This document shows positions 1 to 64,000 of a stretch of DNA of 64,000 nt, in pieces. Position numbers and translations under genes: made by a program. How positions within the stretch are numbered: the first letter of the stretch is position 1; the number at the start of each line of letters is the position of its first letter. The notes beneath the pieces are model-generated. The model did not search any database. It was not told the DNA's origin and saw only the letters and a list, made by a program, of their open reading frames with translations. The DNA comes from Nitrospirota bacterium (GTDB taxonomy: Bacteria; Nitrospirota; Thermodesulfovibrionia; Thermodesulfovibrionales; JdFR-86): positions 704,001-768,000 of the forward strand of contig CAVRJY010000001.1 of NCBI GenBank assembly GCA_963721805.1. Reading direction: 5' to 3'.

Positions 1-1053
1 TGCGTAGTCGCGCGTTATTATCGACTCGGTGTGTGCGGAGCCGAACTCCGCGATATGCTCCATGGCCTCGTCGATGCCGCTGACGACGCGGATGTTCAGG
101 ACATAGTCGTTGTATTCGGTATGGAAGTCCTTGTCCGTCGCGGCCTCGAGCTCGGGGAGTATCTCGCGCGTGCGGGGGTCGCCCTTCATCTTCACGTTCT
201 TCTCGGCCATCGCGTTGGCTATGGCAGGTAAGAACGTCTTTGCTATCGGCTCGTCGACGAGCAGGGTCTCCATCGCGTTACATGTCGCGGGGCGCTGGGC
301 TTTTGCGTTGAGGCATACCTTTATCGCCATCTCGGTGTCAGCGTCGCGGTCGACGAATATGTGGCAGACGCCCTTGTAGTGCTTGAGCACGGGGACGCGG
401 GCGTGCTCGGTGACGGCGCGGATGAGGCCCTCGCCGCCGCGCGGGATCACGAGGTCCACGATGCCCTCGAGCTTGACCATCTCGGTGATCGCGTCGCGAT
501 CAGGCGTGTCGATGAACGTTACGGCGCCCTCGTGCAGACCGGCCTCTGCTATCGAGGCGCGCAGGATGTCCACAATCGCGCGGTTTGAGTTGATCGCCTC
601 AGAGCCGCCGCGCAGGAGCACGGAGTTTCCGGCCTTCAGGCACAGCGCGGTCGCGTCCGCGGTGACGTTGGGCCGGGATTCGTAGATTATCCCTATCACG
701 CCTATCGGCACGCGCATGCGGCCTACGGACATGCCGTTTGGCCGCTTCCACATCCCCGTGACCGAGCCCACGGGGTCCGGCAGGCGGACGATCTGCTCGA
801 TGCCCTCGGCCATGTCGCCGATGCGCGCGTCGTTTAGGGCGAGGCGGTCGATCATCGCGGCCGAGAGGCCCTTGGCGCGCGCGAACTCGATGTCCTTGGC
901 GTTTTCGGCCATCAGGATCTGGGCGTTGGCGCGCAGGCCGCGCGCCATGAGCTGAAGCGCGACGTTCTTCTGGTTCTCGGACGCGCGGCCCAGGGCGCGC
1001 GCGCCCTTCTTGGCCTCAAGCGCCCTCTCGTGAACGAATGCCTTTATGTTCAT
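1..1053 (-). CDS. proA: Gamma-glutamyl phosphate reductase (3' end runs off the window)
   Basis: Manual translation from ATG 1053 (RBS GGAGG upstream): MNIKAFVHERALEAKKGARAL...MRVPIGVIGIIYESRPNVTAD, a typical ProA motif. Not in the ORF track because it is truncated. Confidence 0.95.
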   Translation of the reverse strand, partial: MNIKAFVHERALEAKKGARALGRASENQKNVALQLMARGLRANAQILMAENAKDIEFARAKGLSAAMIDRLALNDARIGDMAEGIEQIVRLPDPVGSVTGMWKRPNGMSVGRMRVPIGVIGIIYESRPNVTADATALCLKAGNSVLLRGGSEAINSNRAIVDILRASIAEAGLHEGAVTFIDTPDRDAITEMVKLEGIVDLVIPRGGEGLIRAVTEHARVPVLKHYKGVCHIFVDRDADTEMAIKVCLNAKAQRPATCNAMETLLVDEPIAKTFLPAIANAMAEKNVKMKGDPRTREILPELEAATDKDFHTEYNDYVLNIRVVSGIDEAMEHIAEFGSAHTESIITRDYA

Positions 1054-1120
1054 GGAATGCCTCCTTCAAATTCGCTATATAAGCGTAATTCAAGCCCCCC
1101 CAGATTATCAAGGAGAATAA

Positions 1121-2824
1121 TCAAGGGCGGCTGACGCGGCGGACGCTGTTGATCGACCTCCAGGTGGCTGCGCCCGAGATCGCGGCTATCGCGGCCCAGA
1201 TGGCCCCCGAGAGGTAATATCCCAGGAGCAGCTTGCCTATGCCAAGCGTGATCGCGACGAGAAAAAGGCTCCCGCTGATCCATTCATAGAGCGCTCCCCT
1301 GAAGCTCTCGGCCTGCGGCAGGTCAACCATACCGTGACGCACCGTGGCCCATCCGCGACCGGCAGGGCGGATATGCCGCACGAACGACTCGAGCTTCGCA
1401 CGCTCGACCGGCTTGGTCAGCAGCGTCACGGCGACCCAGACGGACGTCGAGACGCCGATGATGAACGAGAGCTTGCCGTAGTACGCAAGCTCGGTGAACT
1501 TGTAGGCATAGATAGTAGCGAATGTCGAGGCGAGCATCGCCGAGATCTCGCTCCAGGCGTTAACGCGCCACCAAAACCAGCGGACGATGTACACAAGCCC
1601 GGTGCCGGAGCCGAACGCGATCAGGAACTTGAATACCCCGACTATCGACTCGACCTGCGAGGTGACGTATGCGGTGATCGCCGCGAGCACGAGCGTCGAG
1701 ATGCGCGAGACCGTGATGTAGTGTCTGTCTGTCATCCCCGGCTTGATGAACGGGCGGTAGAAGTCGTTTACGAAGTACGCGGACGAGAGGTTCAGATACG
1801 TCGCCAGGGAGGACATGAACGCGGCGAAGAACGACGCGACCATCAGGCCCTTCAGGCCGGTTGGCATCAGGTCCACGACCATGCGCGGGTAGATCGCCTC
1901 GTTGTCGGCGCAGGTGGAATAGAGTACCATCGAGGCCAGGGCCGCGAGCACCCAGGGCCAGGTGCGCAACGCGTAGTTCGTGATGTTGAAGTACAGCGTC
2001 GCGATCAGGCCGTCGCGCTCCGAGCGGCAGGACGTTATGCGCTGCACGACCACGCCCCCGCCGTCGGAGGAGTACTTGCTCCACCAGCTCAGGCCGATGT
2101 ACCCCAGAAACGTCATAAACGCGGTGCCCAGGAACTCACCCGGCGGGAAGAAGCTGAGCACGTCGGGCGGGAGCTGGGCCTTTATCGCCCCGACGCCCCC
2201 GGCGCGGTGGACCGAGACTACCGCGAGCACTATCGCTCCGGTCATCGCTATCGTAAACTGCATGAAGTCCGTGAGCACGACGCCCCAGAACCCCGAGAGC
2301 GTGGAGTAGCAAAGCGTCACGCCGCTTGAGACGAGTATGCTCGGCCACTTGCCCCAGCCGAGCGTGACGTCCATGATCTTGGCCATCGCCAGTATGATCT
2401 GGGCCTTGATGATCGTGTGGATGACGCACGAGAAGTAGACGGCCTTGAACCCGCGCAGCACCGAGGCCGAGCGGCCGGAATACCGGATGTCTATGAGCTC
2501 TACGTCCGTGAGCACCCCGGCGCGGCTCCACAGCCGCGCGAAGAACGAGACGGCCAGCATGCCCGAAAGTATGAAGCACCACCACTGCCAGTTTTCGTAT
2601 ATGCCATGGCTCCGCACGAGGCCTGTGACGTAAAGCGGCGTGTCGGCCGAGAAGGAGGTCGCGACCATCGAGGTCCCGGCAAGCCACCACGGGATGTTAC
2701 GGCCCGAGACGAAAAACTCGCTCAGGCTCGACGAGGCGCGCTTCGTGAAGTACACGCCCACGAGCAGGCTCGCGAGCATATAGACCGCGATTATCGACCA
2801 GTCAAGCGAAGACATCAAAGACAC
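1121..2824 (-). CDS. Sodium:solute symporter family protein
   Basis: 567 aa, many TM helices, SSS motifs EFFVSGRNIPWWLAGTSMVATSFSADTP and AAFMSS. Lies directly upstream of proA. Confidence 0.9.
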   Translation of the reverse strand: MSLMSSLDWSIIAVYMLASLLVGVYFTKRASSSLSEFFVSGRNIPWWLAGTSMVATSFSADTPLYVTGLVRSHGIYENWQWWCFILSGMLAVSFFARLWSRAGVLTDVELIDIRYSGRSASVLRGFKAVYFSCVIHTIIKAQIILAMAKIMDVTLGWGKWPSILVSSGVTLCYSTLSGFWGVVLTDFMQFTIAMTGAIVLAVVSVHRAGGVGAIKAQLPPDVLSFFPPGEFLGTAFMTFLGYIGLSWWSKYSSDGGGVVVQRITSCRSERDGLIATLYFNITNYALRTWPWVLAALASMVLYSTCADNEAIYPRMVVDLMPTGLKGLMVASFFAAFMSSLATYLNLSSAYFVNDFYRPFIKPGMTDRHYITVSRISTLVLAAITAYVTSQVESIVGVFKFLIAFGSGTGLVYIVRWFWWRVNAWSEISAMLASTFATIYAYKFTELAYYGKLSFIIGVSTSVWVAVTLLTKPVERAKLESFVRHIRPAGRGWATVRHGMVDLPQAESFRGALYEWISGSLFLVAITLGIGKLLLGYYLSGAIWAAIAAISGAATWRSINSVRRVSRP

Positions 2825-2857
2825 CCGCAGCGGAATTCATGGTAAATTATAAAGACT

Positions 2858-3217
2858 ATGCGGAGAAAAATCCTTGTGGTCGACGACGAGCCCCTGATCC
2901 TAAAGACGATCGAGCGCGCCCTCGAGAGGGTCGGCTACGAGATCGTGACCACCGGGGACATGGAGAGTTTCATGCAGGCCTTGGGCTCGATGAGCCGCCC
3001 GCCGGACCTCCTGATACTGGATATGAATTTGGGGAAGCTCAACACCGAGCAGATGCTCGACCGCATACGCGAACTCGCCCCCGAGGCCCGGATGCTGTTT
3101 ATCAGCGGCTCGTTCCCCGAGATCTACAACGACCGGGACTTCCTCGAGAAACCTTTCAGGATCGACGAGCTGAGAGAGAAGATACGGATAATGTTAGATG
3201 AACCTCAACGCGCTTGA
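2858..3217 (+). CDS. Single-domain response regulator
   Basis: ILVVDDEP...LLILDMNL...FISG...LEKPF receiver motifs. Confidence 0.85.
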   Translation: MRRKILVVDDEPLILKTIERALERVGYEIVTTGDMESFMQALGSMSRPPDLLILDMNLGKLNTEQMLDRIRELAPEARMLFISGSFPEIYNDRDFLEKPFRIDELREKIRIMLDEPQRA

Positions 3218-3761
3218 CGCCTCGGCCTTTGTCTTAATCAACCAGACGCTCAGCGTCCCGGCCCTCGACCCCGTGATGGTCTTCATCACGAACTACAACG
3301 TCCTGCTCTTCCTCGGGGTCTATCTGATGATCTACCGCGCAGAGCGCCTGCCGAGCCTCGTGCCTTTCGGGGTCGCGCTCGTCTCGTTCGGGCTCGGGGA
3401 CTGGACCGCACATCTGATCAAGGACCAGATCCAGCGCGTCCGGCCTGAAAACGTGCTCCAAGGCGTCCGCCTGCTCGTGCACCGCACCCATAGCTTTTCG
3501 ATGCCCTCAAACCATGCGGCCAACAGCTTCGCGTTCGTTGCCCCGTTTTACGTGTTTTCCCGGAGCCGCTGGCGTCACGGTCTCCTGGCGGTGGCCGTAG
3601 CGGTGGCGTACTCAAGGCCGTACGTCGGCGTCCATTACCCCGGAGACGTGCTTGCAGGCGCGGTTTACGGCACTGTGCTTGGCGGCTCTGTGGCAATTAT
3701 AACGAGACGCGTCCTCAGGGGAAGGCTGCCCGTGGCAGCGCGTCCTGTTGACTTGAAATAA
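3198..3761 (+). CDS. PAP2-family phosphatase
   Basis: K-x6-RP, SMPSNHA and SRPYVGVHYPGDV motifs. Confidence 0.9.
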   Translation: MNLNALDASAFVLINQTLSVPALDPVMVFITNYNVLLFLGVYLMIYRAERLPSLVPFGVALVSFGLGDWTAHLIKDQIQRVRPENVLQGVRLLVHRTHSFSMPSNHAANSFAFVAPFYVFSRSRWRHGLLAVAVAVAYSRPYVGVHYPGDVLAGAVYGTVLGGSVAIITRRVLRGRLPVAARPVDLK

Positions 3762-3810
3762 TCCCGTTCTATACAATTCGTATACGAAATCCATTTTTGG
3801 AGACTGCCAT

Positions 3811-4257
3811 ATGAAAATCGCTATCGGATCTGACCATGCGGGATTTGAGCTCAAGGAGCTGATCAGCGCCTATCTGAAGCGCTCGGGCGCAGAGGTGCTG
3901 GACTTCGGCGCTGCCGGGCCCCAGTCGGTGGACTACCCGGACTTCGGCGAGCGCGTCGCGCGCGCGGTGGCCACCGCAGAGGCCGACCGCGGGGTGCTGA
4001 TCTGCGGCACCGGGATCGGGATGTCGATCGTAGCCAACCGCGTGCCCGGAGTGCGCGCCGCGCTGTGCAGCGAGCCGCTCTCGGCCCGCCTGAGCCGCCT
4101 CCACAACGACGCTAACATACTCGTGCTCGGCGGGCGGATGATCGGCCCCGTCATGGCCGAGGAGATCACGAAGGTCTGGTTCGAGACCCCGTTTGAGGGC
4201 GGACGCCATTTAATGCGATTAGAGAAGCTCCGCGGTATAGAAGAAAGGAACCGTTAA
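3811..4257 (+). CDS. rpiB: Ribose-5-phosphate isomerase B
   Basis: [28 protein letters not shown] motifs. Confidence 0.97.
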
Positions 4258-4264
4258 TCCCACC

Positions 4265-5503
4265 ATGTTGATGGACAGCCTCAACCAAAGCGACCCGCAG
4301 GTCTACGACGCGATACAAAACGAAACCCGCCGCGAGCAGGACGAGGTCCTGCTGATCGCCTCGGAAAACTACGCAAGCCGCGCCGTATTGGAGGCGCAGG
4401 GCTCGGTCTTCACCAACAAGTACGCCGAGGGCTACCCGCTTAAGCGCTACTACGGCGGCTGCGAGTACTCCGACGTCATCGAGGGCCTCGCGATAGAGCG
4501 CGCGAAGGAGATGTTCAACGCCGAACACGTTAACGTGCAGCCCCACTCCGGGAGCCAGGCCAACATGGCCGTCTACCTCTCGGTGCTTAAGCCCGGCGAT
4601 ACGATACTCGGCATGAGCCTGAGCCACGGCGGGCACCTGACGCACGGCGCGAAGGTGAACTTCTCGGGCTCGATCTTCAAGAGCGCGTCATACGGCGTAA
4701 ACCGCGAGGGCTTCATCGACTACGACGAGGTCCGCCGCATGGCGGCCGAGCACGCCCCCGCGATGATCGTGGTCGGGGCGAGCGCATACTCGCGGATACT
4801 GGATTTCAAGGCCTTCGGCGAGATCGCGGAGGAGGCCGGGGCATACCTTATGGCCGACATCGCGCACATCGCCGGGCTTGTGGCGGCCGGGCTGCACCCC
4901 TCGCCGTTTCCGCACGCTGATTTCGTTACCTCCACCACGCACAAGACCCTGCGCGGCCCGCGCGGAGGGCTTATCATGTGCAAGGAAAAGTACGCCCGCG
5001 GCATCGACAAGGCCATATTCCCCGGCATACAGGGCGGCCCGCTCATGCACGTCATAGCGGCCAAGGCCGTAGCGTTCAAAGAGGCGCTGACCCCCGAGTT
5101 CAAGGAGTACCAGGCGCAGGTCGTCCGAAACGCGGCGCGGCTGGCCTCGGAGCTGAAGGCCAAGGACTACCAGATCATCTCCGGCGGGACGGACAACCAC
5201 CTGATGCTCATCGATTTGAGCAACAAAAACACCACCGGCAAGGAGGCCGAGCAGGCGCTGGGCCAGGCCGGGGTCACGCTGAACAAAAACGCCGTCCCAT
5301 ACGACACCCGCCCCCCGGCCGTCACCAGCGGCATACGCATCGGCACTCCGTGCGTCACGACGCGCGGGATGGGCGAGGCCGAGATGGTCGAGATAGCCAG
5401 TATCATCGACCTGGCGCTCGGGCTGCGCGGCAACGATTCCGCGCTCTGCGACCTGCGCACGCGCACCCGGGACCTCTGCGAGAAGTTCCCGATATACCAG
5501 TGA
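4265..5503 (+). CDS. glyA: Serine hydroxymethyltransferase
   Basis: [27 protein letters not shown]. Confidence 0.98.
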
Positions 5504-5528
5504 ACCTGTCTCGAGATAGGTCCTGGCA

Positions 5529-5990
5529 GTGAGATGTCCCTTCTGCAAGCACACTGAGGACAGGGTCATCGACTCGCGCGCGAGCAAGGACGGCGACGTC
5601 ATCCGCCGCCGCCGCGAGTGCCTCAAGTGCGAGCGCCGCTTCACCTCATACGAGCGCGTCGAGGACGTCCTGCCGATGGTCGTGAAAAAAGACAGCCGGC
5701 GCGAGCCGTTCGACCGCCAGAAGATCCTCCACGGACTGGAGAAGGCCTGCGAGAAGCGGCCTATCGGCATGGAGGACAGGGAGAAGGTCGTCGACTCGAT
5801 AGAGCGCAAGCTGCTGTCGATGGGCCTGAAGGAGATCCCCTGCACCGCGATAGGCGAAGAGGTGATGAACTGCCTGCGGGACCTCGACAAGGTCGCCTAC
5901 GTGCGGTTCGCATCGGTATACCGCGAGTTTAAGGACATCAACGAGTTCGTCGACGAGCTCAAGGGCCTCCTCAAGACCAGCCAGAAGTAA
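5529..5990 (+). CDS. nrdR: Transcriptional repressor NrdR
   Basis: MRCPFC...DSR...RRRREC..C..RFTSYE zinc ribbon plus ATP cone, AYVRFASVY. Confidence 0.97.
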
Positions 5991-6084
5991 GCCCCCCTCC
6001 GCTTTAATTTATTGGCATCTTGGAGTAAAATATCGGCTTATGGCAGCATCGGCTTTTAAATCGAATTAAGCGCGAGGGTCAGGC

Positions 6085-7314
6085 ATGAAATACGTTGTGA
6101 TCGTGGGCGACGGGATGGCCGACAGGCCTATGGCGGAGCTGGGCGGAAAGACGCCGCTTCAGGCCGCATTCACGCCCAACATGGACAAGCTCGCAAAGGA
6201 GAGCACGCTGGGCATGGTCCGCACGGTGCCCGAAGGCATGCACCCGGGCTCCGACGTCGCCAACCTTAGCATCATGGGCTACGACCCGCGCCTGTATTAC
6301 TCCGGCCGCGCTCCGCTGGAGGCCGCGAGCATCGGCATCGACGTGGGCAGAGACGACGTGGCATACCGCTGCAACCTCGTCACGCTGCGGTACGACAAGG
6401 TCCAGACGCGCGCGTTCATGGAAGACTACAGCGCCGGGCATATCTCGACGCCCGAGGCGGCCGACCTGATCCACGCGGTCGATAAGGCCCTCGGCTCCGA
6501 CGCGCTTAAGTTCTACCCGGGCGTGAGCTACCGCCACCTGATGATCTGGCGCGGCGGAGAGGCCGCCGCCGAGTGCACGCCCCCCCATGACATCACGGGC
6601 AAGGAGATCACGGACTACCTGCCGGCCGGGCCGGGCGGTGAGTTTCTGACCACGCTCATGCGCCGCTCGGTCGACGTGCTCTCGCAGCATCCCGTCAACC
6701 ACAAGCGGCAGGCCGAGGGCAAGGGCATCGCAAACAGCATATGGCTCTGGGGACAGGGCAGGAAGCCGGACATGCCGAAGTTCAAGGATAAGTACGGGAT
6801 CGAGGGCGCGATAGTCTCGGCCGTGGACCTCACGAAGGGGCTCGGGATATACGCCGGGCTCGAGGTCTTAAACGTCCCGGACGTCACCGGGTATATCGAC
6901 ACGAACTACGTCGGCAAGGCCGAGTACTCTCTGGAGGCTTTGGAGAAGGTGGACTTCGTGTACATCCACGTCGAGGCCCCGGACGAGGCCGGGCACATGG
7001 GCAGGCTCAAGGACAAGATCAAGGCGATAGAGGACTTCGACGCCCTCGTGCTCGGCACGGTGCTGCGCGGGATGCGCGCCTTCGACGACTACCGCATACT
7101 CGTGCTGCCGGACCACCCCACACCCATAGAGGTCCGCACGCACACGCCCGAGCCGGTGCCGTTCATCCTCTTTGACAGCGCGCTTAAGCTCCACAATGCG
7201 ACCGCCGTATATGACGAGAACATCGCTGGCCTTGCGGGCAGCGTTAAGATAGAACACGGGCATGAACTCATGGACCTGCTCATCACAGGGACCATGAAGG
7301 GAGGGGACCGATAA
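6085..7314 (+). CDS. apgM: Cofactor-independent phosphoglycerate mutase (archaeal/ApgM type)
   Basis: [31 protein letters not shown] motifs; adjacent to aspartokinase. Confidence 0.88.
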
Positions 7315-7315
7315 C

Positions 7316-8543
7316 GTGCTAGTGGTTCAGAAATACGGCGGCACCTCGGTGGGGAGCGTCGAGCGCATCAAGGCCGTGGCCGAGCGCGTCAAGAAATACG
7401 CCGATCAGGGCCACCAGGTCGTGGTCGTCGTATCGGCCATGTCAGGCGAGACCGACCGGATGATAAACATGGCCAGCCAGTTCACCCTGAACCCCGAGGG
7501 CAGGGAGATGGACATGCTGCTGTCTTCGGGGGAGCGCATAAGCGCCGCGCTCACCGCCATGGCGATCTCGGACACGGGGCTTAAGTCGATGTCCTTCACA
7601 GGCAGGCAGGCCGGGATCTTCACGGACAACGTGCACACCAAGGCCCGCATCGAGCGCATCACGGCCAATCGGATGATCGACGCGGTCAAGCGCGGGTACG
7701 TCTGCGTGCTTGCCGGGTTTCAGGGGATCACCGAGGAGTCGGACGTCACGACGCTCGGGCGCGGGGGCTCGGACCTGACGGCGGTCGCTGTAGCGGCCGC
7801 GATGAACGCGGATCGTGTGCGAGATATACACCGACGTCGACGGCGTCTACACCACCGACCCCAACGTGGTGCCGGACGCCCGGAAGATCGGCCGCATATC
7901 ATATGACGAGATGCTGGAGCTCGCGAGCCTCGGGGCCAAGGTCCTGCAAGCGCGCTCGGTGGAGTTCGCCAAGAAGCATAACGTGAACCTTGTCGTCCGC
8001 TCGAGCTTCAACTACAACGAGGGGACGTACGTCGTTCGGGAGGACGAGGAAATGGAACAGGTGGTAGTCTCGGGCATAGCGTATGACAAAAACCAGGCCA
8101 AGGTCACGCTCATCGGCGTGCCGGACAAGCCGGGCATCGCGGCAAAGCTTTTCACGGACATCGCAAACGCCTCGATAGTCGTCGACATGATCGTCCAGAA
8201 CATCAGCCCCGACGGCAGCACCGCGGACATCTCCTTCACCGTCCCGAAGACCGACGCCAAGAAGGCCATAGCCATAGGCGAGGGCTTCGCAAAGGAGTTC
8301 GGCGCACGGAAGGTCAGCATGCGCGAGGACATCTCGAAGGTCTCGATAGTCGGCGTCGGCATGAAGTCGCACTCCGGCGTCGCGGCCAAGATGTTCGAGA
8401 CGCTCGCGGCCAACAACATCAACATACTGATGATCGGGACCTCGGAGATCAAGGTCTCGTGCGTAATCGACCTCAAATACACCGAGCTTGCGGTGCGCGT
8501 GCTGCACGACGTATTCGGCCTGGGGGCGGGGCCGGGGGCATAG
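7316..8543 (+). CDS. lysC: Aspartate kinase, split by an apparent one-base frameshift near 7815
   Basis: ORF 7316..7906 ([18 protein letters not shown]) continues in ORF 7815..8543 ([18 protein letters not shown] domains). Confidence 0.93.
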
Positions 8544-8582
8544 CCCCTTTTCCTTTAGAGGCCGCATGGGTGCGGCTCCGCG

Positions 8583-9770
8583 CTAGCTTTCCCTCTTGAT
8601 CTGCCCTGGCATCAGGCACAGCAGCGCGAACAGGGTCGCCGCTACGAGGGCCGTGGCCGTGCCGAGCCAGAACGTGGCCCTCGGCCCGGTGCTGTCCCAG
8701 AGCCACCCGGCCATGAGGCTCGCAGGCAGCAGCGCGAAGCCCGTGAACATGTTATAGAGGCCGAAGGCCGTGGCCTTCTGCCGCGCCGGGGCCAGCTGCG
8801 CGATGTATGCCTTGTGTATGCCCTCCGTAATCCCCATGAACACGCCATAGGCCATGAACAGCGCCCATACCTGCGCTGACGTGGACGCCAGGCCGAACCC
8901 GAAATAGACCGCAGCGAATAGCAGAAACCCCGCCAGTATCACGCGCTCGGCCCCGATGCGGTCAGCGAGCAGCCCGGCCGGCATCGCCGTGAGCGCATAG
9001 ACCATGTTGAAGCAGAAATAGACTATCGGGATTGCCGCGACCGGCACCCCCACGGCGCTCGCCTTGAGTATCAGGAAGGCGTCGCTGGAATTGCCGATCA
9101 TGAAGACCGTGGCCACGAACAGGAACGCCTTGTACCTGAAACCGAACGCCCCCAGGCTCAGGCGCGGGGGCTCCGCGTGCGCCGAGCCCGGTTTGTGTGG
9201 CGTCTCCCTGATGAAGAAAATAATCGTCAGCACCGCGAGCGCTCCGGGGATGATCGAGCACCAGAAGACCAGCCGGTAGTTGCTCGCTGAAGCGGCGAGT
9301 ATCGCACTTGCGATCAGGGGGCCGATGCCCGCCCCCACCGTGTCCATCATCCTGTGGAACCCGAACGCGCGGCCCATCTGCTGGTGATCCGTCGATTCGG
9401 CGATGAGGGCGTCGCGCGGCGCGCCCCGGATGCCCTTGCCCGTGCGGTCTAGAAACCGCGAGGCCAGCACCTGGTGCCACGCGCCCGCCAGTGCGAGTAT
9501 GGGGCGGCTCAGGGTAGAGATCGAGTACCCGGCTATCATCAGCGCCTTGCGCCTTGCCGTGCGGTCCGAGAGCCAGCCTGAATATGACTTCAATATCCCG
9601 GCCGTGGCCTCGGCGATGCCCTCGATAAGGCCGATTACGGATTTGCTGACGCCGAGGGCCGAGCTCAGGAAGATAGGCACGAGCGGGTAGATCATCTCGG
9701 AGCTCGCGTCCATCAGCAGGCTCACGAAACCCGATACTATGACATTGCGGCCCAGGCCGCGGGTGGCCAC
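8583..9770 (-). CDS. MFS transporter
   Basis: 395 aa with MFS-like TM pattern; GWLSDR, DRTGKGIRGAPRDALIA motifs. Confidence 0.9.
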   Translation of the reverse strand: MATRGLGRNVIVSGFVSLLMDASSEMIYPLVPIFLSSALGVSKSVIGLIEGIAEATAGILKSYSGWLSDRTARRKALMIAGYSISTLSRPILALAGAWHQVLASRFLDRTGKGIRGAPRDALIAESTDHQQMGRAFGFHRMMDTVGAGIGPLIASAILAASASNYRLVFWCSIIPGALAVLTIIFFIRETPHKPGSAHAEPPRLSLGAFGFRYKAFLFVATVFMIGNSSDAFLILKASAVGVPVAAIPIVYFCFNMVYALTAMPAGLLADRIGAERVILAGFLLFAAVYFGFGLASTSAQVWALFMAYGVFMGITEGIHKAYIAQLAPARQKATAFGLYNMFTGFALLPASLMAGWLWDSTGPRATFWLGTATALVAATLFALLCLMPGQIKRES

Positions 9771-9812
9771 GGGCTTAACGCCTCCTTCGAAGCGGTGCGT
9801 GAGGGCCCCGGC

Positions 9813-10151
9813 CTATTGCGGGCCGGCCCTGTATATCAGGACCTTCGCGCGCTCTATCGTGATGAGCCCCTCGCCCATCATGCGGTCTATCTCCGGCAGG
9901 AAGCCCTCGATCCTCTCGGACGAGTCGACGATCTCGACCACTATCGGGAGGTCCTCGGAGAGCCTGAGGAGCTTCGCGCTGTGCATCCGGCTCTTGGCCC
10001 CGTAGCCGAGTATGCCGCGCAGGACGGTCGCCCCGCCAAGGCCGCGCCGCCGGGCCTCCTCGACTATGGCCTCATAGAGCGGTTTGCCCTCGTACTTGTC
10101 CTGCTCGCCGATGAATACCCTTAAGAGCTCTGATTCCTCCGGAAGCTTCAT
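9813..10151 (-). CDS. DUF190 (PII-like) protein
   Basis: MKLPEESELLRVFIGEQD...GATVLRGILGYG...LSEDLPIVVEIVD; typically found downstream of crcB. Confidence 0.88.
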   Translation of the reverse strand: MKLPEESELLRVFIGEQDKYEGKPLYEAIVEEARRRGLGGATVLRGILGYGAKSRMHSAKLLRLSEDLPIVVEIVDSSERIEGFLPEIDRMMGEGLITIERAKVLIYRAGPQ

Positions 10152-10164
10152 GCGGCCCCCTTTC

Positions 10165-10542
10165 CTATAGCAGCCTGGCGATCCACGCGCCCGAGACGAT
10201 CGCCCCGAAGCCGAGCACGCAGTTTGAGGCGATATTTGCAAACGCCAGCATATACTGGCTGTCCTTTACGTAGTTCATCGTCTCGAAGGCGAAGGTCGAA
10301 AACGTCGTGAAGGCCCCCATGAAGCCCGCGAGCAGTACGGTGCGCGTGAGGGTCGAAAGCGCCATGCGCTCCTCCGAGAGCGACCAGACCACTCCGAACA
10401 GCAGGCAGCCGATGACGTTGACCGCGAGCGTCCCGTAGGCGAACCTCGAGCCCATGATATCGTACGTCAGCCCCGAGACCCAGTAGCGGCACAGGGTGCC
10501 GACCGTCCCGGCGACAGCGATCAGTATGAGCTTAGTCCACAT
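10165..10542 (-). CDS. crcB: Fluoride channel Fluc/CrcB
   Basis: GTLAVNVIGC and GFMGAFTTFSTF motifs, 125 aa. Confidence 0.95.
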   Translation of the reverse strand: MWTKLILIAVAGTVGTLCRYWVSGLTYDIMGSRFAYGTLAVNVIGCLLFGVVWSLSEERMALSTLTRTVLLAGFMGAFTTFSTFAFETMNYVKDSQYMLAFANIASNCVLGFGAIVSGAWIARLL

Positions 10543-10633
10543 GGATCACGCCCCCTAACCGGCCGGTCTCGAACCCGTCAATCTTCATTCCGTTATCTTA
10601 TGTATCCTTTCCCAACCATGTCAAGATCGCGCA

Positions 10634-12424
10634 TCAGCCCGGAGCGCTTATGGCGATAGCTTCCTTCAAGTCTGTCAGCCCTTCCGCGATGCCGTCGATA
10701 CGGGTCAGTGCTTTCGAGAGTTCGGCGCTCCTTTCGGAGGCCTCCGTCTCGCCTTTTGCCCTGAGCGCCATGCCTTTTTCTATTGCCGCGCCTATCCCTT
10801 CAATGGTCGCCTCGATCCGCCGGAGCATCTCCCACCTGAAATCGAGCTTGCTCTTCTCAAGCCGTTGCTCGAAGTCATACCCCGACCTGGCTGATTGCAG
10901 GTCGATCACACGCTGGAGGTATTCCTTCATCTTGTTGTGGATTATCCTTTCGCCGACAAACTTCGGCAGAAGCAGGGTCAGCGATGACGCTACGGTCGCT
11001 ATGCCCCCCGGCTGTTCCCTGTATTCACGGTAGAACCTCGCCTTCGTCGACCAGACAGCCTCCGCCTTCACTATATCCAGAGGGACGTCAAAAAGCTCCG
11101 AAGAGTATCTGAGCAGGGAGTCGACGGCATCGTCGATTTTCATGATGAAACGCTTGCAACCCGCATCGAACACCTTCGCGAGCTTTTCGCCCTCGCCCCT
11201 ACGCCAAACCCTGAACGCCCCGATGACCTCGGAGATTACCTGGCCCTCCATCTGCTGCCGGAGTTCTTTCAGGGACAGGCCCCGGCGTTCGGCGTAGCTG
11301 TTTTCAAGGGTTGCCGAGAGCGCCGGCGTCAACTCCCGCCTGAATGTCTTGAGGTCTTCTTCAAGGACGTTGCCGATGATCTTCTTCACCTCGCCGTCGA
11401 GCAGCAGGGTGAAGTCTTCCTTTTCGGTCAAGACCTCTGTCTTTTTCTTTTCAAAAAGCCGCACCCTTTGCCTGAGTTCATCCGCCGGCGTCGCAAGGGC
11501 CTTAACCTCAAGCTCCAGCTCAAACCGGGCCTGAGAGATCAGGCGCAGGAGGTTGCCAGTCACCGAAAGCAGCAGTATCTTTCCCTTTTCTTCCATTAGG
11601 AATTTGCTCAGCGCCCCGGAAAACTGCGGAAGATGGCTCCGGGCCATAAGCTCGCTGTCACCGGAGAGCACTCCCTCGAGCGCAAGCTTCGCCGAGACTG
11701 GAAAGATCCGCGCGTCCGTCCCTATTGCGTCTTTCAGCACCCTCTCTGAAAACTCGATTGACTCGCGCAGGTCGCTGGCGCTGAAATAGTCGGCCTTGTT
11801 GAGGAGGAAAAATATCCTGCGAGAAAATTCCCCGACGTCCTTGAGAAAATCAATTTCAGCCTTGCCCAGCGGCTGGTCCACGGACATGACAAAGAGCGCG
11901 GCGTCGGAGTTGGGGAGATACTGATATGCGATATCCGTGTTGTGCTGGTAAACAGAACCCACCCCCGGCGTGTCGATCAACCGCACCCCGCCCGCAAGGA
12001 AAGGCGACGGGTATGTGATTGTCACTTCGGAGACGCCCTTCTCGTTCCTCGGGTTGCCCCGCTCCGTGACATATTCAGGCAGACACTCAGGCTTGATCCC
12101 GGAGACCCTGCCGTCATTGAAATGCACCGTGATCCGAAGTGCGTCCCCATACTCGATGACGGTCACGACGGATGTGAGCGGGACGACCGCAACAGGGAGG
12201 ATTCCGGAGCCGAGCAGGGCATTGATAAGGCTCGTCTTGCCCCGCTTGAACTGCCCGACCACCACGAGATTGAATGTATTGGCCTCGATCTTTTTCCGCA
12301 ACTCCTCGCAAGCGCCGCCGCGCAACGCCTCAACGCCGCTCATCTCGCCGATATATCTTATGAGCGTGTTTTTCAGGCGGTCGTAATCGGAGGCCATGTG
12401 CGGACCAGGTTTTCCGGAGCTCAA
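10634..12424 (-). CDS. Bacterial dynamin-like GTPase
   Basis: GQFKRGKTS (G1), PLT (G2), DTPG (G3), NKAD (G4), followed by a long helical region. Confidence 0.88.
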   Translation of the reverse strand: MSSGKPGPHMASDYDRLKNTLIRYIGEMSGVEALRGGACEELRKKIEANTFNLVVVGQFKRGKTSLINALLGSGILPVAVVPLTSVVTVIEYGDALRITVHFNDGRVSGIKPECLPEYVTERGNPRNEKGVSEVTITYPSPFLAGGVRLIDTPGVGSVYQHNTDIAYQYLPNSDAALFVMSVDQPLGKAEIDFLKDVGEFSRRIFFLLNKADYFSASDLRESIEFSERVLKDAIGTDARIFPVSAKLALEGVLSGDSELMARSHLPQFSGALSKFLMEEKGKILLLSVTGNLLRLISQARFELELEVKALATPADELRQRVRLFEKKKTEVLTEKEDFTLLLDGEVKKIIGNVLEEDLKTFRRELTPALSATLENSYAERRGLSLKELRQQMEGQVISEVIGAFRVWRRGEGEKLAKVFDAGCKRFIMKIDDAVDSLLRYSSELFDVPLDIVKAEAVWSTKARFYREYREQPGGIATVASSLTLLLPKFVGERIIHNKMKEYLQRVIDLQSARSGYDFEQRLEKSKLDFRWEMLRRIEATIEGIGAAIEKGMALRAKGETEASERSAELSKALTRIDGIAEGLTDLKEAIAISAPG

Positions 12425-12448
12425 TTTTCCTTATTCCTTTCCGGGCAT

Positions 12449-12486
12449 AAAAAAACTCCCGCCCTCGCAATCCCGAGAGTAGGAGT
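12449..12486 (-). terminator. Intrinsic terminator forming the riboswitch expression platform
   Basis: Minus strand ACTCCTACTCTCG-GGATTG-CGAGGGCGGGAGT-TTTTTTT; the 5' arm overlaps the aptamer 3' end. Confidence 0.85.
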
Positions 12487-12530
12487 CATCAGTCCGGCTT
12501 CGGACGGTTAAAGGCGAACTCCATCGCCGT
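12478..12530 (-). ncRNA. Fluoride (crcB) riboswitch
   Basis: Minus strand GGCGATGGAGTTCGCC-TTTAACC-GTCCGAAGCCGGAC-TGATGACTCCTAC fits the fluoride aptamer consensus, with GGAGT/ACTCC pseudoknot; crcB lies downstream. Confidence 0.93.
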
Positions 12531-12557
12531 GTATAAACATTAGCACAAGGATTTTAT

Positions 12558-14195
12558 TCAGTCAATCCCAACGAGCACGAAGTCATCGAGCTCGCCGGCC
12601 TTCAGCGCCTCGAGGTATACGATGAACTGCGACTCCGAGTGGCGGTACAGCTTGCCTCGCCAGAGCACCTTCATGCCCGGCCGGTCGATGGCCTCGTAGG
12701 TCTTCTGATCCACGAGCGCCAGGGTGGGCTCTCGCGTATCTATCCGCTCCTGCAGCTCCGCGCGCTTTACGTGCACGACGCGGCGATCGGCGTAATAGGT
12801 GAAGCTCTCCTGATATATGCCGCAGGCGAAGAGCTCGCGCGTGATTGCGGGATCGGCGGCCTCTATCGCGGCGCCGAGGGAGCGGTACTCGCGGTGGGCC
12901 TCGATCTTCGGAAGCACCGAGACCGTAAATACGAGATAGAGCACTACGGTGGCGGCGAATACTGCCGAGATGCAGGCGGCCGGCCGGTACTTGAGCGCCC
13001 CGTACAGCGCATAGCCGCAGATCAGCGCGAGCGCGGCGAGCCCGATAGTGCCTGCCGCGCCATCGCCCGGGAGCATGTAACTTAGCCAGATAACCCCGCC
13101 CAGGACGACCAGGCAGGTGAGCGCCGCTAGCCATGACATCGCGCGCCGCCAACTGCCGCCCTCGAGCGCGCCATCGGCCCACGACGCCGTGATGACCGCA
13201 AGCGGCGTAAACAGCGAATAGACGTACGTCGGGAGCTTGGAGTGCGAGAGGCTGAAAAACACGAACACGGACGCGGCCCACAGGATCGGGAAGCGCAATT
13301 TGCGCCATGCCTCGGAGCGGTTGAGCGCGGCCCACGCAAGCGCGCCGAGCATAAGAAACGAGCCCGGTAGGAAGCTCGCCGGGACCGAGCCGAAATAAAA
13401 TAACGGCGACGAGGTCCCGCTCTTTCGCTCCATGAACCTCCCTATGTTCTCCCCAAACGCGACCGAGGTGAAATCGCGGCCGTAAGTGTCGGCCATCAGG
13501 AGATACCACGGCAGCGCGATCAGGGCATAGACCGCGATGCCCATCGGAGAGACGATGAACCTGAGCTCCCGCCACCTGCGGTCCGCGATGATCATCACTA
13601 CCATGACCAGCAGCGGGAGCAGCAGGCCGATAGGGCCCTTGGCGAGCGTCGCGAAGGCCGCAACCCCGTATGCTATCGCATACCACGCGCGCTTCAGCCG
13701 CGGGGCCTCTGAGGAGTACGCCTCATAAAACGCCCCGGTGGCGGCTATTGTGAGCACGGTAATCAGCATCTCCGGAGAGCCGAACCGCGCCGCGGTGTTG
13801 TAGTCCAGGGCCCCGGCCACGAGCGCGGCCGCTATGAGCGCCGGGCGCCTCCGTCCGAGCATCCTGATCGACAGCAGATACGTTATCAGCACCCCGGCCG
13901 CGGCCGCGACGGCCGAGACCATGCGCGGAGCGGCCTCGTTGTCCCCGATCGCGCGCTGGGCCGCGTAGACGAGCCAGTACATCAGCGGGGGCTTCTGGAA
14001 CCGCGGCTCGTAGTTGAAGTACGGGGTCAGCAAGTCGCCTCTGGCCGCCATCTCGCGCGGGGCCTCGGCATAGAAGGCCTCGTTGGGGTTCCATACCGCC
14101 GGGAGCCCCATGTTCACGAAATATACCGCCACGAGGCATACGGCCGCGATCAGCGCGGCCCTGGTCGTGCGGTCAATGTCCTGTAGCGGTCTCAT
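12558..14195 (-). CDS. ArnT/PMT-like glycosyltransferase family 39 protein
   Basis: NEAFYAEAPREM...RFQKPPLMYW, LAKGPIG, SKLPTY motifs; polytopic membrane protein. Confidence 0.88.
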   Translation of the reverse strand: MRPLQDIDRTTRAALIAAVCLVAVYFVNMGLPAVWNPNEAFYAEAPREMAARGDLLTPYFNYEPRFQKPPLMYWLVYAAQRAIGDNEAAPRMVSAVAAAAGVLITYLLSIRMLGRRRPALIAAALVAGALDYNTAARFGSPEMLITVLTIAATGAFYEAYSSEAPRLKRAWYAIAYGVAAFATLAKGPIGLLLPLLVMVVMIIADRRWRELRFIVSPMGIAVYALIALPWYLLMADTYGRDFTSVAFGENIGRFMERKSGTSSPLFYFGSVPASFLPGSFLMLGALAWAALNRSEAWRKLRFPILWAASVFVFFSLSHSKLPTYVYSLFTPLAVITASWADGALEGGSWRRAMSWLAALTCLVVLGGVIWLSYMLPGDGAAGTIGLAALALICGYALYGALKYRPAACISAVFAATVVLYLVFTVSVLPKIEAHREYRSLGAAIEAADPAITRELFACGIYQESFTYYADRRVVHVKRAELQERIDTREPTLALVDQKTYEAIDRPGMKVLWRGKLYRHSESQFIVYLEALKAGELDDFVLVGID

Positions 14196-14216
14196 GGGCG
14201 CAGGAGTATAACTGTT

Positions 14217-14807
14217 TCAGCGCCGCGTTTTCCGCATGTGCAGGCTGCCCAGGTATGCCGCGCAGCCTATCATCAGCGGGACGTCGACGAGGTAATCAAA
14301 CAGGTTGTCCGAGGGCAGGAGCCTCAGGCTATACGCCCCGAGCGCCGCTAGCGGCACGAACCCGAGCCTCCCCCCGGTCCAGAAAAGCCCGGCCGCTGAC
14401 GCGCCGACGAACACGAACCAGATCGAGAACGTGAAGCCCATCGCGTAGATGTCCGGCCCGATCAGGCCGAGGTACGAGGCGTAGAGCAGCACAGGGAACG
14501 CGACGCCGAAATAAGCGAAGGCAGTGACCTCGCCCCGCGACAGCGGCAGCCTCAGGCCGAGCATGCGCCATAGCAGCATCAGCGCCCCGGCCAGCGAGCC
14601 TATCGAGAACACCGGGTTGACCGAGAGGATAAGATCGGCGGCCGAGAGCCCGCGCACGGGAACCAGCGATGCCGCGGCGGCCGCCGCGCCTATGCAGATT
14701 ATCAGAGCCCGGCCCGGCCGCCTCGCGTGCATGAGGCTCTGCAATATCCAGATAGCGGCGAGCGCCGAGAGCAGGGCCGGGGTGACGAGCGGGAAGTACG
14801 CGCTCAC
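14217..14807 (-). CDS. Hypothetical integral membrane protein
   Basis: Hydrophobic 196-aa ORF overlapping the upstream gene stop by 4 nt; C-terminal SDNLFDYLVD. Confidence 0.7.
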   Translation of the reverse strand: MSAYFPLVTPALLSALAAIWILQSLMHARRPGRALIICIGAAAAAASLVPVRGLSAADLILSVNPVFSIGSLAGALMLLWRMLGLRLPLSRGEVTAFAYFGVAFPVLLYASYLGLIGPDIYAMGFTFSIWFVFVGASAAGLFWTGGRLGFVPLAALGAYSLRLLPSDNLFDYLVDVPLMIGCAAYLGSLHMRKTRR

Positions 14808-15976
14808 TTTTTGGCCTCGTCGAGCTTCAGGTTCAGCCAGTCGTCGTTGAACGAGACGTGCTTGATCGTCTTTCGGTCGTAGGTGTAGGTGATATGGTAA
14901 AGCCCGGTCTCGGAGCGCGTGATGAAGGGATAGGAAAACTCGCCGCTGGGGGATTGCTCCAGAGTCTTGGCTATCACCCAGGTCCTGCCCTTGTCATATG
15001 AGACCGCGAGCTTGAGATTCCGGCGGTCGGCCTTGCTCCAGTTCAAAGCGGCGAGGTACGAGCCGTCGGGCCGCGCTATGACGTCCGCGCCGGAGTTCGG
15101 GCTCGGCAGCGGGGATTCGGTGACGCTGTTCCAGATCCGCCCGAGGTCGTGGCTTTCGGCCACCAGCATCTGGCCCTTTTTCATGTTGCGCATATAGGCG
15201 ACCAGCTCCTGCCCCGCGCCGTTGATCAGCGAGGGCTGGATCGCGCTTTGTTCGCGCGTGAGCTTCCTGACCTCTACCGAGACTTCGTCGGCCCACGCGT
15301 CTTGTGGGGTTATGCGCACGATCAGCGAGTGCTTCGTTATCAGCTCCTGGTATGCAGGAAGCAGGAGCGAGCCGTCGTCGAGCTCGACCGGCTTGTTCTT
15401 GACGTTCGTGGAGATATTAAGAAACGGGCTGGTGACGAGCTGCCTCGCACGGCCCCATGTCTCGCCGTCGTCGGAGGAGACCTTGTAGTTTAAAGAGCAG
15501 TCCGACCAGCCTCCAAAGGACGTAGTCGCGAAGAACAGCCAGAGCCTGCCGTGGGAGTCCTTGAACACGAGCGAGTTGCCGAGCTTGCGGACGTACCTGC
15601 CGAGCTCGTGCGAGGCCGAGCTCGCGGTGACTATCCGCACCGGCGGGCCCCACAGCAGGGTGTGCTCGTCGTAGGTGGCCGAGTCGATAGTGACGTCCGG
15701 GGCGCCCTCGGCCGAGCCCTCGTACCACGCGGCCATCACCCGGCCGCGGCCAAGGGGAGTCACCGACGAGACATGGCGCATCGTGCCTACCGTCACGGGG
15801 AGGACCGGGACCTCCATGTAGAAGGGGCTGTGCATGAGGCTGACCGAGGCGGGGGGCTGCCTTACGCTCCGCCCGGCCCAGCCGTGGGCGACCGATGCGC
15901 GCCAGGACGAATACGCGAGAATCGCGGTCAGGGCCGCGCACAAAGCGACCAGGATATAGCGCCAGTGTCCCCTCAT
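14804..15976 (-). CDS. BNR/Asp-box repeat sialidase-like protein
   Basis: Asp boxes SSDDGETW, SHDLGRIW, SYDKGRTW; N-terminal TM/signal. Start placed at ATG 15976, just after a TATAAT. Confidence 0.8.
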   Translation of the reverse strand: MRGHWRYILVALCAALTAILAYSSWRASVAHGWAGRSVRQPPASVSLMHSPFYMEVPVLPVTVGTMRHVSSVTPLGRGRVMAAWYEGSAEGAPDVTIDSATYDEHTLLWGPPVRIVTASSASHELGRYVRKLGNSLVFKDSHGRLWLFFATTSFGGWSDCSLNYKVSSDDGETWGRARQLVTSPFLNISTNVKNKPVELDDGSLLLPAYQELITKHSLIVRITPQDAWADEVSVEVRKLTREQSAIQPSLINGAGQELVAYMRNMKKGQMLVAESHDLGRIWNSVTESPLPSPNSGADVIARPDGSYLAALNWSKADRRNLKLAVSYDKGRTWVIAKTLEQSPSGEFSYPFITRSETGLYHITYTYDRKTIKHVSFNDDWLNLKLDEAKK

Positions 15977-16059
15977 CGGTATACCATTATACACCACGGG
16001 CGTAACTGCCTTGTTTGACAAAGAAAACGCCGTTTTGATATAAAATCAGACTGTACCAT

Positions 16060-16135
16060 TCCCGGGTAGCTCAGCCGGCAGAGCAGGTGACTGTTAATCA
16101 CCCTGTCGGGGGTTCGAATCCCTCCCCGGGAGCCA
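16060..16135 (+). tRNA. tRNA-Asn(GTT)
   Basis: 76-nt cloverleaf TCCCGGG...GGTGA-CTGTTAA-TCACC...GGTTCGAATCC...CCCGGGA-G-CCA; TTGACA at 16015 upstream. Confidence 0.97.
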
Positions 16136-16151
16136 TTTTTCCAAGGACATG

Positions 16152-16185
16152 CCTCGCCCCAACAGCACACGGGCGAGGTTTTTTT
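16152..16185 (+). terminator. Intrinsic terminator after tRNA-Asn
   Basis: CCTCGCCC...GGGCGAGG followed by T7. Confidence 0.8.
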
Positions 16186-16298
16186 ATAGGACCCGCTGCA
16201 AGGTTGATCCTGAGACAGCCCCTTTGGGGCGCGTTTCCAACTGCGGGGCGGTTTGTATTATAATTCGCAGTTCCCGACTAACTGGCACCGGAGGGCTG

Positions 16299-17468
16299 AT
16301 GGCAAAGACCCGCGCATTCAAGCTTGAGAAGATTCACACCGAGATAGTCTCGAAGGCCACGATGTTCAAGGTCCTGAAGTACCTTGACGCCGGAGGCTTC
16401 GAGACCCCGTTTCTGCTCCTGGACGGCGACCAGGTGCGCGCCAAGGCCAAACTGATAGGTTCGAAGATCCGCAACTCCCGCGTCTTCTACGCGGTCAAGG
16501 CCAACCCGGACATCGAGACCCTGAAGCTCATCGACGCGATGGGCCTGGGGTTCGAGATCGCCTCGGACGGCGAGCTGCGCCTGCTCGAGACCCTGGGCGT
16601 CGCGCCCGAGCGCATCATCACGAGCAACCCGGTCAAGTCCGTCAAGTTCATAAAGAAGGCCACGGAATACGGCGTGACGTTCTTCTCTTACGACAGCTAC
16701 GCCGAGGTCGACAAGATGGCGGCCCATGCGCCGGGGGCGAACGTATACCTCCGCCTCACCGTGCCGAACGAGGGCAGCGAGTGGCCGTTGAGCAAGAAGT
16801 TCGGCGTCGAGCCTGACCAGGCCATCCCGATTCTGGAGTACGCGCGCAACAAGGGGCTGAACCCCATAGGCATCACCTTCCACGTCGGCTCGCAGTGCCT
16901 GAACAAGTACAGCTGGAACACCGCGATCCAGAAGGCCCGCTCGCTTTGGGACCTGGCAGCGGAGCGCGGCATCCACATGCGCATCCTCAACATCGGCGGC
17001 GGCTATCCGGTTACTTACACCAAGAGCGTCGTCGGGATCGAGGAGATCGAGCGCAACATCGACAGCGTCATCGCCGAGCAGTTCCCGGAGGGCGTCGAGG
17101 TCTATATCGAGCCCGGACGCGGGATGGTCGGCGACGCGGGCGTATTCGTCTCGACCATACACGGCAAGGCCATGCGCGGCGAGAGGCAGTGGGTCTACAT
17201 CGACGTAGGCGTCTTCAACGGCCTGATGGAGAGCGTGGGCGGCATCAGGTACAGCTACCTCGTCGAGAACATCGGCCAGCAGATCCGAAACGTCGACTGC
17301 ACGCTCGGAGGGCCGAGCTGCGACAGCTTCGACGTCATAACCGAGGACTGCACGCTCGCGGGGCCGGAGCTAGGCTGCCTCGTCCTGATACTCTCGGCCG
17401 GCGCGTACACGATCTCGTACGCATCGGAGTTCAACGGGTTTTCGATCCCGAAGACCATCATCATATAG
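16299..17468 (+). CDS. Ornithine/lysine/arginine decarboxylase (fold type III PLP enzyme)
   Basis: FYAVKANP, FHVGSQ, NIGGGY, EPGR, GPSCDSFD motifs; RBS GGAGG before ATG 16299. Confidence 0.9.
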   Translation: MAKTRAFKLEKIHTEIVSKATMFKVLKYLDAGGFETPFLLLDGDQVRAKAKLIGSKIRNSRVFYAVKANPDIETLKLIDAMGLGFEIASDGELRLLETLGVAPERIITSNPVKSVKFIKKATEYGVTFFSYDSYAEVDKMAAHAPGANVYLRLTVPNEGSEWPLSKKFGVEPDQAIPILEYARNKGLNPIGITFHVGSQCLNKYSWNTAIQKARSLWDLAAERGIHMRILNIGGGYPVTYTKSVVGIEEIERNIDSVIAEQFPEGVEVYIEPGRGMVGDAGVFVSTIHGKAMRGERQWVYIDVGVFNGLMESVGGIRYSYLVENIGQQIRNVDCTLGGPSCDSFDVITEDCTLAGPELGCLVLILSAGAYTISYASEFNGFSIPKTIII

Positions 17469-17479
17469 GAGGCGCAGGG

Positions 17480-18334
17480 ATGGTCAAGTTCACCGAGCAC
17501 GTGCCGTTTGTCGATATCGCTTACAGCTATGAGGTCGAGAAGGTCCTCTACAGGGGCAAGAGCAAGTTTCAGGACATCATGGTATTTACGAACCCGCAGT
17601 TCGGCAAGATGCTGATCCTCGACGGCGCGGTGCAGATCACCGAGCGCGACGAGTTTTTCTACCACGAGATGATTACCCACCCGCTGATGCACGCCCACCC
17701 GAACCCGAAGCGCGTCGTGGTCATAGGCGGCGGCGACGGCGGCACGGTGCGCGAGGTCCTAAAGCACAAATCGGTCGAGAAGGTCTACTTCGTCGAGATC
17801 GACCCTGAGGTCATACGCGTATCGAGGGAGTTCTTCCCGACCGTGGCAGGAAGCGTAGGCGATCCGCGCGTCGAGATCAAGAACATGGACGGGGCGGAAT
17901 TTATCAAGTCGCTCAACAACGAGATCGACGTCGTGATCGTGGACTCCACCGACCCGATCGGGTTTGCGCGCAGCCTGTTCAGCGAGCAGTTCCTCCGCAC
18001 CCTGCATCGTGCGCTCACGCCTGAGGGGATGTACGTCACGCAGTCCGAGAGCATGCTGATGCACGCCGATATCGTCAGGGAGATACAGGAGACGATAAAG
18101 AAGGTCTTTCCGTTGACGGACCTCTATTCCACCTGCATTGCGACCTATCCGGGCAACTGGTGGACGTTCTCGTGCGGATCGAAGTCTCACGACATGCGCA
18201 CCATGCGCAGACCGTTTGAGGTCGAGACGAAATACTATGACGATGAAATACACGCGCACTCGTTCATGCCGAAGAGGCTTTACGCACGGCTTATGGTCGG
18301 GTGGCATCCGCTGGTAGTTTTCAAAGCGCGCTAA
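17480..18334 (+). CDS. speE: Polyamine aminopropyltransferase (spermidine synthase)
   Basis: LDGAVQITERDEFFYHEM, IGGGDGG, VDSTDP; RBS GGAGG; the stop codon lies inside repeat copy 1. Confidence 0.93.
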   Translation: MVKFTEHVPFVDIAYSYEVEKVLYRGKSKFQDIMVFTNPQFGKMLILDGAVQITERDEFFYHEMITHPLMHAHPNPKRVVVIGGGDGGTVREVLKHKSVEKVYFVEIDPEVIRVSREFFPTVAGSVGDPRVEIKNMDGAEFIKSLNNEIDVVIVDSTDPIGFARSLFSEQFLRTLHRALTPEGMYVTQSESMLMHADIVREIQETIKKVFPLTDLYSTCIATYPGNWWTFSCGSKSHDMRTMRRPFEVETKYYDDEIHAHSFMPKRLYARLMVGWHPLVVFKAR

Positions 18335-18388
18335 ATACGCGTGATACGTCGTCAGGGGGCAGCGCCCCCTCGCTCCTATTCGCGGCGC
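18323..18388 (+). repeat. Hairpin repeat family copy 1 (truncated, shortened apical stem)
   Basis: AAAGCGCGCTAAATACGCGTGATAC is nearly identical to the start of copy 3; it then runs GTCA-[GGGGGC AGC GCCCCC]-TCGCTCCTA like the reverse complement of copy 7. Confidence 0.75.
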
Positions 18389-18405
18389 TAACGCACCACT
18401 CACTT

Positions 18406-18430
18406 AAAAGGGGCCATCCGGCCCCTTTCT
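18406..18430. terminator. Probable bidirectional terminator
   Basis: AAAAGGGGCC-ATCC-GGCCCCTTT between convergent genes. Confidence 0.65.
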
Positions 18431-19139
18431 TATTGTGGAGATTGTGCTGGTTTGTTAATTGGCTCAAAGCGAATTATTTTTGCTTCGGGGTAGAGCTTAC
18501 TTAAAGCCTCGTGAAGTTTGTCGCGGGTTGTTTCCAAAAAAACTACTGTATCGTCAATATGTTCGATTGCATCATCAGTCATTCTGGATAACTTTGTTGC
18601 CACTCTTTCACCAAGAGCGTTCACATATTGTTGTTTTGAGTATTTAACCCCCTGCGTCATTCCAGCATTCTCGATCAGCGGTTGAGCAATCTCTTCATGA
18701 AGTTTGGAGCGTTCATTGAGTATTTTCGCAGCAGTCTGATATTTACTTTCTGCTATTAATAATTGACCGAGATAGTCACGGTATTCAGTTTCCAGCAGAA
18801 AGCTCAGACTGCTAACATCAAACATCCATCGTTCATAATCCATAGGGGAAATGAAGGTTGCATACCAATGAATCTGAGATCATTCGACCTGATCGAATCA
18901 ATAAATTGTGTTTGGATTAGCCTGAGGCCATTCCACTGTTGCATAAGAATAAACATGGCACGATTACCAAAGGCTACTTCATCGGATTGTTTTCTTCTTA
19001 AACGTTCTTGCTCTTCGGAACGTTTCCGTAGTAAGTGTGCTCGCTCCTCGAGTACGAAGGCATACCAAGCACCGCCAAACGCGGCTCCAAATGCGGCTAG
19101 TGCTGTGATTATCGCGGATAAGATTGTCTCAGAAATCAT
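18430..19139 (-). CDS. AT-rich hypothetical protein with N-terminal TM, probably one gene split by a frameshift near 18845
   Basis: ORFs 18804..19163 and 18430..18843 overlap and join if one base in the run at 18845-18848 is removed. Confidence 0.6.
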
Positions 19140-19159
19140 GCTTTGCACAATGCAACACC

Positions 19160-19390
19160 TCATGCTGCCTTGGCGGGCTCGACCATGACCTTTCCGAAGG
19201 ACTGTATGACGAGTTCGTTAATGTCGGCCTTGTCCGAGACACCGAGTATCTCGATGCCCACGACGTTTCCGGCCCCGTCGTAGTCCGCGATGATATCCTC
19301 TGACAACTCGTCGGTATTGGAGATCTCGGTCTCCTTAAACCGCATGTAGATTGCGTCAGCCTCTTTTGAGTAGTGTATCCTCATGCTCAT
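19160..19390 (-). CDS. DUF2283-type protein (putative antitoxin)
   Basis: IHYSKEADAIYMRF...DIIADYDGAGNVVGIEILGVS signature. Confidence 0.85.
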   Translation of the reverse strand: MSMRIHYSKEADAIYMRFKETEISNTDELSEDIIADYDGAGNVVGIEILGVSDKADINELVIQSFGKVMVEPAKAA

Positions 19391-19626
19391 CGCCTCCCTA
19401 GGTACTTCTCGACCTTATCCGTGACATATACAGTTATCAGCCTGTCGCCATCAGCGACGACCCTTACGAGCTTCTGCCCGGCCTTCTTCTGGTAGACAAT
19501 CCTCTTGCCGCTAGGTACTGTGCTGTCCGGCATGGCGAGGACGGATTGGACCAGATCACGCGCGACCTTCCTCTCGTCCATCTGCAAGAGTATGTGGTCA
19601 GTCCATATCCATTGCCGCTCGGCCAT
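19387..19626 (-). CDS. DUF4258-type protein (putative RelE-like toxin)
   Basis: WTDHILLQMDERKV...LVRVVADGDRLITVY; 4-nt overlap with the DUF2283 gene. Confidence 0.8.
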   Translation of the reverse strand: MAERQWIWTDHILLQMDERKVARDLVQSVLAMPDSTVPSGKRIVYQKKAGQKLVRVVADGDRLITVYVTDKVEKYLGRR

Positions 19627-19850
19627 AAACCTGACTATTATCCTACATCAAAGCGGCCTGTTTGTGTAAGACCTCTTTAACTAACCATAGTTAATCAAAA
19701 ACGCACGGATTTTAATTTTTCCTATCAATTTCGGTTTATATATAAACCGTAGGTTATCGCTTTTTTTGTTTCGTTGTGCTTCAATATCGTATGAGTTTGA
19801 TATGGTCATATTTGATGGGCGGGGCAGGGGAGGCGGGAGAGAGTGCCACA

Positions 19851-20012
19851 TGTTCGGATAAGGCCGCAAAAACCGCACTTTTTATCCGAACATCCGAACA
19901 GGGACGATCTCGAAAAAATGATGTTTTCCGGGGAGTTAGCGTTGCTCTTGCCTCAAACATCCGAACACATAAAATAAAACGTGCGCGCGCGGAATGCGTA
20001 ACTATACCTAAG
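19851..20012 (+). repeat. ACATCCGAAC multi-repeat module A (homologous to 59683..59844)
   Basis: ATCCGAACATCCGAACA-54 nt-AAACATCCGAAC..ATAAAATAAAA...GCGCGCGCGG.ATGCGTAACTATA; inverted copy TGTTCGGAT at 19851. Confidence 0.85.
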
Positions 20013-20027
20013 CGCGGACATCAGAAC

Positions 20028-20203
20028 ATGCCGTTGACCTTGTGGGGCGCGGGGGGCGACCTTCTTCCGTGCCCCCCGAAAGCGCGCCCAAATCGTCTTC
20101 AGACAAGGCAGGGCAAGAAGACCGCCCGATGGTGTACTGTGACGTACATAGAGGGCGAGTCTTTGAAGCCCAACGAAGTATCAAGCGATTTGGCGCGCTT
20201 TCA
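20028..20203 (-). repeat. Hairpin repeat family copy 2 (type A linker)
   Basis: ATGCCGTTGACC tail, GGGGGGC...GCCCCCC mini-hairpin, long hairpin GAAAGCGCG...GTGTAC-TGTGAC-GTACAT...CGCGCTTTC. Confidence 0.92.
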
Positions 20204-20233
20204 CTACCTGCCAGTATGGTAAAATCCTAAGTT

Positions 20234-21196
20234 ATGAAATATAAGCCAGTCTCGCTGAAGAAGATTAAAACCTATCCCGTCTCTGCTCGTAAGAGCAAGG
20301 TGCGTGCCGACCTGTTAGCCCGTCCCCACGCCCCCGGCTCTACGTTCCCGGAGTTCTTGGCTACGCTGCCTGACGTGCTGGGCGCGCGTGACCTGAAGGC
20401 GGTGGCAGCCGCCATAGCCAAGGCCCGCGCAGATGGGCGGCCCGTCGTGCTGGGTATGGGCGCGCACCCGATCAAGGTCGGCCTCTCGCCGCTGATCATC
20501 AACCTGATGGAGCTTGGCGTGATAACCGCGCTCGCGACCAACGGGGCCGCGATAGTTCACGACTTCGAGCTCTCATACGCCGGGCATACCTCGGAGGACG
20601 TCGCGGAGGCGCTCGCGGACGGCAGCTTCGGGATGGCGCGCGAGACAGGGGCGCTCCTAAACGCTGCGATCAAGAAGGGCGTCAAGGACGGCCTCGGCAT
20701 CGGCCACGCAGTCGGACGCATGATCGACGAGGGCGGGAAAAAGTTCCCGCACAAGGACCTGAGCATATTCGGCGCGGCATGGAGGCTCGGGCTTCCGGCC
20801 ACGGTGCACGTCGCGGTCGGGACGGACATCATACACATGCACCCGGCCGCGGACGGCGCGGCGATAGGCGAGGGCAGCCACACGGATTTTAAGCTCTTCG
20901 CCGCGGTCGTAGGCGACCTCGAGGGCGGGGTGTACATCAACCTCGGCTCTGCTGTGCTGATGCCGGAGGTTTTTTTGAAGGCGCTCTCGGTTGCGCGCAA
21001 CCTCGGCCATCCGGTGAGGCGGCTTACGACCGTGAACATGGACTTCATCCAGCACTACCGCACGAGAGAGAACGTGCTGAGGCGGCCGACGATGCTCGGC
21101 GGCGCGTCATACGCCCTCACCGGCCACCACGAGATAATGTTCCCGCTGCTTGGGGCGGCGGTCATGGAGGATATAGCCCGTGATTCCAAAGGTTGA
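20234..21196 (+). CDS. Deoxyhypusine-synthase-like conserved protein
   Basis: GMGAHPIKVGLSPLIINLM...ATNGAAIVHDFE, GSAVLMPEVFLK, GHHEIM resemble the DHS-like fold; function uncertain. Confidence 0.6.
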   Translation: MKYKPVSLKKIKTYPVSARKSKVRADLLARPHAPGSTFPEFLATLPDVLGARDLKAVAAAIAKARADGRPVVLGMGAHPIKVGLSPLIINLMELGVITALATNGAAIVHDFELSYAGHTSEDVAEALADGSFGMARETGALLNAAIKKGVKDGLGIGHAVGRMIDEGGKKFPHKDLSIFGAAWRLGLPATVHVAVGTDIIHMHPAADGAAIGEGSHTDFKLFAAVVGDLEGGVYINLGSAVLMPEVFLKALSVARNLGHPVRRLTTVNMDFIQHYRTRENVLRRPTMLGGASYALTGHHEIMFPLLGAAVMEDIARDSKG

Positions 21197-21374
21197 CCAG
21201 GAGACCTGCATCGGCTGCGGCCGCTGCGAGGAGATATGCCCGGCCGTGTTTCACGTCGATGAAGAGCTCGGCAAGTCGCAGGTGATCGACCCGGAGGCCT
21301 GCGAGTACGCCGGCTGCTGCGAGGCCGCCGAGGAGAACTGCCCGGTCTCGGCCATCTCCCTCGTCGAGGAATAA
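21180..21374 (+). CDS. Small ferredoxin
   Basis: CIGCGRCEEICP...CPVSAI. Confidence 0.88.
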   Translation: MIPKVDQETCIGCGRCEEICPAVFHVDEELGKSQVIDPEACEYAGCCEAAEENCPVSAISLVEE

Positions 21375-22111
21375 TGCTCGACTACACCGGCCACATGCGC
21401 CGCGCCCTTGGCGTGCTCGGCCGAAACTACCAGCTCGGGCTGCCGACCGCGATAGCGAGCTTCTGCGTCGCGTTCGCGACGATACCGCTGATGGCCGACA
21501 CCGAGAACCTGACCACTATAGCCTGGGTCTCGTTCATCGGATTAGGCGTGAGCTTCTTCGCGCAGGGCGTGACGATGGCCATGGCGCTTGAGGCGATCCG
21601 CACCGGGAGCACCTCGCTGCGCTCCGGAGGGCAGCACGCGATGCGGCTGCTCGGGCCGCTATTGGGCACGTCGATCTGGATGTCGGCGCTCGTCATCGCC
21701 GGGCTGATGCTGTTTATCGCCCCGGGGCTCATCATCTACTGCATGCTGTTCTTCGCGCTCCCGGCAGTCGCGGTCGAGGGCCTGGGCCCCCATGCCGCGT
21801 TTCGGCGGAGCATCGACATCGTGCGCGGCAACAAGCGCGACTCGCTCATGGTATTTATGTGGATCACCTCGCTGGGGCTGATACTGGGCGGGATCAGCAT
21901 CGTCATCGGCACCATCCCGGTTGCGGGCCAGCTGTTTGCGATCATAATGTCCGCGGCGTTTGCCGGGTTCATGTCCGTGGTGCTCGTCACGGCTTTTTTA
22001 GAACTGGCGACCGCTTCAGCCAAGGGGCCGGCCCCTCCGCCTGACGCCATAGCGTGCGCAGCAGCGTTCGCCCGGTGTGATAAACTGAAATCATGTCGAT
22101 TATCGTCCTGA
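21374..22111 (+). CDS. Hypothetical membrane protein
   Basis: Multi-TM ORF translationally coupled to the ferredoxin; LFIAPGL...AAFRRSIDIVRGN. Confidence 0.7.
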   Translation: MLDYTGHMRRALGVLGRNYQLGLPTAIASFCVAFATIPLMADTENLTTIAWVSFIGLGVSFFAQGVTMAMALEAIRTGSTSLRSGGQHAMRLLGPLLGTSIWMSALVIAGLMLFIAPGLIIYCMLFFALPAVAVEGLGPHAAFRRSIDIVRGNKRDSLMVFMWITSLGLILGGISIVIGTIPVAGQLFAIIMSAAFAGFMSVVLVTAFLELATASAKGPAPPPDAIACAAAFARCDKLKSCRLSS

Positions 22112-22863
22112 CCAACGACGACGGCTTGCACGCCAGCGGGCTCGTGGCCCTGATGGACGAGATGCGCAAGGCCCATGAGATATGCGTCTTCGCGCCCGAC
22201 CGCGAGCGCTCGGCATCGAGCCATTCCTTCACGCTCGACCGCCCGTTGAGGGTCAACCGCATCGAGGAGGGCGTATACAGCATCAGCGGCACCCCCACCG
22301 ACTGCGTAGCCGTAGGGATATCGAAGGTCCTGGGGCGCAGGCCCGCGCTATTGATCTCGGGCATCAACGCCGGGGCGAACCTCGGCGACGACGTGACATA
22401 CTCCGGCACGGTCTCGGCCGCAATGGAGGGCACGATCCTGAACATCCCGTCCATCGCGGTATCGCTCTATACCGAGCCCGGCGAGACCGTGATGCACTTC
22501 GATTCGGCCGCGCGGGTGGCCGCGATGGCGGCCGACTACGTGCTCGAATACTCGCTCCCCTATGACACGCTCCTTAACGTCAACGTCCCGAACCGCCCGT
22601 ACGCTGAGCTTTCGGGCGTGCGCTTCACGCGTCAGAGCAAGCGCATGTACGAGGACTCGATCAAGGAGACGGTCTCGCCGTGGGGCGAGACGTTTTTCTG
22701 GATAGGCGGAGGGCAGCCGGTCTGGGAGCGTGGCGGGGACACAGATATCGCGGCCGTGCGCGCGGGCTTCGTATCGGTGACGCCGCTACATCTGGACCTC
22801 ACGAACCACGGCGCGCTGGAATACCTGAGGCAGCGATGGAAGCCGACGATTACGCCCGGCTGA
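22093..22863 (+). CDS. surE: 5'/3'-nucleotidase SurE
   Basis: LTNDDG, GTPTDCV, SGINAGANLG, YSGTVSAA. Confidence 0.96.
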   Translation: MSIIVLTNDDGLHASGLVALMDEMRKAHEICVFAPDRERSASSHSFTLDRPLRVNRIEEGVYSISGTPTDCVAVGISKVLGRRPALLISGINAGANLGDDVTYSGTVSAAMEGTILNIPSIAVSLYTEPGETVMHFDSAARVAAMAADYVLEYSLPYDTLLNVNVPNRPYAELSGVRFTRQSKRMYEDSIKETVSPWGETFFWIGGGQPVWERGGDTDIAAVRAGFVSVTPLHLDLTNHGALEYLRQRWKPTITPG

Positions 22864-23489
22864 GAGAGCGCATGGTCGACGAGCAGCTCGTCGCGCGCGG
22901 GATCGCGGACGAGCGCGTGCTCGCGGCGATGCGGCGGGTGCCGCGACATCTCTTCGTCCCCGAGGGGACCAGGCGCTTTGCATACGAGGACGGCGCGCTG
23001 CAGATCGGCGACGGGCAGACGATTTCGCAGCCCTACATGGTCGCGGTGATGACCGAGCTGCTCGCCGTCAAGGGCGGCGAGAAGGTGCTCGAGGTAGGCA
23101 CGGGATCGGGCTATCAGGCCGCGGTGCTCGCGGAGCTCGGGGCCGAGGTCTTCACTATAGAGCGCATCGCCGAGCTTTCGAGGAAGGCCGAGGCGCTGCT
23201 GAAGGGCGCGGGGTATGAGCACGTGCACTGCGTATTCGGAGACGGCACGCTCGGGATGCCGGAGCATCAGCCCTTCGACCGCATCATAGTCACGGCCGGG
23301 ACGCCTGATGTGCCGCGCCCGCTCAAGGAGCAGCTCGCGATGGGCGGGATACTGCTCGCCCCGGTCGGGGACATGTACAGCCAGCAGCTTATTAAGCTCA
23401 TCAAGTCCCCTGCGGGCTTCACGCAGGAGCATCACACGCCCTGCGCCTTCGTCCCCCTGATAGGCGAGTTCGGCTGGCGCAGCACCTGA
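22836..23489 (+). CDS. pcm: Protein-L-isoaspartate O-methyltransferase
   Basis: VPRHLFV, GQTISQPYMVA, LEVGTGSGYQAA; follows surE. Confidence 0.95.
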   Translation: MEADDYARLRERMVDEQLVARGIADERVLAAMRRVPRHLFVPEGTRRFAYEDGALQIGDGQTISQPYMVAVMTELLAVKGGEKVLEVGTGSGYQAAVLAELGAEVFTIERIAELSRKAEALLKGAGYEHVHCVFGDGTLGMPEHQPFDRIIVTAGTPDVPRPLKEQLAMGGILLAPVGDMYSQQLIKLIKSPAGFTQEHHTPCAFVPLIGEFGWRST

Positions 23490-25363
23490 TCGAGCCTCCG
23501 AAGCTCCGCGGCCGGCGGCCCGCCGGGCCCGAAGCGCGTGAGTTCGTATAGCGCGATGAACTCCTCGGCGGCCGGCCTGTCGAAGCCGGCCCTGGTCGCC
23601 TCGGCGAGCACCTCGCGCGGGGTCGAGCTCTCGGTGATATTTCCGCCGCGCCTGCGCACCCTGTCTCGGAAGCTCACGTAGAGCCTGCTTTCCGGCCTGA
23701 GCCGCCTGCGCCTGAGCGCGCCCCGGACGAGCATCGCAAGCAGGCCGCAGAGCAGCGCTATGGCTATGACCCGCGCGGTCGCCGCCCATCCGGCGCGATA
23801 AGAGGCGGCCATGTGCGGGAGCGCCATGAGCGGGACCATCAGGTAGCGCAGGGCCGCGATCTGCTGGATCGGGCTGAAGTCCACGACGTAGCGGTACCAC
23901 GCCATCTTTATCGAGTCCAGCAGCAGTCCGCCCGGCGGGTGCTGAGCCACCACCGGGGTGGGATCGAACCTGACCCATACGCCGCCGACCGCGGCCTCGA
24001 CCCAGGAGTGCGCGTCGTTCTGCCGGACTATCAGATAGTTGCCGAGCGCGTTTGGCTGGCCGCCGCGGAAGCCCGAGACGACCCTCGTCGGCACCCCGAC
24101 GGCCCGGAGCATCACGGCCATCGCGGTGGCGAAGTGCTCGCAGTACCCGCGCTTCGACTCGAACAGGAATTCCTCAAGCGGGCTCAACCCGGCCCTCGGG
24201 CGGGGGGTGTTGAGGTCGTACCGGTAGTTGGCCTTGAGGTAGGTCTCGAGCGCGCGCGCCTTCGCTGCGGCATCGGGCGCGCCGCCGGCGACCCGCTTCG
24301 CGAGTTCGTATACGCGGTCCAGCCCCCGCGGCAGCTGCAGATATCGGCCGAGATTGGCCCCGGTCTGGAATGGCATGTCCGAGGACCTGACCGTATACGT
24401 GAGCCTGCGCCCGGCGCGCTCGGGCATACGCACGCACCCGGCCGGATCCACATACACCGTGCGTGCCGGTGCGGCGACTGACGATATCCTCCCGAGCCCG
24501 AATATCACGTCCGTGTCTATCGGCTCGGAGACGACCTTCTGGACGGTGGGATAGATGGACTCCTTCATGAGCAGGTGGAATACGCCTGAGGAGGGTATTA
24601 CGAGTTCGCCGCCCAGCAAGGTGTTGTGCCAGACCGCGCCGTCGAAGAAGTCGTGCGTGACACCCCGCCAGTATAGCGGCTGTTTGGTGCCGGATATCTC
24701 GACGCGCATCACGACCGTCTCGTCCGAGAGGACGTCTCCATAACTGCTGATGTCCACGTTGTCCGCAAACCCCACGGTCTTGACCGCCTTCTGCTTCTTC
24801 TGCCCGAAGAGCCCGTGCGGGACGCGCGGCAGCACGACGAACAGCACCGCGGTCATGCACATCACCGCTGCGGCAGTCACCGCGAGCACGCGCCAGAACC
24901 CCGACGTCCCGCGCCCCATCCTGATGAAGTGCGAGAGCACGAACGCCGCGACCATCAGCGCGGTGAACAGCACGAAGAGCGCCCCGACGAGGATAGACTG
25001 ATTAAGCTCGGAGGTAATCACGAGCTGCAGCAGCGACATGAAGAACACCTGCGGCGGGTCCCATTCGTTTTTGAGGTCGAAGCTCTTGACCGCCTGAAAC
25101 AGCAGCGTCAGGTGCCCGATAGCGACTAATGCGTCCCTGGAAATATAAAACACGTCCGGGACGAGTGCCGCGAGCACGACGAGCGAGAGCGCGTCGATCA
25201 GCCACCTGGGGGCCTGCCTGAGCCCCCGCAGGTGCCTGTAGTACCCGGCGAATACGGCCGAGGCAGGCAAGAGGAATACCGGGTTCATCTGGCCCGTGAG
25301 CACGAGGCTCAGGCCCCCGGTCAGGGCCATCAGCGCCGTCAGCGTCTTATATGGCAGAGGCAT
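23432..25363 (-). CDS. DUF3488/transglutaminase-like (TgpA) membrane protein
   Basis: YWRG, GYCEHFATAMAVMLR, AHSWVE, FDPTP. Confidence 0.9.
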   Translation of the reverse strand: MPLPYKTLTALMALTGGLSLVLTGQMNPVFLLPASAVFAGYYRHLRGLRQAPRWLIDALSLVVLAALVPDVFYISRDALVAIGHLTLLFQAVKSFDLKNEWDPPQVFFMSLLQLVITSELNQSILVGALFVLFTALMVAAFVLSHFIRMGRGTSGFWRVLAVTAAAVMCMTAVLFVVLPRVPHGLFGQKKQKAVKTVGFADNVDISSYGDVLSDETVVMRVEISGTKQPLYWRGVTHDFFDGAVWHNTLLGGELVIPSSGVFHLLMKESIYPTVQKVVSEPIDTDVIFGLGRISSVAAPARTVYVDPAGCVRMPERAGRRLTYTVRSSDMPFQTGANLGRYLQLPRGLDRVYELAKRVAGGAPDAAAKARALETYLKANYRYDLNTPRPRAGLSPLEEFLFESKRGYCEHFATAMAVMLRAVGVPTRVVSGFRGGQPNALGNYLIVRQNDAHSWVEAAVGGVWVRFDPTPVVAQHPPGGLLLDSIKMAWYRYVVDFSPIQQIAALRYLMVPLMALPHMAASYRAGWAATARVIAIALLCGLLAMLVRGALRRRRLRPESRLYVSFRDRVRRRGGNITESSTPREVLAEATRAGFDRPAAEEFIALYELTRFGPGGPPAAELRRLDQVLRQPNSPIRGTKAQGV

Positions 25364-26351
25364 CTATCAGCACCTCGCACGATGGCGCGAGCCCGCCGAG
25401 CGTCGAGTTGGCGCTCTTGAGCACGCCGATCCGCAGGCCGTGGATCGCCTCGGCGTCGAGCGTGCAGGCGCCGCCGCCGGATTCCCCGGCCACCGCGAGT
25501 TCGTCGAGCATGCGGTATAGGTTCTCCTCACCGCTTGCCGGGGGGATGAGCCCGCGGCACGTAGCCAGCCCCACGGGGCGGCCCTCGCGGCAGTGGCGTA
25601 CAGCGAGCGATGCCGCGACCGAGACCGCCTTCTCGAACGCCTCCGGCGCGACGGGAGCCGCATCGTCCAGGATTATGCAGATCGCCTCGTGCATGTCCTC
25701 GGCGAACTCCCTGAGCATCAGGCGTCCGGTGCGCGCGCTCACCTTCCAGCTTACGCGCCTGACGTCGTCCCCGAAGCGGAACTCGCGCAGGCCGAAGAGG
25801 TCGTCCCCTTCGCCTTGCATGATGTGCGCGCTCCCCTCGCTTCGGCCCTCGGCGAGCGCCGTCTCCGGCAGGTCGATCAGCCGGGGGTATACGGTCAGCG
25901 GCCCGGCGGCCCTTGCCTTCGACCGCCCGCTGAAGAAGATGAACGGGAAGAAGCTCCCTGCCCTTATGCCTCCGGCCCCGGGATATACGCCGCGCTTGGG
26001 GAATTTGAAGACTGCCGCTGAGGTCGCGCCTGCTCGCGGCCCGACCCGCATGATCGAGCCTCCGCCCTCGGCGTCGGCCCCAAGTTGCAGCGAGTATGCC
26101 GGGAGGATGCGCCTGGTGTTTCTTACGGTGACGTCGATGGTCGCGTCCTCGCCGGCGTATACCGGGCCTCGCGGCGAGGCCGAGATCTCAAGCCCGCGCA
26201 GGTTCAGGGGCAGCGCCACCGCCGCGACGAGCAGGAGCGAGAGTTCGATCCCCAGCAGGATGTAGATGAGGTTGTTGCCGGTGTTCAGGGCCGCAAGCGC
26301 GATCAGCACCGCGGTGAGTATGATCCGCCATCCCTCCTTGGTGGGACGCAA
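25347..26351 (-). CDS. DUF58 protein
   Basis: LREFRFGDDVRRVSWKVSAR; standard MoxR-DUF58-transglutaminase operon. Confidence 0.88.
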   Translation of the reverse strand: MRPTKEGWRIILTAVLIALAALNTGNNLIYILLGIELSLLLVAAVALPLNLRGLEISASPRGPVYAGEDATIDVTVRNTRRILPAYSLQLGADAEGGGSIMRVGPRAGATSAAVFKFPKRGVYPGAGGIRAGSFFPFIFFSGRSKARAAGPLTVYPRLIDLPETALAEGRSEGSAHIMQGEGDDLFGLREFRFGDDVRRVSWKVSARTGRLMLREFAEDMHEAICIILDDAAPVAPEAFEKAVSVAASLAVRHCREGRPVGLATCRGLIPPASGEENLYRMLDELAVAGESGGGACTLDAEAIHGLRIGVLKSANSTLGGLAPSCEVLIDASAI

Positions 26352-26386
26352 TTTAGCGCCAACCTCTCATTAAGAGGTTGCCTTCT

Positions 26387-27325
26387 TTAGACCGGGACCG
26401 CTATGCGCCCGACGATATCGCGCACCACGTCCTCGGCCTCCGCGATATACGCCTGCCGCCTGAGGATGATGCGGTGGCCGAGCACATAGGGTGCGGTGTC
26501 CTTGATGTCCGAGGCGACCACGAACCCGCGCCCGGCGCAGTACGCGCGCGCCCGGGCCAGGGCGAGCAGGAAGCGCGCGCCTCTCGTGCTCGAGCCCAGC
26601 CGCACGCGCTCGTCCGTGCGCGTGGCCGCGACCGCCTCCATCAGGTAGTCAAGCAGGCTGTCCTCGATCCCGACCGAAGCGGCCTCGTCCTGCATGCGCA
26701 TGACGTCGGAGGCCGATATTACCGGCTCCATGGCCTCGATGTCCTCGAAGTCCTTGCCCTCCAGCAGCGCGAGCTTCTCGTCCGCGGCCGAGGGGTAGCC
26801 GAGCTTCATGTGCATCGCGAAGCGGTCGAGCTGGCTTTCGGGTAGCGGGAAGGTGCCCCGGTATTCGATAGGGTTTTGGGTGGCTATCACCATAAACGGC
26901 TCGGGCAGCATGTGCGTCGTCCTATCCAGCGTGACGCGCCGCTCGCTCATGGCCTCCAGGAGCGCGGACTGCGTCTTGGGGGTAGTGCGGTTGATCTCGT
27001 CGGCGAGCACGATGTTCGCGAAGACAGGGCCGGGGCGGAACTCGAAGTCCCGCGTATCGGGGTTCAGGATGCTTACGCCGAGTATGTCGGAGGGGAGCAT
27101 GTCGCTCGTAAACTGTATCCGCTGAAAGGTGCAGTTTACGGCCTTGGCCAGCGCGAAGGCGAGCGTGGTCTTGCCCACGCCGGGCACGTCCTCGATCAGC
27201 AGGTGCCCCCGGCCCAGCAGGGTCGCGACCGCGAGCCTCACGGCCTCGGGCTTGCCCCTGATTATCGAGTTGAGGCGCGCCTCGAGCGCGGCGAGCCCCG
27301 TGTATGAGACGGTTTCGGTTCCCAT
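26387..27325 (-). CDS. MoxR-family AAA+ ATPase
   Basis: EDVPGVGKT, RIQFTSDMLPSD, DEINR, ATQNP, PLPESQLDRF. Confidence 0.94.
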   Translation of the reverse strand: MGTETVSYTGLAALEARLNSIIRGKPEAVRLAVATLLGRGHLLIEDVPGVGKTTLAFALAKAVNCTFQRIQFTSDMLPSDILGVSILNPDTRDFEFRPGPVFANIVLADEINRTTPKTQSALLEAMSERRVTLDRTTHMLPEPFMVIATQNPIEYRGTFPLPESQLDRFAMHMKLGYPSAADEKLALLEGKDFEDIEAMEPVISASDVMRMQDEAASVGIEDSLLDYLMEAVAATRTDERVRLGSSTRGARFLLALARARAYCAGRGFVVASDIKDTAPYVLGHRIILRRQAYIAEAEDVVRDIVGRIAVPV

Positions 27326-27434
27326 TATGAAAATATAGCATTAATCGCATAGGTTTTGAACCGGCGCGGGCTGCCGCCCCGCAGTGTTTATGTTATACTT
27401 TCCGCAGAAGATGCCTTATGTATAAGGGGGCTGC

Positions 27435-27737
27435 TTGAACGTACAGGTCGACAACCTCGAGCCGGGCATGAAGCTCGCCAGGGACATCACGAACGAATCT
27501 GGGATGGTGCTCATCGTGCGCTCTACCCTGCTGACGCCCGAGCTCATCAAGCGCCTGCAGGGCATGGCTATAGACAGCGTCAGCATCGTCGCGCCCGGAA
27601 GCTCGATGCCGCCCAAGGACCGCATCTTCGCCGAGCTCCAGAAGCGCTTCTCCAAGACCAACGGGGACCCGAACATGGACCACCTCCGCCAGCTCTTCGA
27701 GGCCCGGCTGGACGAGCTCTACAGGGACGCCCCGTGA
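27435..27737 (+). CDS. Hypothetical protein upstream of the HDOD gene
   Basis: LEPGMKLARDITNESGMVL resembles N-termini seen on HD-GYP proteins; 4-nt overlap with the next gene. Confidence 0.65.
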   Translation: MNVQVDNLEPGMKLARDITNESGMVLIVRSTLLTPELIKRLQGMAIDSVSIVAPGSSMPPKDRIFAELQKRFSKTNGDPNMDHLRQLFEARLDELYRDAP

Positions 27738-28573
27738 AGGACGCCCGCATACTGCGCGAAGAGATCGAGAACATCGACACGCTCCCGACGATCCCAAGCG
27801 TGCTGCAGCGCCTCCTGCGCGTCATCGAAAACCCCAAGGTCTCCCTTAACGAGATCAGCAATACGATACTCAGCGACCCGGTACTGACCTCGCGCGTGCT
27901 GAAGCTCGTAAACTCGCCTATATACGGCTTCCCCGGCAGGATCAGCTCGCTCACTCAGGCCCTGATACTGCTCGGCCTCAACGTGGTCAGGGGCATGCTG
28001 CTCGGCGTATCGGTGTTCGAGGCCATGGAGATGACTATGACCGGGCTTTGGAAGCACTCGCTCGGCTGCGCCGTGACGGCGCGCCTCGTGGCGAAGCGCG
28101 TCGGGGCCTCCGAGCCCGAGGAGATCGCGGTCGCGGCCCTGCTGCACGACATCGGCAAGGTCGTGCTCAAGCTCAAGTATCCCGAGGACTACTCTGCGGT
28201 GATCAAGAGGACCGAGGAGTCCGGGATGTACATAGTCGAGGTCGAGAAGGAGATATTCCATATCACGCACGCCGACGCCGGCTCGTGGATAGCGCAGAAG
28301 TGGAACTTCCCCAAGCACCTCGTCGAGGCCATAGCATATCACCACAAGCCTCAGATCGCCCGAAACGTCCCGATGCACGCCGCCATAGTGCACTTCTCCG
28401 ACGCGCTCGTGCGGGCCAAGGGCTTCGGGTTTTCCGGCGACCCCTACGTGCCGCAGGTCCACCCGGCGGCCTGGAAGCTCCTGAACCTCTCCGACGGGGA
28501 GGTCATGGACCTGCTTCGGGAGCTCGACGACGCCCTGAGCGTGGCCGAAGACACGATCCTGAGCGATGACTAA
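27734..28573 (+). CDS. HDOD domain protein
   Basis: LPTIP, DPVLTSRVLKLVNSPIYG, LWKHS, LLHDIGK, IAYHH; GTG start at 27734. Confidence 0.9.
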   Translation: MKDARILREEIENIDTLPTIPSVLQRLLRVIENPKVSLNEISNTILSDPVLTSRVLKLVNSPIYGFPGRISSLTQALILLGLNVVRGMLLGVSVFEAMEMTMTGLWKHSLGCAVTARLVAKRVGASEPEEIAVAALLHDIGKVVLKLKYPEDYSAVIKRTEESGMYIVEVEKEIFHITHADAGSWIAQKWNFPKHLVEAIAYHHKPQIARNVPMHAAIVHFSDALVRAKGFGFSGDPYVPQVHPAAWKLLNLSDGEVMDLLRELDDALSVAEDTILSDD

Positions 28574-29492
28574 CGACCAGCCCTCGATAACCGTTATCTC
28601 AAGGGACGAGGGGTTCAAGGACATGGTCTCCGGCCTGCTCGGAGACAGGTACGTGCTCGTCAACTTCCCTGACATCCAGACCTCGATAGACTATATCTAC
28701 AACTCGCTGCCGAGCATGGTCCTGATCCACCTGCTCAAGGACGACCGCCTCTCTCCCTCGATACTCAAGGCCTTCAAGAGCGACCCGATATTCTCTCAGC
28801 TCCCGGTGCTCGGCGTGCTGGAGGACGGCTACGTAATCCCCTCATGGGACTTCCTGCTGGTGGACGATTTCATCCGGGGCATCGACGTGGTGGCGGACCT
28901 CTCGCTGCGCGCGGACCTCTGCGTAAAGCGCTCCGAGCGCATGGTGGACGTAAGCCCCCTGACCAAACTTCCGGGCAATATCGCGATATTAAAGCAGGTC
29001 CAGAGCAGGCTCTCGCGCGGCGAGAAGTTCGCGCTCGCCTACTGCGACCTGGACCACTTCAAGCCCTTCAACGACCGCTACGGCTTCGGCCGCGGAGATG
29101 AGGTCATAAAGATGCTCGGCCGCCTGATCCTCAACAGCGTGTTAGAGGCCCAGCCCGTAGGTAGCTTCGTCGGCCACATCGGAGGAGACGACTTCATCTT
29201 CATCACCGAGACCGCGGTCGCGGACCAGACCGCGCACAGCATCACGGAGTTCTTCGACAACATCATCCCGACCTTCTATGACCAGGCGGACAACGAGGCC
29301 GGCTGCATCGCCTCGGTCGACCGCGAGGGCAAGCAGCGCCAGTTCCCGATCATGAGCCTCTCGATAGGCATCGCGCACAACCTGAGCCGGAGCTTCATAC
29401 ACTTCGGGGAGATGGCCGAGGCGGCGTCGGAGATGAAGAAGTATGCTAAGAACCACGAAGGCAGCTTCGTGGTGATGGACAGACGCAGGTAG
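28566..29492 (+). CDS. GGDEF-domain protein (GGDDF) with degenerate receiver
   Basis: PLTKLPGN, DLDHFKPFNDRYGFGRGD, HIGGDDF. Confidence 0.88.
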   Translation: MTNDQPSITVISRDEGFKDMVSGLLGDRYVLVNFPDIQTSIDYIYNSLPSMVLIHLLKDDRLSPSILKAFKSDPIFSQLPVLGVLEDGYVIPSWDFLLVDDFIRGIDVVADLSLRADLCVKRSERMVDVSPLTKLPGNIAILKQVQSRLSRGEKFALAYCDLDHFKPFNDRYGFGRGDEVIKMLGRLILNSVLEAQPVGSFVGHIGGDDFIFITETAVADQTAHSITEFFDNIIPTFYDQADNEAGCIASVDREGKQRQFPIMSLSIGIAHNLSRSFIHFGEMAEAASEMKKYAKNHEGSFVVMDRRR

Positions 29493-29510
29493 GGTTCTGT
29501 CGCTTCGCTG

Positions 29511-29677
29511 GAAAGACGCGCTAAATACGCGTGATACTGCGTCAGTGCTTCAAAGACACGCCCTCGGAGTACGTCTCAGTACACCGTCGGGCGGTCTTCT
29601 CGCCCTTCCTTGTCTGACGCGATTTATCGCGCTTTGGTGATACGCGCAGGGTCAAGCGCGAGCGGTCAACGGCATTG
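29511..29677 (+). repeat. Hairpin repeat family copy 3 (type B linker)
   Basis: GAAAGACGCGCTAAAT...GAGTAC-GTCTCA-GTACAC...ATTTATCGCGCTTT then GCGCGAGCGGTCAACGGCATTG. Confidence 0.92.
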
Positions 29678-29700
29678 GAAAAACTTTATGGTTATAAGGG

Positions 29701-30705
29701 TTAGTTTTTGGGGACAAACGAATACACGACGCCACTATTTGGCAATAACCATTCATTATACTGCATTGAAAAGAAACCTTCACGATGATCCTCAATAACC
29801 TTTTCTGGATGAGAGACCATCGGCTGAAACCTTAATTTCATTTCTTTAGGATATGATATTGTCATATAAAAAGTTTTTGTGGGATGTGCCATTGACCAAT
29901 TTGAAAACTGGCCTGTTTCCATTTTATAGACTGATTTTAATTCCACATACAATCCATTTTCGCTAAAATTACTCAAGGGGAAAATTAGTCCCTTTTGTTC
30001 AATTTCACTGCGCGGAACTTGCTTCTCAGTGCCATTGCATTTAACAACAAATTCATCATCTTTCTTATTCATTGACAATACGGGGTTGTTTTTTACCTTC
30101 ATTTCAACGCTTATAATATCTAAGAACTCTCCTGGATCTGGCTTCCACTTTATAGTATCCTGAATTTTTCCGCCAACCATTTTACAGGCATATGTAAGTC
30201 TATCGCTAATTAAAATACCTGGCGGTTCATCTGACTCTTCCACTACAATCTCGCACTTAACGTTATCTCTATATGGTTCGCTAATATACTTACTTAAGTT
30301 ATCCTGAAAATAATTCAAAAAACTTCCTTCCTTATCTATATCTGAGGTATGAAAATATGCTTTCAAGGTCTTAATCTGAAGATTTGAAAGGGTTTCTTGA
30401 TCCATAGAATTTAAATATTCTTGTTCCAAAACTACATTTTTCAATCTTTCCTCAAAATAATGCTGCCAATCAGGTAATTGCAAAAAGAAAGAAAATATGC
30501 CAGATGTGAAAATCGTGAAACCAAGCAGCTCAAAAAAATTATATATCAGCTTAGATATATCCGATGCTTTTTCAAAATCCGCCGGTTTATTATAAAGAGT
30601 TATTATCGCGATTAATAATCCCATTGATACCAAAAGAGTCGCGGACAAAACACTTAGCTTTCTCAGAATGTGTAAAATCTTCTTTTCTTTCTTTCCAGTT
30701 ATCAC
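29701..30705 (-). CDS. AT-rich hypothetical protein: two N-terminal TM helices plus soluble domain
   Basis: 334-aa ORF filling the AT-rich island; no family recognised. Confidence 0.75.
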   Translation of the reverse strand: MITGKKEKKILHILRKLSVLSATLLVSMGLLIAIITLYNKPADFEKASDISKLIYNFFELLGFTIFTSGIFSFFLQLPDWQHYFEERLKNVVLEQEYLNSMDQETLSNLQIKTLKAYFHTSDIDKEGSFLNYFQDNLSKYISEPYRDNVKCEIVVEESDEPPGILISDRLTYACKMVGGKIQDTIKWKPDPGEFLDIISVEMKVKNNPVLSMNKKDDEFVVKCNGTEKQVPRSEIEQKGLIFPLSNFSENGLYVELKSVYKMETGQFSNWSMAHPTKTFYMTISYPKEMKLRFQPMVSHPEKVIEDHREGFFSMQYNEWLLPNSGVVYSFVPKN

Positions 30706-30812
30706 GAAGAGTTCCGCCTAACAGTGATTTTACGTTGCTGTTATCATAAGTGAACATGCACATTAAATGCAATAAATATTGCAGAAAAAAAAGAACATTA
30801 GCGGCACTTGTG

Positions 30813-30980
30813 ATCAATGCCGTTGACCGCTCGCGCGATTAGCACACAGCACCACCAAAGCGCGATAAATTAGGCTCAGACAAGGAACGGCGAGGACCCC
30901 AACCGGAGGCGTACTGTGTCGTACGTTGAGGATTGGGGCCGCAGCCGTGACGCAGTATCAGGCAATTTAGCGCGGCTTTC
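30813..30980 (-). repeat. Hairpin repeat family copy 4 (type B linker)
   Basis: CAATGCCGTTGACCGCTCGCGC tail, AAAGCGCGATAAATT...GCGTAC-TGTGTC-GTACGT...AATTTAGCGCGGCTTT. Confidence 0.92.
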
Positions 30981-32050
30981 CAATCCGCCCCTCTATCAAG
31001 AGATCAGGCCCGACGCGCCGCACCGTCATATCCCCTACCATGAGCGCGTCTTCGAGTTTGCGGAACGCATCGCCCCCGACGACCGGGAATGAGCGCAGCC
31101 CCGCCGATGATCTTGGGAGCGACGAATATCATCACCCGGTCCACGATGCCCTCCATCAGGGCATGGCCGTTGAGTGTCGCTCCACCCTCGATCAGCACCG
31201 AGTTCATCCCGATAGAGCCAAGCTCCCGAAGCAGCCACTTCAAGTCGAGCGTGCCCTTGTAGCCCAGTATCCTCACCCCGCGCGCCTCGAACGAGCGCGC
31301 CAGAGCACCACCACTCTCCCTCGTAACGATGATCGTATCCGGCGGGGTCTGAAGCACCCGTGCGCTGTCCGCGATGCGAAGTGACGGGTCGATGACCACG
31401 CGCACCGGCTGGTGCGCACCTCGAATGCGCGCGGTGAGTTCCGGGTCGTCGGCCGCTACGGTGCCGATCCCTGTGATGACCGCGTCCACCGAAGAGCGGA
31501 GCCTGTGCACGATCTTGCGCGCCGGTGCCGAGGTGATCCATTTCGACTGGCCCTCGGGTGTGGCGATCTTGCCATCTAGCGTCATCGCGGCCTTCAGGGT
31601 GACGAACGGGAGCCCGGTCGTGATTTGCTTGATATATGCCTCGTTGAGTGCGCGGGCCTTGTCCTCGAGCACGCAGCAGGTCGTCTTGATCCCGGCCGCC
31701 TCGATCTCGGCGATGCCCCGGCCCGAGACCTTCGGGTTTGGGTCCCTCATCGCGACCACCACGCGGGCCACTCCCGAGGCGATGATCGCTTTTGTGCAGG
31801 GCGGGGTGCGCTTCTTGGTGTGGCAGCAGGGCTCCAAAGAGACATAGAGCGTCGCACCACGCGCTTTCTCGCCCGCGCTTTGGAGCACGAGCGCCTCGGC
31901 GTGAGGCGTGCCTGCCCTGCGGTGGTAGTCCTCGGCGATGACCCGCCCGGAGCGCACCAGCACCGCGCCGACCATCGGGTTCGGGCTCGTGCGGCCCCGG
32001 CCGCGCGCAGCGAGCGCCAGGGCGCGTTTCATGTATAAAACATCGTCCAT
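30967..32050 (-). CDS. ribD: Riboflavin deaminase/reductase RibD, apparent frameshift near 31100
   Basis: TSPNPMVGA, HAE, LEPCCH...TPPC, TLDGKIA, LIEGG. Removing one base at about 31100 restores APKIIGGLRSFPVVGG...VGPDLLIEGRIGKPR*. Confidence 0.92.
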
Positions 32051-32140
32051 CCGGTAATATACCACAATCGCCCCGGCAGGCCATCAGGGTGCGGGCTGTG
32101 GTATAATTAGTGATTAATTTCACCAACCAGGAGGCTTAAT

Positions 32141-32467
32141 ATGGCAGAAGGTTTGGTCAACGTTACGACGTCCTCGTGGGACGCGGAGGTGCTGAAGTCC
32201 GATACTCTCGTGATGGTGGATTTCTGGGCCGTATGGTGCGGCCCGTGCCGGATGATCGCGCCGACCGTCGAGCAGCTCGCGCAGGAATACGCAGGCAAGA
32301 TCAAGGTCTGCAAGCTCAACACCGACGAGAACCCGGACATAGCGAGCAAATACAAGATAATGGGCATCCCGACCGTGATGTTCTTCAAGGGCGGGGAGAT
32401 CAAGGACCAGGTCGTGGGCGCCGTGCCGAAGAGCCAGCTCAAGGCCAAGATCGACAGCCTCGTATAA
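32141..32467 (+). CDS. trxA: Thioredoxin
   Basis: WCGPC active site, 108 aa. Confidence 0.96.
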
Positions 32468-32973
32468 TGAAGTTTTTTAGCGGACCGGGAACCTGGGCCA
32501 TCGCCCTGATGGTGCTGCTCGCGCTTGCGGCCTGTCAGGCCAAGCCCAAGGCAGTATCCACGGCAGGCGGCCCCGCCGCGCTCGACCTAAAGCGAGCCGA
32601 CGGGACGGACTTCGACCCCTCGACGCTCAAAGGCAAGGTCGTGCTGATCGAGTTCTGGGCCACGTGGTGCCCGCCGTGCAAGATGGCGATCCCGGACATC
32701 AAGGCGCTCAGCGAGAAGGTCAAGGGCACCGATATCGAGGTGGTCACTGTAGCCATAGATGACAAGGCCGAGGACGTCTCGGCGTTCGTAAAGGAAAACA
32801 ACCTGCCGTACCTCGTGCTGCACGACGACGGCAGGGCGACCAAGGAATACGGGGTCCGCGGCGTGCCGACCTCGGTCGTACTCGACAAGACCGGCAAGGT
32901 CGTCGAGACCCACATGGGCTACATGACCGGCTATGCGGACGAAATGCTCATAGAACTGAAGAAATACCTATAA
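32467..32973 (+). CDS. TlpA-family thiol:disulfide oxidoreductase (lipoprotein)
   Basis: LAAC lipobox, FWATWCPPC, GVPT. Confidence 0.88.
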   Translation: MKFFSGPGTWAIALMVLLALAACQAKPKAVSTAGGPAALDLKRADGTDFDPSTLKGKVVLIEFWATWCPPCKMAIPDIKALSEKVKGTDIEVVTVAIDDKAEDVSAFVKENNLPYLVLHDDGRATKEYGVRGVPTSVVLDKTGKVVETHMGYMTGYADEMLIELKKYL

Positions 32974-32974
32974 A

Positions 32975-34297
32975 ATGTTCGATTCTCTAAGCGGAAAGCT
33001 CGAAGGCATATTCAAGAAACTCAGGGGACGCGGCCTCCTCAAGGAGGAGGACGTCGACCTTGCGATGAAGGAGGTCCGCCTCGCGCTCTTGGAGGCGGAC
33101 GTTAACTTCAAGGTCGTCAAGGACTTCGTGGCCTCGGTGCGCGAGAAGGCGATCGGAAGCGGCGTGCTCGACAGCCTGACGCCCGGCCAGCAGGTCGTGA
33201 AGATCGTATTTAAGGAGCTTATCGACGTTATCGGCGGCGAGACCAGCCGCATACAGCTCTCGCCCAACCCGCCGACTGTCATCATGCTCGTGGGCCTGCA
33301 AGGCTCGGGCAAGACGACCTCGGCCGCGAAGCTAGCCTACCAGTTCAAGAAAGAGGGCCGCCGCCCGCTGCTCGTCGCGGCCGACCTGCAGCGCCCGGCC
33401 GCCATAGACCAGCTCGTAACCTTGGGCTCGCAGATCGGCGTGCCTGTGTTCCATTCGCGCGAGCAGAAGGACCCGGTCGCGCTCTGCAGCGCCTCTATAC
33501 AGCAGTCGAAGCTCGACGGACGCGACATAGTCATACTCGATACCGCGGGCCGCCTGCACGTCGACGAGTCGCTGATGGGCGAGCTCAAGCGCATCAAGGA
33601 GAACCTCTCGCCGCGCGAGGTCCTGTTCGTCGCGGACTCGATGACCGGCCAGGACGCGGTCAACAGCGCCAATACCTTCAACGAGCAGATCGGCATAGAC
33701 GGCGTCGTGCTCACCAAGATGGACGGCGACGCCCGTGGCGGCGCGGCCCTGTCTATCAGGTCGATCACCGGCAAGCCTATAAAGTACATCGGCATGGGCG
33801 AGAAGATCGACATGCTCGAGGTCTTCCACCCGGACCGCATCGCGCAGCGCATCTTGGGCATGGGCGACGTGCTCTCGCTGATCGAGAAGGCCGAGAAGAA
33901 CTTCGAGGTCGAAGAGGCCAAGAAGATGCAGGAGAAGCTCCTTGGCGACTCCTTCAGCTTCGAGGACCTCAAGGACCAGCTCAACAAGCTCAAGAGCATG
34001 GGCCCGCTCGAGAACATCCTCGGGATGATCCCCGGCATGAACAAGCACATGAAGGACATCAAGGTCGACGACCGCGAGATCGGGCGGATCGAGGCGATCA
34101 TCAACTCGATGACACCGGCCGAGCGCAAGGACGTCAACCTCTTAAACGGCAGCCGCAAAAAGCGCATAGCGCTTGGCAGCGGGACTACCGCAACGGACGT
34201 GAACCGGCTGATCAAGCAGTATCTGGACATGAAGAAGATGCTTAAGATGTTTAAGAAGGGCGGAAGGATGCCATCCCTCAATTTCAAACGTCGATAG
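32975..34297 (+). CDS. ffh: Signal recognition particle protein
   Basis: GLQGSGKTT, DTAGRL, TKMDGDARGGAALS, M domain. Confidence 0.98.
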   Translation: MFDSLSGKLEGIFKKLRGRGLLKEEDVDLAMKEVRLALLEADVNFKVVKDFVASVREKAIGSGVLDSLTPGQQVVKIVFKELIDVIGGETSRIQLSPNPPTVIMLVGLQGSGKTTSAAKLAYQFKKEGRRPLLVAADLQRPAAIDQLVTLGSQIGVPVFHSREQKDPVALCSASIQQSKLDGRDIVILDTAGRLHVDESLMGELKRIKENLSPREVLFVADSMTGQDAVNSANTFNEQIGIDGVVLTKMDGDARGGAALSIRSITGKPIKYIGMGEKIDMLEVFHPDRIAQRILGMGDVLSLIEKAEKNFEVEEAKKMQEKLLGDSFSFEDLKDQLNKLKSMGPLENILGMIPGMNKHMKDIKVDDREIGRIEAIINSMTPAERKDVNLLNGSRKKRIALGSGTTATDVNRLIKQYLDMKKMLKMFKKGGRMPSLNFKRR

Positions 34298-34319
34298 TTT
34301 TCTCCCCGTTACCTTCTCT

Positions 34320-34486
34320 AAAGCCGCGCGAAATCGCTTGATACTGCGTCATCAGTCGAAAATCGCCCTCGGAGTACATCCCAGTACACCTGCGGGACGA
34401 TTTTCTCCTTCTTCCTTGTCTCAAGACGATTTCTCGCGCTTTAATGTTGCCCCTGCCTGATCGCGCGAGCGGTCAACGGCATTGAT
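34320..34486 (+). repeat. Hairpin repeat family copy 5 (type B linker)
   Basis: AAAGCCGCGCGAAATCG...GAGTAC-ATCCCA-GTACAC...CGATTTCTCGCGCTTT then ATCGCGCGAGCGGTCAACGGCATTGAT. Confidence 0.92.
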
Positions 34487-34543
34487 ATAGTTCTATCGCT
34501 TTGTTAGTTTCGAATTATGAGATGCAGTTATAGTTTGCTGCCA

Positions 34544-35704
34544 TTATGGTTGTTTGCTTTTACTGAGATAAGTCTTAAGTATAAAACCGGGTGTTCTTGG
34601 AATTAACCATTTAATAAAATCCTTGTAGGTGGTTCTGAGGGCAGGGACTTCCAAATATTTATCTAGGACTCCCTCATTGCTAGAAAGAAGTTTAATGAAG
34701 ATCGCAGGGAAAAGATGCATGAGTCTAGTTAACAATAAGGAATATTTTAAGTTTTCACCAAAGTCACGTTGACAGCGCAATTCATATGCTTGTCGTAGAT
34801 TCATTTTCTTGTTTAACTTTAGTTTTTCAAATATAATTTCTACAGCAATCTGTCCTGACCTTATTGCATAAGCAATACCCTCCCCATAAAATGGATCCAC
34901 AAACCCAGCCGAATCACCAACCAGTATCATTCTATTTGTCGCGAGTGTTCTCTTAATCCCTCCAGAAGGTATCACATGACCGTGCAAACGATATTTTTCA
35001 CGGAATCCATTTTCTTTTAGGAAAGATTCCATTGATGATAGAGGGTTAGATAAATATTTTGCAAAGCCTCCGATGCCAACATTGAAACAGTTTTTATGTG
35101 GAAATATCCACCCATAACCAACGCCGGCAACACCGAAATGTATGTCGATAGAATTATGTATATAACTGTCTATGCGATCATTACTTGCCTCTATCTCAGT
35201 TACGATGCAGATGCCGAATTCAGCCCTTGTATCTTTTTTGCGTATCAAACGCTTAAATTTACCTTGTGCGCCTTCAGCGATGATAACAAATCGAGTTCTA
35301 TAGCTATCATTTGTTGTAAAGACAGAAATATCATCGATATGCTCTTGAATGTCAATTACCTGTTCCCCCAGCTTAACTTCAATTTCAGTTTCTTTGGCTT
35401 TGGCAAGTAAGTACGCATCAAAATTACTTCTATTAACAAGAACAGCAATTCGATATTCTTTTTGTCTTTCAATTGAATTGTTCTTGAAATGAACTCTAGC
35501 CCCATAGATCTCTCTTTCGATAAGATGCTGGGGAATTTCGAAATCGAGATATGACATAGCATGTTCTGACAAAGCACCGCCACATGGTTTATAACGAGGG
35601 AAATCAGCTTTTTCCAGTAGAAGTGTTTTAAGACCCTTTTGACCAGCAATTCGCCCTGCGGATGATCCCGCTGGTCCACCACCTATTATAATGAGATCAT
35701 ACAT
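34544..35704 (-). CDS. Geranylgeranyl reductase family FAD oxidoreductase (AT-rich)
   Basis: IIGGGPAGS, PRYKPCGG, GYGWIFP, LVGDSAGFVDPFYGEGI. Confidence 0.88.
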   Translation of the reverse strand: MYDLIIIGGGPAGSSAGRIAGQKGLKTLLLEKADFPRYKPCGGALSEHAMSYLDFEIPQHLIEREIYGARVHFKNNSIERQKEYRIAVLVNRSNFDAYLLAKAKETEIEVKLGEQVIDIQEHIDDISVFTTNDSYRTRFVIIAEGAQGKFKRLIRKKDTRAEFGICIVTEIEASNDRIDSYIHNSIDIHFGVAGVGYGWIFPHKNCFNVGIGGFAKYLSNPLSSMESFLKENGFREKYRLHGHVIPSGGIKRTLATNRMILVGDSAGFVDPFYGEGIAYAIRSGQIAVEIIFEKLKLNKKMNLRQAYELRCQRDFGENLKYSLLLTRLMHLFPAIFIKLLSSNEGVLDKYLEVPALRTTYKDFIKWLIPRTPGFILKTYLSKSKQP

Positions 35705-35706
35705 TG

Positions 35707-36753
35707 TTATTTTAAGAAAGCTTCCAATACAGCTATTGATAACGGAGATAGAAATGAAAGGCCAAAGCCAGATAGGATTCCCAGGTCAAAAGGGTATGCC
35801 CGCATATCGTTTAATTTTGAATTGTAAAGATGCTCAAACAAATAAATTTCAATTGCTTTTTTAATGTCTAAATTTTCAGAAGATACGAATTCCTTTAACA
35901 TTTTTTCAAGCTTATTATGATAGTTTATTCTTACCTCTTTTTTCTTGGCATCTATGTATTGTTTCAGTCTAAGTATGGGAGCTATGAAACCTATTACCAT
36001 TGTAATGATGAATAATAACGATGACAGAATAATCATTAGATTTAGAGAGTCGGCTTTATTGCCAAGTTTAGAGAATATCTCAAAAGCTAAAGGAAAAACT
36101 AACGCACCAGATGAAAAATATAGTGATATTTTGACGGAGAATGCTCCAAATGTTGCCAAGCCACCGTATCTGTCCGGATGATGCGGTTCAAAAATCAGAT
36201 CATCGCAACAAATATTATTCATCATTGTTATCAAAACAAATATCCCATGAAAGCCAATTGATGATATAAAAAAGAGAAGAAAAAATGAAATGCTTCCCCA
36301 TAGTTCAATTGCCAATGGCGCATTTCCGTAATAAGAATGTACCACGAGGAAAGATAAGGCTAAGCCTAAGGGATAACCAACGATCTGATACTTATTCGAT
36401 TGGATTCGTTTAATTTCTCTAAGAAAATGGTTCTCCCATTTGCCATGAGCGAAAACTTCCACATATTTGTGGAAGAAATCAATGATATATTCAAAAGCGC
36501 TTTGTATCAATAATGGGGCAATAGCTAACCATAATAAAGCAATATGCATACGCCATGTAAATATTTCTTCATTATATATGAATTGAAGCAAGTACCCAAT
36601 AGATATGATTGGAATATAAAACATAAACACTGATGCACATATTTTTGATCGAAAAAGTTTACTCAAAAAATATTGCCATCTAATAATCCAAAGCGTAGCT
36701 CGTGAAGCCGCTTCTTTTTCAACCTTTGACCATTCTTTTCTCCCGCCGATCAT
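35707..36753 (-). CDS. AT-rich hypothetical polytopic membrane protein
   Basis: 348 aa, multiple TM segments, HPDRYGGL motif; stop lies 2 nt before the reductase start. Confidence 0.72.
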   Translation of the reverse strand: MIGGRKEWSKVEKEAASRATLWIIRWQYFLSKLFRSKICASVFMFYIPIISIGYLLQFIYNEEIFTWRMHIALLWLAIAPLLIQSAFEYIIDFFHKYVEVFAHGKWENHFLREIKRIQSNKYQIVGYPLGLALSFLVVHSYYGNAPLAIELWGSISFFLLFFISSIGFHGIFVLITMMNNICCDDLIFEPHHPDRYGGLATFGAFSVKISLYFSSGALVFPLAFEIFSKLGNKADSLNLMIILSSLLFIITMVIGFIAPILRLKQYIDAKKKEVRINYHNKLEKMLKEFVSSENLDIKKAIEIYLFEHLYNSKLNDMRAYPFDLGILSGFGLSFLSPLSIAVLEAFLK

Positions 36754-37000
36754 GTGTTAGCCTTTCTCAATTGTTTAAGTATTAAAACGAAGTAATCATT
36801 AAGGTTTCAATAGACTATCTGATATTAACTATTTGAGTCAACAGTTCTACTATTATTGCAGCGCCTCATAGAAAGCTAGTAAGCTGTCAAGGAGTTATGT
36901 AGATATCGACCAAATATAATGTTGTAGCCCTTCAGAATAGTAATCGCGAATAAGTGAACGATGTAATTAGAAGCGAAGCGGCTCTGAATCCCGCTGGCCT

Positions 37001-37792
37001 CTACGGCGTATCGATGTATATCTCGCCTCGCGAGTAAAGTACCACGCCGCCGCCGATAATGACGCGCTCGCCAATGTTCTCGCAATAGAGTTCGCCGCCA
37101 CGGGCTGATATCTGCCGCGCGTTTAGCTCGGCCTTGCCGAGGCGCTTTGACCAGTATGGTATCAAGGTGCAGTGGGCCGAGCCGGTCACGGGGTCTTCTG
37201 GAATCCCGGCGGAGGGCGCGAAGAAGCGCGAGACGAAATCCACGCCCTTACCCGGTGCAGTCACGATGAAGCCGAAGGCGTCCTTGATCGCGGCGAGCTT
37301 GTTGAAGTCGGGCGTCAAGTCGCGCACCTCCTCCTCCGATCCGAACACCGCCATCAGGTCGCGGGCCTTATAGACCTCAAGCGGCCTTATACCTAACGCG
37401 TCCGTGAGTTCATCCGTTATCTCGACCGGCGCGCCCGGCCTCGCGGGGAAGTCCATCAGGAACAGCTCATCACTGCGCTCGACCTTGAGTATCCCGCTTT
37501 GCGAGAAGAACTGTACCCTCTGGACTCCCGGCTCGACGATCTCGGTCACGACGTACGCGCTTGCGAGCGTCGCGTGGCCGCACAGGTCGATCTCGACCGA
37601 AGGCGTAAACCACCTGATGTCATAACGCCCCCTGCCGCCCGAGATAAACGCCGTCTCGGACTGCCCGTTCTCGGTCGCGATTGCCTGCATGAGCGGATCC
37701 GGCAGCCAGCGCTGAAGCACGCAGACCGAGGCCGGATTGCCCTTAAAGGGCTTGGCCGTGAATGCGTCCAGATGGAAGTGCGGTACTTTCAT
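37001..37792 (-). CDS. PhzF-family isomerase
   Basis: DAFTAKPFKGNP, SETAF, EIDLCGHATLA, EDPVTGSAH. Confidence 0.92.
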   Translation of the reverse strand: MKVPHFHLDAFTAKPFKGNPASVCVLQRWLPDPLMQAIATENGQSETAFISGGRGRYDIRWFTPSVEIDLCGHATLASAYVVTEIVEPGVQRVQFFSQSGILKVERSDELFLMDFPARPGAPVEITDELTDALGIRPLEVYKARDLMAVFGSEEEVRDLTPDFNKLAAIKDAFGFIVTAPGKGVDFVSRFFAPSAGIPEDPVTGSAHCTLIPYWSKRLGKAELNARQISARGGELYCENIGERVIIGGGVVLYSRGEIYIDTP

Positions 37793-38196
37793 CCCTGCGT
37801 GGTCTTGACCTCGAACTTGGGCGGGTTGGCAATCGCGCGCTTCACCGCGCACTGGTCCGCGACCTTGATGAGCGCGCCGAGGTACTTCTGCGGGAACCCG
37901 GCCGGCACCTTGATATCGAGCACGATCTTGTCCATCACCGAATGTCCGTCGGGCGTCTGGACGTACTCGATCCGCTCGCTGATCTCAAGCCCCTCGGTCG
38001 GTATCTTGCGCTCCTGACAAAAGCTCAGGACGAATATCCCCGCGCACGTGCCGATGGACGCCAGAAAGAGAGCGAAGGGTGTTGGGGCCGAGCCCTCGCC
38101 GCCGTATTTAGCGGCCTGGTCGGTCTTAATCACCATGCCGTCGTCGCCTGTCGCGTATACCTTCTTGCCGCCCGGAAACGATATTTTAAATTCCAT
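37789..38196 (-). CDS. OsmC-family protein
   Basis: TDQ...GGEGSAPTPFALFLASIGTCAG...QCAVKR. Confidence 0.88.
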   Translation of the reverse strand: MEFKISFPGGKKVYATGDDGMVIKTDQAAKYGGEGSAPTPFALFLASIGTCAGIFVLSFCQERKIPTEGLEISERIEYVQTPDGHSVMDKIVLDIKVPAGFPQKYLGALIKVADQCAVKRAIANPPKFEVKTTQG

Positions 38197-38274
38197 AGTC
38201 AGTGGCCTCCTGTGTAAGTGATTTATTTAGTATAATATCATGTTACAAACCTATTCATGCGAGGTGTGCTTTAG

Positions 38275-38811
38275 ATGGCTGAAGAGAAAAAGGAAAAATG
38301 GCTCAACTACCTTGCGGTGAGCACCGTGATATTCGCGGTCTGCGCCACGCTCGCCACTTTTAAGGGCGGCGGTTTCTCGACGCGGGCCGTGCTCTCGCAG
38401 TCAAAGGCCTCGGACCAGTGGGCGTTCTACCAGGCCAAGAGCATCAAGGGCTACCTCTACGATATGCAGGCCGAGAAATTCGCGATGGACTTAAAGAGTG
38501 ACGCGAAGCTCCCGCCCGCTGTGCGCGAGGAGTACCAACAGAAGATCGACTCATACGCCGGGAAGGTCAAGAAATACGAGGAAGAGAAGAAGAAGATCAA
38601 TCAGGACGCGCTGGAGCTTGAAAAGGTCCGCGACGATGCGCAGATCCACACTCAGGCCTTCGGGATGGCCGTGATATTCCTTCAGGTCGCGATACTCCTC
38701 AGCTCGATCGCCGCGCTGATGAAGCGCCGCAACATCTGGCTTCTGGGCGTAGCGAGCGGTGCGCTCGGACTCGTATATTTCGCCAACGGCTTCCTGCTAT
38801 TCATTAAATAA
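38275..38811 (+). CDS. DUF4337-like membrane protein
   Basis: ASDQWAFYQAKSIK, FLQVAILLSSIA. Confidence 0.75.
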   Translation: MAEEKKEKWLNYLAVSTVIFAVCATLATFKGGGFSTRAVLSQSKASDQWAFYQAKSIKGYLYDMQAEKFAMDLKSDAKLPPAVREEYQQKIDSYAGKVKKYEEEKKKINQDALELEKVRDDAQIHTQAFGMAVIFLQVAILLSSIAALMKRRNIWLLGVASGALGLVYFANGFLLFIK

Positions 38812-38822
38812 GAAGGGATCAT

Positions 38823-40268
<1,446 letters not shown>

Positions 40269-40301
40269 CCCCTACGGTAGTTATGAGCTATAATTGGATC
40301 A

Positions 40302-41114
40302 ATGAACGCGCGGAGCTTTAAGACCGAGGAGCACTTTGTAACCGAAGAGCCTTACTACCTCCCCTCCGGGGACGAGATACGCCTTTTCGAGGCCGCGTAT
40401 GGCTCGCAGATCCCGGTGTTGCTGAAGGGCCCGACCGGGTGCGGCAAGACGCGCTTCATTCACCACATGGCCTGGAGGCTCAAGCGCCCTCTCGTCACCA
40501 TCTCCTGCCACGACGACCTCACGACCTCCGATCTCGTCGGGCGATATCTGATTCAGGGCGGCGAGACCGTATGGGTGGACGGCCCTCTGACCGCGGCGGT
40601 GAAGGCCGGGGGCATATGCTACCTCGACGAGATAGTCGAGGCGCGCAAGGACACGACCGTCGTCATACACCCGCTCGCGGACGACCGCCGCATACTCCCG
40701 ATAGAGAAGCTCGGCATGCTCATCGTCGCCCCGCCTGAGTTCATGCTCGCGATCTCGTATAACCCCGGCTACCAAAGCGTTATCAAGGACCTCAAGCAGA
40801 GCACGCGCCAGAGGTTCCTCGCGATAGAGTTCGCGTACCAGACCCCCGAGCGCGAGGCCGAGGTGGTTTCGCACGAGTCCGGCGTGGACGCGGATGCCGC
40901 ATCGAGGCTGGTCGGGTTCGGCCGCAAGACCCGCAACCTCAAGGATCGGGGGCTGGTAGAGGGCGCGAGCACGCGGCTGATGATACACGCCGGAAGGCTC
41001 ATGCGCTCCGGCATCCCCGCGCGTGAGGCCCTGCGCGCGGCCGTGATCTCCCCGCTCAGTGACGATCAAGAGATGCTGGAGGCGCTGGAGCAGCTGGCTT
41101 CGTCGTTCTTTTAA
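40302..41114 (+). CDS. CbbQ/NirQ/NorQ-family AAA+ ATPase
   Basis: LKGPTGCGKTRF, CHDDLTTSDLVGR, YLDEIVEARKD, SYNPGYQ...KQSTRQRF. Confidence 0.93.
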   Translation: MNARSFKTEEHFVTEEPYYLPSGDEIRLFEAAYGSQIPVLLKGPTGCGKTRFIHHMAWRLKRPLVTISCHDDLTTSDLVGRYLIQGGETVWVDGPLTAAVKAGGICYLDEIVEARKDTTVVIHPLADDRRILPIEKLGMLIVAPPEFMLAISYNPGYQSVIKDLKQSTRQRFLAIEFAYQTPEREAEVVSHESGVDADAASRLVGFGRKTRNLKDRGLVEGASTRLMIHAGRLMRSGIPAREALRAAVISPLSDDQEMLEALEQLASSFF

Positions 41115-43300
41115 TGGGCAGCACCATCCGCTCGCTGCGGGCCGAACTCTCCCGAAACCTCGAGTACTTCTTCTTCGAGCCCGAGGACATACAGCAGATC
41201 ATCGCTCAGATAAACTCGATCCCCCTTGACGCGCGCAGAAGCGCGCTAGCGCTGCTCGTGCAGCTCTCGAACACCAGCGGCAACATCGTGCCGCGCGTGA
41301 TGCCCTCTGTGATGCACGCGGTCTCCGCGCTTCCGATTGACGATGCCAAACGCTGGCTCGGCCACGCCTTCGCGCTCCTTGACGCCGAGGGCACCGAGCC
41401 CACGATAAGGTTTATGATGCGCGCCTCGGCGGCCGAGCTCGATGCGTTCTCCAAGCCCGCGACGCTCAGGCTCGACTCCGCGATGCCGGGGTTGGTTCTC
41501 TACCTGCGCGGCATCAGCGGCGGGGACTTCCCCATATTGCCCTCAAGCGCCGATGTGGCGTACACCGACGGCCGCTCGATATTCCTGCTCCGCGCTATTG
41601 CGCTTGCTTCAACGTCCGGCGGGTTATCGCGGGATGACGCGCTCGGACTTTACAGGCTCATGGCCACGTTCCTCTGGGCCGAGGTCGCCTTCGGCACGCT
41701 CAGACCGTCGAAGGGGCATACGCTTGAGGCGCTGTTTAACAAGTTCGAGCAGCGCGGGCTCGCGATAGACCTCTACACGCTGTTGGAGGCCTCGAGGCTT
41801 GAGCGTTTGGTGCTCAGCGAGCTTCCCGCGCTCGCGCTTAAGCCGCCAAAGGCCCGCGCCCTCGCATCGCGCCAGCCGCCGGCCAGCGCCGTGAGCGCCT
41901 TTGTCGAAGAGGGCTATCGCGCGTTGCTGGGCGAGCACGGACACCGCGAGTGGGACGATCTCCTAAGCGCATACGCAGCCCTCGATGAGCCATACCCCGA
42001 TGCGCTCTATCGGCTATATGAAAGGGCCGGGGCGATAGGCCGGGATTACGTCCCGGTCGGGCCTATACCTTTCGTCGGGACTATCAGGCCCCGCGCCGTG
42101 GCCCATCGCGCCAAGGCGGAGCGCGAGCAGCGGGCCGAACGCATCCGCGCGTCCATAGAGCGGCTGGTCAGGGACCAGACGATCGGCGCCGTCCCCCTGC
42201 CGCCAAGGGAGCGGGAGCAGGTGGCCCGGCGCGAGGCCCTGCCGGGCAAGCTTCTGCTGATAGAGGGGAAGCTCGTGCGCGTCGATGACATGGCGGCTGA
42301 GCTGCTGGCCGAGCACGGAGGGCTGCCGGGGATTCTGGTCGAGGGCGAGGGCACGGGCGGCCACGCGATGGACCTCGCAGGTTACGAGGGAGAGGCATCG
42401 CCAGATCGGCCCGTGGCCGCCGAGACTGCCGGAGGCATCGCGTATGACGAGTGGGACTATAAGCGCGCCGGATACAAGAAGGGCTGGGTCAGGCTCCACG
42501 AGCTTGACGTCCACCCCTCTGACGCCCCATTTGTCGCCGAGACGCGGCGGAGATACTCCGCGCTGATCCACAACATCAGGAGGCAGTTCGAGCTGATGAG
42601 GGTAGTTCCGGGGACGCTCAAACGGCAGCCCGAGGGCGAGGACATCGACCTCGACGCGGTAGTCGAGTCGGTGGCGGATACGAACGCGGGGCAATCGGCC
42701 GGGGAGGGCCTCTATACTAGGGTCGACCGGCGGGAGCGGAGCGTTGCGGTGCTGTTCCTGCTCGATATGAGCGGCTCGACCAAGGGCTGGGTCAACGCCG
42801 CGCAGCGCGAGGCGCTGGTCATGATGTGCGAGGCGCTCGACGCGCTCCGGGACAAGTACGCGATATACGGGTTTTCGGGCATGACGCGCAACCGCGCGGA
42901 GTTTTACAGGATCAAGGATTTCTCGGAGGGCTACACCGGCGAGGTCCAAAGCAGGATAGCCGGGATCGAGCCCAAGGACTACACCCGCATGGGCCCGGCC
43001 ATCAGGCACTCGCTGAGGCTCCTTAATGCTATCGAGGCGCGCACGCGGCTGCTGATCGTCCTGAGCGACGGCAGGCCCGAGGACTACGATGCGTACAAGG
43101 GCGACTACGGCATAGAGGACACGCGCATGGCGCTGATCGAGGCGCGCATCGCGGGCGCGCACCCCTATTGCATCACGATAGACCGCGAGGCCCCCTCCTA
43201 TATATCACGCATGTGCGGCGAGCGGGGCTTCGCGATGCTGGATGACGTGCGCGAACTCCCGGCGCGCATCGCCGGGCTCTACCGCCTGCTTACGACATAG
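41114..43300 (+). CDS. CbbO/NorD-like VWA-domain protein
   Basis: YDEWDY, DIDLDA, LLDMSGST (MIDAS), TRMGPAIRH, LSDGRPED. Confidence 0.88.
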   Translation: MGSTIRSLRAELSRNLEYFFFEPEDIQQIIAQINSIPLDARRSALALLVQLSNTSGNIVPRVMPSVMHAVSALPIDDAKRWLGHAFALLDAEGTEPTIRFMMRASAAELDAFSKPATLRLDSAMPGLVLYLRGISGGDFPILPSSADVAYTDGRSIFLLRAIALASTSGGLSRDDALGLYRLMATFLWAEVAFGTLRPSKGHTLEALFNKFEQRGLAIDLYTLLEASRLERLVLSELPALALKPPKARALASRQPPASAVSAFVEEGYRALLGEHGHREWDDLLSAYAALDEPYPDALYRLYERAGAIGRDYVPVGPIPFVGTIRPRAVAHRAKAEREQRAERIRASIERLVRDQTIGAVPLPPREREQVARREALPGKLLLIEGKLVRVDDMAAELLAEHGGLPGILVEGEGTGGHAMDLAGYEGEASPDRPVAAETAGGIAYDEWDYKRAGYKKGWVRLHELDVHPSDAPFVAETRRRYSALIHNIRRQFELMRVVPGTLKRQPEGEDIDLDAVVESVADTNAGQSAGEGLYTRVDRRERSVAVLFLLDMSGSTKGWVNAAQREALVMMCEALDALRDKYAIYGFSGMTRNRAEFYRIKDFSEGYTGEVQSRIAGIEPKDYTRMGPAIRHSLRLLNAIEARTRLLIVLSDGRPEDYDAYKGDYGIEDTRMALIEARIAGAHPYCITIDREAPSYISRMCGERGFAMLDDVRELPARIAGLYRLLTT

Positions 43301-43417
43301 TCGCTCGCCGTCGCATAAAACGGATATGATCCCGCTTGTTCCAAACCCTTTCGCGGTTGCTTTGGGTAGGCAAAAAATTCCCTTGCATGGAAGAAAATTT
43401 TTCTTATAAATCAACGC

Positions 43418-43444
43418 TAAAGTTTTGATATTCCCCTCCGATAT
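43418..43444 (+). promoter_or_regulatory. Sigma-28 (FliA) promoter of flagellin
   Basis: TAAAGTTT-N11-TCCGATAT versus consensus TAAAGTTT-N11-GCCGATAA. Confidence 0.8.
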
Positions 43445-43509
43445 GAGCTCTAAGGAGCACAAGGCAGACATGGATGTCGAGCCGACAAAAATCAAGGGAG
43501 GAAAAGGCA

Positions 43510-44367
43510 ATGTCAATGGTTATCAACACAAACGTCGCATCACTGGACGCACAGAGGAATCTTTCAAACAACAGCGAAGCGCTCACCGTATCGGTTCAGA
43601 GGCTCTCGTCGGGCCTCCGCATCAACTCGGCGAAGGACGACGCCGCGGGCCTCGCTATCGGTACGAGGCTCGACTCGCAGGTTAGGAGCATCGCGGTTGC
43701 GATCCGCAACTCGCAGGACGGCACGAGCCTTGCCCAGACCGCTGAGGGCGGCCTCGCCCAGATCGGGGACATCCTCACGAGGATGAGGGAACTTGCGACC
43801 CAGGCCGCAAACGGCACCCTGTCGACCTCGGACCGCACCGCCACTGACAACGAGTTCCAGCAGCTGAAGGACGAGATCGACCGCATCAGCAACGTCACGG
43901 AGTTCAACGGGACCAAGCTCCTCGACGGCACCTTGAGCGTGGGCGGCGGCGTAACGCTGCAGGTAGGTTTCCACAATACCGCTGACGACAGGATCTCGAT
44001 CTCGCTCAGCAACGCGGCGAATTCCGCGAGCTTGGGCATAACGGGCGGCATCACCGACACCGTGGCCGGCGACGGCACCGGCGCGACGAACGCCCGGAAC
44101 ATGCTCGATACGCTCGATACCGCGATCGGCACTGTCAGCACTATGCGCGGCAAGCTCGGCGCGATACAAAACAGGCTCACCTCGACGATATCGAACCTGA
44201 GCATATCGTCGGAGAACCTGAGCGCTGCAGGCTCGCGCGTCATGGACGCGGACTTCGCCTCGGAGACCGCGACCTTCACGCGTAACCAGATACTGGTGCA
44301 GTCGGCCACCGCGATCCTGGCACAGGCCAACCAGCTTCCGTCACAGGCCCTGCAGCTTTTGAAGTAA
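43510..44367 (+). CDS. fliC: Flagellin
   Basis: VINTNVASL, RLSSGLRINSAKDDAAGLAI, LGAIQNRL, DADFA, LAQANQ. Confidence 0.96.
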   Translation: MSMVINTNVASLDAQRNLSNNSEALTVSVQRLSSGLRINSAKDDAAGLAIGTRLDSQVRSIAVAIRNSQDGTSLAQTAEGGLAQIGDILTRMRELATQAANGTLSTSDRTATDNEFQQLKDEIDRISNVTEFNGTKLLDGTLSVGGGVTLQVGFHNTADDRISISLSNAANSASLGITGGITDTVAGDGTGATNARNMLDTLDTAIGTVSTMRGKLGAIQNRLTSTISNLSISSENLSAAGSRVMDADFASETATFTRNQILVQSATAILAQANQLPSQALQLLK

Positions 44368-44383
44368 ACTCTCGCGTAAAATT

Positions 44384-44416
44384 AAAAAGGCGGGCCATGA
44401 GGCCCGCCTTTTTTTT
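44384..44416 (+). terminator. Intrinsic terminator (probably bidirectional)
   Basis: AAAAAGGCGGGCC-ATGA-GGCCCGCCTTTTTTTT. Confidence 0.9.
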
Positions 44417-44467
44417 GTCCGTTTGCAACGCCCGAAATCCGGGTGCAGCGAGAGTTGCGGCGGTATG

Positions 44468-45463
44468 CTAAAGCGGCAGGGTGTCGTCAGCCGTCGTGAG
44501 GCCGTACTCGGCGAGCGCCTCATCGCGCGGGTTTTCGGGCAGGCCGCGGTATTTTGGGGATATGTGAAGCGGGATGAACCGCCGGGCCCGCGCGGTGCGC
44601 GCGATCCAGCCCGCGAGCCGGCCGGTCAGGTGGTTGCGCTGATGCGCCCTCTCGATGTCTGAGTGCAGGAAGTACGCCTCGCAATAAAGCGCGTCGGAGC
44701 CCATCGCGAAATCCCTCGCCCTTATCACGTTGTCCCTCGTCGGCGCGATGTCGGTCAGGTAGGTAAGTTTCTGCCCCGGAGATATCGTGGCTATCGCGCG
44801 AAGCTCGCCGAGCGTTCTGGCCCCCGAGCCGGTATCGAGCGTGAAGCCGTCGTCCCGCTCCTCGCGGATCGCGCGCTTGAGTTCGGAGAGCCATGGCCCG
44901 ACGGGGAGCCCCATCGCGTCGAGCGCCGCGCGGTCGATGTTGATATGGAAATCCTCCTCGAGCGTGTAGCCCATGCACGGGGTGCCGTGGTCGAGCAGGA
45001 CGGCGCGCACGCGAAATCCGCTCTCTTTAAGTATGGTGCCGCTGAAGGGCGCGCTTCCCATCTCGCGCGGCCTGAACGAGTCGCGCGCGTCAAACAGCGT
45101 GCGTTCGACGGACGCGGCCCCTATGGCATGGGTCTCGATCCGAAGCGGGTACATGTGGATCAGGTTCCAGGTGTACGAATTCAGCTTGCCGCGGACGCAG
45201 TCGGTAATGTTCTCGGGGCCGTAGACGCGGATCAGGTCCTCGCGCCGCAGCGAGGTGCGCAGGATCGTGTCGAACCCTATGAAGTGGTCTATGTGCGTGT
45301 GGGTGACGAAGATGTCCGTGACCTTCAGGATCTCGGCGGCAGGGAGCCGCCCAAGCCCGCCCGCGTCGAAGAGCGCCGCCCGCCGCTCGCGGAGGAACCG
45401 GACGTGCAGGCACGGGTCCTCGAAAGGGCCGTTTACGAGCGCGGAATGGAACGAAGACCACAT
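44468..45463 (-). CDS. RNase Z-like metallo-beta-lactamase fold protein
   Basis: VNGPFEDP, THTHIDHFIGFD, LDHGTP, HLT, HISPKY. Confidence 0.82.
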   Translation of the reverse strand: MWSSFHSALVNGPFEDPCLHVRFLRERRAALFDAGGLGRLPAAEILKVTDIFVTHTHIDHFIGFDTILRTSLRREDLIRVYGPENITDCVRGKLNSYTWNLIHMYPLRIETHAIGAASVERTLFDARDSFRPREMGSAPFSGTILKESGFRVRAVLLDHGTPCMGYTLEEDFHINIDRAALDAMGLPVGPWLSELKRAIREERDDGFTLDTGSGARTLGELRAIATISPGQKLTYLTDIAPTRDNVIRARDFAMGSDALYCEAYFLHSDIERAHQRNHLTGRLAGWIARTARARRFIPLHISPKYRGLPENPRDEALAEYGLTTADDTLPL

Positions 45464-45542
45464 GGTTATTGATTATATATCATGATATAATCATTAAGCA
45501 GTAAATGCCACAGCAGTCCTTACCCAATATGGAGGTTTTCCG

Positions 45543-46538
45543 ATGCCCGAGCTGAGAAAAGACCCGGTGCTTGGCAGGTGGGTGATCATATCCGTCGAGC
45601 GGGGCAAGCGGCCCGCTGATTTCGTCACGATCACCCAGAGGCGGCGCGTCGGGTTCTGCCCGTTTTGCCCCGGAAACGAGTACACCACGCCGCCTGAGAT
45701 ACTGGCCGTCAGGCCTGACGGCTCGCCCCCGAACTCCCCGGGCTGGAAGATCCGCGTGATGCCGAACAAGTTCCCGGCCCTAAGCGGCGAAGGCACCCTG
45801 GACAAAAAGGGCGAGGGCATCTATGACATGATGAACGGCGTCGGGGCCCACGAGGTCGTGGTCGAGACCCCGGAGCACCACCTGACGCTGGCGGACCTCG
45901 CGCCCGAGGACTTCGAGAACGTCATGAGCATATACCACGCGCGCATCACCGACCTCGGCCGCGACCCCCGCATAAAGTACGTCCTGGTCTACAAAAACGA
46001 GGGCGAGGCCGCGGGCGCGTCGCTGGAACACTCCCATACGCAGCTCATCGCGCTGCCGATCATCCCCCGCACGGTCAAGGACGAGCTGCAGGGCGCGCGG
46101 AGGCACTTCGAGCTGCGCGAGAGGTGCCTGTTTTGCGACATCATCAGCCAGGAGCGCTCCGACGGCCGCCGCGTGATAGCCGAGAACGACGCCTTCATAG
46201 CGCTCGCCCCGTTCGCCCCGCGCGCCCCGTTTGAGACCTGGGTGCTCCCCAAGAACCACGAGTACCTCTTCGGCCCCCGCGACGGCAGCTTTAAGGGGCT
46301 GACCGAGATATTCCAGAGGGTCCTAAAACAGCTCGACGCGATGCTCGACCACCCGCCCTATAACTTCATGATCCATACCTCGCCGTTTAACGGCGAGCAC
46401 TCGGACTACTACCACTGGCATATCGAGATCCTCCCGAAGCTCACTAAGATGGCAGGGTTCGAATGGGGCTCGGGCTTTTACATAAACCCCACGCCGCCCG
46501 AAAACGCGGCGAAGTTCATGCGGGAAACCGGCATCTAG
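45543..46538 (+). CDS. galT: Galactose-1-phosphate uridylyltransferase-like protein
   Basis: [36 protein letters not shown]. Confidence 0.9.
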
Positions 46539-46549
46539 GGCCAGCGCAG

Positions 46550-47996
46550 ATGCCCGGCTTGAGGATACTGATCGCGGCCTCCGAGGCCATCCCCTACGCC
46601 AAGACCGGCGGACTGGCCGACGTCGCGGGCTCGCTGCACGCCGCGCTGAGGCGGCTCGGGCGTGGACTGCCGCCTCATGCTGCCGCTCTACAAGTCCACC
46701 GCCGAGTCGTTCGATCTCACCGATACCGGCATTGAGTTCAGCGTGCCGCTGGGCGGCGCGAGGATCCAGGCGCGGCTGTATTCGCACGGGGACTCCGTAT
46801 ACCTGATCCGGGCCGACGAGCTTTTCTGCCGCGACGGGATCTACGGCGACAGCGAGGGAGAGTTTCCCGACAACGCCGAGAGGTTCGTATTCTTCAGCCG
46901 CGCGGTGCTCGAGGCCTCGCTCGCCCTGGGGTTCGCGCCGCACGTCGTGCACTGCAACGACTGGCACACCGGGCTCGTGCCCGTATACCTAAAGACGCTG
47001 TACGCAGACGCGCTGCCCTCGTCCGCCTCTCTGATGTGCATCCACAACATCGGCTACCAGGGGCTTTTCAAGCCCTCCGCGGTCAGGCTCGCCGGGTTCG
47101 GCCCTGAGATGTTCCACCACCCCGGCGCGTTTGAGTTCTACGGGAAGTTCAACATGCTCAAGGCGGGCATCGTGTATGCCGACGCCCTGGGCACCGTAAG
47201 CCCTACCTATGCCGAGGAGATAATGACGCCGGAGCACGGCTGGGGCCTCGACGGCGTCATACGCGAGCGCGCGGCCGACCTCCACGGGATAATCAACGGC
47301 GTCGATTACGCCGTATACGACCCGTCCGCCGACCCCGCTATAGCTGCACGCTTCGGCCCCGGCGCGATGAAGGGCAAACAGGCATGCCGGGAGGACCTCG
47401 AGAGGCTCTGCGGGTTTAAGCGCTCGGAGCATCCGATAGCCTGCGTCGTAAGCAGGCTATCGTACCAGAAGGGCATCGACCTGTTCATCAAGGCCGCGCC
47501 GGGGTTCATCGGGCGGGGGCTGCGGGTGGCGGTGCTCGGCGCTGGAGAGGCGCACATCGAGGCCGGGCTCGCGGAGCTGGCAGCGGCCTATCCGGGCCGG
47601 TTCTGCTTCAAGGCGGGCTATGACGAGGACCATGCGAGGATCCTCTATGCCGGGTCGGACATGATCGTTATCCCCTCGAGGTACGAGCCCTGCGGGCTCA
47701 CCCAGATGATCGCGATGCGCTACGGCACGGTGCCGGTGGCCCGCGCCACGGGGGGCCTCCGGGACTCGATAGAGGACTTTGACCCGTTAAACGGCGGGGG
47801 CACCGGGTTTCTGTTTAACGAGTTTGCGGCCCCGGCCCTCGGCGGCGCGCTCGAGCGCGCGCTTTGCGTGCATGCGGACCGCAAGCGCTGGGCCGGGCTC
47901 GTATCGAGGTGCATGGCGCGCGACTTCTCGTGGGACGCCTCGGCCGCCCGCTACATCGCGCTCTACGAGACCCTCAGCGCGGGGCGTACGGCGTGA
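46550..47996 (+). CDS. glgA: Glycogen synthase, apparent frameshift near 46660
   Basis: [16 protein letters not shown] in ORF 46463..46735 continues into 46662..47996 ([19 protein letters not shown]). Confidence 0.92.
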
Positions 47997-50900
47997 GGCT
48001 GCGCACTAGGATAGCGGCCTTCATGGCCGCGTTCATAGCTATCTCGGTCATCTTCGGCCTTAGCACGTTTTTCATAGTCCGCGAGATAAGCGCCAACCTC
48101 GACGAGATAACCCTCGACATGAAGAGGGTCTATATCAGAGACAACATAAACAGTTCGGTCGTCAAGATCCTGATCGCGATCAAGGGCTGGACCATAGAGC
48201 AGAAGGAAGAGTACCGGAGCCTCTATAAGGCCAACGCCGCGGAGCTGCGCGACCGCATGGACGAACTCAACAAGACCGTGGAAAAGAAAGAGGACGCCGC
48301 GCGGCTCTCGGACCTGATAAGCACTTTTTTGATGCGCTCCGACGCGATCATGTCCGTATCCTGGTCCGGGAGCGACCTGGAGCGCCTGCGCTCCGTCGAC
48401 ATGCTCTACCAGATGGAGGTCGAGATATACACCGGGATGGAGAGCATACACGACGTCTTCATGCGCTCGATCAGCCGGACCCTCGCCCTGAACGAGAAGG
48501 TCATGGCGAGGATGACGCTGTACCTCGGAATGCTCCTGATATTCTCTATCGGGGCCTCCGGCCTCCTGGCCATCATGATGCGCCGCACCCTGACCGCACC
48601 GTACGAGGACGTCTTAAACGCCACCGGCATGGTCGCCTCCGGCCGCCTCGACTACAGGATGCCGCTTACGGCCGATAAGGACATGGCCATGATCGGCGAG
48701 AGGTTCAACGAGATGGTCGCGAGCCTCGAGGACTCGCAGCACAAGCTGAGCAAGAACCTGCGTGAGACCGAACTGTACCTCGAGGTGGCGCGCATAGCCA
48801 ACATGACGCTCGAGCGCAAGAAGGCGCTGGCCCTGATGGCCGAGGCGATCGCCGAGAAGATGGAGCACGAGGTATGCGCCATCTTCATGCTCAAGCCCGA
48901 GCGCAAGGAGTTCGTCCTCGAGGCCTGCAACATCGACGACGGCGCCGGGCCCTTCAGCCGCCCGATCCCGGTCAGCCACCCGCTCGTCTATAACATCATT
49001 GGCACGCTGGAGCCCGTCGTGCTCACCCGCGACGGAGGGCTTACCGAGATATGCCCCAACCTCGTGGGCGCACTCCTGGCCCCGATAGTGCTCGACAACA
49101 CCTGCGCGGGCATACTGCTGGTCGGGAGTTTTAAGAGCAGCGAATTCCTGCCGGACGAACTCGGCACCGCGCGCGTCGTGGTCCAGAACATGGGGCTGGC
49201 GGTGCGCAACTTCGAGCTATACGACGCGGCCAACAGGCAGCTGGCGCAGATCAGGCTCGCGTTCGAGCTCAGCCAGGCGCTGGCCTCGGTGCAGGACACC
49301 GACGACATCCTGCAGACCGTATCGCGGGAGGTCGCGAAGCTCATCAACGCGCGAGGATGCGTGATACGCCTGGTCGAGGGCGACGTGCTGAAGGTGAAGT
49401 CCTTCTCCGGCTCGGCCTCGGATATGGTGGACGAGGCCGACGTGCCGCTAGGCAAGGGCGTGGCCGGGTGGGTGGCCAAGGAGGGCAGGTCGATGCTCGT
49501 CGAGGACGTCTCGAAGATGCCCGAGGACCTGGCCGTCCCGCTCATGGCCCAGAAGACCGCCATATCCGTTCCCCTTAAGACGGAAGAGGGCGTCATAGGC
49601 ACGCTCGGGCTCTACGACAAGCTCGACGAGCGCGGCGCGATCATCCCGTTTTCGACCGACGACCTCGCGGTGGTCGAGGGCTTCGCCTCGATATCGAGCA
49701 TAGCCTTCCACAAGGCCCGGATGCGCGAGCTGCGCGCCCGCAGCGAGGCGCGCGTCGAGGAGGCGCGCGGCCGGATGAACGTGCTGTTCGAGAGCGTCCA
49801 GACCGGCATCATCACGCTTGACGAAAACTACAGGATCACATCCGCCAACAAGTACTTCGAGAGCATGATGGACATAAAGCTCGAAGACATAATCGGGGCA
49901 AACGCGGTCGAGCTCTTCCACGACAAGGGCGGCATCTGCCCCCACTGCGCGGCGAAGGCCACGTTCGAGACCGGCGGGTACAACTCGATCACGCAGTCCA
50001 GCGGCCTGAACTTCGCCGAGCTCTCCTCCTACCCCATCGCGAGCGAGGGCGGCCACGTGGCCGAGGCCGTCGTCTTCGTGCAGGACATAACCGAGCGCGT
50101 GCTGTACGAGGAAGAGATCATGGGCCTCTACAGCGAGGTCACGCAGAACAAGGAATACATAGAGAGCCTGATACAGAACTCGGCCGACGCGATAGTGACG
50201 AGCGACCTCGACGGCATCGTGACCTCGTGGAACCGCGCCGCGGCCGAGACCTACGGGTTTACGTCCGAGGAGGCGGTCGGCAAGTTCCTGCCCTTCGTGC
50301 CGGACTCGCTAGTCGAGTTCGAGCGCGAGAACATCACCAAGATCCGCACCGGGCAGGTCATAAAGCTCGAGACCTACCGCAAGAAATCAGACAGTTCGAT
50401 CATCGAGGTGAGCCTCACGATGTCTCCGATCAAGGACCTCGGCGGCTCGGTCATCGGCATAAGCAGCATATCGCGGGACATATCGGACAAAAAACGCGTG
50501 GAGAAGGAGCTCATCCGGCGCAACCAGGAGCTCTCGCGGCTGTTCTTCATAAGCTCCGCGATGCGCGGCACGCTCGAGCTGGACAAGATGCTCAGGATGG
50601 TGCTGACGGCCGTGACGATGAGCGACGGCCTGGGGTTCAACCGCGCGATGCTGTTTTTCGTCGACGAGGAGCGCGGGGTCCTTAAAGGTTACATGGGCGT
50701 GGGCCCGGCGAGCCACGACGAGGCCTGGATGGTCTGGGAGAAGCTCTCGTCCGAGAGGACCTCGCTAAGGGAGATCATGGCCGAGATAGAGTCCGAGCCC
50801 CTCGCGAGGGACTCGGCGCTCGACCGCATAGCCATGGACATGGAAATCCCGCTGGATGCCGACACCGTGCTCGCCGGGGCCGTGCGCGACAGCAGGACCG

Positions 50901-52177
50901 TAAACGTCACGGACGTGCAGGCCGAGCACCGCACCGACATGGAGCTGATCCAGCAGCTCGGGACCGAGTCCTTCGCCGCGATCCCGCTGATCTACCGCCA
51001 CAAGGTGATGGGCCTGCTGTGGGTCGACAATCTCTTTAACCGAAAGCCGATCACGGACGACGACATGAAGTTCCTGGTCGGGTTCGCGGACCACGTGGCC
51101 TCGGCCATAGAATCGGCGCGGCTGTTTCAGAAGGTCTCGCTCGCCGAGGCCGAGCTCGAAAACATCTTCGCCTCGATATCGGAGATGGTCTATTTCACCT
51201 CGGCCGACTACACGATCAAGAACGCGAACAAGGCCGTCCTGGACCGCCTCGGGAAGACGCGCCTCCAGGTCGTGGGCCACAAGTGCTATGAGGTCTTCCA
51301 CGGCACGGACGAGCCGGCCATGCACTGCCCCCACCACAAGACCGTCCAGACGCTCAAGCCCTACATCGAGGAGATGGAGGACCCGAAGCTCGGCGGCACG
51401 TTCCTGACCTCGACCGCCCCTATCTTCGACACCACGGGGGCGTTCATCGGCACGGTGCACGTGGTGCGCGACATCACGGAACTCAAGCAGCTGCGCGTGA
51501 AGCTGCAGAGCGCCGAGAGAAAGGCCGCGCTCGGCGACGTCGCGGCCAAGGTCGCGCACGAGATCCGAAACCCGCTCGTATCGGTCGGGGGCTTCGCCAA
51601 GCGGCTCGAGAACAAGCTCGACGGCAACCTAAAAGAATACGCCAGCGTCATAACAAGCGAGGTGCGCCGGCTCGAGGTCATCCTCAAAGACATCCTGGGC
51701 TTCGTCAAGGAGGTCCGGATGTCCAAGCGCGAGGTGGACCTCAACGAGATCGTGCGCGGCGTGCTGGAGCTGCTCAAGCACGAGTTCGAGAAGAGGGGCA
51801 ACACGCTGGCCGCCTCGTTCGCCGAACCGCCGCTTACGATGGTCGTCGACCCCGACCGCCTGAAGGAGGCGATCTTCAACGTTATCGACAACGCAAACAA
51901 CGCGGCCACAAACGGCACCATCACGGTGCGCACCTTCAGGGAGGCAGACGAGGCCGTGCTCTCGGTGGCCGACACCGGAGTGGGCATAAAGGAGGAGATA
52001 GTGGAGCGGATATTCGACCCGTTCTTTACGACGAGAAACACCGGCACCGGCCTGGGGCTCGCGATAGCAAAGCGCATCGTGGAGGAGCACGACGGATACA
52101 TCACGGTGCACAGCGCGGGCTTCATGAAGGGCTCGGAATTCATGATACATCTTCCTGCCGGAAGAAAGGAGGCTTAG
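47993..52177 (+). CDS. Large membrane-anchored multi-sensor histidine kinase (HAMP, GAF, PAS)
   Basis: Two TM segments, HAMP-like region, three GAF-like and three PAS-like segments, AHEIRNPL H-box, DTGVGI...FDPFFTT...GTGLGL; GTG start overlaps the glgA stop. Confidence 0.9.
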   Translation: MRLRTRIAAFMAAFIAISVIFGLSTFFIVREISANLDEITLDMKRVYIRDNINSSVVKILIAIKGWTIEQKEEYRSLYKANAAELRDRMDELNKTVEKKEDAARLSDLISTFLMRSDAIMSVSWSGSDLERLRSVDMLYQMEVEIYTGMESIHDVFMRSISRTLALNEKVMARMTLYLGMLLIFSIGASGLLAIMMRRTLTAPYEDVLNATGMVASGRLDYRMPLTADKDMAMIGERFNEMVASLEDSQHKLSKNLRETELYLEVARIANMTLERKKALALMAEAIAEKMEHEVCAIFMLKPERKEFVLEACNIDDGAGPFSRPIPVSHPLVYNIIGTLEPVVLTRDGGLTEICPNLVGALLAPIVLDNTCAGILLVGSFKSSEFLPDELGTARVVVQNMGLAVRNFELYDAANRQLAQIRLAFELSQALASVQDTDDILQTVSREVAKLINARGCVIRLVEGDVLKVKSFSGSASDMVDEADVPLGKGVAGWVAKEGRSMLVEDVSKMPEDLAVPLMAQKTAISVPLKTEEGVIGTLGLYDKLDERGAIIPFSTDDLAVVEGFASISSIAFHKARMRELRARSEARVEEARGRMNVLFESVQTGIITLDENYRITSANKYFESMMDIKLEDIIGANAVELFHDKGGICPHCAAKATFETGGYNSITQSSGLNFAELSSYPIASEGGHVAEAVVFVQDITERVLYEEEIMGLYSEVTQNKEYIESLIQNSADAIVTSDLDGIVTSWNRAAAETYGFTSEEAVGKFLPFVPDSLVEFERENITKIRTGQVIKLETYRKKSDSSIIEVSLTMSPIKDLGGSVIGISSISRDISDKKRVEKELIRRNQELSRLFFISSAMRGTLELDKMLRMVLTAVTMSDGLGFNRAMLFFVDEERGVLKGYMGVGPASHDEAWMVWEKLSSERTSLREIMAEIESEPLARDSALDRIAMDMEIPLDADTVLAGAVRDSRTVNVTDVQAEHRTDMELIQQLGTESFAAIPLIYRHKVMGLLWVDNLFNRKPITDDDMKFLVGFADHVASAIESARLFQKVSLAEAELENIFASISEMVYFTSADYTIKNANKAVLDRLGKTRLQVVGHKCYEVFHGTDEPAMHCPHHKTVQTLKPYIEEMEDPKLGGTFLTSTAPIFDTTGAFIGTVHVVRDITELKQLRVKLQSAERKAALGDVAAKVAHEIRNPLVSVGGFAKRLENKLDGNLKEYASVITSEVRRLEVILKDILGFVKEVRMSKREVDLNEIVRGVLELLKHEFEKRGNTLAASFAEPPLTMVVDPDRLKEAIFNVIDNANNAATNGTITVRTFREADEAVLSVADTGVGIKEEIVERIFDPFFTTRNTGTGLGLAIAKRIVEEHDGYITVHSAGFMKGSEFMIHLPAGRKEA

Positions 52178-52183
52178 AGGAAT

Positions 52184-52555
52184 ATGAAGAAAATCCTGCT
52201 GGTCGACGACGACCCGAACATCCTCAAGTACTACAAGGAGGAACTCCTCGACGAGGGCTACGACGTGCACACGGCCGGCTCGGGGAAGGCGGCCATGGAG
52301 ATGTTCGAGACCGTGGAGCCGGACCTCGTATCGCTCGACATACTGATGCCGGACATCGACGGCATCAGCCTGCTAAGGAGGATGAAGGAGCTCAGGCCGC
52401 GCCTCCCGATCATCATGTCCACGGCCTATGACTACCGCGACGACTTCGCGGTCTGGGCATCGGAGGCCTACATCGTCAAGTCCCACGACCTGACCGAGAT
52501 GAAAAACGTGATCAGGAAACTGTTAAGCAAGCCCGAGGCCCCGGAACAGGCATGA
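52184..52555 (+). CDS. Single-domain response regulator
   Basis: ILLVDDD...LDILMPDIDG...STAY...VKS. Confidence 0.9.
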   Translation: MKKILLVDDDPNILKYYKEELLDEGYDVHTAGSGKAAMEMFETVEPDLVSLDILMPDIDGISLLRRMKELRPRLPIIMSTAYDYRDDFAVWASEAYIVKSHDLTEMKNVIRKLLSKPEAPEQA

Positions 52556-53788
52556 GCAATGTGACACTCAGGGCGGAGGCCGCGGTATACGGCGGCTTTG
52601 TGATCGCCCGCGAGGGCGGCGTGGTGTTCATCCGGGGCGCGATCCCCGGCGAGCTCGTCGAGGCCTCGGTGCAGGAGAAAAAGCGCGACTACGCGGTCGC
52701 CGAGGTGCGCGAGGTCATCGAGCCCTCGGACGCGCGGATCACGCCTCCCTGCGAGTACTTCGGCCGCTGCGGCGGCTGCCAGCTCCAGTTCATGACGTAC
52801 GAGCGCCAGCTCATGCTCAAGGCCGAGGTGCTGCTGGACTGCCTCAAGCGCATCGGCGGGATCGAGCGCGAGCTCGTAAGCCCGGCGCTCTCCGGGCCGG
52901 AGTTCGGCTACAGGCTGCGCGCGCAGTGGAAGGTCTCGAAGGAAGGCGCGATAGGGTTCTACCGCGAGGGCACGCGCGAGGTCGTGCCGATCAGCGCATG
53001 CCCGCTTCTGGACAGTTCGGTCAACGAGGCCACCAGCCCGCATGAAGGCCGCCGGGATCGGGGGAGCGCGGGAGCTGCACGTAACATGCGGCGCGGACGG
53101 AAGCGCCGAGCTGCTGATTAAGGGCATCCCATTTGACGACGAGCTCGCCGAGCGGCTGGTCACCGAGGCCGGTTTCAGAACCGTCGCTTTTGACGACGGG
53201 TCGTACCGCGGGCCGGGCTACGTTAAGCTCGATATGGAGGGGCTTTCATACAGCGTATCGCCCTGGAGCTTTTTTCAGTCCAACTGGGGGATGAACCGCG
53301 AGATCACGGCGATGATGCTCGAGGCGCTCGGGCCTGTCGCGGGGCTGCGCGTGCTGGACCTATACGCCGGGGCCGGGAACTTCTCGATGCCGCTTGCCGC
53401 GGCCGGGGCGACGGTCGTCGCGGTGGAGGAGAACCCTTATTCGATCAGGGACGGGGCGCGCAACATCACAGCTAACAACCTCGCTAATTACGAGTTCGTC
53501 GAGGGCTCGGCCGAGAGGGCGAAGCTCAGGGGCAAGTTCGACCTGCTGATACTCGACCCGCCGCGCGCGGGGCTTACGAACGCGGTCGCCGTGCGCGTGG
53601 CCGATATCGCTGCGCCGCGCATAGTTTATATCTCATGCAATCCATCGACATTCAGCCGCGACCTCAAGAAGCTGTCCGAGGGGTACGATATCGACTCTAT
53701 CCGCATCGCGGACTTCTTCCCGCAGACATACCACCTCGAGAGCATCGCGTTTCTTACCAGGAAGGCAGCCGGGGCCTCGTCCGCATAG
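52552..53788 (+). CDS. RlmD/TrmA-type RNA (uracil-C5) methyltransferase, apparent frameshift near 53035
   Basis: TRAM domain and C-x5-CGGC in the first ORF; SFFQSN, LDLYAGAG, LDPPRAGL, YISCNP, DFFPQTYHLE in the second. Confidence 0.88.
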
Positions 53789-53818
53789 GCGGAGGGTACG
53801 AGGCCCCGTGTGTGCCAC

Positions 53819-53843
53819 GGGGGGCCGACTGGCCCCCTTTTTT
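53819..53843 (+). terminator. Intrinsic terminator
   Basis: GGGGGCC-GACT-GGCCCCC followed by a T run. Confidence 0.75.
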
Positions 53844-53877
53844 CAGGATAGAGCATCGTAGACGGGGATTTATCTGC

Positions 53878-54006
53878 TCAGTGCGCGCCGTGTATGAGCA
53901 TCGGCAGGCAGCGCGTGCAGACGAACTTCTCCTCGCCCTTTTGAACGCAGGGGAGGTAGACCCTCTCGGGGTCCTCGGTGCCGCATACGAAACACTTGGT
54001 CTTCAT
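53878..54006 (-). CDS. 42-aa Cys-rich small protein
   Basis: MKTKCFVCG...CTRCLPMLIHGAH has two CxxC motifs; ATGA overlap with the upstream gene and a GGAGG RBS. Confidence 0.7.
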   Translation of the reverse strand: MKTKCFVCGTEDPERVYLPCVQKGEEKFVCTRCLPMLIHGAH

Positions 54007-54209
54007 GATTTTGGGGCCTCCAGTTCGTTTATTTCCTTCACTATCTTCTCGGGGTCGAGGTTGTGCATCATCGAGCCGAAGCTTATGGACTCCACCTTGA
54101 TGCCGGGGCATGTGAAGCAGCCGCCGCCGAAGTACTTCTGTATCACCTTCTGAGCCTCCGGCACTTCCTTGATCGCGTCTCCGATCAGCGTATCCTTTGT
54201 AATCGCCAT
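54003..54209 (-). CDS. DUF1858-type small protein
   Basis: ITKDTLIGDAIKEVP...GCFTCPG..ESISFGSMMHNLD; RBS AGGAGG. Confidence 0.8.
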   Translation of the reverse strand: MAITKDTLIGDAIKEVPEAQKVIQKYFGGGCFTCPGIKVESISFGSMMHNLDPEKIVKEINELEAPKS

Positions 54210-54269
54210 CTTTGCGCCCTCCTTTTCGATTTCTTAGTTCTATCATATCAGCCCCCAGCAGTCCGCGCT

Positions 54270-54297
54270 ATGACCGGCGTCATATGACGCGGATCAT
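54270..54297. promoter_or_regulatory. Tandem Crp/Fnr-type operators in a divergent promoter
   Basis: ATGA-CCGGCG-TCAT directly followed by ATGA-CGCGGA-TCAT; -10 elements TATACT (54320, +) and TATGAT (54247..54242, -). Confidence 0.7.
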
Positions 54298-54361
54298 TGC
54301 CCGGTAAGGCTTTCTAGGCTATACTGAGTTCAAGGATCAAATTAAAAGGAGGGCATATCAA

Positions 54362-54769
54362 ATGGACAGATTCGTCAAGAACTTCATCGCGGTGAGCATC
54401 TTCTATCTGGCCCTGGCCTCGATCATAGGCGTGGCCATGGGCGTCCGCCCCGAGACGATGAGCTATCTCAGGTTCGCGCACTCGCACCTGATGCTCATAG
54501 GGTGGGTGACGATGATGATATACGGCGTGGGCTACCACGTCCTGCCGCGCTTCGCCGGGAAGCTCATCAAGCACAAGGGGCTCGCGGACATCCAGTTCTG
54601 GCTCGCGAACGTCGGGCTCATCGGGATGGTCGTCTTCTATACCGTGACGCAGTTGGGCACGGACATGCGGCTGCTGTTTGGGATCTCGGCCGCGCTTCAG
54701 GTCGCCTCGGCCTTCATCTTCTTTTACAACATGATCACGACGCTGTACTCCAGCGACGAGACTCATTAA
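54362..54769 (+). CDS. Small 4-TM protein resembling a fragment of heme-copper oxidase subunit I
   Basis: FAHSHLMLIGWVTMMIYGVGYHVLPRF motif; RBS GGAGG. Confidence 0.7.
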   Translation: MDRFVKNFIAVSIFYLALASIIGVAMGVRPETMSYLRFAHSHLMLIGWVTMMIYGVGYHVLPRFAGKLIKHKGLADIQFWLANVGLIGMVVFYTVTQLGTDMRLLFGISAALQVASAFIFFYNMITTLYSSDETH

Positions 54770-54813
54770 ATTGCTCTCCACGCACACCTTAGTGTGCGCG
54801 GAGCCTCAAAAAG

Positions 54814-55497
54814 CTAATCGACTCCGGCCGCGGCGCGGAGGCCGGCGAGGTCGCGGATCGTGACCTTCCCGGCCTTCTCGGTCACGAGGCCGCTTTTTTT
54901 AAACTTGCTCATCGTGCGGATCGAGGTCTCGACCGTCGTGCCGACCATCTCGGCGATGTCCTGCTTCGTGAGCTTCATATCTATCGCCACGCCATCGGGG
55001 GTCTTGTGCCCTGACTGCTCCGAGAGCTTTATCAGCAGGGCCGCGATGCGCGCCCCTACCTTCTCGAGCGCGATGTTGCGCGTGGATTCGTGAAACTCCT
55101 TGATCCTGTCGCCGAGGCTCTGCATGATCCCGAGCATCACGACCGGGAAGCGGTCGAGGACCTTCAGCAGGTTTACGCGCGAGCACCTGAGAACGCGCGT
55201 GGGCTCGATCGCGACGGCGTTTGCGGGGTAGGGGAAGCCCCTCACCACCGCGACCCCGCCGAAGAACTGCTTGGGCTGGATGAGTTCGAGGATGATCTCC
55301 TTGCCGTCCTGGGAGAGCTTCGTGATCTTGACCTTGCCCGAAAGAACGACATAGAGCCAGTCCGAGGGGTCGCCCTCTGAAAATATCGTCTTGCGCTTGG
55401 GGTAGTCGTGCTCGGTAAAGAACGGCGAGATTTCTTTAATCTCTGCTTTAGTGAGCATTGAAAACAGCGGGAGTTCGTCTAGGTTTATCATCAGCAT
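54814..55497 (-). CDS. Crp/Fnr-family transcriptional regulator (HcpR/DNR-like)
   Basis: cNMP-like domain IFSEGD...SGKVKI, HTH LTKQDIAEMVGTTVETSIRTMS; no FNR Cys cluster. Confidence 0.92.
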   Translation of the reverse strand: MLMINLDELPLFSMLTKAEIKEISPFFTEHDYPKRKTIFSEGDPSDWLYVVLSGKVKITKLSQDGKEIILELIQPKQFFGGVAVVRGFPYPANAVAIEPTRVLRCSRVNLLKVLDRFPVVMLGIMQSLGDRIKEFHESTRNIALEKVGARIAALLIKLSEQSGHKTPDGVAIDMKLTKQDIAEMVGTTVETSIRTMSKFKKSGLVTEKAGKVTIRDLAGLRAAAGVD

Positions 55498-55626
55498 ACC
55501 TTACCGTAGCATGGCCTAAATTTCAACCTCTGGTGTGAAAGCGCTCCAAATCGCTTGATACTGCGTTGGGCATCGGAGACTCGCCCTCTATGTACGTCAC
55601 AGTACACCATCGGGCGGTCTTCTTGC

Positions 55627-56721
55627 AGTGGATTGTCAAGCCAAGTGCAACAGGCGCGCATTTGCCGCAACCTCGGCGGGTGCCCTGTAGTCCAGCGTTT
55701 TTCTTGGTCTGTTGTTAATCTCATCAACGACGCGATCCAGCTGCTCCTGCGTTACTGTGTTGAAGTCGATCCCCTTCGGAAAGTACTGCCGCAGCAGCCC
55801 GTTGAGGTTTTCGTTCTGGCCGCGCTGCCATGAGCAATAGGGGTCGGCGAAGTATACGTCGATCCCCATCATGTATTTTAAGTCCCTGTAGCATGCAAAC
55901 TCGCTGCCCCTGTCCACGGTCATGGTCATACGCATGCCCTGCCGCAGGCCTCCCAGCGCCGATACGGCGGCCTCCCTCAACGCCTCCGAGCCGGGCCTCG
56001 GCATCTTCCTCGATATAAGGTAGAGGCTCTTGCGCTCGTTAAACGTTGCGATGCACGTTTTCCCGTCGAACCCGTAGACGGTATCCGCCTCCCAATCCCC
56101 GAAGCGTCCCTTCCGGACCACGATCTCGGGGCGCTGCCTGATGCTCAACGCCCCATTGAACCGGCCCCTGGTCTCAGGCCCCCGGGCTTTTCTGTAGCTC
56201 CTTCCCTTACGCCTCAGCATGCGATGCATCGAGCCCCCCATCGCCCTGTCCTGCCGTATCCATCTGTATAGCGTGGCAAAGGATATCCGCATCTCTGTGC
56301 TATGTGGATGGTCAAGCTTAAGGCGGCCCGACACCTGCTCCGGCGACCAACGCCTGCAAAGTCCCGCCATCGCATAGCCGATCAGGCCGTCCGGCCAGCG
56401 CTTCAGGCGTCTGCTCGCAAAATGCCTTCGGCGGACATAGAGCACGGTTGCGGCGTGCGCGCCATAGAAAGACTTCTTCGTGTTGCGCCGCAGCTCCCGG
56501 CTCACGCTCGATGGCGAGCGGCCAAGCTGGCGCCCGATCTCACGTATGCTCACCCCCGCATAACGCATCCTTGCGATGCCCTCCCGCTCATCAATGCTAA
56601 AATGACTGTAGCCCATCGTCCCTCCCTCTCTGTTTCGTCTGGTTGGTACTTGACTCTAACAGAACAGGATGACGATGGGCTTTTTCTTTCACAGGTGTTG
56701 CACTTCACATTACAATCCGCG
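55627..56721 (-). mobile_element. IS30-family insertion sequence
   Basis: Imperfect IRs GTGGATTGTCAAGCCAAGTGCAACA / GCGGATTGTAATGTGAAGTGCAACA, 2-bp GC target duplication, transposase inside. Confidence 0.92.
55636..56616 (-). CDS. IS30-family transposase
   Basis: LGRSPSSVSRELRRN, WSPEQVSGR, GDWEADT, DRGSEF, PYCSWQRGQNENLNGLLRQYFPKG. Confidence 0.95.
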   Translation of the reverse strand: MGYSHFSIDEREGIARMRYAGVSIREIGRQLGRSPSSVSRELRRNTKKSFYGAHAATVLYVRRRHFASRRLKRWPDGLIGYAMAGLCRRWSPEQVSGRLKLDHPHSTEMRISFATLYRWIRQDRAMGGSMHRMLRRKGRSYRKARGPETRGRFNGALSIRQRPEIVVRKGRFGDWEADTVYGFDGKTCIATFNERKSLYLISRKMPRPGSEALREAAVSALGGLRQGMRMTMTVDRGSEFACYRDLKYMMGIDVYFADPYCSWQRGQNENLNGLLRQYFPKGIDFNTVTQEQLDRVVDEINNRPRKTLDYRAPAEVAANARLLHLA

Positions 56722-56891
56722 GCCCTGCCTTGTCTGAAGCCGATTTGGCCGCGCTTTCGGGGGGCACGGAAGAAGGTCGCCCCCCGCGCCCCCAAGGAAA
56801 GGTATTGATTTGGAGATAAATGCGCAAAATCAAATAAACTGTTACCATTATTCGATTTCAATTGTGCAATATGAATGATATAATTGTGTGC

Positions 56892-58259
56892 ATGAAACTA
56901 ATTGCAGGTAGTATTAATGGGGAGCATTTAGATGAACTTCTTGAAAATTCAATCGCCAAAACTACTAATGTAAAAGCAGCCGTTGCCTATGCTAACTCCT
57001 CACCTAAACTATTCGATAAATGTTGGGACAATAGCATTCGTATCACTTTTTGGTGTCGATATGACGAGTCGATTCCAGTTTCCACACAGATTCTAAAAAA
57101 ATTCCTAGACCGTCGTTCCCCCAATTATGTATGCAAACTTGTTCGAGATATTTTTCATGCGAAAATCATATGGTGGGAAGGTTACGGTGTATATATCGGC
57201 TCAGCCAATCTAACTTCAAATGCATGGGGCGGCAACATTGAAGCAGGACTGTTTTTGACAGAGGAGGAAATTGTTTCTAAAGAGCTTGAAGAGGGTCTAA
57301 ATAAATTTTTCGAGGAGCTAGATAATTATTCCAATCCGCTCACAACCGAGGTTTATAATTACTTAAAAGAAATTGAGACAAAACTACGTATTGAAATAGA
57401 CCCCAAAAAAGCTGAAATGCGGAAACAGTTTGAAGAAAATAATCCGATTCCGTCCTTAAGGCCCTTAATCCTTATGAGTAAAAGGACTGCTGTCGAAAAG
57501 AAGAAAGAGGCATTCTTAAAAGAATGGAATGCTACTCTACAGATTATGCGCGATATCGCTGATAGGGTGTCGGATGATGTGTATAGGCCTTCATGGATAA
57601 CTGAAGAAGTGCCAAAGGGAGTTCAAACCGATCAGTTCCTACATGCATATTATTATAGTCGTGTAATGGACGGCAATAAAGCTAGACATCATGAATTCTA
57701 TGAGAAAAACCAAGTGAATCCTGAAGATGCATTAATCCAAGCAATGTCTTGGTGGAATAAATTACCTAAGGCACCACATAACGAGGACGTAACAATATAT
57801 GAATGGGCAATATACAATAAAGTTCATTTAGGTGAAACCCGCATTCTTGCCTTAACATCTGAAGAATTTGTTGGGGTTTGCGAAAGAATCCACGCATTGC
57901 GTGAGCACTCTAAACGATTAGAGTATAAGTCTATTGGTTTAATCAGGCCACCAGATGGTATAGATGCCGATGCTCGCATCAGATCACTTGGCGAGTGGCT
58001 GTATCAGCAAAAAACAAAAGAGGGGAAGACAGTTTTGGAGAAGTTGCATTATTTGTTATATGGAGGAAATAGTGATGATATTCCTGAAAGACTATGGGAA
58101 TCGTACAATTCCGACAAATGGGATATACCTCATATTGGGATTAGTACTCTTGGAGAAATAATTGGATGGGCGATGCCCGACATTTTTCCACCGAGGAATG
58201 GGCGTACAAGCAAGGCATTAACTGCTCTTGGATACAAAGTAACACTTCATACAGAATAA
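56892..58259 (+). CDS. AT-rich phospholipase-D-like (HKD) nuclease-domain protein, putative defence/restriction enzyme
   Basis: N-terminal AVAY...FHAKIIWW...YIGSANLT is the PLD/BfiI-type HxK-GSxN motif; start at 56892 or up to 30 nt earlier. Confidence 0.75.
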   Translation: MKLIAGSINGEHLDELLENSIAKTTNVKAAVAYANSSPKLFDKCWDNSIRITFWCRYDESIPVSTQILKKFLDRRSPNYVCKLVRDIFHAKIIWWEGYGVYIGSANLTSNAWGGNIEAGLFLTEEEIVSKELEEGLNKFFEELDNYSNPLTTEVYNYLKEIETKLRIEIDPKKAEMRKQFEENNPIPSLRPLILMSKRTAVEKKKEAFLKEWNATLQIMRDIADRVSDDVYRPSWITEEVPKGVQTDQFLHAYYYSRVMDGNKARHHEFYEKNQVNPEDALIQAMSWWNKLPKAPHNEDVTIYEWAIYNKVHLGETRILALTSEEFVGVCERIHALREHSKRLEYKSIGLIRPPDGIDADARIRSLGEWLYQQKTKEGKTVLEKLHYLLYGGNSDDIPERLWESYNSDKWDIPHIGISTLGEIIGWAMPDIFPPRNGRTSKALTALGYKVTLHTE

Positions 58260-58293
58260 CGGATTTCAAGCCCCATACCACAACACCCCGGAA

Positions 58294-59493
58294 TGTAAAA
58301 GTCCAGTGCTCTCCGGACAGTTTTCCATCTCATCGGTCGCACTGATCAGGCGGCCTCCTCCTCAGCTTTCTGTCTTAGCTTTTTGCCCAGCTCGATAGTT
58401 TCTATTGGCCGTCTGCCCATGTTGCGATAGCCCTTGTGAGGGCGCTCGTTGTTGTAGTGGTGCAGCCACCGGTCGAGGTCATACTGCAGCTCATCGAGCG
58501 ATGCGTAGAACCGGTACCTGAACGTCTCCGAGAAGAACTCGTCCAGGATGGTGCGATTAAACCGCTCCACGAATCCGTTTGTCCTCGGTGTCGCCACCTT
58601 CGTCCTTCGATGCGCGATGTCGTGAAGCGCCAGAAACAGCTCGTACGGATGCCGCAGCAGCTTGCCGCAGTACTCCGAGCCGTTGTCCGTCAGGACATGC
58701 TGGACCCTGATGCCATGGTCCTCGTAAAACGGCAGCACGCGGTCGTAGAGCACGTCGGCCGCCGTCTCGGGCCTCTTCGACGTGTACAGCTTGCCGAAGG
58801 CATAAGAGCCGTACGTGTCCACCACGGCCTGCAGATACACGGTCCCGATGCCCTTGAGCTTGCCCACCGTGAAGGTGTCCTGGCTGAGCAGATAGCCCGG
58901 ATATGCGCTCTCCACATGCCTTTCCCTGAAGCACGGATTGGCCCGCTCGATGAGCTTGACCTGCTCCTCCGTTAGCTCGATCTCCTTGCCGTTAGCCTCC
59001 TGCTCAAGCCGGAGGATGCGCTTGGCCTTCGACTCCAGCCCCTCGCGAACCTGGATGCGATACACAGTTGAGGGACGCACCAATATGCCCTCCAGAAGCA
59101 GGTGCTCGAAGATGCGCTGCTTCCCCCACCGGGGGTGAGCAAGGCTCATCTCGATCACTCGCTTGCGGGCCTCCTCAGGCGTCTTGTGGGGACAGCTACG
59201 CGCTATCGGCGGAAGGTCCGCGAGCCCCGCAAACCCCTGCTCCTGAAACGCCCGCTTGTACTCGTAAAACTGGCTGCGGCTCACCCCCCGGCGGCGACAG
59301 GCCTCCGACACGTTCCTGAGCCTCTCGGCCAGCTGAAGCATTGAAAGCCTCCCTTGTGATATCTTTTCTTTGGCAGTCATGCCCTTCCTCCTTCGGTCTG
59401 TGTTTTGTGGTGAAACATTCTAACCGATGGAAGGGCTGGCTGCCGCCTGCTTTTTCCAGCCTGATACTGTCCGGTAAGAGCGTAACCTTTACA
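58294..59493 (-). mobile_element. IS481-family insertion sequence
   Basis: Ends TGTAAAAGT...CCGGACAGT / TGTAAAGGT...CCGGACAGT, 8-bp duplication CCCCGGAA at 58286 and 59494. Confidence 0.92.
58346..59380 (-). CDS. IS481-family transposase
   Basis: NVSEACRRRGVSRSQFY, QDTF, LTDNGSEY, PRTNGFVERFNRT, YNNERPH. Confidence 0.94.
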   Translation of the reverse strand: MTAKEKISQGRLSMLQLAERLRNVSEACRRRGVSRSQFYEYKRAFQEQGFAGLADLPPIARSCPHKTPEEARKRVIEMSLAHPRWGKQRIFEHLLLEGILVRPSTVYRIQVREGLESKAKRILRLEQEANGKEIELTEEQVKLIERANPCFRERHVESAYPGYLLSQDTFTVGKLKGIGTVYLQAVVDTYGSYAFGKLYTSKRPETAADVLYDRVLPFYEDHGIRVQHVLTDNGSEYCGKLLRHPYELFLALHDIAHRRTKVATPRTNGFVERFNRTILDEFFSETFRYRFYASLDELQYDLDRWLHHYNNERPHKGYRNMGRRPIETIELGKKLRQKAEEEAA

Positions 59494-59497
59494 CCCC

Positions 59498-59553
59498 GGA
59501 ACTGGTCAATAGGAACTGGTTCCTAGGAACCAGTTCCCAGGAATCGGTTCCCA
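59498..59553. repeat. Four tandem 14-bp imperfect palindromes
   Basis: GGAACTGGTCAATA / GGAACTGGTTCCTA / GGAACCAGTTCCCA / GGAATCGGTTCCCA. Confidence 0.85.
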
Positions 59554-59682
59554 TGGACGCGTTCCGCCTTTTGGTTCTATCATCGCGCATGAAATATATA
59601 AAGGCTATATCAACTAGCAAGGTGGGCGGGAATAACAACTTTGCAGTCTATGCAAATTATGATTCTGTGCGCCCTCCTAAAT

Positions 59683-59844
59683 CATCAGAACAAAACCCCG
59701 AAAAACCGGCTGAAACATCCGAACATCCGAACAAACGCGGAGCGGCAAAAACTAACGAATTCACGGTGTTGCGCCCGGTTTCATGCAAAACATCCGAACG
59801 CTATAAAATAAAAGGCGCGCGCGCGGTATGCGTAACTATAGTAA
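59683..59844 (+). repeat. ACATCCGAAC multi-repeat module B (homologous to 19851..20012)
   Basis: Same motif order and same 54-nt spacer length as module A, with a divergent spacer sequence. Confidence 0.85.
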
Positions 59845-60017
59845 GCCGTTGACCTCGCGGGGCGCGGGGGGCGACCTTCTTCCGTGCCCCCCGAAAGCGC
59901 GATAAATCGTGTCAGACTAGGAGCGGCGAGCAGACCGCCCGATGGTGTACTGTGACGTACATAGAGGGCGAGGATGCGAGCCGTGACAACGTATCACGCG
60001 AGTTTAGCGCGCTTTCA
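59845..60017 (-). repeat. Hairpin repeat family copy 7 (type A linker)
   Basis: GCCGTTGACC tail, GGGGCGCGGGGGGCGACCTTCTTCCGTGCCCCCCGAAAGCGCG identical to copy 2, apex GTGTACTGTGACGTACAT. Confidence 0.92.
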
Positions 60018-60065
60018 AGAAAGCGGGCTAACCTTGACTAGCTTATATATATCAGGTACATTGGA

Positions 60066-61045
60066 ATGATGAGCCCCCATAGGGATATCGTGCTTGTGGT
60101 CGAGGACGACGAGAGTATTGCCGAGCTTGAGCGCCGCCATCTGGAGCGCGACGGCTTCGAGGTCCTGATCGCGCAGAGCGGCCGGCAGGCGCTCGGGCTG
60201 ATAGACGGCGGCAACCACCACCCCTCGCTCCTGATCCTCGATTACCGCCTGCCGGACACCTCCGGCGTCGAGCTGATGCAGAGGGTCAGGGACGCGGGCC
60301 TCGACATCCCGGCGGTCATCGTCACCGCGGCCGGAAACGAGGAGGTCGCGGTCTCGGCGCTCAAGCTCGGGGCTATGGACTATATCGTCAAAGATAGAGA
60401 GACGATCAAGGCGCTCCCGGCCACCTGCCGCGAAGTACTCAGGCGGTTTAACCTCGAACGCGAGAACGCGCGCCTGATCGAGCAGATGCGCACGCTCAAC
60501 CTGGAACTCACCGAGAGCAACCGGAAGCTCGACGACATCTCGAAGCGCGACGAGCTGACCGGGATCTTCAACCGCCGCTACCTGATGGAATCGCTGGGGC
60601 ATGAGGCCGCGCGTTCGGAACGCTACGGCGCGCCGCTGAGCTTCGTGCTCTTTGACCTCGACTTCTTCAAGCACATCAACGACACCTACGGCCACACGGC
60701 CGGGGACCTCGTGCTAAAGCAGTTCGCGGCGGCCGTAAGCGGGAGGCTCCGCAAAACCGACATATTCGGCCGGTACGGGGGCGAGGAGTTCGTCGCGGTG
60801 CTCACGGACACTCCGCTTGACAAGGCGGCCGCGATAGCCGAGGACATCCGCTCGATGATCGAGGGGCACACGTTCGGGTATGAGCATACGCCGCTTAGGC
60901 TCACGGTGAGCGCGGGGGTCGCGGGGATGGTAGCCGGGATGAAGATGGAAGATCTCGTGGAGCTTTCGGACCGCGGGCTGTACCAAGCCAAGAACTCCGG
61001 CCGAAACCGCGTGGTAGCGCACCAGCGCGGCGAGTCGCCCGAATA

Positions 61046-61049
<4 letters not shown>
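60066..61049 (+). CDS. Response-regulator diguanylate cyclase (REC-GGEEF)
   Basis: Receiver domain, [29 protein letters not shown]-site, GGEEF. Confidence 0.93.
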
Positions 61050-61981
<932 letters not shown>

Positions 61982-62016
61982 GACAGATTATACCACGGAG
62001 GGTTATACTGGGTAAG

Positions 62017-62577
62017 ATGAATTTGCCAACCATGTTCCTGATAGCGCTGGGCCTTTCGATGGACTCCTTCGCGGTCTCGGTCGCCAACGGCTTCAGCATC
62101 GAGAACTGCCGCATGCGCCACGCCCTTCAGATCGCGCTTTTCTTCGGCGCGTTTCAGGCCCTGATGCCCGTGGCAGGATGGGCCGCGGGGCAGGGCGTCC
62201 GGGGGCTCATCATGGACTACCAGCACTGGGTCGCGTTCGGGCTGCTGACGTTCATCGGCGGCAAGATGATCTGGGAGTCCAGGGTCATCGACCAGGTCGA
62301 GCGCTCGTGCCGCACCTTGGGGCTTGGCACGCTCGTGGGGCTCTCGATCGCGACGAGCATCGACGCTCTCGCGGTCGGCGTTACTTTCTCGCTGCTCGGC
62401 GTGGAGCTGCTCGTCCCGGTCCTGATCATCGGGCTCGTGACGTTCGCGGTCTCATACGCGGGGGTCTTCATCGGCAGGCGCTTCGGCGGGATATTTGGCC
62501 GGAAGCTGGAGGTGGCCGGGGGGCTGATCCTTATAGGGATAGGGGTGAAGATACTGCTGGGCCGCCTTGGCGGATGA
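62017..62577 (+). CDS. mntP: Manganese efflux pump MntP family
   Basis: GLSMDSFAVS, FQALMP, ATSIDALAVG. Confidence 0.9.
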   Translation: MNLPTMFLIALGLSMDSFAVSVANGFSIENCRMRHALQIALFFGAFQALMPVAGWAAGQGVRGLIMDYQHWVAFGLLTFIGGKMIWESRVIDQVERSCRTLGLGTLVGLSIATSIDALAVGVTFSLLGVELLVPVLIIGLVTFAVSYAGVFIGRRFGGIFGRKLEVAGGLILIGIGVKILLGRLGG

Positions 62578-62606
62578 GGGTATACGTTATGTTAAAATAT
62601 TGTGCT

Positions 62607-63587
62607 ATGAGGATATTTCAGGCCCTGCTGCTGATCCTGCTTGCTGCGACTGCGGCATCGAGCGCGTACGCCGCCGATATCGCGGCCGCCGAGAGGGCGT
62701 TCAGCTTCGGCGACTGGCCCGCGGCGGCCAACGAATACCAGGGGCTCGCCAAGGCGGACCCTTCGGCCGATAACTTCAACCGGCTCGGCGAGGCCGCGAT
62801 GTACAACCTCGATTTCCAGCGCGCCGAGTGGGCGTTTTCCAGCTCGCTCAAGAAGGCCGAGACGCCGCTTGCGAAGGTCATGTACACGATGCTCGAGGCC
62901 CTGCGCGACCAGTCCAACATGCCCGCCTTCACCGCGATGCTCGAGGAGCGCAAGGACGACCCTAAGGCGTGGTTCGCGGCCGGGTTCCTCAACGTGCAGA
63001 AAAATGACCTGGACTCCGCGCTCAAGGACTTCCAGAAGGCCTCCGAACTCGCGCCAAGGGACTACATGATATGGTTCATGATCGGTTATTGCAACGAGAA
63101 CGAAAGCCGGTTCGACGATTCCATAAAGGCATACAAGATGGCCGAGTTCCTTAACCCCGAATACGCGCAGGCGGTCAACAACCTCGGGTACTCCTACAAG
63201 GAGCGGGGCTATTACAGCTATGCGATCGAGGCATACAGGCGGGCCATTGGGCTGATGCCCCGCAACGCCGGGTTTTACTACAACCTGGGCAACGCCTATA
63301 CCCACAAGCACATGGAGGCCAAGGCGTTTTACTCCTACCGCACGGCCGTGGACCTGCAGCCCAACTTCGCGAAGGCCCACTATAACCTCGGCCGCAACCT
63401 GATGAAGATGGGGTTTTACGAAAACGCGATCAGGCACATGAAGCTTTATATAAAGTACTGGACCCCGGCCATCCCGGTCGTCGACGCCCCGACCCCGGAC
63501 AACGTGCAGGATCAGATCGACTCGATGAACGTCCTCATCACCGAGCGCGAGGATGAGTACCTCAGGCGGCTTAGCGAGGACCAGTGA
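62607..63587 (+). CDS. Secreted TPR-repeat protein
   Basis: Signal peptide MRIFQALLLILLAATAASSAYA; several TPRs (AVNNLGYSY, YYNLGNAY, AHYNLG). Confidence 0.82.
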   Translation: MRIFQALLLILLAATAASSAYAADIAAAERAFSFGDWPAAANEYQGLAKADPSADNFNRLGEAAMYNLDFQRAEWAFSSSLKKAETPLAKVMYTMLEALRDQSNMPAFTAMLEERKDDPKAWFAAGFLNVQKNDLDSALKDFQKASELAPRDYMIWFMIGYCNENESRFDDSIKAYKMAEFLNPEYAQAVNNLGYSYKERGYYSYAIEAYRRAIGLMPRNAGFYYNLGNAYTHKHMEAKAFYSYRTAVDLQPNFAKAHYNLGRNLMKMGFYENAIRHMKLYIKYWTPAIPVVDAPTPDNVQDQIDSMNVLITEREDEYLRRLSEDQ

Positions 63588-64000
63588 GCCGCCGCACCGC
63601 CTTGATCGCGTCCGCCCTGCTGGTGCTCGCTGCCGCTTATGCGGCGGCCGGCATGTTCTATCCGCTCTCCCGCCACCCGGATCCCTTCGAGGCGCAGGTC
63701 AGGCGCGGGGCCACTTTTGCGCAGGCTGCGATGTCGCTCGGCAGCCAGGGGCTCGTGCGCGACCCTGTGCTGTTCATGCTCGCCGGTTACGCCTCGGGGC
63801 TCAACAGGCGCCTTAAGGCCGGGTATTACGCGTTCCCGGCCGGGGACTACAGCCTATGGGATATCATGAAGGTTCTGCGCGCAGGCGGGATCGTCGAGCG
63901 GACCGTCCTGATACCGGAGGGTGAGACGCTCGCGGACATCCGGGGCAGGCTCGTCGCGGCCGGGCTCATTGAGGGGCCGGAGTTCGACCGCCTTAGCCAT
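63584..64000 (+). CDS. mltG: Endolytic transglycosylase MltG (5' part, runs off the window)
   Basis: Manual translation from GTG 63584: TM anchor, ...RRLKAGYY...VERTVLIPEGETLADI. Confidence 0.8.
   Translation, partial: MSRRTALIASALLVLAAAYAAAGMFYPLSRHPDPFEAQVRRGATFAQAAMSLGSQGLVRDPVLFMLAGYASGLNRRLKAGYYAFPAGDYSLWDIMKVLRAGGIVERTVLIPEGETLADIRGRLVAAGLIEGPEFDRLSH

Follow-up and report, generated by a model that had tools for sequence, protein, structure and literature searches.

Small accessory genes bounded by inverted sites are known from the dif (pdif) modules of Acinetobacter plasmids, which carry accessory genes, including toxin-antitoxin genes, between short sites in alternating inverted orientation. 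These modules have no recombinase of their own, and each site is a 28-bp sequence in which XerC and XerD arms surround a 6-bp spacer. In mobile insertion cassettes (MICs; IS231-MIC, Tn3-type MICs and integron mobilisation units), two inverted non-coding copies flank passenger genes with no internal transposase. Dispersed repeats are a further point of comparison: REP units measure 20-60 nt, and Correia/NEMIS and ERIC elements reach hundreds of copies in a small genome, lie beside gene ends and form a long hairpin able to act in transcripts. The latter have terminal inverted repeats and target duplications, with no fixed polarity towards foreign DNA. Some insertion sequences (IS) target pdif sites (PMC10132070). 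REP/BIME sequences and REPINs, which go with RAYT transposases, are abundant intergenic hairpin repeats, often present as inverted pairs, lacking target duplications and targeted by IS. According to PMC3390384, REP doublets lie ~60-70 bp apart, and in Pseudomonas REPs mark old core DNA, acquired regions being REP deserts.

Here we analyse a 64,000-nt stretch (the window) of a Nitrospirota genome of 2.78 Mb (94% complete), in which a folded, non-coding repeat of ~180 bases, a discrete unit of ~178 nt, borders low-GC islets. The repeat comprises a 130-nt core and a 55-nt head; the head is the GCCGTTGACC end, and we call the opposite end the tail. Two neighbouring copies with facing heads, together with what they enclose, are termed a unit.

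A sequence-only reading of the window had judged the arrangement to be integron- or REPIN-like while matching neither by sequence. Like integron arrays, the units combine folded sites of conserved structure with small, promoter-poor cassettes of toxin-antitoxin, acetyltransferase and orphan genes, and one unit (C1:1055590-1059644) resembles a short array whose sites lie in direct orientation. Unlike integrons, the genome has no integron integrase (IntI) above the cut-off, the sites are inverted around the cargo in 64 dispersed units rather than forming one direct array, the motif GTTGACC departs from the familiar GTTRRRY core, and the cargo joins 55 nt from the hairpin base. Correia/NEMIS and ERIC elements are similar in their many copies, gene-end position and long hairpin, but what sets the present repeat apart is a single special end and its strong association with low-GC islets. 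With REP and REPIN sequences it shares abundance, intergenic location, hairpin formation, frequent inverted pairing, the lack of target duplications and its use as an IS target; however, it is 180 nt rather than 20-60 nt long, its pairs lie 0.5-8 kb rather than 60-70 bp apart, no RAYT is present (the only Y1 transposase is that of a six-copy IS200-like element with unrelated hairpins), and it edges acquired DNA, in contrast to the Pseudomonas REPs as described in PMC3390384.

Repeat copies and low-GC islets in the window

A covariance model (filters off, whole window) and an nhmmer profile both recovered exactly seven copies in the window, the same seven that had been recognised from the sequence as one non-coding repeat, and no other credible copy; the next covariance-model rows were antisense echoes of these seven and one match at E 0.59. 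The density, 7 copies in 64 kb, lies near the genome average of 5.4. When the window was searched against Rfam, only a tRNA and a fluoride riboswitch passed the gathering threshold and the repeat passed for no family, and our literature search found no published description of the repeat family.

Windows of 500 nt below 50% GC occurred only at 18501-20000, 29501-31000, 34501-37000 and 56501-58500. All four stretches begin at a repeat head, which bears out the original observation that AT-rich composition sets in at one end of the repeat. In the 300-nt flanks of the window copies, GC is 0.34-0.47 on the head side and 0.53-0.63 on the tail side.

The cargo of the first islet (18430..19679, GC 0.40-0.52) includes a 137-aa ORF (18430-18843, minus strand) with a sub-threshold HNOB match only. 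Copy 1 (18318..18428, minus strand), at its left edge, is indeed detectable as a fragment of the family (nhmmer E 2e-4; covariance-model E 0.1 over 18318-18485), but it is a degenerate variant in which only 44 nt of the tail (18318-18361) are left and the centre has been replaced by one with two GC hairpins. The TAA stop of a spermidine-synthase-like gene (ORF end 18334) falls inside this tail. Heads are of two types, A (a GC-rich hairpin) and B. Copy 2 (20024..20207, plus strand) is full length with a type A head, and its tail lies 27 nt upstream of the start, at 20234, of a 320-aa gene. The second islet (29680..30812, GC 0.34-0.43) consists of a single 334-aa ORF (29701-30705, minus strand) with no match in Pfam, NCBIfam or PADLOC, a diverged paralogue of which resides inside another unit (C1:669326-672145). 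It is bracketed by two full-length copies with type B heads: copy 3 (29507..29679, minus strand), whose tail lies ~15 nt past the stop of a GGDEF gene (gene end 29492), and copy 4 (30813..30984, plus strand), whose tail and the stop of ribD (31004-32065, minus strand) are ~20 nt apart.

Copy 5 (34315..34486, minus strand), also full length with a type B head, has its tail ~18 nt past the ffh stop (34297) and has no partner copy. Beyond its head lies the third islet (34487..36960, GC 0.35-0.37), with an FAD-dependent oxidoreductase gene (34544-35704, minus strand) and a 348-aa orphan (35707-36753, minus strand); its far edge adjoins a phzF-like gene, without a repeat. The fourth islet (56810..59493) holds a PLD-family nuclease-like gene (56862-58259, plus strand) with weak DrmC/ZacB-like PADLOC matches, and an IS481-like element (~58301-59493; transposase at 58346-59380, minus strand). 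On its left, copy 6 (minus strand) is split by an IS30-like insertion sequence (55638..56721, minus strand; 326-aa HTH_38 transposase at 55636-56616) into a tail half (55534..55637), which faces the start of a crp-like gene (54814-55497, minus strand), and a type A head half (56722..56809). Of the seven copies of this IS30-like element in the genome, five occupy the same site of the repeat. On its right, the full-length copy 7 (59839..60021, plus strand; type A head) has its tail ~45 nt upstream of the start (60066) of a response-regulator diguanylate cyclase gene.

Anatomy and polarity of the repeat family

The genome-wide check of copy number, pairing and GC shifts that had been proposed from the window yielded 233 matches to the repeat profile, 64 heads-facing pairs, and a lower GC content in the head flank than in the tail flank for 126 of 142 copies (Wilcoxon p 5e-21). 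A conserved 20-nt terminus, TYYAATYAAW GCCGTTGACC, closes the head, and across 105 heads the information is zero beyond position -11. Sharp shared ends, A(T/A)GCCGTTGACC and GCGCTTTC, mark the 25 youngest copies (identity of at least 92%), which were amplified singly, as 178-nt elements, not as pairs; the single repeat is the amplifying unit. Of 29 predicted pairs in the core fold, 11 show compensatory changes, with G-U pairs on the head-to-tail strand, and the core structure is under selection. The repeat is a polar, non-coding, hairpin-forming dispersed element.

Mean flank GC is 0.50 on the head side and 0.59 on the tail side (genome, 0.60), and it stands at ~0.51 already 20-40 nt from the head terminus. 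Neighbouring pairs less than 5 kb apart are heads-facing in 59 cases and tails-facing in 20 (p 1e-5). The 64 units enclose 123,881 nt, mostly of low GC, or 4.5% of the genome; they measure 0.5-8 kb, with a median pair distance of 1642 nt. Of 86 small low-GC islets, 52 have a head pointing inward within 400 nt, against 5.5 expected (mean of 200 random placements, maximum 13), and none has an inward tail; 34 lack an inward head. The fixed polarity first seen at the edges of foreign islets in the window, and the non-random placement of copies relative to foreign genes, thus extend to the whole genome. In addition, 44 of 149 heads have no partner and a flank of normal GC, and 33 paired heads have a flank GC of at least 50%.

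Cargo is not a prerequisite for this orientation. In 53 solo full-length copies, the tail lies a median of 10 nt (IQR 1-32) from a core-like ORF and the head a median of 122 nt (IQR 71-433), so that the orientation rule exists independently of cargo. The median distance of tails is 10 nt to a stop and 33 nt to a start. Such placement invites an explanation that we consider rather unlikely, in which the repeat, a mobile element, inserts or survives at core gene ends as a terminator, leader or insulator and is kept there by selection, its head having no role in integration. Foreign DNA would then land anywhere by ordinary routes and persist only between two such caps, which shield its neighbours, or caps would be recruited to foreign edges later, and polarity could stem from placement beside core genes, with cargo merely surviving between them. 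The conserved fold, with its G-U pairs on one strand, fits an RNA or single-strand function; since 85 repeats adjoin core gene starts, the core gene must there be transcribed through or from the repeat. Against it, the GC shift falls abruptly at the terminus and leaves no native spacer, and no terminator-like site was predicted in the two copies scanned. The roughly tenfold excess of islets at heads is also hard to obtain by survival alone, because the repeat is present in no more than a small fraction of intergenic regions.

Related genomes are informative on the same point. Related cores without a head occur in two other genera; their head-side GC is not lowered, at 0.641 versus 0.612 for the 17 headless copies of one genome (G002) and 0.557 versus 0.562 for the 20 of another (G003). 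That headless cores show no GC drop indicates that the head is the part that goes with cargo, and speaks against boundary caps kept by selection. The head form itself was found in no other species representative, and the low-GC cargo therefore cannot have come pre-bracketed from a donor.

Cargo and module X

The cargo had been described as partly defence-like, and genome-wide the units carry restriction-modification, toxin-antitoxin, abortive-infection and orphan genes, so that the cargo as a whole is accessory and defensive. No cargo is common to different units except insertion sequences. In the unit C1:1055590-1059644, three to four internal head segments, oriented like its left arm, separate MazF, MNT/HepT and ParE cassettes, an arrangement that we count as serial filling of a slot and that is at odds with heads serving only as selected gene boundaries. 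Few units hold several cassettes with heads between them: of 186 heads, ~8 are true orphans. At 7 places, head-to-head dimers without cargo occur, with 8-99 nt between the copies.

A non-coding module of ~350 nt with ACATCCGAAC iterons, here called module X, adjoins the repeat head, and 50 of its 55 copies are joined to one. In the window it is joined to the head of copy 2 (19680..20023, plus strand), and a variant with GGAACnnGTTCC palindromes followed by ACATCCGAAC iterons is joined to the head of copy 7 (59494..59838, plus strand). Repeats with module X adjoin a gene start in 34 cases and a stop in 14, those without it a start in 51 and a stop in 109 (odds ratio 5.2, p 2e-6). The orientation of cargo genes relative to module X shows no bias (30 vs 28), and the consensus does not retain a sigma-70-like match that one copy shows. 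Judging by position, module X probably acts as a promoter that restores expression of a core gene severed from its upstream DNA; its place on the gene-start side would also suit a repeat selected as a gene boundary.

Mobility footprints and candidate enzymes

At the outer ends of 58 units, the longest shared flank word equalled that of shuffled controls, giving no target-site duplication above the range of 2-4 nt, which lies below the resolution of the comparison; none was seen at the inner cargo ends of 35 units, and a flanking repeat of at least 11 nt accompanies only 3 of 220 single copies. The subtype matching of paired copies noted in the window does not hold genome-wide: core identity of the arms is 0.766 within units and 0.759 between them (permutation p 0.21, 55 pairs), and head types are mixed within many units.

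These measurements bear on MITE-bounded composites and MICs, which the units resemble in having inverted non-coding arms around passenger genes without a transposase. On this account the units would be non-autonomous composite transposons, arm, cargo and arm moving as a whole with the tails outermost, under a transposase acting in trans that is absent, lost or unrecognised. Inverted arms around unrelated passengers are typical of such elements, and the sharp element ends and the 64 units of 0.5-8 kb also fit. Besides the missing outer duplications and the unrelated arms, however, tails ~10 nt from core genes on both sides would call for highly precise targeting, dozens of different cargos in this one genome are bracketed by a single repeat family, and neither a cargo shared between units, apart from insertion sequences, nor the head form in another species representative was found. 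Nor was a parent IS with matching ends found among the IS30-like, IS200-like and IS481-like elements, whose ends all differ from the head terminus. We therefore regard composite transposition as improbable.

Neither the window nor the genome yielded an integrase, a RAYT or a transposase that is specific to the repeat. The earlier statement that the window lacks such genes stands for enzymes tied to the repeat but not for transposases in general, as the IS30-like and IS481-like genes show; the suggested search for an enzyme tied to the repeat, which over the genome covered tyrosine and serine recombinases, Y1 transposases, reverse transcriptases, IS110 and TnpB, likewise found none. Among seven tyrosine recombinases compared with NCBIfam, no integron integrase exceeded the cut-off (best 126 bits versus 265), and the top-scoring names were XerD and XerC. 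The tyrosine recombinases of the genome are XerC, XerD and island integrases, its single serine recombinase sits in a large island, and no reverse transcriptase, IS110 or TnpB was found in the genome. The lack of both recombination footprints and an enzyme is also what boundary selection would leave. Y1 transposases (PF01797) are limited to six identical copies of a 0.6-kb IS200-like element, whose end hairpins are unlike the repeat and whose family was not found in any of the three same-family genomes that carry cores (G002, G003 and G006; 92-99% complete). An IS200/IS605-type (PATE-like) element was rejected, the arms being inverted rather than direct, TnpB being absent and TnpA belonging to an unrelated IS.

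With XerC and XerD present, facing heads could form a site for these housekeeping recombinases, or for another tyrosine recombinase, although we give this only a slim chance. The units share with pdif modules their accessory and toxin-antitoxin cargo, inverted bounding sites, lack of an own recombinase and IS-targeted sites. Along the chromosome, the orientation of the repeat sites switches from one side of a module to the other, and two heads facing each other offer 12-nt arms in inverted orientation, GGTCAACGGCAT / ATGCCGTTGACC, separated by a short spacer in the empty dimers. The IS30-like element targets the repeat as some IS target pdif sites (PMC10132070). Cargo-bearing edges, however, have one arm, with no second inverted arm on the cargo side (three window heads, by eye), positions beyond -11 hold no information, and spacers in empty dimers range between 8 and 99 nt. 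By eye, the head is also unlike the familiar dif site. Moreover, the boundary here is a 180-nt structured repeat instead of a 28-bp Xer site, the units are dispersed over the chromosome at ~64 places, and only head-to-head intervals hold cargo, the other class of interval being core genome.

A proposed slot model

The reading we favour, with a probability of about 45%, is that the repeat caps core genes and that facing heads constitute a slot for islets entering at the head terminus. The tail lies close up to a core gene, at its stop or its start, and so caps it, and the head looks out into the free part of the intergenic region. Between two such caps with facing heads, the gap would act as a slot, in which small horizontally acquired islets sit and probably turn over. 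We infer entry or exchange of cargo at the head terminus, either by a site-specific enzyme acting in trans or, following DNA uptake, by homologous recombination between the numerous arms. Module X (350 nt), found at ~50 heads and preferentially on the core-gene-start side, probably restores expression of the core gene separated from its upstream DNA. Counting against this reading are the 34 islets that lack an inward head, the unpaired heads with normal flank GC, the paired heads with flanks of at least 50% GC, the rarity of units with internal heads and the negative search for an enzyme tied to the repeat.

The sequence-only reading had offered two options, landing pads or the ends of non-autonomous elements. 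The data partly support that reading, and the landing pad, or slot, fits better than the ends of cargo transposons because target duplications are lacking, arms are unrelated within pairs, solo copies are polar, empty dimers exist and the youngest copies were amplified singly and not as pairs. For this bacterium, the repeat may thus mark a chromosome-wide set of gene slots for foreign, defence-rich islands.

Repeat copies at the edges of low-GC islets

The seven copies of a non-coding repeat of about 180 nt that the sequence-only reading had listed in the window were all recovered by an nhmmer profile and by a covariance model run without filters, and neither search added another. Five are full-length (20024-20207, +; 29507-29679, -; 30813-30984, +; 34315-34486, -; 59839-60021, +), one is split in two (55534-55637 and 56722-56809, -), and the copy at 18318-18361 (-) is a degenerate fragment. 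The repeat is polar: we call the end facing the enclosed DNA (the cargo) the head and the end adjoining a core gene the tail. GC content in the window falls below 50% only at 18.5-20.0, 29.5-31.0, 34.5-37.0 and 56.5-58.5 kb, and a head starts each of these islets. The split copy is broken by an IS30-like element, and an IS481-like element also lies within the fourth islet. The window therefore does contain transposase genes, which corrects the earlier statement that it had none; what stands is that neither gene is tied to the repeat's own ends. In the first, degenerate copy, the tail contains (at 18320-18334) the TAA stop of a spermidine-synthase-like ORF (16895-18334), and the repeat thus provides the end of that reading frame. 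Rfam matches in the window were limited to a fluoride riboswitch (58.6 bits, 12473-12537, -) and a tRNA gene (16060-16132, +); the repeat had no match at gathering thresholds.

Polarity across the genome

A profile built from 56 full copies gave 233 matches in the assembly (2.78 Mb, 9 contigs, 94% complete), of which the window is C1:704001-768000, and the seven copies in 64 kb are therefore close to the genome average. The 300 nt past the head averaged 50% GC, with 48% of such flanks below 50%, compared with 59% past the tail and a genome background of 60%; the head flank was lower than the tail flank in 126 of 142 copies. Among neighbouring copies, 59 of the 71 heads-facing pairs lay less than 5 kb apart (median 1642 nt) and enclosed DNA mostly of 35-52% GC, while the 69 tails-facing pairs had a median spacing of 8.7 kb and enclosed DNA of 60-65% GC. 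Heads-facing units, meaning two such arms and the DNA between them, numbered 64 below 8 kb and total 124 kb, or 4.5% of the genome. An inward head lay at an edge of 52 of the 86 small low-GC islets genome-wide, and at both edges of 20, compared with a mean of 5.5 under random placement; an inward tail was found in none of the 86. A few large islands of contig 2, equipped with phage-type integrases, account for most of the other low-GC DNA. We also found seven cargo-less dimers, with heads 8-99 nt apart. Contig C5 (97 kb) matches the repeat 24 times by BLAST, in regular alternation with some eight cargo units, at about three times the genome's density; it may be a plasmid or a plastic part of the chromosome.

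Around the 53 unpaired full-length copies, a core-like ORF lay a median of 10 nt from the tail and 122 nt from the head, and for the whole set of copies the median distance of the tail was 10 nt where it followed a stop codon (123 cases) and 33 nt where it preceded a start codon (85 cases). Tails cap core genes, and heads are turned to the open space. About 85 core genes have their start no more than some tens of bases from a 180-nt hairpin, and the repeat is therefore expected in their transcripts. In the main rival reading, the caps would have been placed there, or kept, for what they do to the genes beside them, the foreign DNA merely persisting between them; with inward heads at 52 of 86 islets also to be accounted for, we consider this rather unlikely. 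We favour, at a probability of roughly 45%, a reading in which a self-spreading, polar, structured repeat would move through the genome capping core genes, and in which facing heads would form slots that take small foreign islets, which are probably exchanged.

A folded repeat that multiplies singly

In an alignment of the window copies, the core spans about 130 nt, from AAAGCGCG to CGCGCTTT. Ahead of the core lies the head, about 55 nt long, which starts with GCCGTTGACC; its remainder forms a GC-rich hairpin in type A and is a plain stretch in type B. When 35 diverse copies are aligned, they fold into a long imperfect hairpin of 29 pairs, with compensatory changes at 11, whose G-U pairs fall on the head-to-tail strand; selection therefore acts on the fold of one strand, either as RNA or as single-stranded DNA. 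Sharp ends, A(T/A)GCCGTTGACC and GCGCTTTC, are common to the 25 youngest copies, which are at least 92% identical, and among the 105 heads without module X (the iteron module described below) a further 10 nt (TYYAATYAAW) are conserved, past which conservation is zero. What multiplies is a single repeat of about 178 nt rather than a pair. Just inside some left heads (for example C9:10386, C1:960875 and C5:54884), a GC-rich motif (GAGYGGCCCAGCCGCTGCC-like) of about 25 nt recurs; it may represent a second small module, located at the other end from module X.

Small defence and toxin-antitoxin genes in the cargo

We surveyed 116 distinct ORFs of at least 85 aa from 57 cargos, about half of which lacked a Pfam match. 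The recognizable genes included restriction-modification functions (an MmeI-like enzyme, methyltransferase-Mrr fusions and a type II restriction enzyme) and toxin-antitoxin modules (three MNT/HepT pairs, ParE/Phd, MazF and Gp49-HTH pairs). Other domains were Abi_C, KAP NTPase, HEPN, TIR-like, a PD-T4-6-like kinase, PLD nuclease and HNH, and the cargo also holds GNAT acetyltransferases and SRAP. Within the window, matches to a defence library were limited to the PLD-like gene, and were weak. No recombinase family was common to the cargos of the genome's units, and no cargo other than insertion sequences recurred in two units. The unit at C1:1055590-1059644 contains three to four internal heads, in direct orientation with the left arm, that separate MazF, MNT/HepT and ParE cassettes, as if it had been filled serially. 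It was the only clear array-like unit seen, and true orphan heads numbered about 8 of 186.

A module on the start side of core genes

Some heads are joined to a non-coding stretch of about 350 nt with ACATCCGAAC iterons, which we call module X (50 of its 55 occurrences). With module X, the repeat tail faces 34 core-gene starts and 14 stops, compared with 51 starts and 109 stops without it (odds ratio 5.2, p 2e-6); both window copies lie on the start side, before the genes at 20234 and 60066. From this placement, we read module X as an element that would serve the downstream core gene. Cargo genes are oriented without bias relative to the module (30 vs 28), and on that ground a role as cargo promoter was rejected. 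Promoter scans of module X returned weak, unconserved matches, and the small 'ORFs' within it are apparently spurious. In the head, no sigma-70 promoter was evident by eye, and scans of two copies gave only weak and unconserved matches.

Insertion sequences at the repeat

Five of the seven copies of the IS30-like element occupy the same site of the repeat in the same orientation, between GGTCTTCTCGC and CCTGCCTTGTCTGA (window 55638-56721, C1:387236-388375, C1:649288-650427, C2:397043-398179 and C2:367096-368212), which makes this site of the repeat a hot spot for the element. The six copies of a 0.6-kb IS200-like element are all found where a repeat faces cargo, and two of them (C1:42213-42814 and C4:146413-147020) share one position of module X, right after ...GTGCGTTTTTGAT. 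Seven of the ten IS481-like copies lie within units. Three tandem GGAACnnGTTCC palindromes adjoin the one in the window (59494-59560), and similar stretches occur in the units C1:80765-84574, C1:669326-672145, C1:960881-964629 and C2:280313-287990; these palindromes may be a target of the IS481-like element or a further protein-binding module.

Footprints and candidate enzymes

If units moved as composite transposons, the two arms and the cargo would travel together. Outside both tails, the flanks of 58 units shared no more sequence than shuffled pairs, and a flanking direct repeat of at least 11 nt accompanied only 3 of 220 single copies, one of these repeats being 16 nt long. Arm cores were 76.6% identical within units and 75.9% between them (p 0.21), and the subtype match of paired arms that the sequence-only reading had seen in the window is thus not general. 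Composite transposition fits less well than either slots or caps, and we regard it as improbable. Had facing heads integrated into a circular target, the inner ends of the cargo should be duplicated; 35 units showed no such duplication, and this candidate was set aside.

The tyrosine recombinases of the genome are XerD, XerC and five of island type, none reaching the integron-integrase cut-off, and the one serine recombinase lies within a large island. Modules of Xer type, with the repeats acting as recombination sites, likewise fit less well than slots or caps and are very unlikely, although XerC and XerD are present. Searches for reverse transcriptase, IS110-type and TnpB-type genes were negative in the 94% complete assembly, where absence is not proof. 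Y1 transposases are confined to the six-copy IS200-like element. Its TnpA was rejected as mobiliser, the hairpins of the element being unrelated to the repeat and the Y1 family not having been found in three same-family genomes that carry the core.

Relatives and metagenomes

BLASTN with the repeat gave no match in 40 relatives of other genera. Related cores were revealed by the covariance model alone, in five genomes (G002, G003, G006, G013 and G057) that represent three further genera of this family and a single genus outside it; with the same model G001, G004 and G005 were negative. The GCCGTTGACC head was missing from the 17 G002 and 20 G003 copies fetched, and the head side of these headless cores was not the poorer in GC (0.641 vs 0.612 on the tail side in G002, and 0.557 vs 0.562 in G003). 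The head is the part that goes with cargo. A pattern of head plus core start gave 27 single, scattered matches in species genomes, compared with about 6 estimated by chance, and no genome had more than one, in a scan from which the window's own genome may be missing. In every relative fetched, all of them from other genera with unconserved gene order, the genes next to speE, ffh and ribD are different ones.

In a metagenome scan with the GGDEF protein, the best identity was 54%, and by the covariance model none of the first 41 of the 80 metagenome loci contained the repeat. Two freshwater-sediment runs contain small shares of the window (0.08 and 0.06), and no RNA run with a share of it was listed. 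Contig pieces from one are identical to the window, at low depth, and uncovered stretches carry no weight as evidence. In the other, two contigs join 18428 to 20033/20034 via 14-15 other letters, skipping the entire islet. This junction, from the end of the first copy to the head of the second, could be an empty head-to-head site in a relative; it may also be a paralogous copy or a look-alike locus in another organism, and because of that possible origin we do not count it as evidence.

Comparison with known systems and implications

In geometry, the units come nearest to the dif modules of Acinetobacter plasmids and to MITE-bounded cassettes. The repeat resembles REP/REPIN elements in copy number and fold, and its cargo resembles that of integron cassettes; it fails the defining tests that were run for MITE-bounded cassettes, REPINs and integrons. 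In the comparison with dif modules, two inverted arms face each other only in the cargo-less dimers, and cargo edges show a single arm. REP elements in Pseudomonas are reported to be markers of old core DNA, with acquired regions forming REP deserts (PMC3390384); our repeat, by contrast, edges acquired DNA. We found no account of such a system in full-text literature, supplements aside.

A bolder proposal, which we put forward as speculative and doubtful, is that an undescribed chromosomal system of gene capture uses the head terminus as its attachment point. Cassettes of defence and toxin-antitoxin genes would be inserted and swapped at dozens of dispersed docking ends, by a trans-acting enzyme or by the cell's own recombination acting on a folded single strand. 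Such a system would be a dispersed counterpart of the integron without integrase gene or array.

Even if the repeats only cap and insulate core genes, their tight polar placement matters and is testable as a regulatory element. If the slots are real integration sites, they would add a third way of organising acquired genes of small size to those of integron arrays and integrase-borne islands, with one self-spreading structured repeat marking many sites that are dispersed and insulated. They would then offer a defined 20-nt sequence for tracing the responsible enzyme and a direct handle on the defence and toxin-antitoxin genes of uncultured lineages.

Follow-up and report, generated by a model that had tools for sequence, protein, structure and literature searches.

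A dispersed hairpin repeat of a Nitrospirota genome that recurs across bacterial phyla and may be a mobile non-coding element

The window, i.e. the whole stretch of 64 kb that was analysed (C1:704001-768000), belongs to the largest contig, C1, of a 2.78-Mb assembly with nine contigs and a GC content of about 60%. The repeat copy under study is located on the minus strand at 29509-29675 (29511-29677 in the first-pass annotation). It is matched by a covariance model with 81.7 bits, and its fold has a z-score of -4.45. The core hairpin occupies 29509-29638 and the 5' extension terminates in the head motif ATGCCGTTGACC, which reads GGTCAACGGCAT on the plus strand (29664-29675). On its own strand, the copy consists of the head motif, followed by a short variable G/C-rich segment and by a hairpin of 125-130 nt, and a distance of 19 nt separates its 3' end from the stop codon of the GGDEF gene (Pfam GGDEF) that converges on it. 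A partner copy on the plus strand (30817-30982; covariance model score 89.8 bits) stands head-to-head with it. The head motif of this partner is found at 30817-30828 and its core hairpin at 30854-30982; a ribD-like gene converges on the 3' end of the copy, with its stop codon 24 nt away. Between the GGDEF and ribD-like genes, the two copies bracket an AT-rich segment, in which the ORF map shows an orphan ORF of 334 aa in the cargo position between the two heads (29701-30705, minus strand, 34% GC). No Pfam family matched this ORF, and it shares 32% identity with a cargo ORF of 330 aa at C1:671101-672093. Both orphan ORFs are AT-rich (34-35% GC), lack a Pfam family and are each flanked by head-to-head hairpin copies.

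Altogether, the window contains five full copies, one degenerate copy and two fragments. A full copy of the dominant subfamily is present on the plus strand at 20028-20205 (75.1 bits, z-score -7.71) and comprises the head motif, a small G/C hairpin and the core (20076-20205). Joined to it at 19679-20027, on the same strand, is a long 5' module with the palindrome GGTTTATATATAAACC and ATCCGAACA repeats. Just outside this module, two small back-to-back ORFs on the minus strand (19150-19630) show a toxin-antitoxin-like arrangement. The full copy at 34317-34482 on the minus strand (67.3 bits) has a divergent yet paired middle stem, and its apex loop is TGGGAT. In the full plus-strand copy at 59845-60030 (core 59891-60019, z-score -6.95, 75.1 bits), the 3' tail CAAGAAAGCGGGC duplicates the beginning of the outer stem, and the head side holds a partial long module and an IS. 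The minus strand of the window also encodes an rve/HTH_32 transposase of 344 aa (58346-59380), whose Pfam scores equal those of an ORF at C1:669775-670809 (344 aa), which in turn is 100% identical to an ORF at C2:405942-406976; all three transposase ORFs lie on the head side of a hairpin copy, beside GGAACTGGTTCC-type repeats. The degenerate copy (55524-55694, minus strand, z-score -2.55) has retained the right half and the apex, while its left loop motif and outer stem are broken, and it did not reach an E-value of 1e-6 with the covariance model. The two fragments, both detected on the minus strand by the profile search, represent either only the 5' part of the element (56722-56795, i.e. C1:760722-760795; profile positions 21-87) or only its 3' part (18316-18361, i.e. 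C1:722316-722361; profile positions 137-181).

All strings that had been quoted in the first-pass annotation are indeed present in the window. This applies to the outer stem AAAGCGCG..AAAT / ATTT..CGCG(n)CTTT, to the motif AGACAAGG opposite ACGCAGTATCA, to the apex loops TGTGAC, TGAGAC, TGTGTC and TGGGAT, and to the middle stems AAGACCGCCC/GGGCGAGTCTT (copy 20076-20205), GGACCCCAACC/GGATTGGGGCC (copy 30854-30982) and GAAAATCGTCCC/GGGCGATTTTC (minus-strand copy 34317-34445). The apex pattern GTAC-N6-GTAC occurs six times, compared to 0.33 ± 0.62 times in 100 shuffled windows, none of which reached six. Five copies that were folded singly as RNA formed long hairpins with z-scores from -2.6 to -7.7, and the complements of the same copies gave z-scores from -2.5 to -7.0. 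The weakest fold was that of the degenerate copy at 55.5 kb, which was equalled by 3 out of 200 shuffles.

A profile derived from the five window copies yielded 236 nhmmer matches at E < 0.01 in the whole genome, 201 of them at least 100 nt long and 170 near full length. The family makes up approximately 1% of this genome. The copies are scattered across all contigs and both strands, with 58 plus and 58 minus orientations on C1. On C1 they are unevenly spread: the initial 800 kb contain 19-24 copies per 200 kb, about three times as many as the remainder of this contig (6-8 per 200 kb). Genome-wide, fragments with only the 3' part (approximately 25) are more common than those with only the 5' part (approximately 11), and at C1:456393-456634 (minus strand) the right hairpin arm alone is present in three tandem copies (profile positions ~104/114-179). 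Another repeated sequence of this genome is an IS200-like element of 602 bp with six 100%-identical copies (C1:42301, 366622, 1252034 and 1452182; C4:138543 and 146508), which encodes a Y1 transposase of 143-144 aa and has end hairpins of the type CCCCGTGG..CCACGGGG. As for the age of the hairpin family, 49 of 77 cores of exactly 123 nt show only 3-8 differences from their consensus, which points to a fairly recent spread; the remainder belong to divergent subfamilies.

The position of the copies relative to genes was determined with a crude ORF-based gene map. For 111 of 170 copies, a gene converges on the 3' end and its stop codon is a median of 9 nt away, with an offset that is variable (-2 to +24 nt in most copies), and the other 59 copies lie upstream of a gene on the same strand (median 58 nt). 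The same placement at gene ends was found by eye for 10 out of 12 loci from other phyla. This nearness to gene ends is mostly explained by intergenic gaps of only a few bases, as is apparent from the empty sites described below. The true end of the element lies approximately 9-12 nt past ...GCGCTTT in an A-rich tail with the consensus S-A-A-A-A-A-R-G-C, and this tail duplicates the beginning of the outer stem in 39 of 167 copies, compared to a background of 1.4%.

The first-pass annotation had proposed that the repeat is conserved as a structure, with covarying stems and fixed loop motifs, and that selection acts on a fold of about 125 nt. Both proposals are borne out by the structural alignments. 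Of 39 seed sequences, 38 fold singly into one shared architecture. A stem P1 of approximately 20 bp, which carries an A.G mismatch or a bulge, is followed by an asymmetric internal loop with UCAGACAAGGA on the 5' strand and GACGCAGUAUCA on the 3' strand. This loop contains two small conserved pairings and has a tandem G.A loop at its inner edge. Distal to it, there are a long variable stem P2, a short P3, a second tandem G.A loop and finally P4, the apex GCGUAC/GUACGU, which is closed by a G.U pair and has a variable loop of 6 nt. The conserved strand reads TCAGACAAGG ... GTAC-N6-GTAC ... GACGCAGTATCA.

RNAalifold recovered just 18 pairs from a plain MAFFT alignment, because the variable stems are out of register, and we therefore used a covariance model (R1) that was built on the structure of the seed sequences. 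With R1, 82 matches from other taxa (69 distinct sequences) and 84 matches from 455 kb of this genome were aligned. Both alignments are fitted to the model's own structure, and kinship among the sequences inflates the cell counts. In the other taxa, 84.0% of the pair cells are paired, compared to 62.5 ± 0.5% after shuffling and 29-48% with a slid partner, and 39 of 45 pairs vary on both sides (636 such cells vs. 204 ± 13 in the shuffled control). In this genome, 79.0% of the pair cells are paired (72.1 ± 0.3% shuffled, 34-42% slid), and 33 of 45 pairs vary on both sides (262 cells vs. 105 shuffled). The variable stem falls into about six sequence clusters here, the largest of which accounts for 112 of 123 cores, and one representative of each cluster still folds with 18-22 pairs. 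Independent compensatory events within this genome are therefore few, and it is the cross-taxon set that carries weight. In independent lineages, compensatory changes exceed the controls of either kind, shuffled or slid, which supports selection on the fold. The invariance of the motifs in the first alignments was imposed by the search pattern itself. Within the phylum, R1 matches include combinations such as UAGACAAGG with ACGCCGUAUAA and GUUGCAAGG with ACGCCGCAAAUGG as well as an AUAC/GUAU apex, and what these variants have in common is limited to CAAGG, GACGC, the apex helix and the G.A loops.

The distribution of the repeat is broad. When a pattern of three conserved motifs was scanned over one genome per prokaryotic species, at least 45 loci were found. 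Among the matches listed are Clostridia, Christensenella, Ca. Limadaptatus, Phascolarctobacterium, Anaeroplasmataceae and a Bacteroidaceae MAG, and furthermore Gallionellaceae, Sideroxydans, Berkiella and Desulfovibrionaceae. Five of these genomes contain 1-8 copies each, and the reversed control pattern gave none. For the occurrence in Geobacter and Nitrospira that the first-pass annotation had suggested, the 45 loci among the matches listed give no confirmation, since they name other taxa. Approximately 18 of the 45 listed loci lie within 600 nt of a contig end. In Clostridia and Berkiella, tandem arrays of 2-4 diverged units with a period of about 130 nt are present instead of dispersed single copies (L068 1240-1612, L065 1344-1607, L062 1182-1730 and L034). 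Within the phylum of the window itself, R1 detected the element at E ≤ 1e-5 in 25 of 151 evenly drawn genomes, and these carriers are concentrated in certain families (11/11, 5/6 and 3/3), while four other large families gave 0/27, 0/27, 0/18 and 0/12. The copy numbers per genome in this sample are lower bounds, since at most 22 candidates per genome were scored. BLAST searches for the repeat in 40 close relatives gave no match, the pattern scan of viral contigs gave no locus, and plasmids contained no match in distant-mode blastn with a Clostridia unit and a window copy as queries. Among the matches listed by a literature search on REP/MITE repeats together with Nitrospirota, none describes the repeat, and those listed for its motif strings concern unrelated primers only.

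Direct evidence for mobility comes from orthologous sites that were compared within one genus of the phylum. At four sites, one species has a unit of 140-172 nt where others have 7-23 nt. At the first of them, a unit of 172 nt is present in one species (G052), whereas three congeners have 13-23 nt. At another site, only one species (G069) has the unit. It sits precisely between the stop codons of two converging genes, which in a congener (G091) are separated by 1 nt. Moreover, one gene of G052 is flanked by inverted units of 140 and 145 nt at positions where G091 has 7 and 11 nt. At the first of these two sites, the overlapping stops of the neighbouring genes are replaced by stops inside the two ends of the element, and both neighbouring proteins retain their length. 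A fifth site of this genus is occupied in three species. The presence or absence of the element at orthologous sites of congeneric species indicates that it is mobile and inserts as a discrete unit that can also be retained. One filled site shows imperfect inverted ends (ATACRAACG ... CGTTYGTAT) flanked on either side by TA, a dinucleotide that the empty sites also contain, and is thus compatible with a TA duplication. At three other filled sites, a clear duplication is not seen. In the genome of the window, a comparison of the 3' flank with 3 kb of upstream sequence gave direct repeats at the level of the control, and a repeat of 16 nt was found in only 1 of 170 copies. No empty site was found for the copies of this genome, and a search of metagenomes with a protein of 643 aa from the window gave nothing above 41% identity. 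Mobility is therefore shown directly only in related lineages.

The reading that we prefer, and to which we give an even chance, is that of a mobile non-coding element whose conserved unit is one folded strand, putatively read by a trans-acting factor that is encoded elsewhere. It starts from the fold and its covariation, the cross-phylum distribution, the insertion polymorphism and the absence of hallmarks of known families. According to this proposal, the element would measure approximately 170-190 nt, and selection would retain its four helices whatever their sequence, together with fixed non-Watson-Crick features, namely the A.G mismatch or bulge in P1, the asymmetric loop, the two tandem G.A loops and the G.U-closed GUAC apex. 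The fold would serve as the recognition structure for the trans-acting factor. New copies would arise by insertion of the whole unit into very short intergenic gaps, often exactly between converging stops, and the element's own ends would then supply the stop codons. The variable parts of the repeat are complementary and the conserved motifs are asymmetric, which is the opposite of what is expected when a protein recognizes inverted repeat ends as duplex DNA. We infer that the folded form rather than duplex DNA is recognized and that a dedicated enzyme exists.

The first-pass annotation had named attC sites, REP sequences and the ends of IS200/IS605 elements as analogues and had also considered a structured ncRNA. 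The repeat appears to share with REPINs, attC sites and IS200/IS605 ends the conservation of a folded single strand, but it fails the defining tests of all three and of every Rfam family. No family of Rfam (release 15) matches the repeat, even at E ≤ 5. At the gathering score, Rfam detected only a tRNA and a fluoride riboswitch in the window and nothing in fourteen 3-kb loci from other taxa. When 18 loci were searched at E ≤ 0.1 and short stretches at E ≤ 5, the only matches on the element were noise below the gathering score (mir-3149, HgcE and nuoG). The fluoride riboswitch (crcB motif) lies on the minus strand at 12473-12537 and scores 58.6 bits against a gathering score of 34.

Like the repeat, REPINs and REP sequences are abundant, non-coding, intergenic and non-autonomous and form a long imperfect hairpin with compensated pairing (PMC3337134). 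The likeness to the REPINs and REP sequences of Proteobacteria, which are accompanied by RAYTs, extends to the location at gene ends and to inverted pairs. However, the repeat has no GTAG head (GTAG within the first 15 nt or CTAC within the last 15 nt was found in 0 of 154 cores), and its fold is a single long hairpin with asymmetric loops instead of two small palindromes. It also differs in that no RAYT is flanked by copies. The sole Y1 genes of this genome belong to the 602-bp IS, which has unrelated ends, and no element is found near the Y1 genes of three carrier genomes (G041, G042 and G045). There is no co-occurrence with Y1 either: Y1 genes are present in 105 of 151 genomes of the phylum irrespective of the element and are absent from three carriers (G052, G003 and G035), and one carrier without Y1 is 99% complete and has at least 13 copies. 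REP families are furthermore restricted to particular lineages, whereas the core of the repeat described here spans phyla.

Integron attC sites, including clusters of them without an integrase, are likewise folded single strands that conserve structure over sequence, with fixed unpaired features, a variable distal stem and adjoining accessory genes. The R'' (RYYYAAC) and R' (GTTRRRY) boxes, however, are absent from all 154 cores and all 39 seeds on either strand. Instead of forming one co-oriented array, the copies are scattered in either orientation, and none of them adjoins an integron integrase gene or any of the seven tyrosine recombinase genes of this genome. IS200/IS605 elements are mobile DNA recognized as single-strand hairpins, and they leave no target duplication. 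The end hairpins of the resident IS, however, are unrelated to the fold of the repeat, and the equal orientation of the copies on C1 and the missing link to Y1 are further differences from such ends and their miniature derivatives. A retroposed SINE-like element was also rejected, as no RVT_1 domain was found in this genome (G000, 94% complete) or in the genomes G069 and G097 and regular duplications are lacking, even though an A-rich tail and an excess of 3' fragments are SINE-like traits. In ERIC/IRU, Correia/NEMIS, RUP and similar MITE-like repeats, the ends are short inverted repeats, the duplications are fixed (TA or others), and none of these repeats extends beyond a genus or family. They resemble the repeat as imperfect palindromes of 100-200 nt near stop codons, which are co-transcribed with their neighbours and occur in hundreds of copies per genome, but the repeat described here conserves internal asymmetric loops, shows no regular duplication and spans phyla. 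The searches for Y1, RVT_1 and tyrosine recombinases thus revealed no mobilising enzyme for the repeat.

It is possible, though in our opinion doubtful, that the repeat is mainly a functional structured RNA. As a leader or trailer module on the forward strand, it would be cut out by the RNA processing of its neighbours (RNase P) and would bind a cellular protein or act in cis on processing or stability, and its copy number would reflect mobility only secondarily. This explanation draws on 51 elements from other lineages of the phylum, of which 11 precede a tRNA gene by 0-13 nt and one precedes a tmRNA gene by 2-3 nt; a further tmRNA-like start in the locus L257 is putative. All 12 elements are co-oriented with the adjoining gene, none is located downstream or antisense, and one copy fills the spacer between the genes for tRNA-Pro and tRNA-Arg. 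Since there is no room for a promoter between these elements and the mature 5' ends, transcription of the adjoining gene must include the forward strand as a leader, so that this strand has to exist at least as RNA in these related lineages. It would then be removed by RNase P, whose role in the maturation of tRNA and tmRNA precursors is well established. Tandem G.A loops and a closing pair that alternates between G.U, A.U and G.C are also typical of RNA, and in this genome the 59 copies upstream of a same-strand gene would be in a suitable position. The larger group of 111 copies, in contrast, faces the 3' end of a converging gene, where the forward RNA would be antisense or not be transcribed at all. 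No conserved promoter was found across the copies, the one promoter-like site (19948-19975) belongs to the copy at 20 kb alone, and there is no terminator-like site around this copy. In the long module, the G/C palindrome with a T-run, as read from the alignment, would be terminator-like for reverse-strand transcripts only. The genes next to the copies are functionally unrelated. A tRNA gene is near only 3 of 201 copies in this genome, at 71-149 nt and in no case nearer, and adjoins none of 67 pattern matches in other phyla.

R1 scores the forward strand with 75-118 bits and the reverse strand with at most 23 bits. Folding also favours the forward strand, in 125 of 154 copies of this genome and, by about 5 kcal/mol, in 29 of 35 copies elsewhere. 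In the cross-taxon alignment, the pair that closes the apex is G-U in 39, A-U in 19 and G-C in 7 sequences, a variation that makes sense on the forward strand only. The choice of the strand from an asymmetry of G-U over A-C, which had been suggested along with the first description of the repeat, did not succeed. The cross-taxon alignment contains 122 G-U and 109 A-C pair cells (93 vs. 109 without one column of mostly G.U), and the best own folds of the sequences have 72 G-U pairs on either strand. The variable helices show no excess of G-U, which speaks against the RNA explanation, and it is the conserved purine-rich loops alone that make the forward strand fold better. The wobble test cannot decide the strand and is probably uninformative, since decaying copies gain G.T and A.C mismatches equally. 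The copies on C1 also show no orientation bias, unlike elements that move on the lagging-strand template.

A rather unlikely explanation is that the repeat serves for recombination or docking. Gene ends would be marked by the element, in folded or duplex form, for the capture of accessory DNA, and inverted heads would bracket exchangeable cargo. Working models for such a role are the attC sites of integrons and the Xer-dependent dif modules of Acinetobacter plasmids. The head side of the copies does have the features of a cargo region. The mean GC content is 0.50 on the head (5') side and 0.61 on the 3' side, and flanks below 45% GC adjoin 54 of 170 heads but only 1 of 170 tails (4% of background windows). 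Close pairs are oriented head-to-head in 47 cases and tail-to-tail in five. Apart from the studied pair, the DNA between heads contains IS elements, an MNT/HepT pair, HEPN, Abi_C and many orphan ORFs. The six IS200-like copies and the three rve-type IS copies seen are all located in AT-rich head regions, two of the IS200-like copies even inside a long module. Genome-wide, approximately 45 copies carry this long non-coding 5' module (about 350-380 nt), which comprises the palindrome, 3-5 of the ATCCGAACA repeats and a G/C palindrome and is always situated between the cargo and the hairpin head. However, the junction to the cargo lies 50-430 nt from the hairpin and never inside it, no conserved recombinase is nearby, and, as mentioned above, attC boxes are absent. 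In the other taxa, the neighbours are housekeeping genes and the copies occur alone or in tandem and free of cargo. AT-rich insertions may also simply accumulate where they are harmless.

That the repeat is an ordinary MITE from a DDE-type insertion sequence, with the hairpin as a by-product of long inverted ends and no selection for a folded form, is improbable. The single filled site with 9-nt inverted ends and flanking TA and the mismatch types without strand signal are opposed by asymmetric conserved and complementary variable segments, by the three filled sites without a clear duplication, by the one long target duplication among 170 copies of this genome and by 12 examined loci from other taxa in which neither a transposase linked to a copy nor a parent IS was found.

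An extension of the preferred reading, that of a mobile element whose folded strand is recognized, would go considerably further. The hairpin might be the active core of an undescribed mobile or self-processing RNA/DNA element common to bacterial phyla, in which the two internal loops dock or are recognized as a unit. RNase P might free the RNA from pre-tRNA or pre-tmRNA leaders in some lineages, and the spread of the element might depend on a ribozyme-like activity or on a class of enzymes that has so far not been connected with transposition. The large loop may also resemble loop B of the hairpin ribozyme, a likeness that found no support from Rfam. We regard this extension as speculative and unlikely.

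What is new here are the insertion polymorphism between congeners, the strict co-orientation with tRNA and tmRNA genes as their leader, the negative outcome of the co-occurrence tests, the lack of asymmetry in the wobble test and the caveat concerning ascertainment by the search pattern. REP, ERIC and Correia repeats usually stay within one lineage and depend on a transposase of a known type. Here, gut Clostridia and sediment lineages share a single structural core with fixed non-canonical features, which is not explained by any catalogued RNA family, transposase or recombinase. Its insertion precisely between converging stop codons leaves both genes intact, and in related lineages it is the 5' leader of essential tRNA and tmRNA genes. 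With the covariance model R1, annotators can label or mask the element, which is widespread and causes breaks in metagenome assemblies. Finding the factor that reads the fold could reveal a new mechanism of mobilisation or RNA processing.
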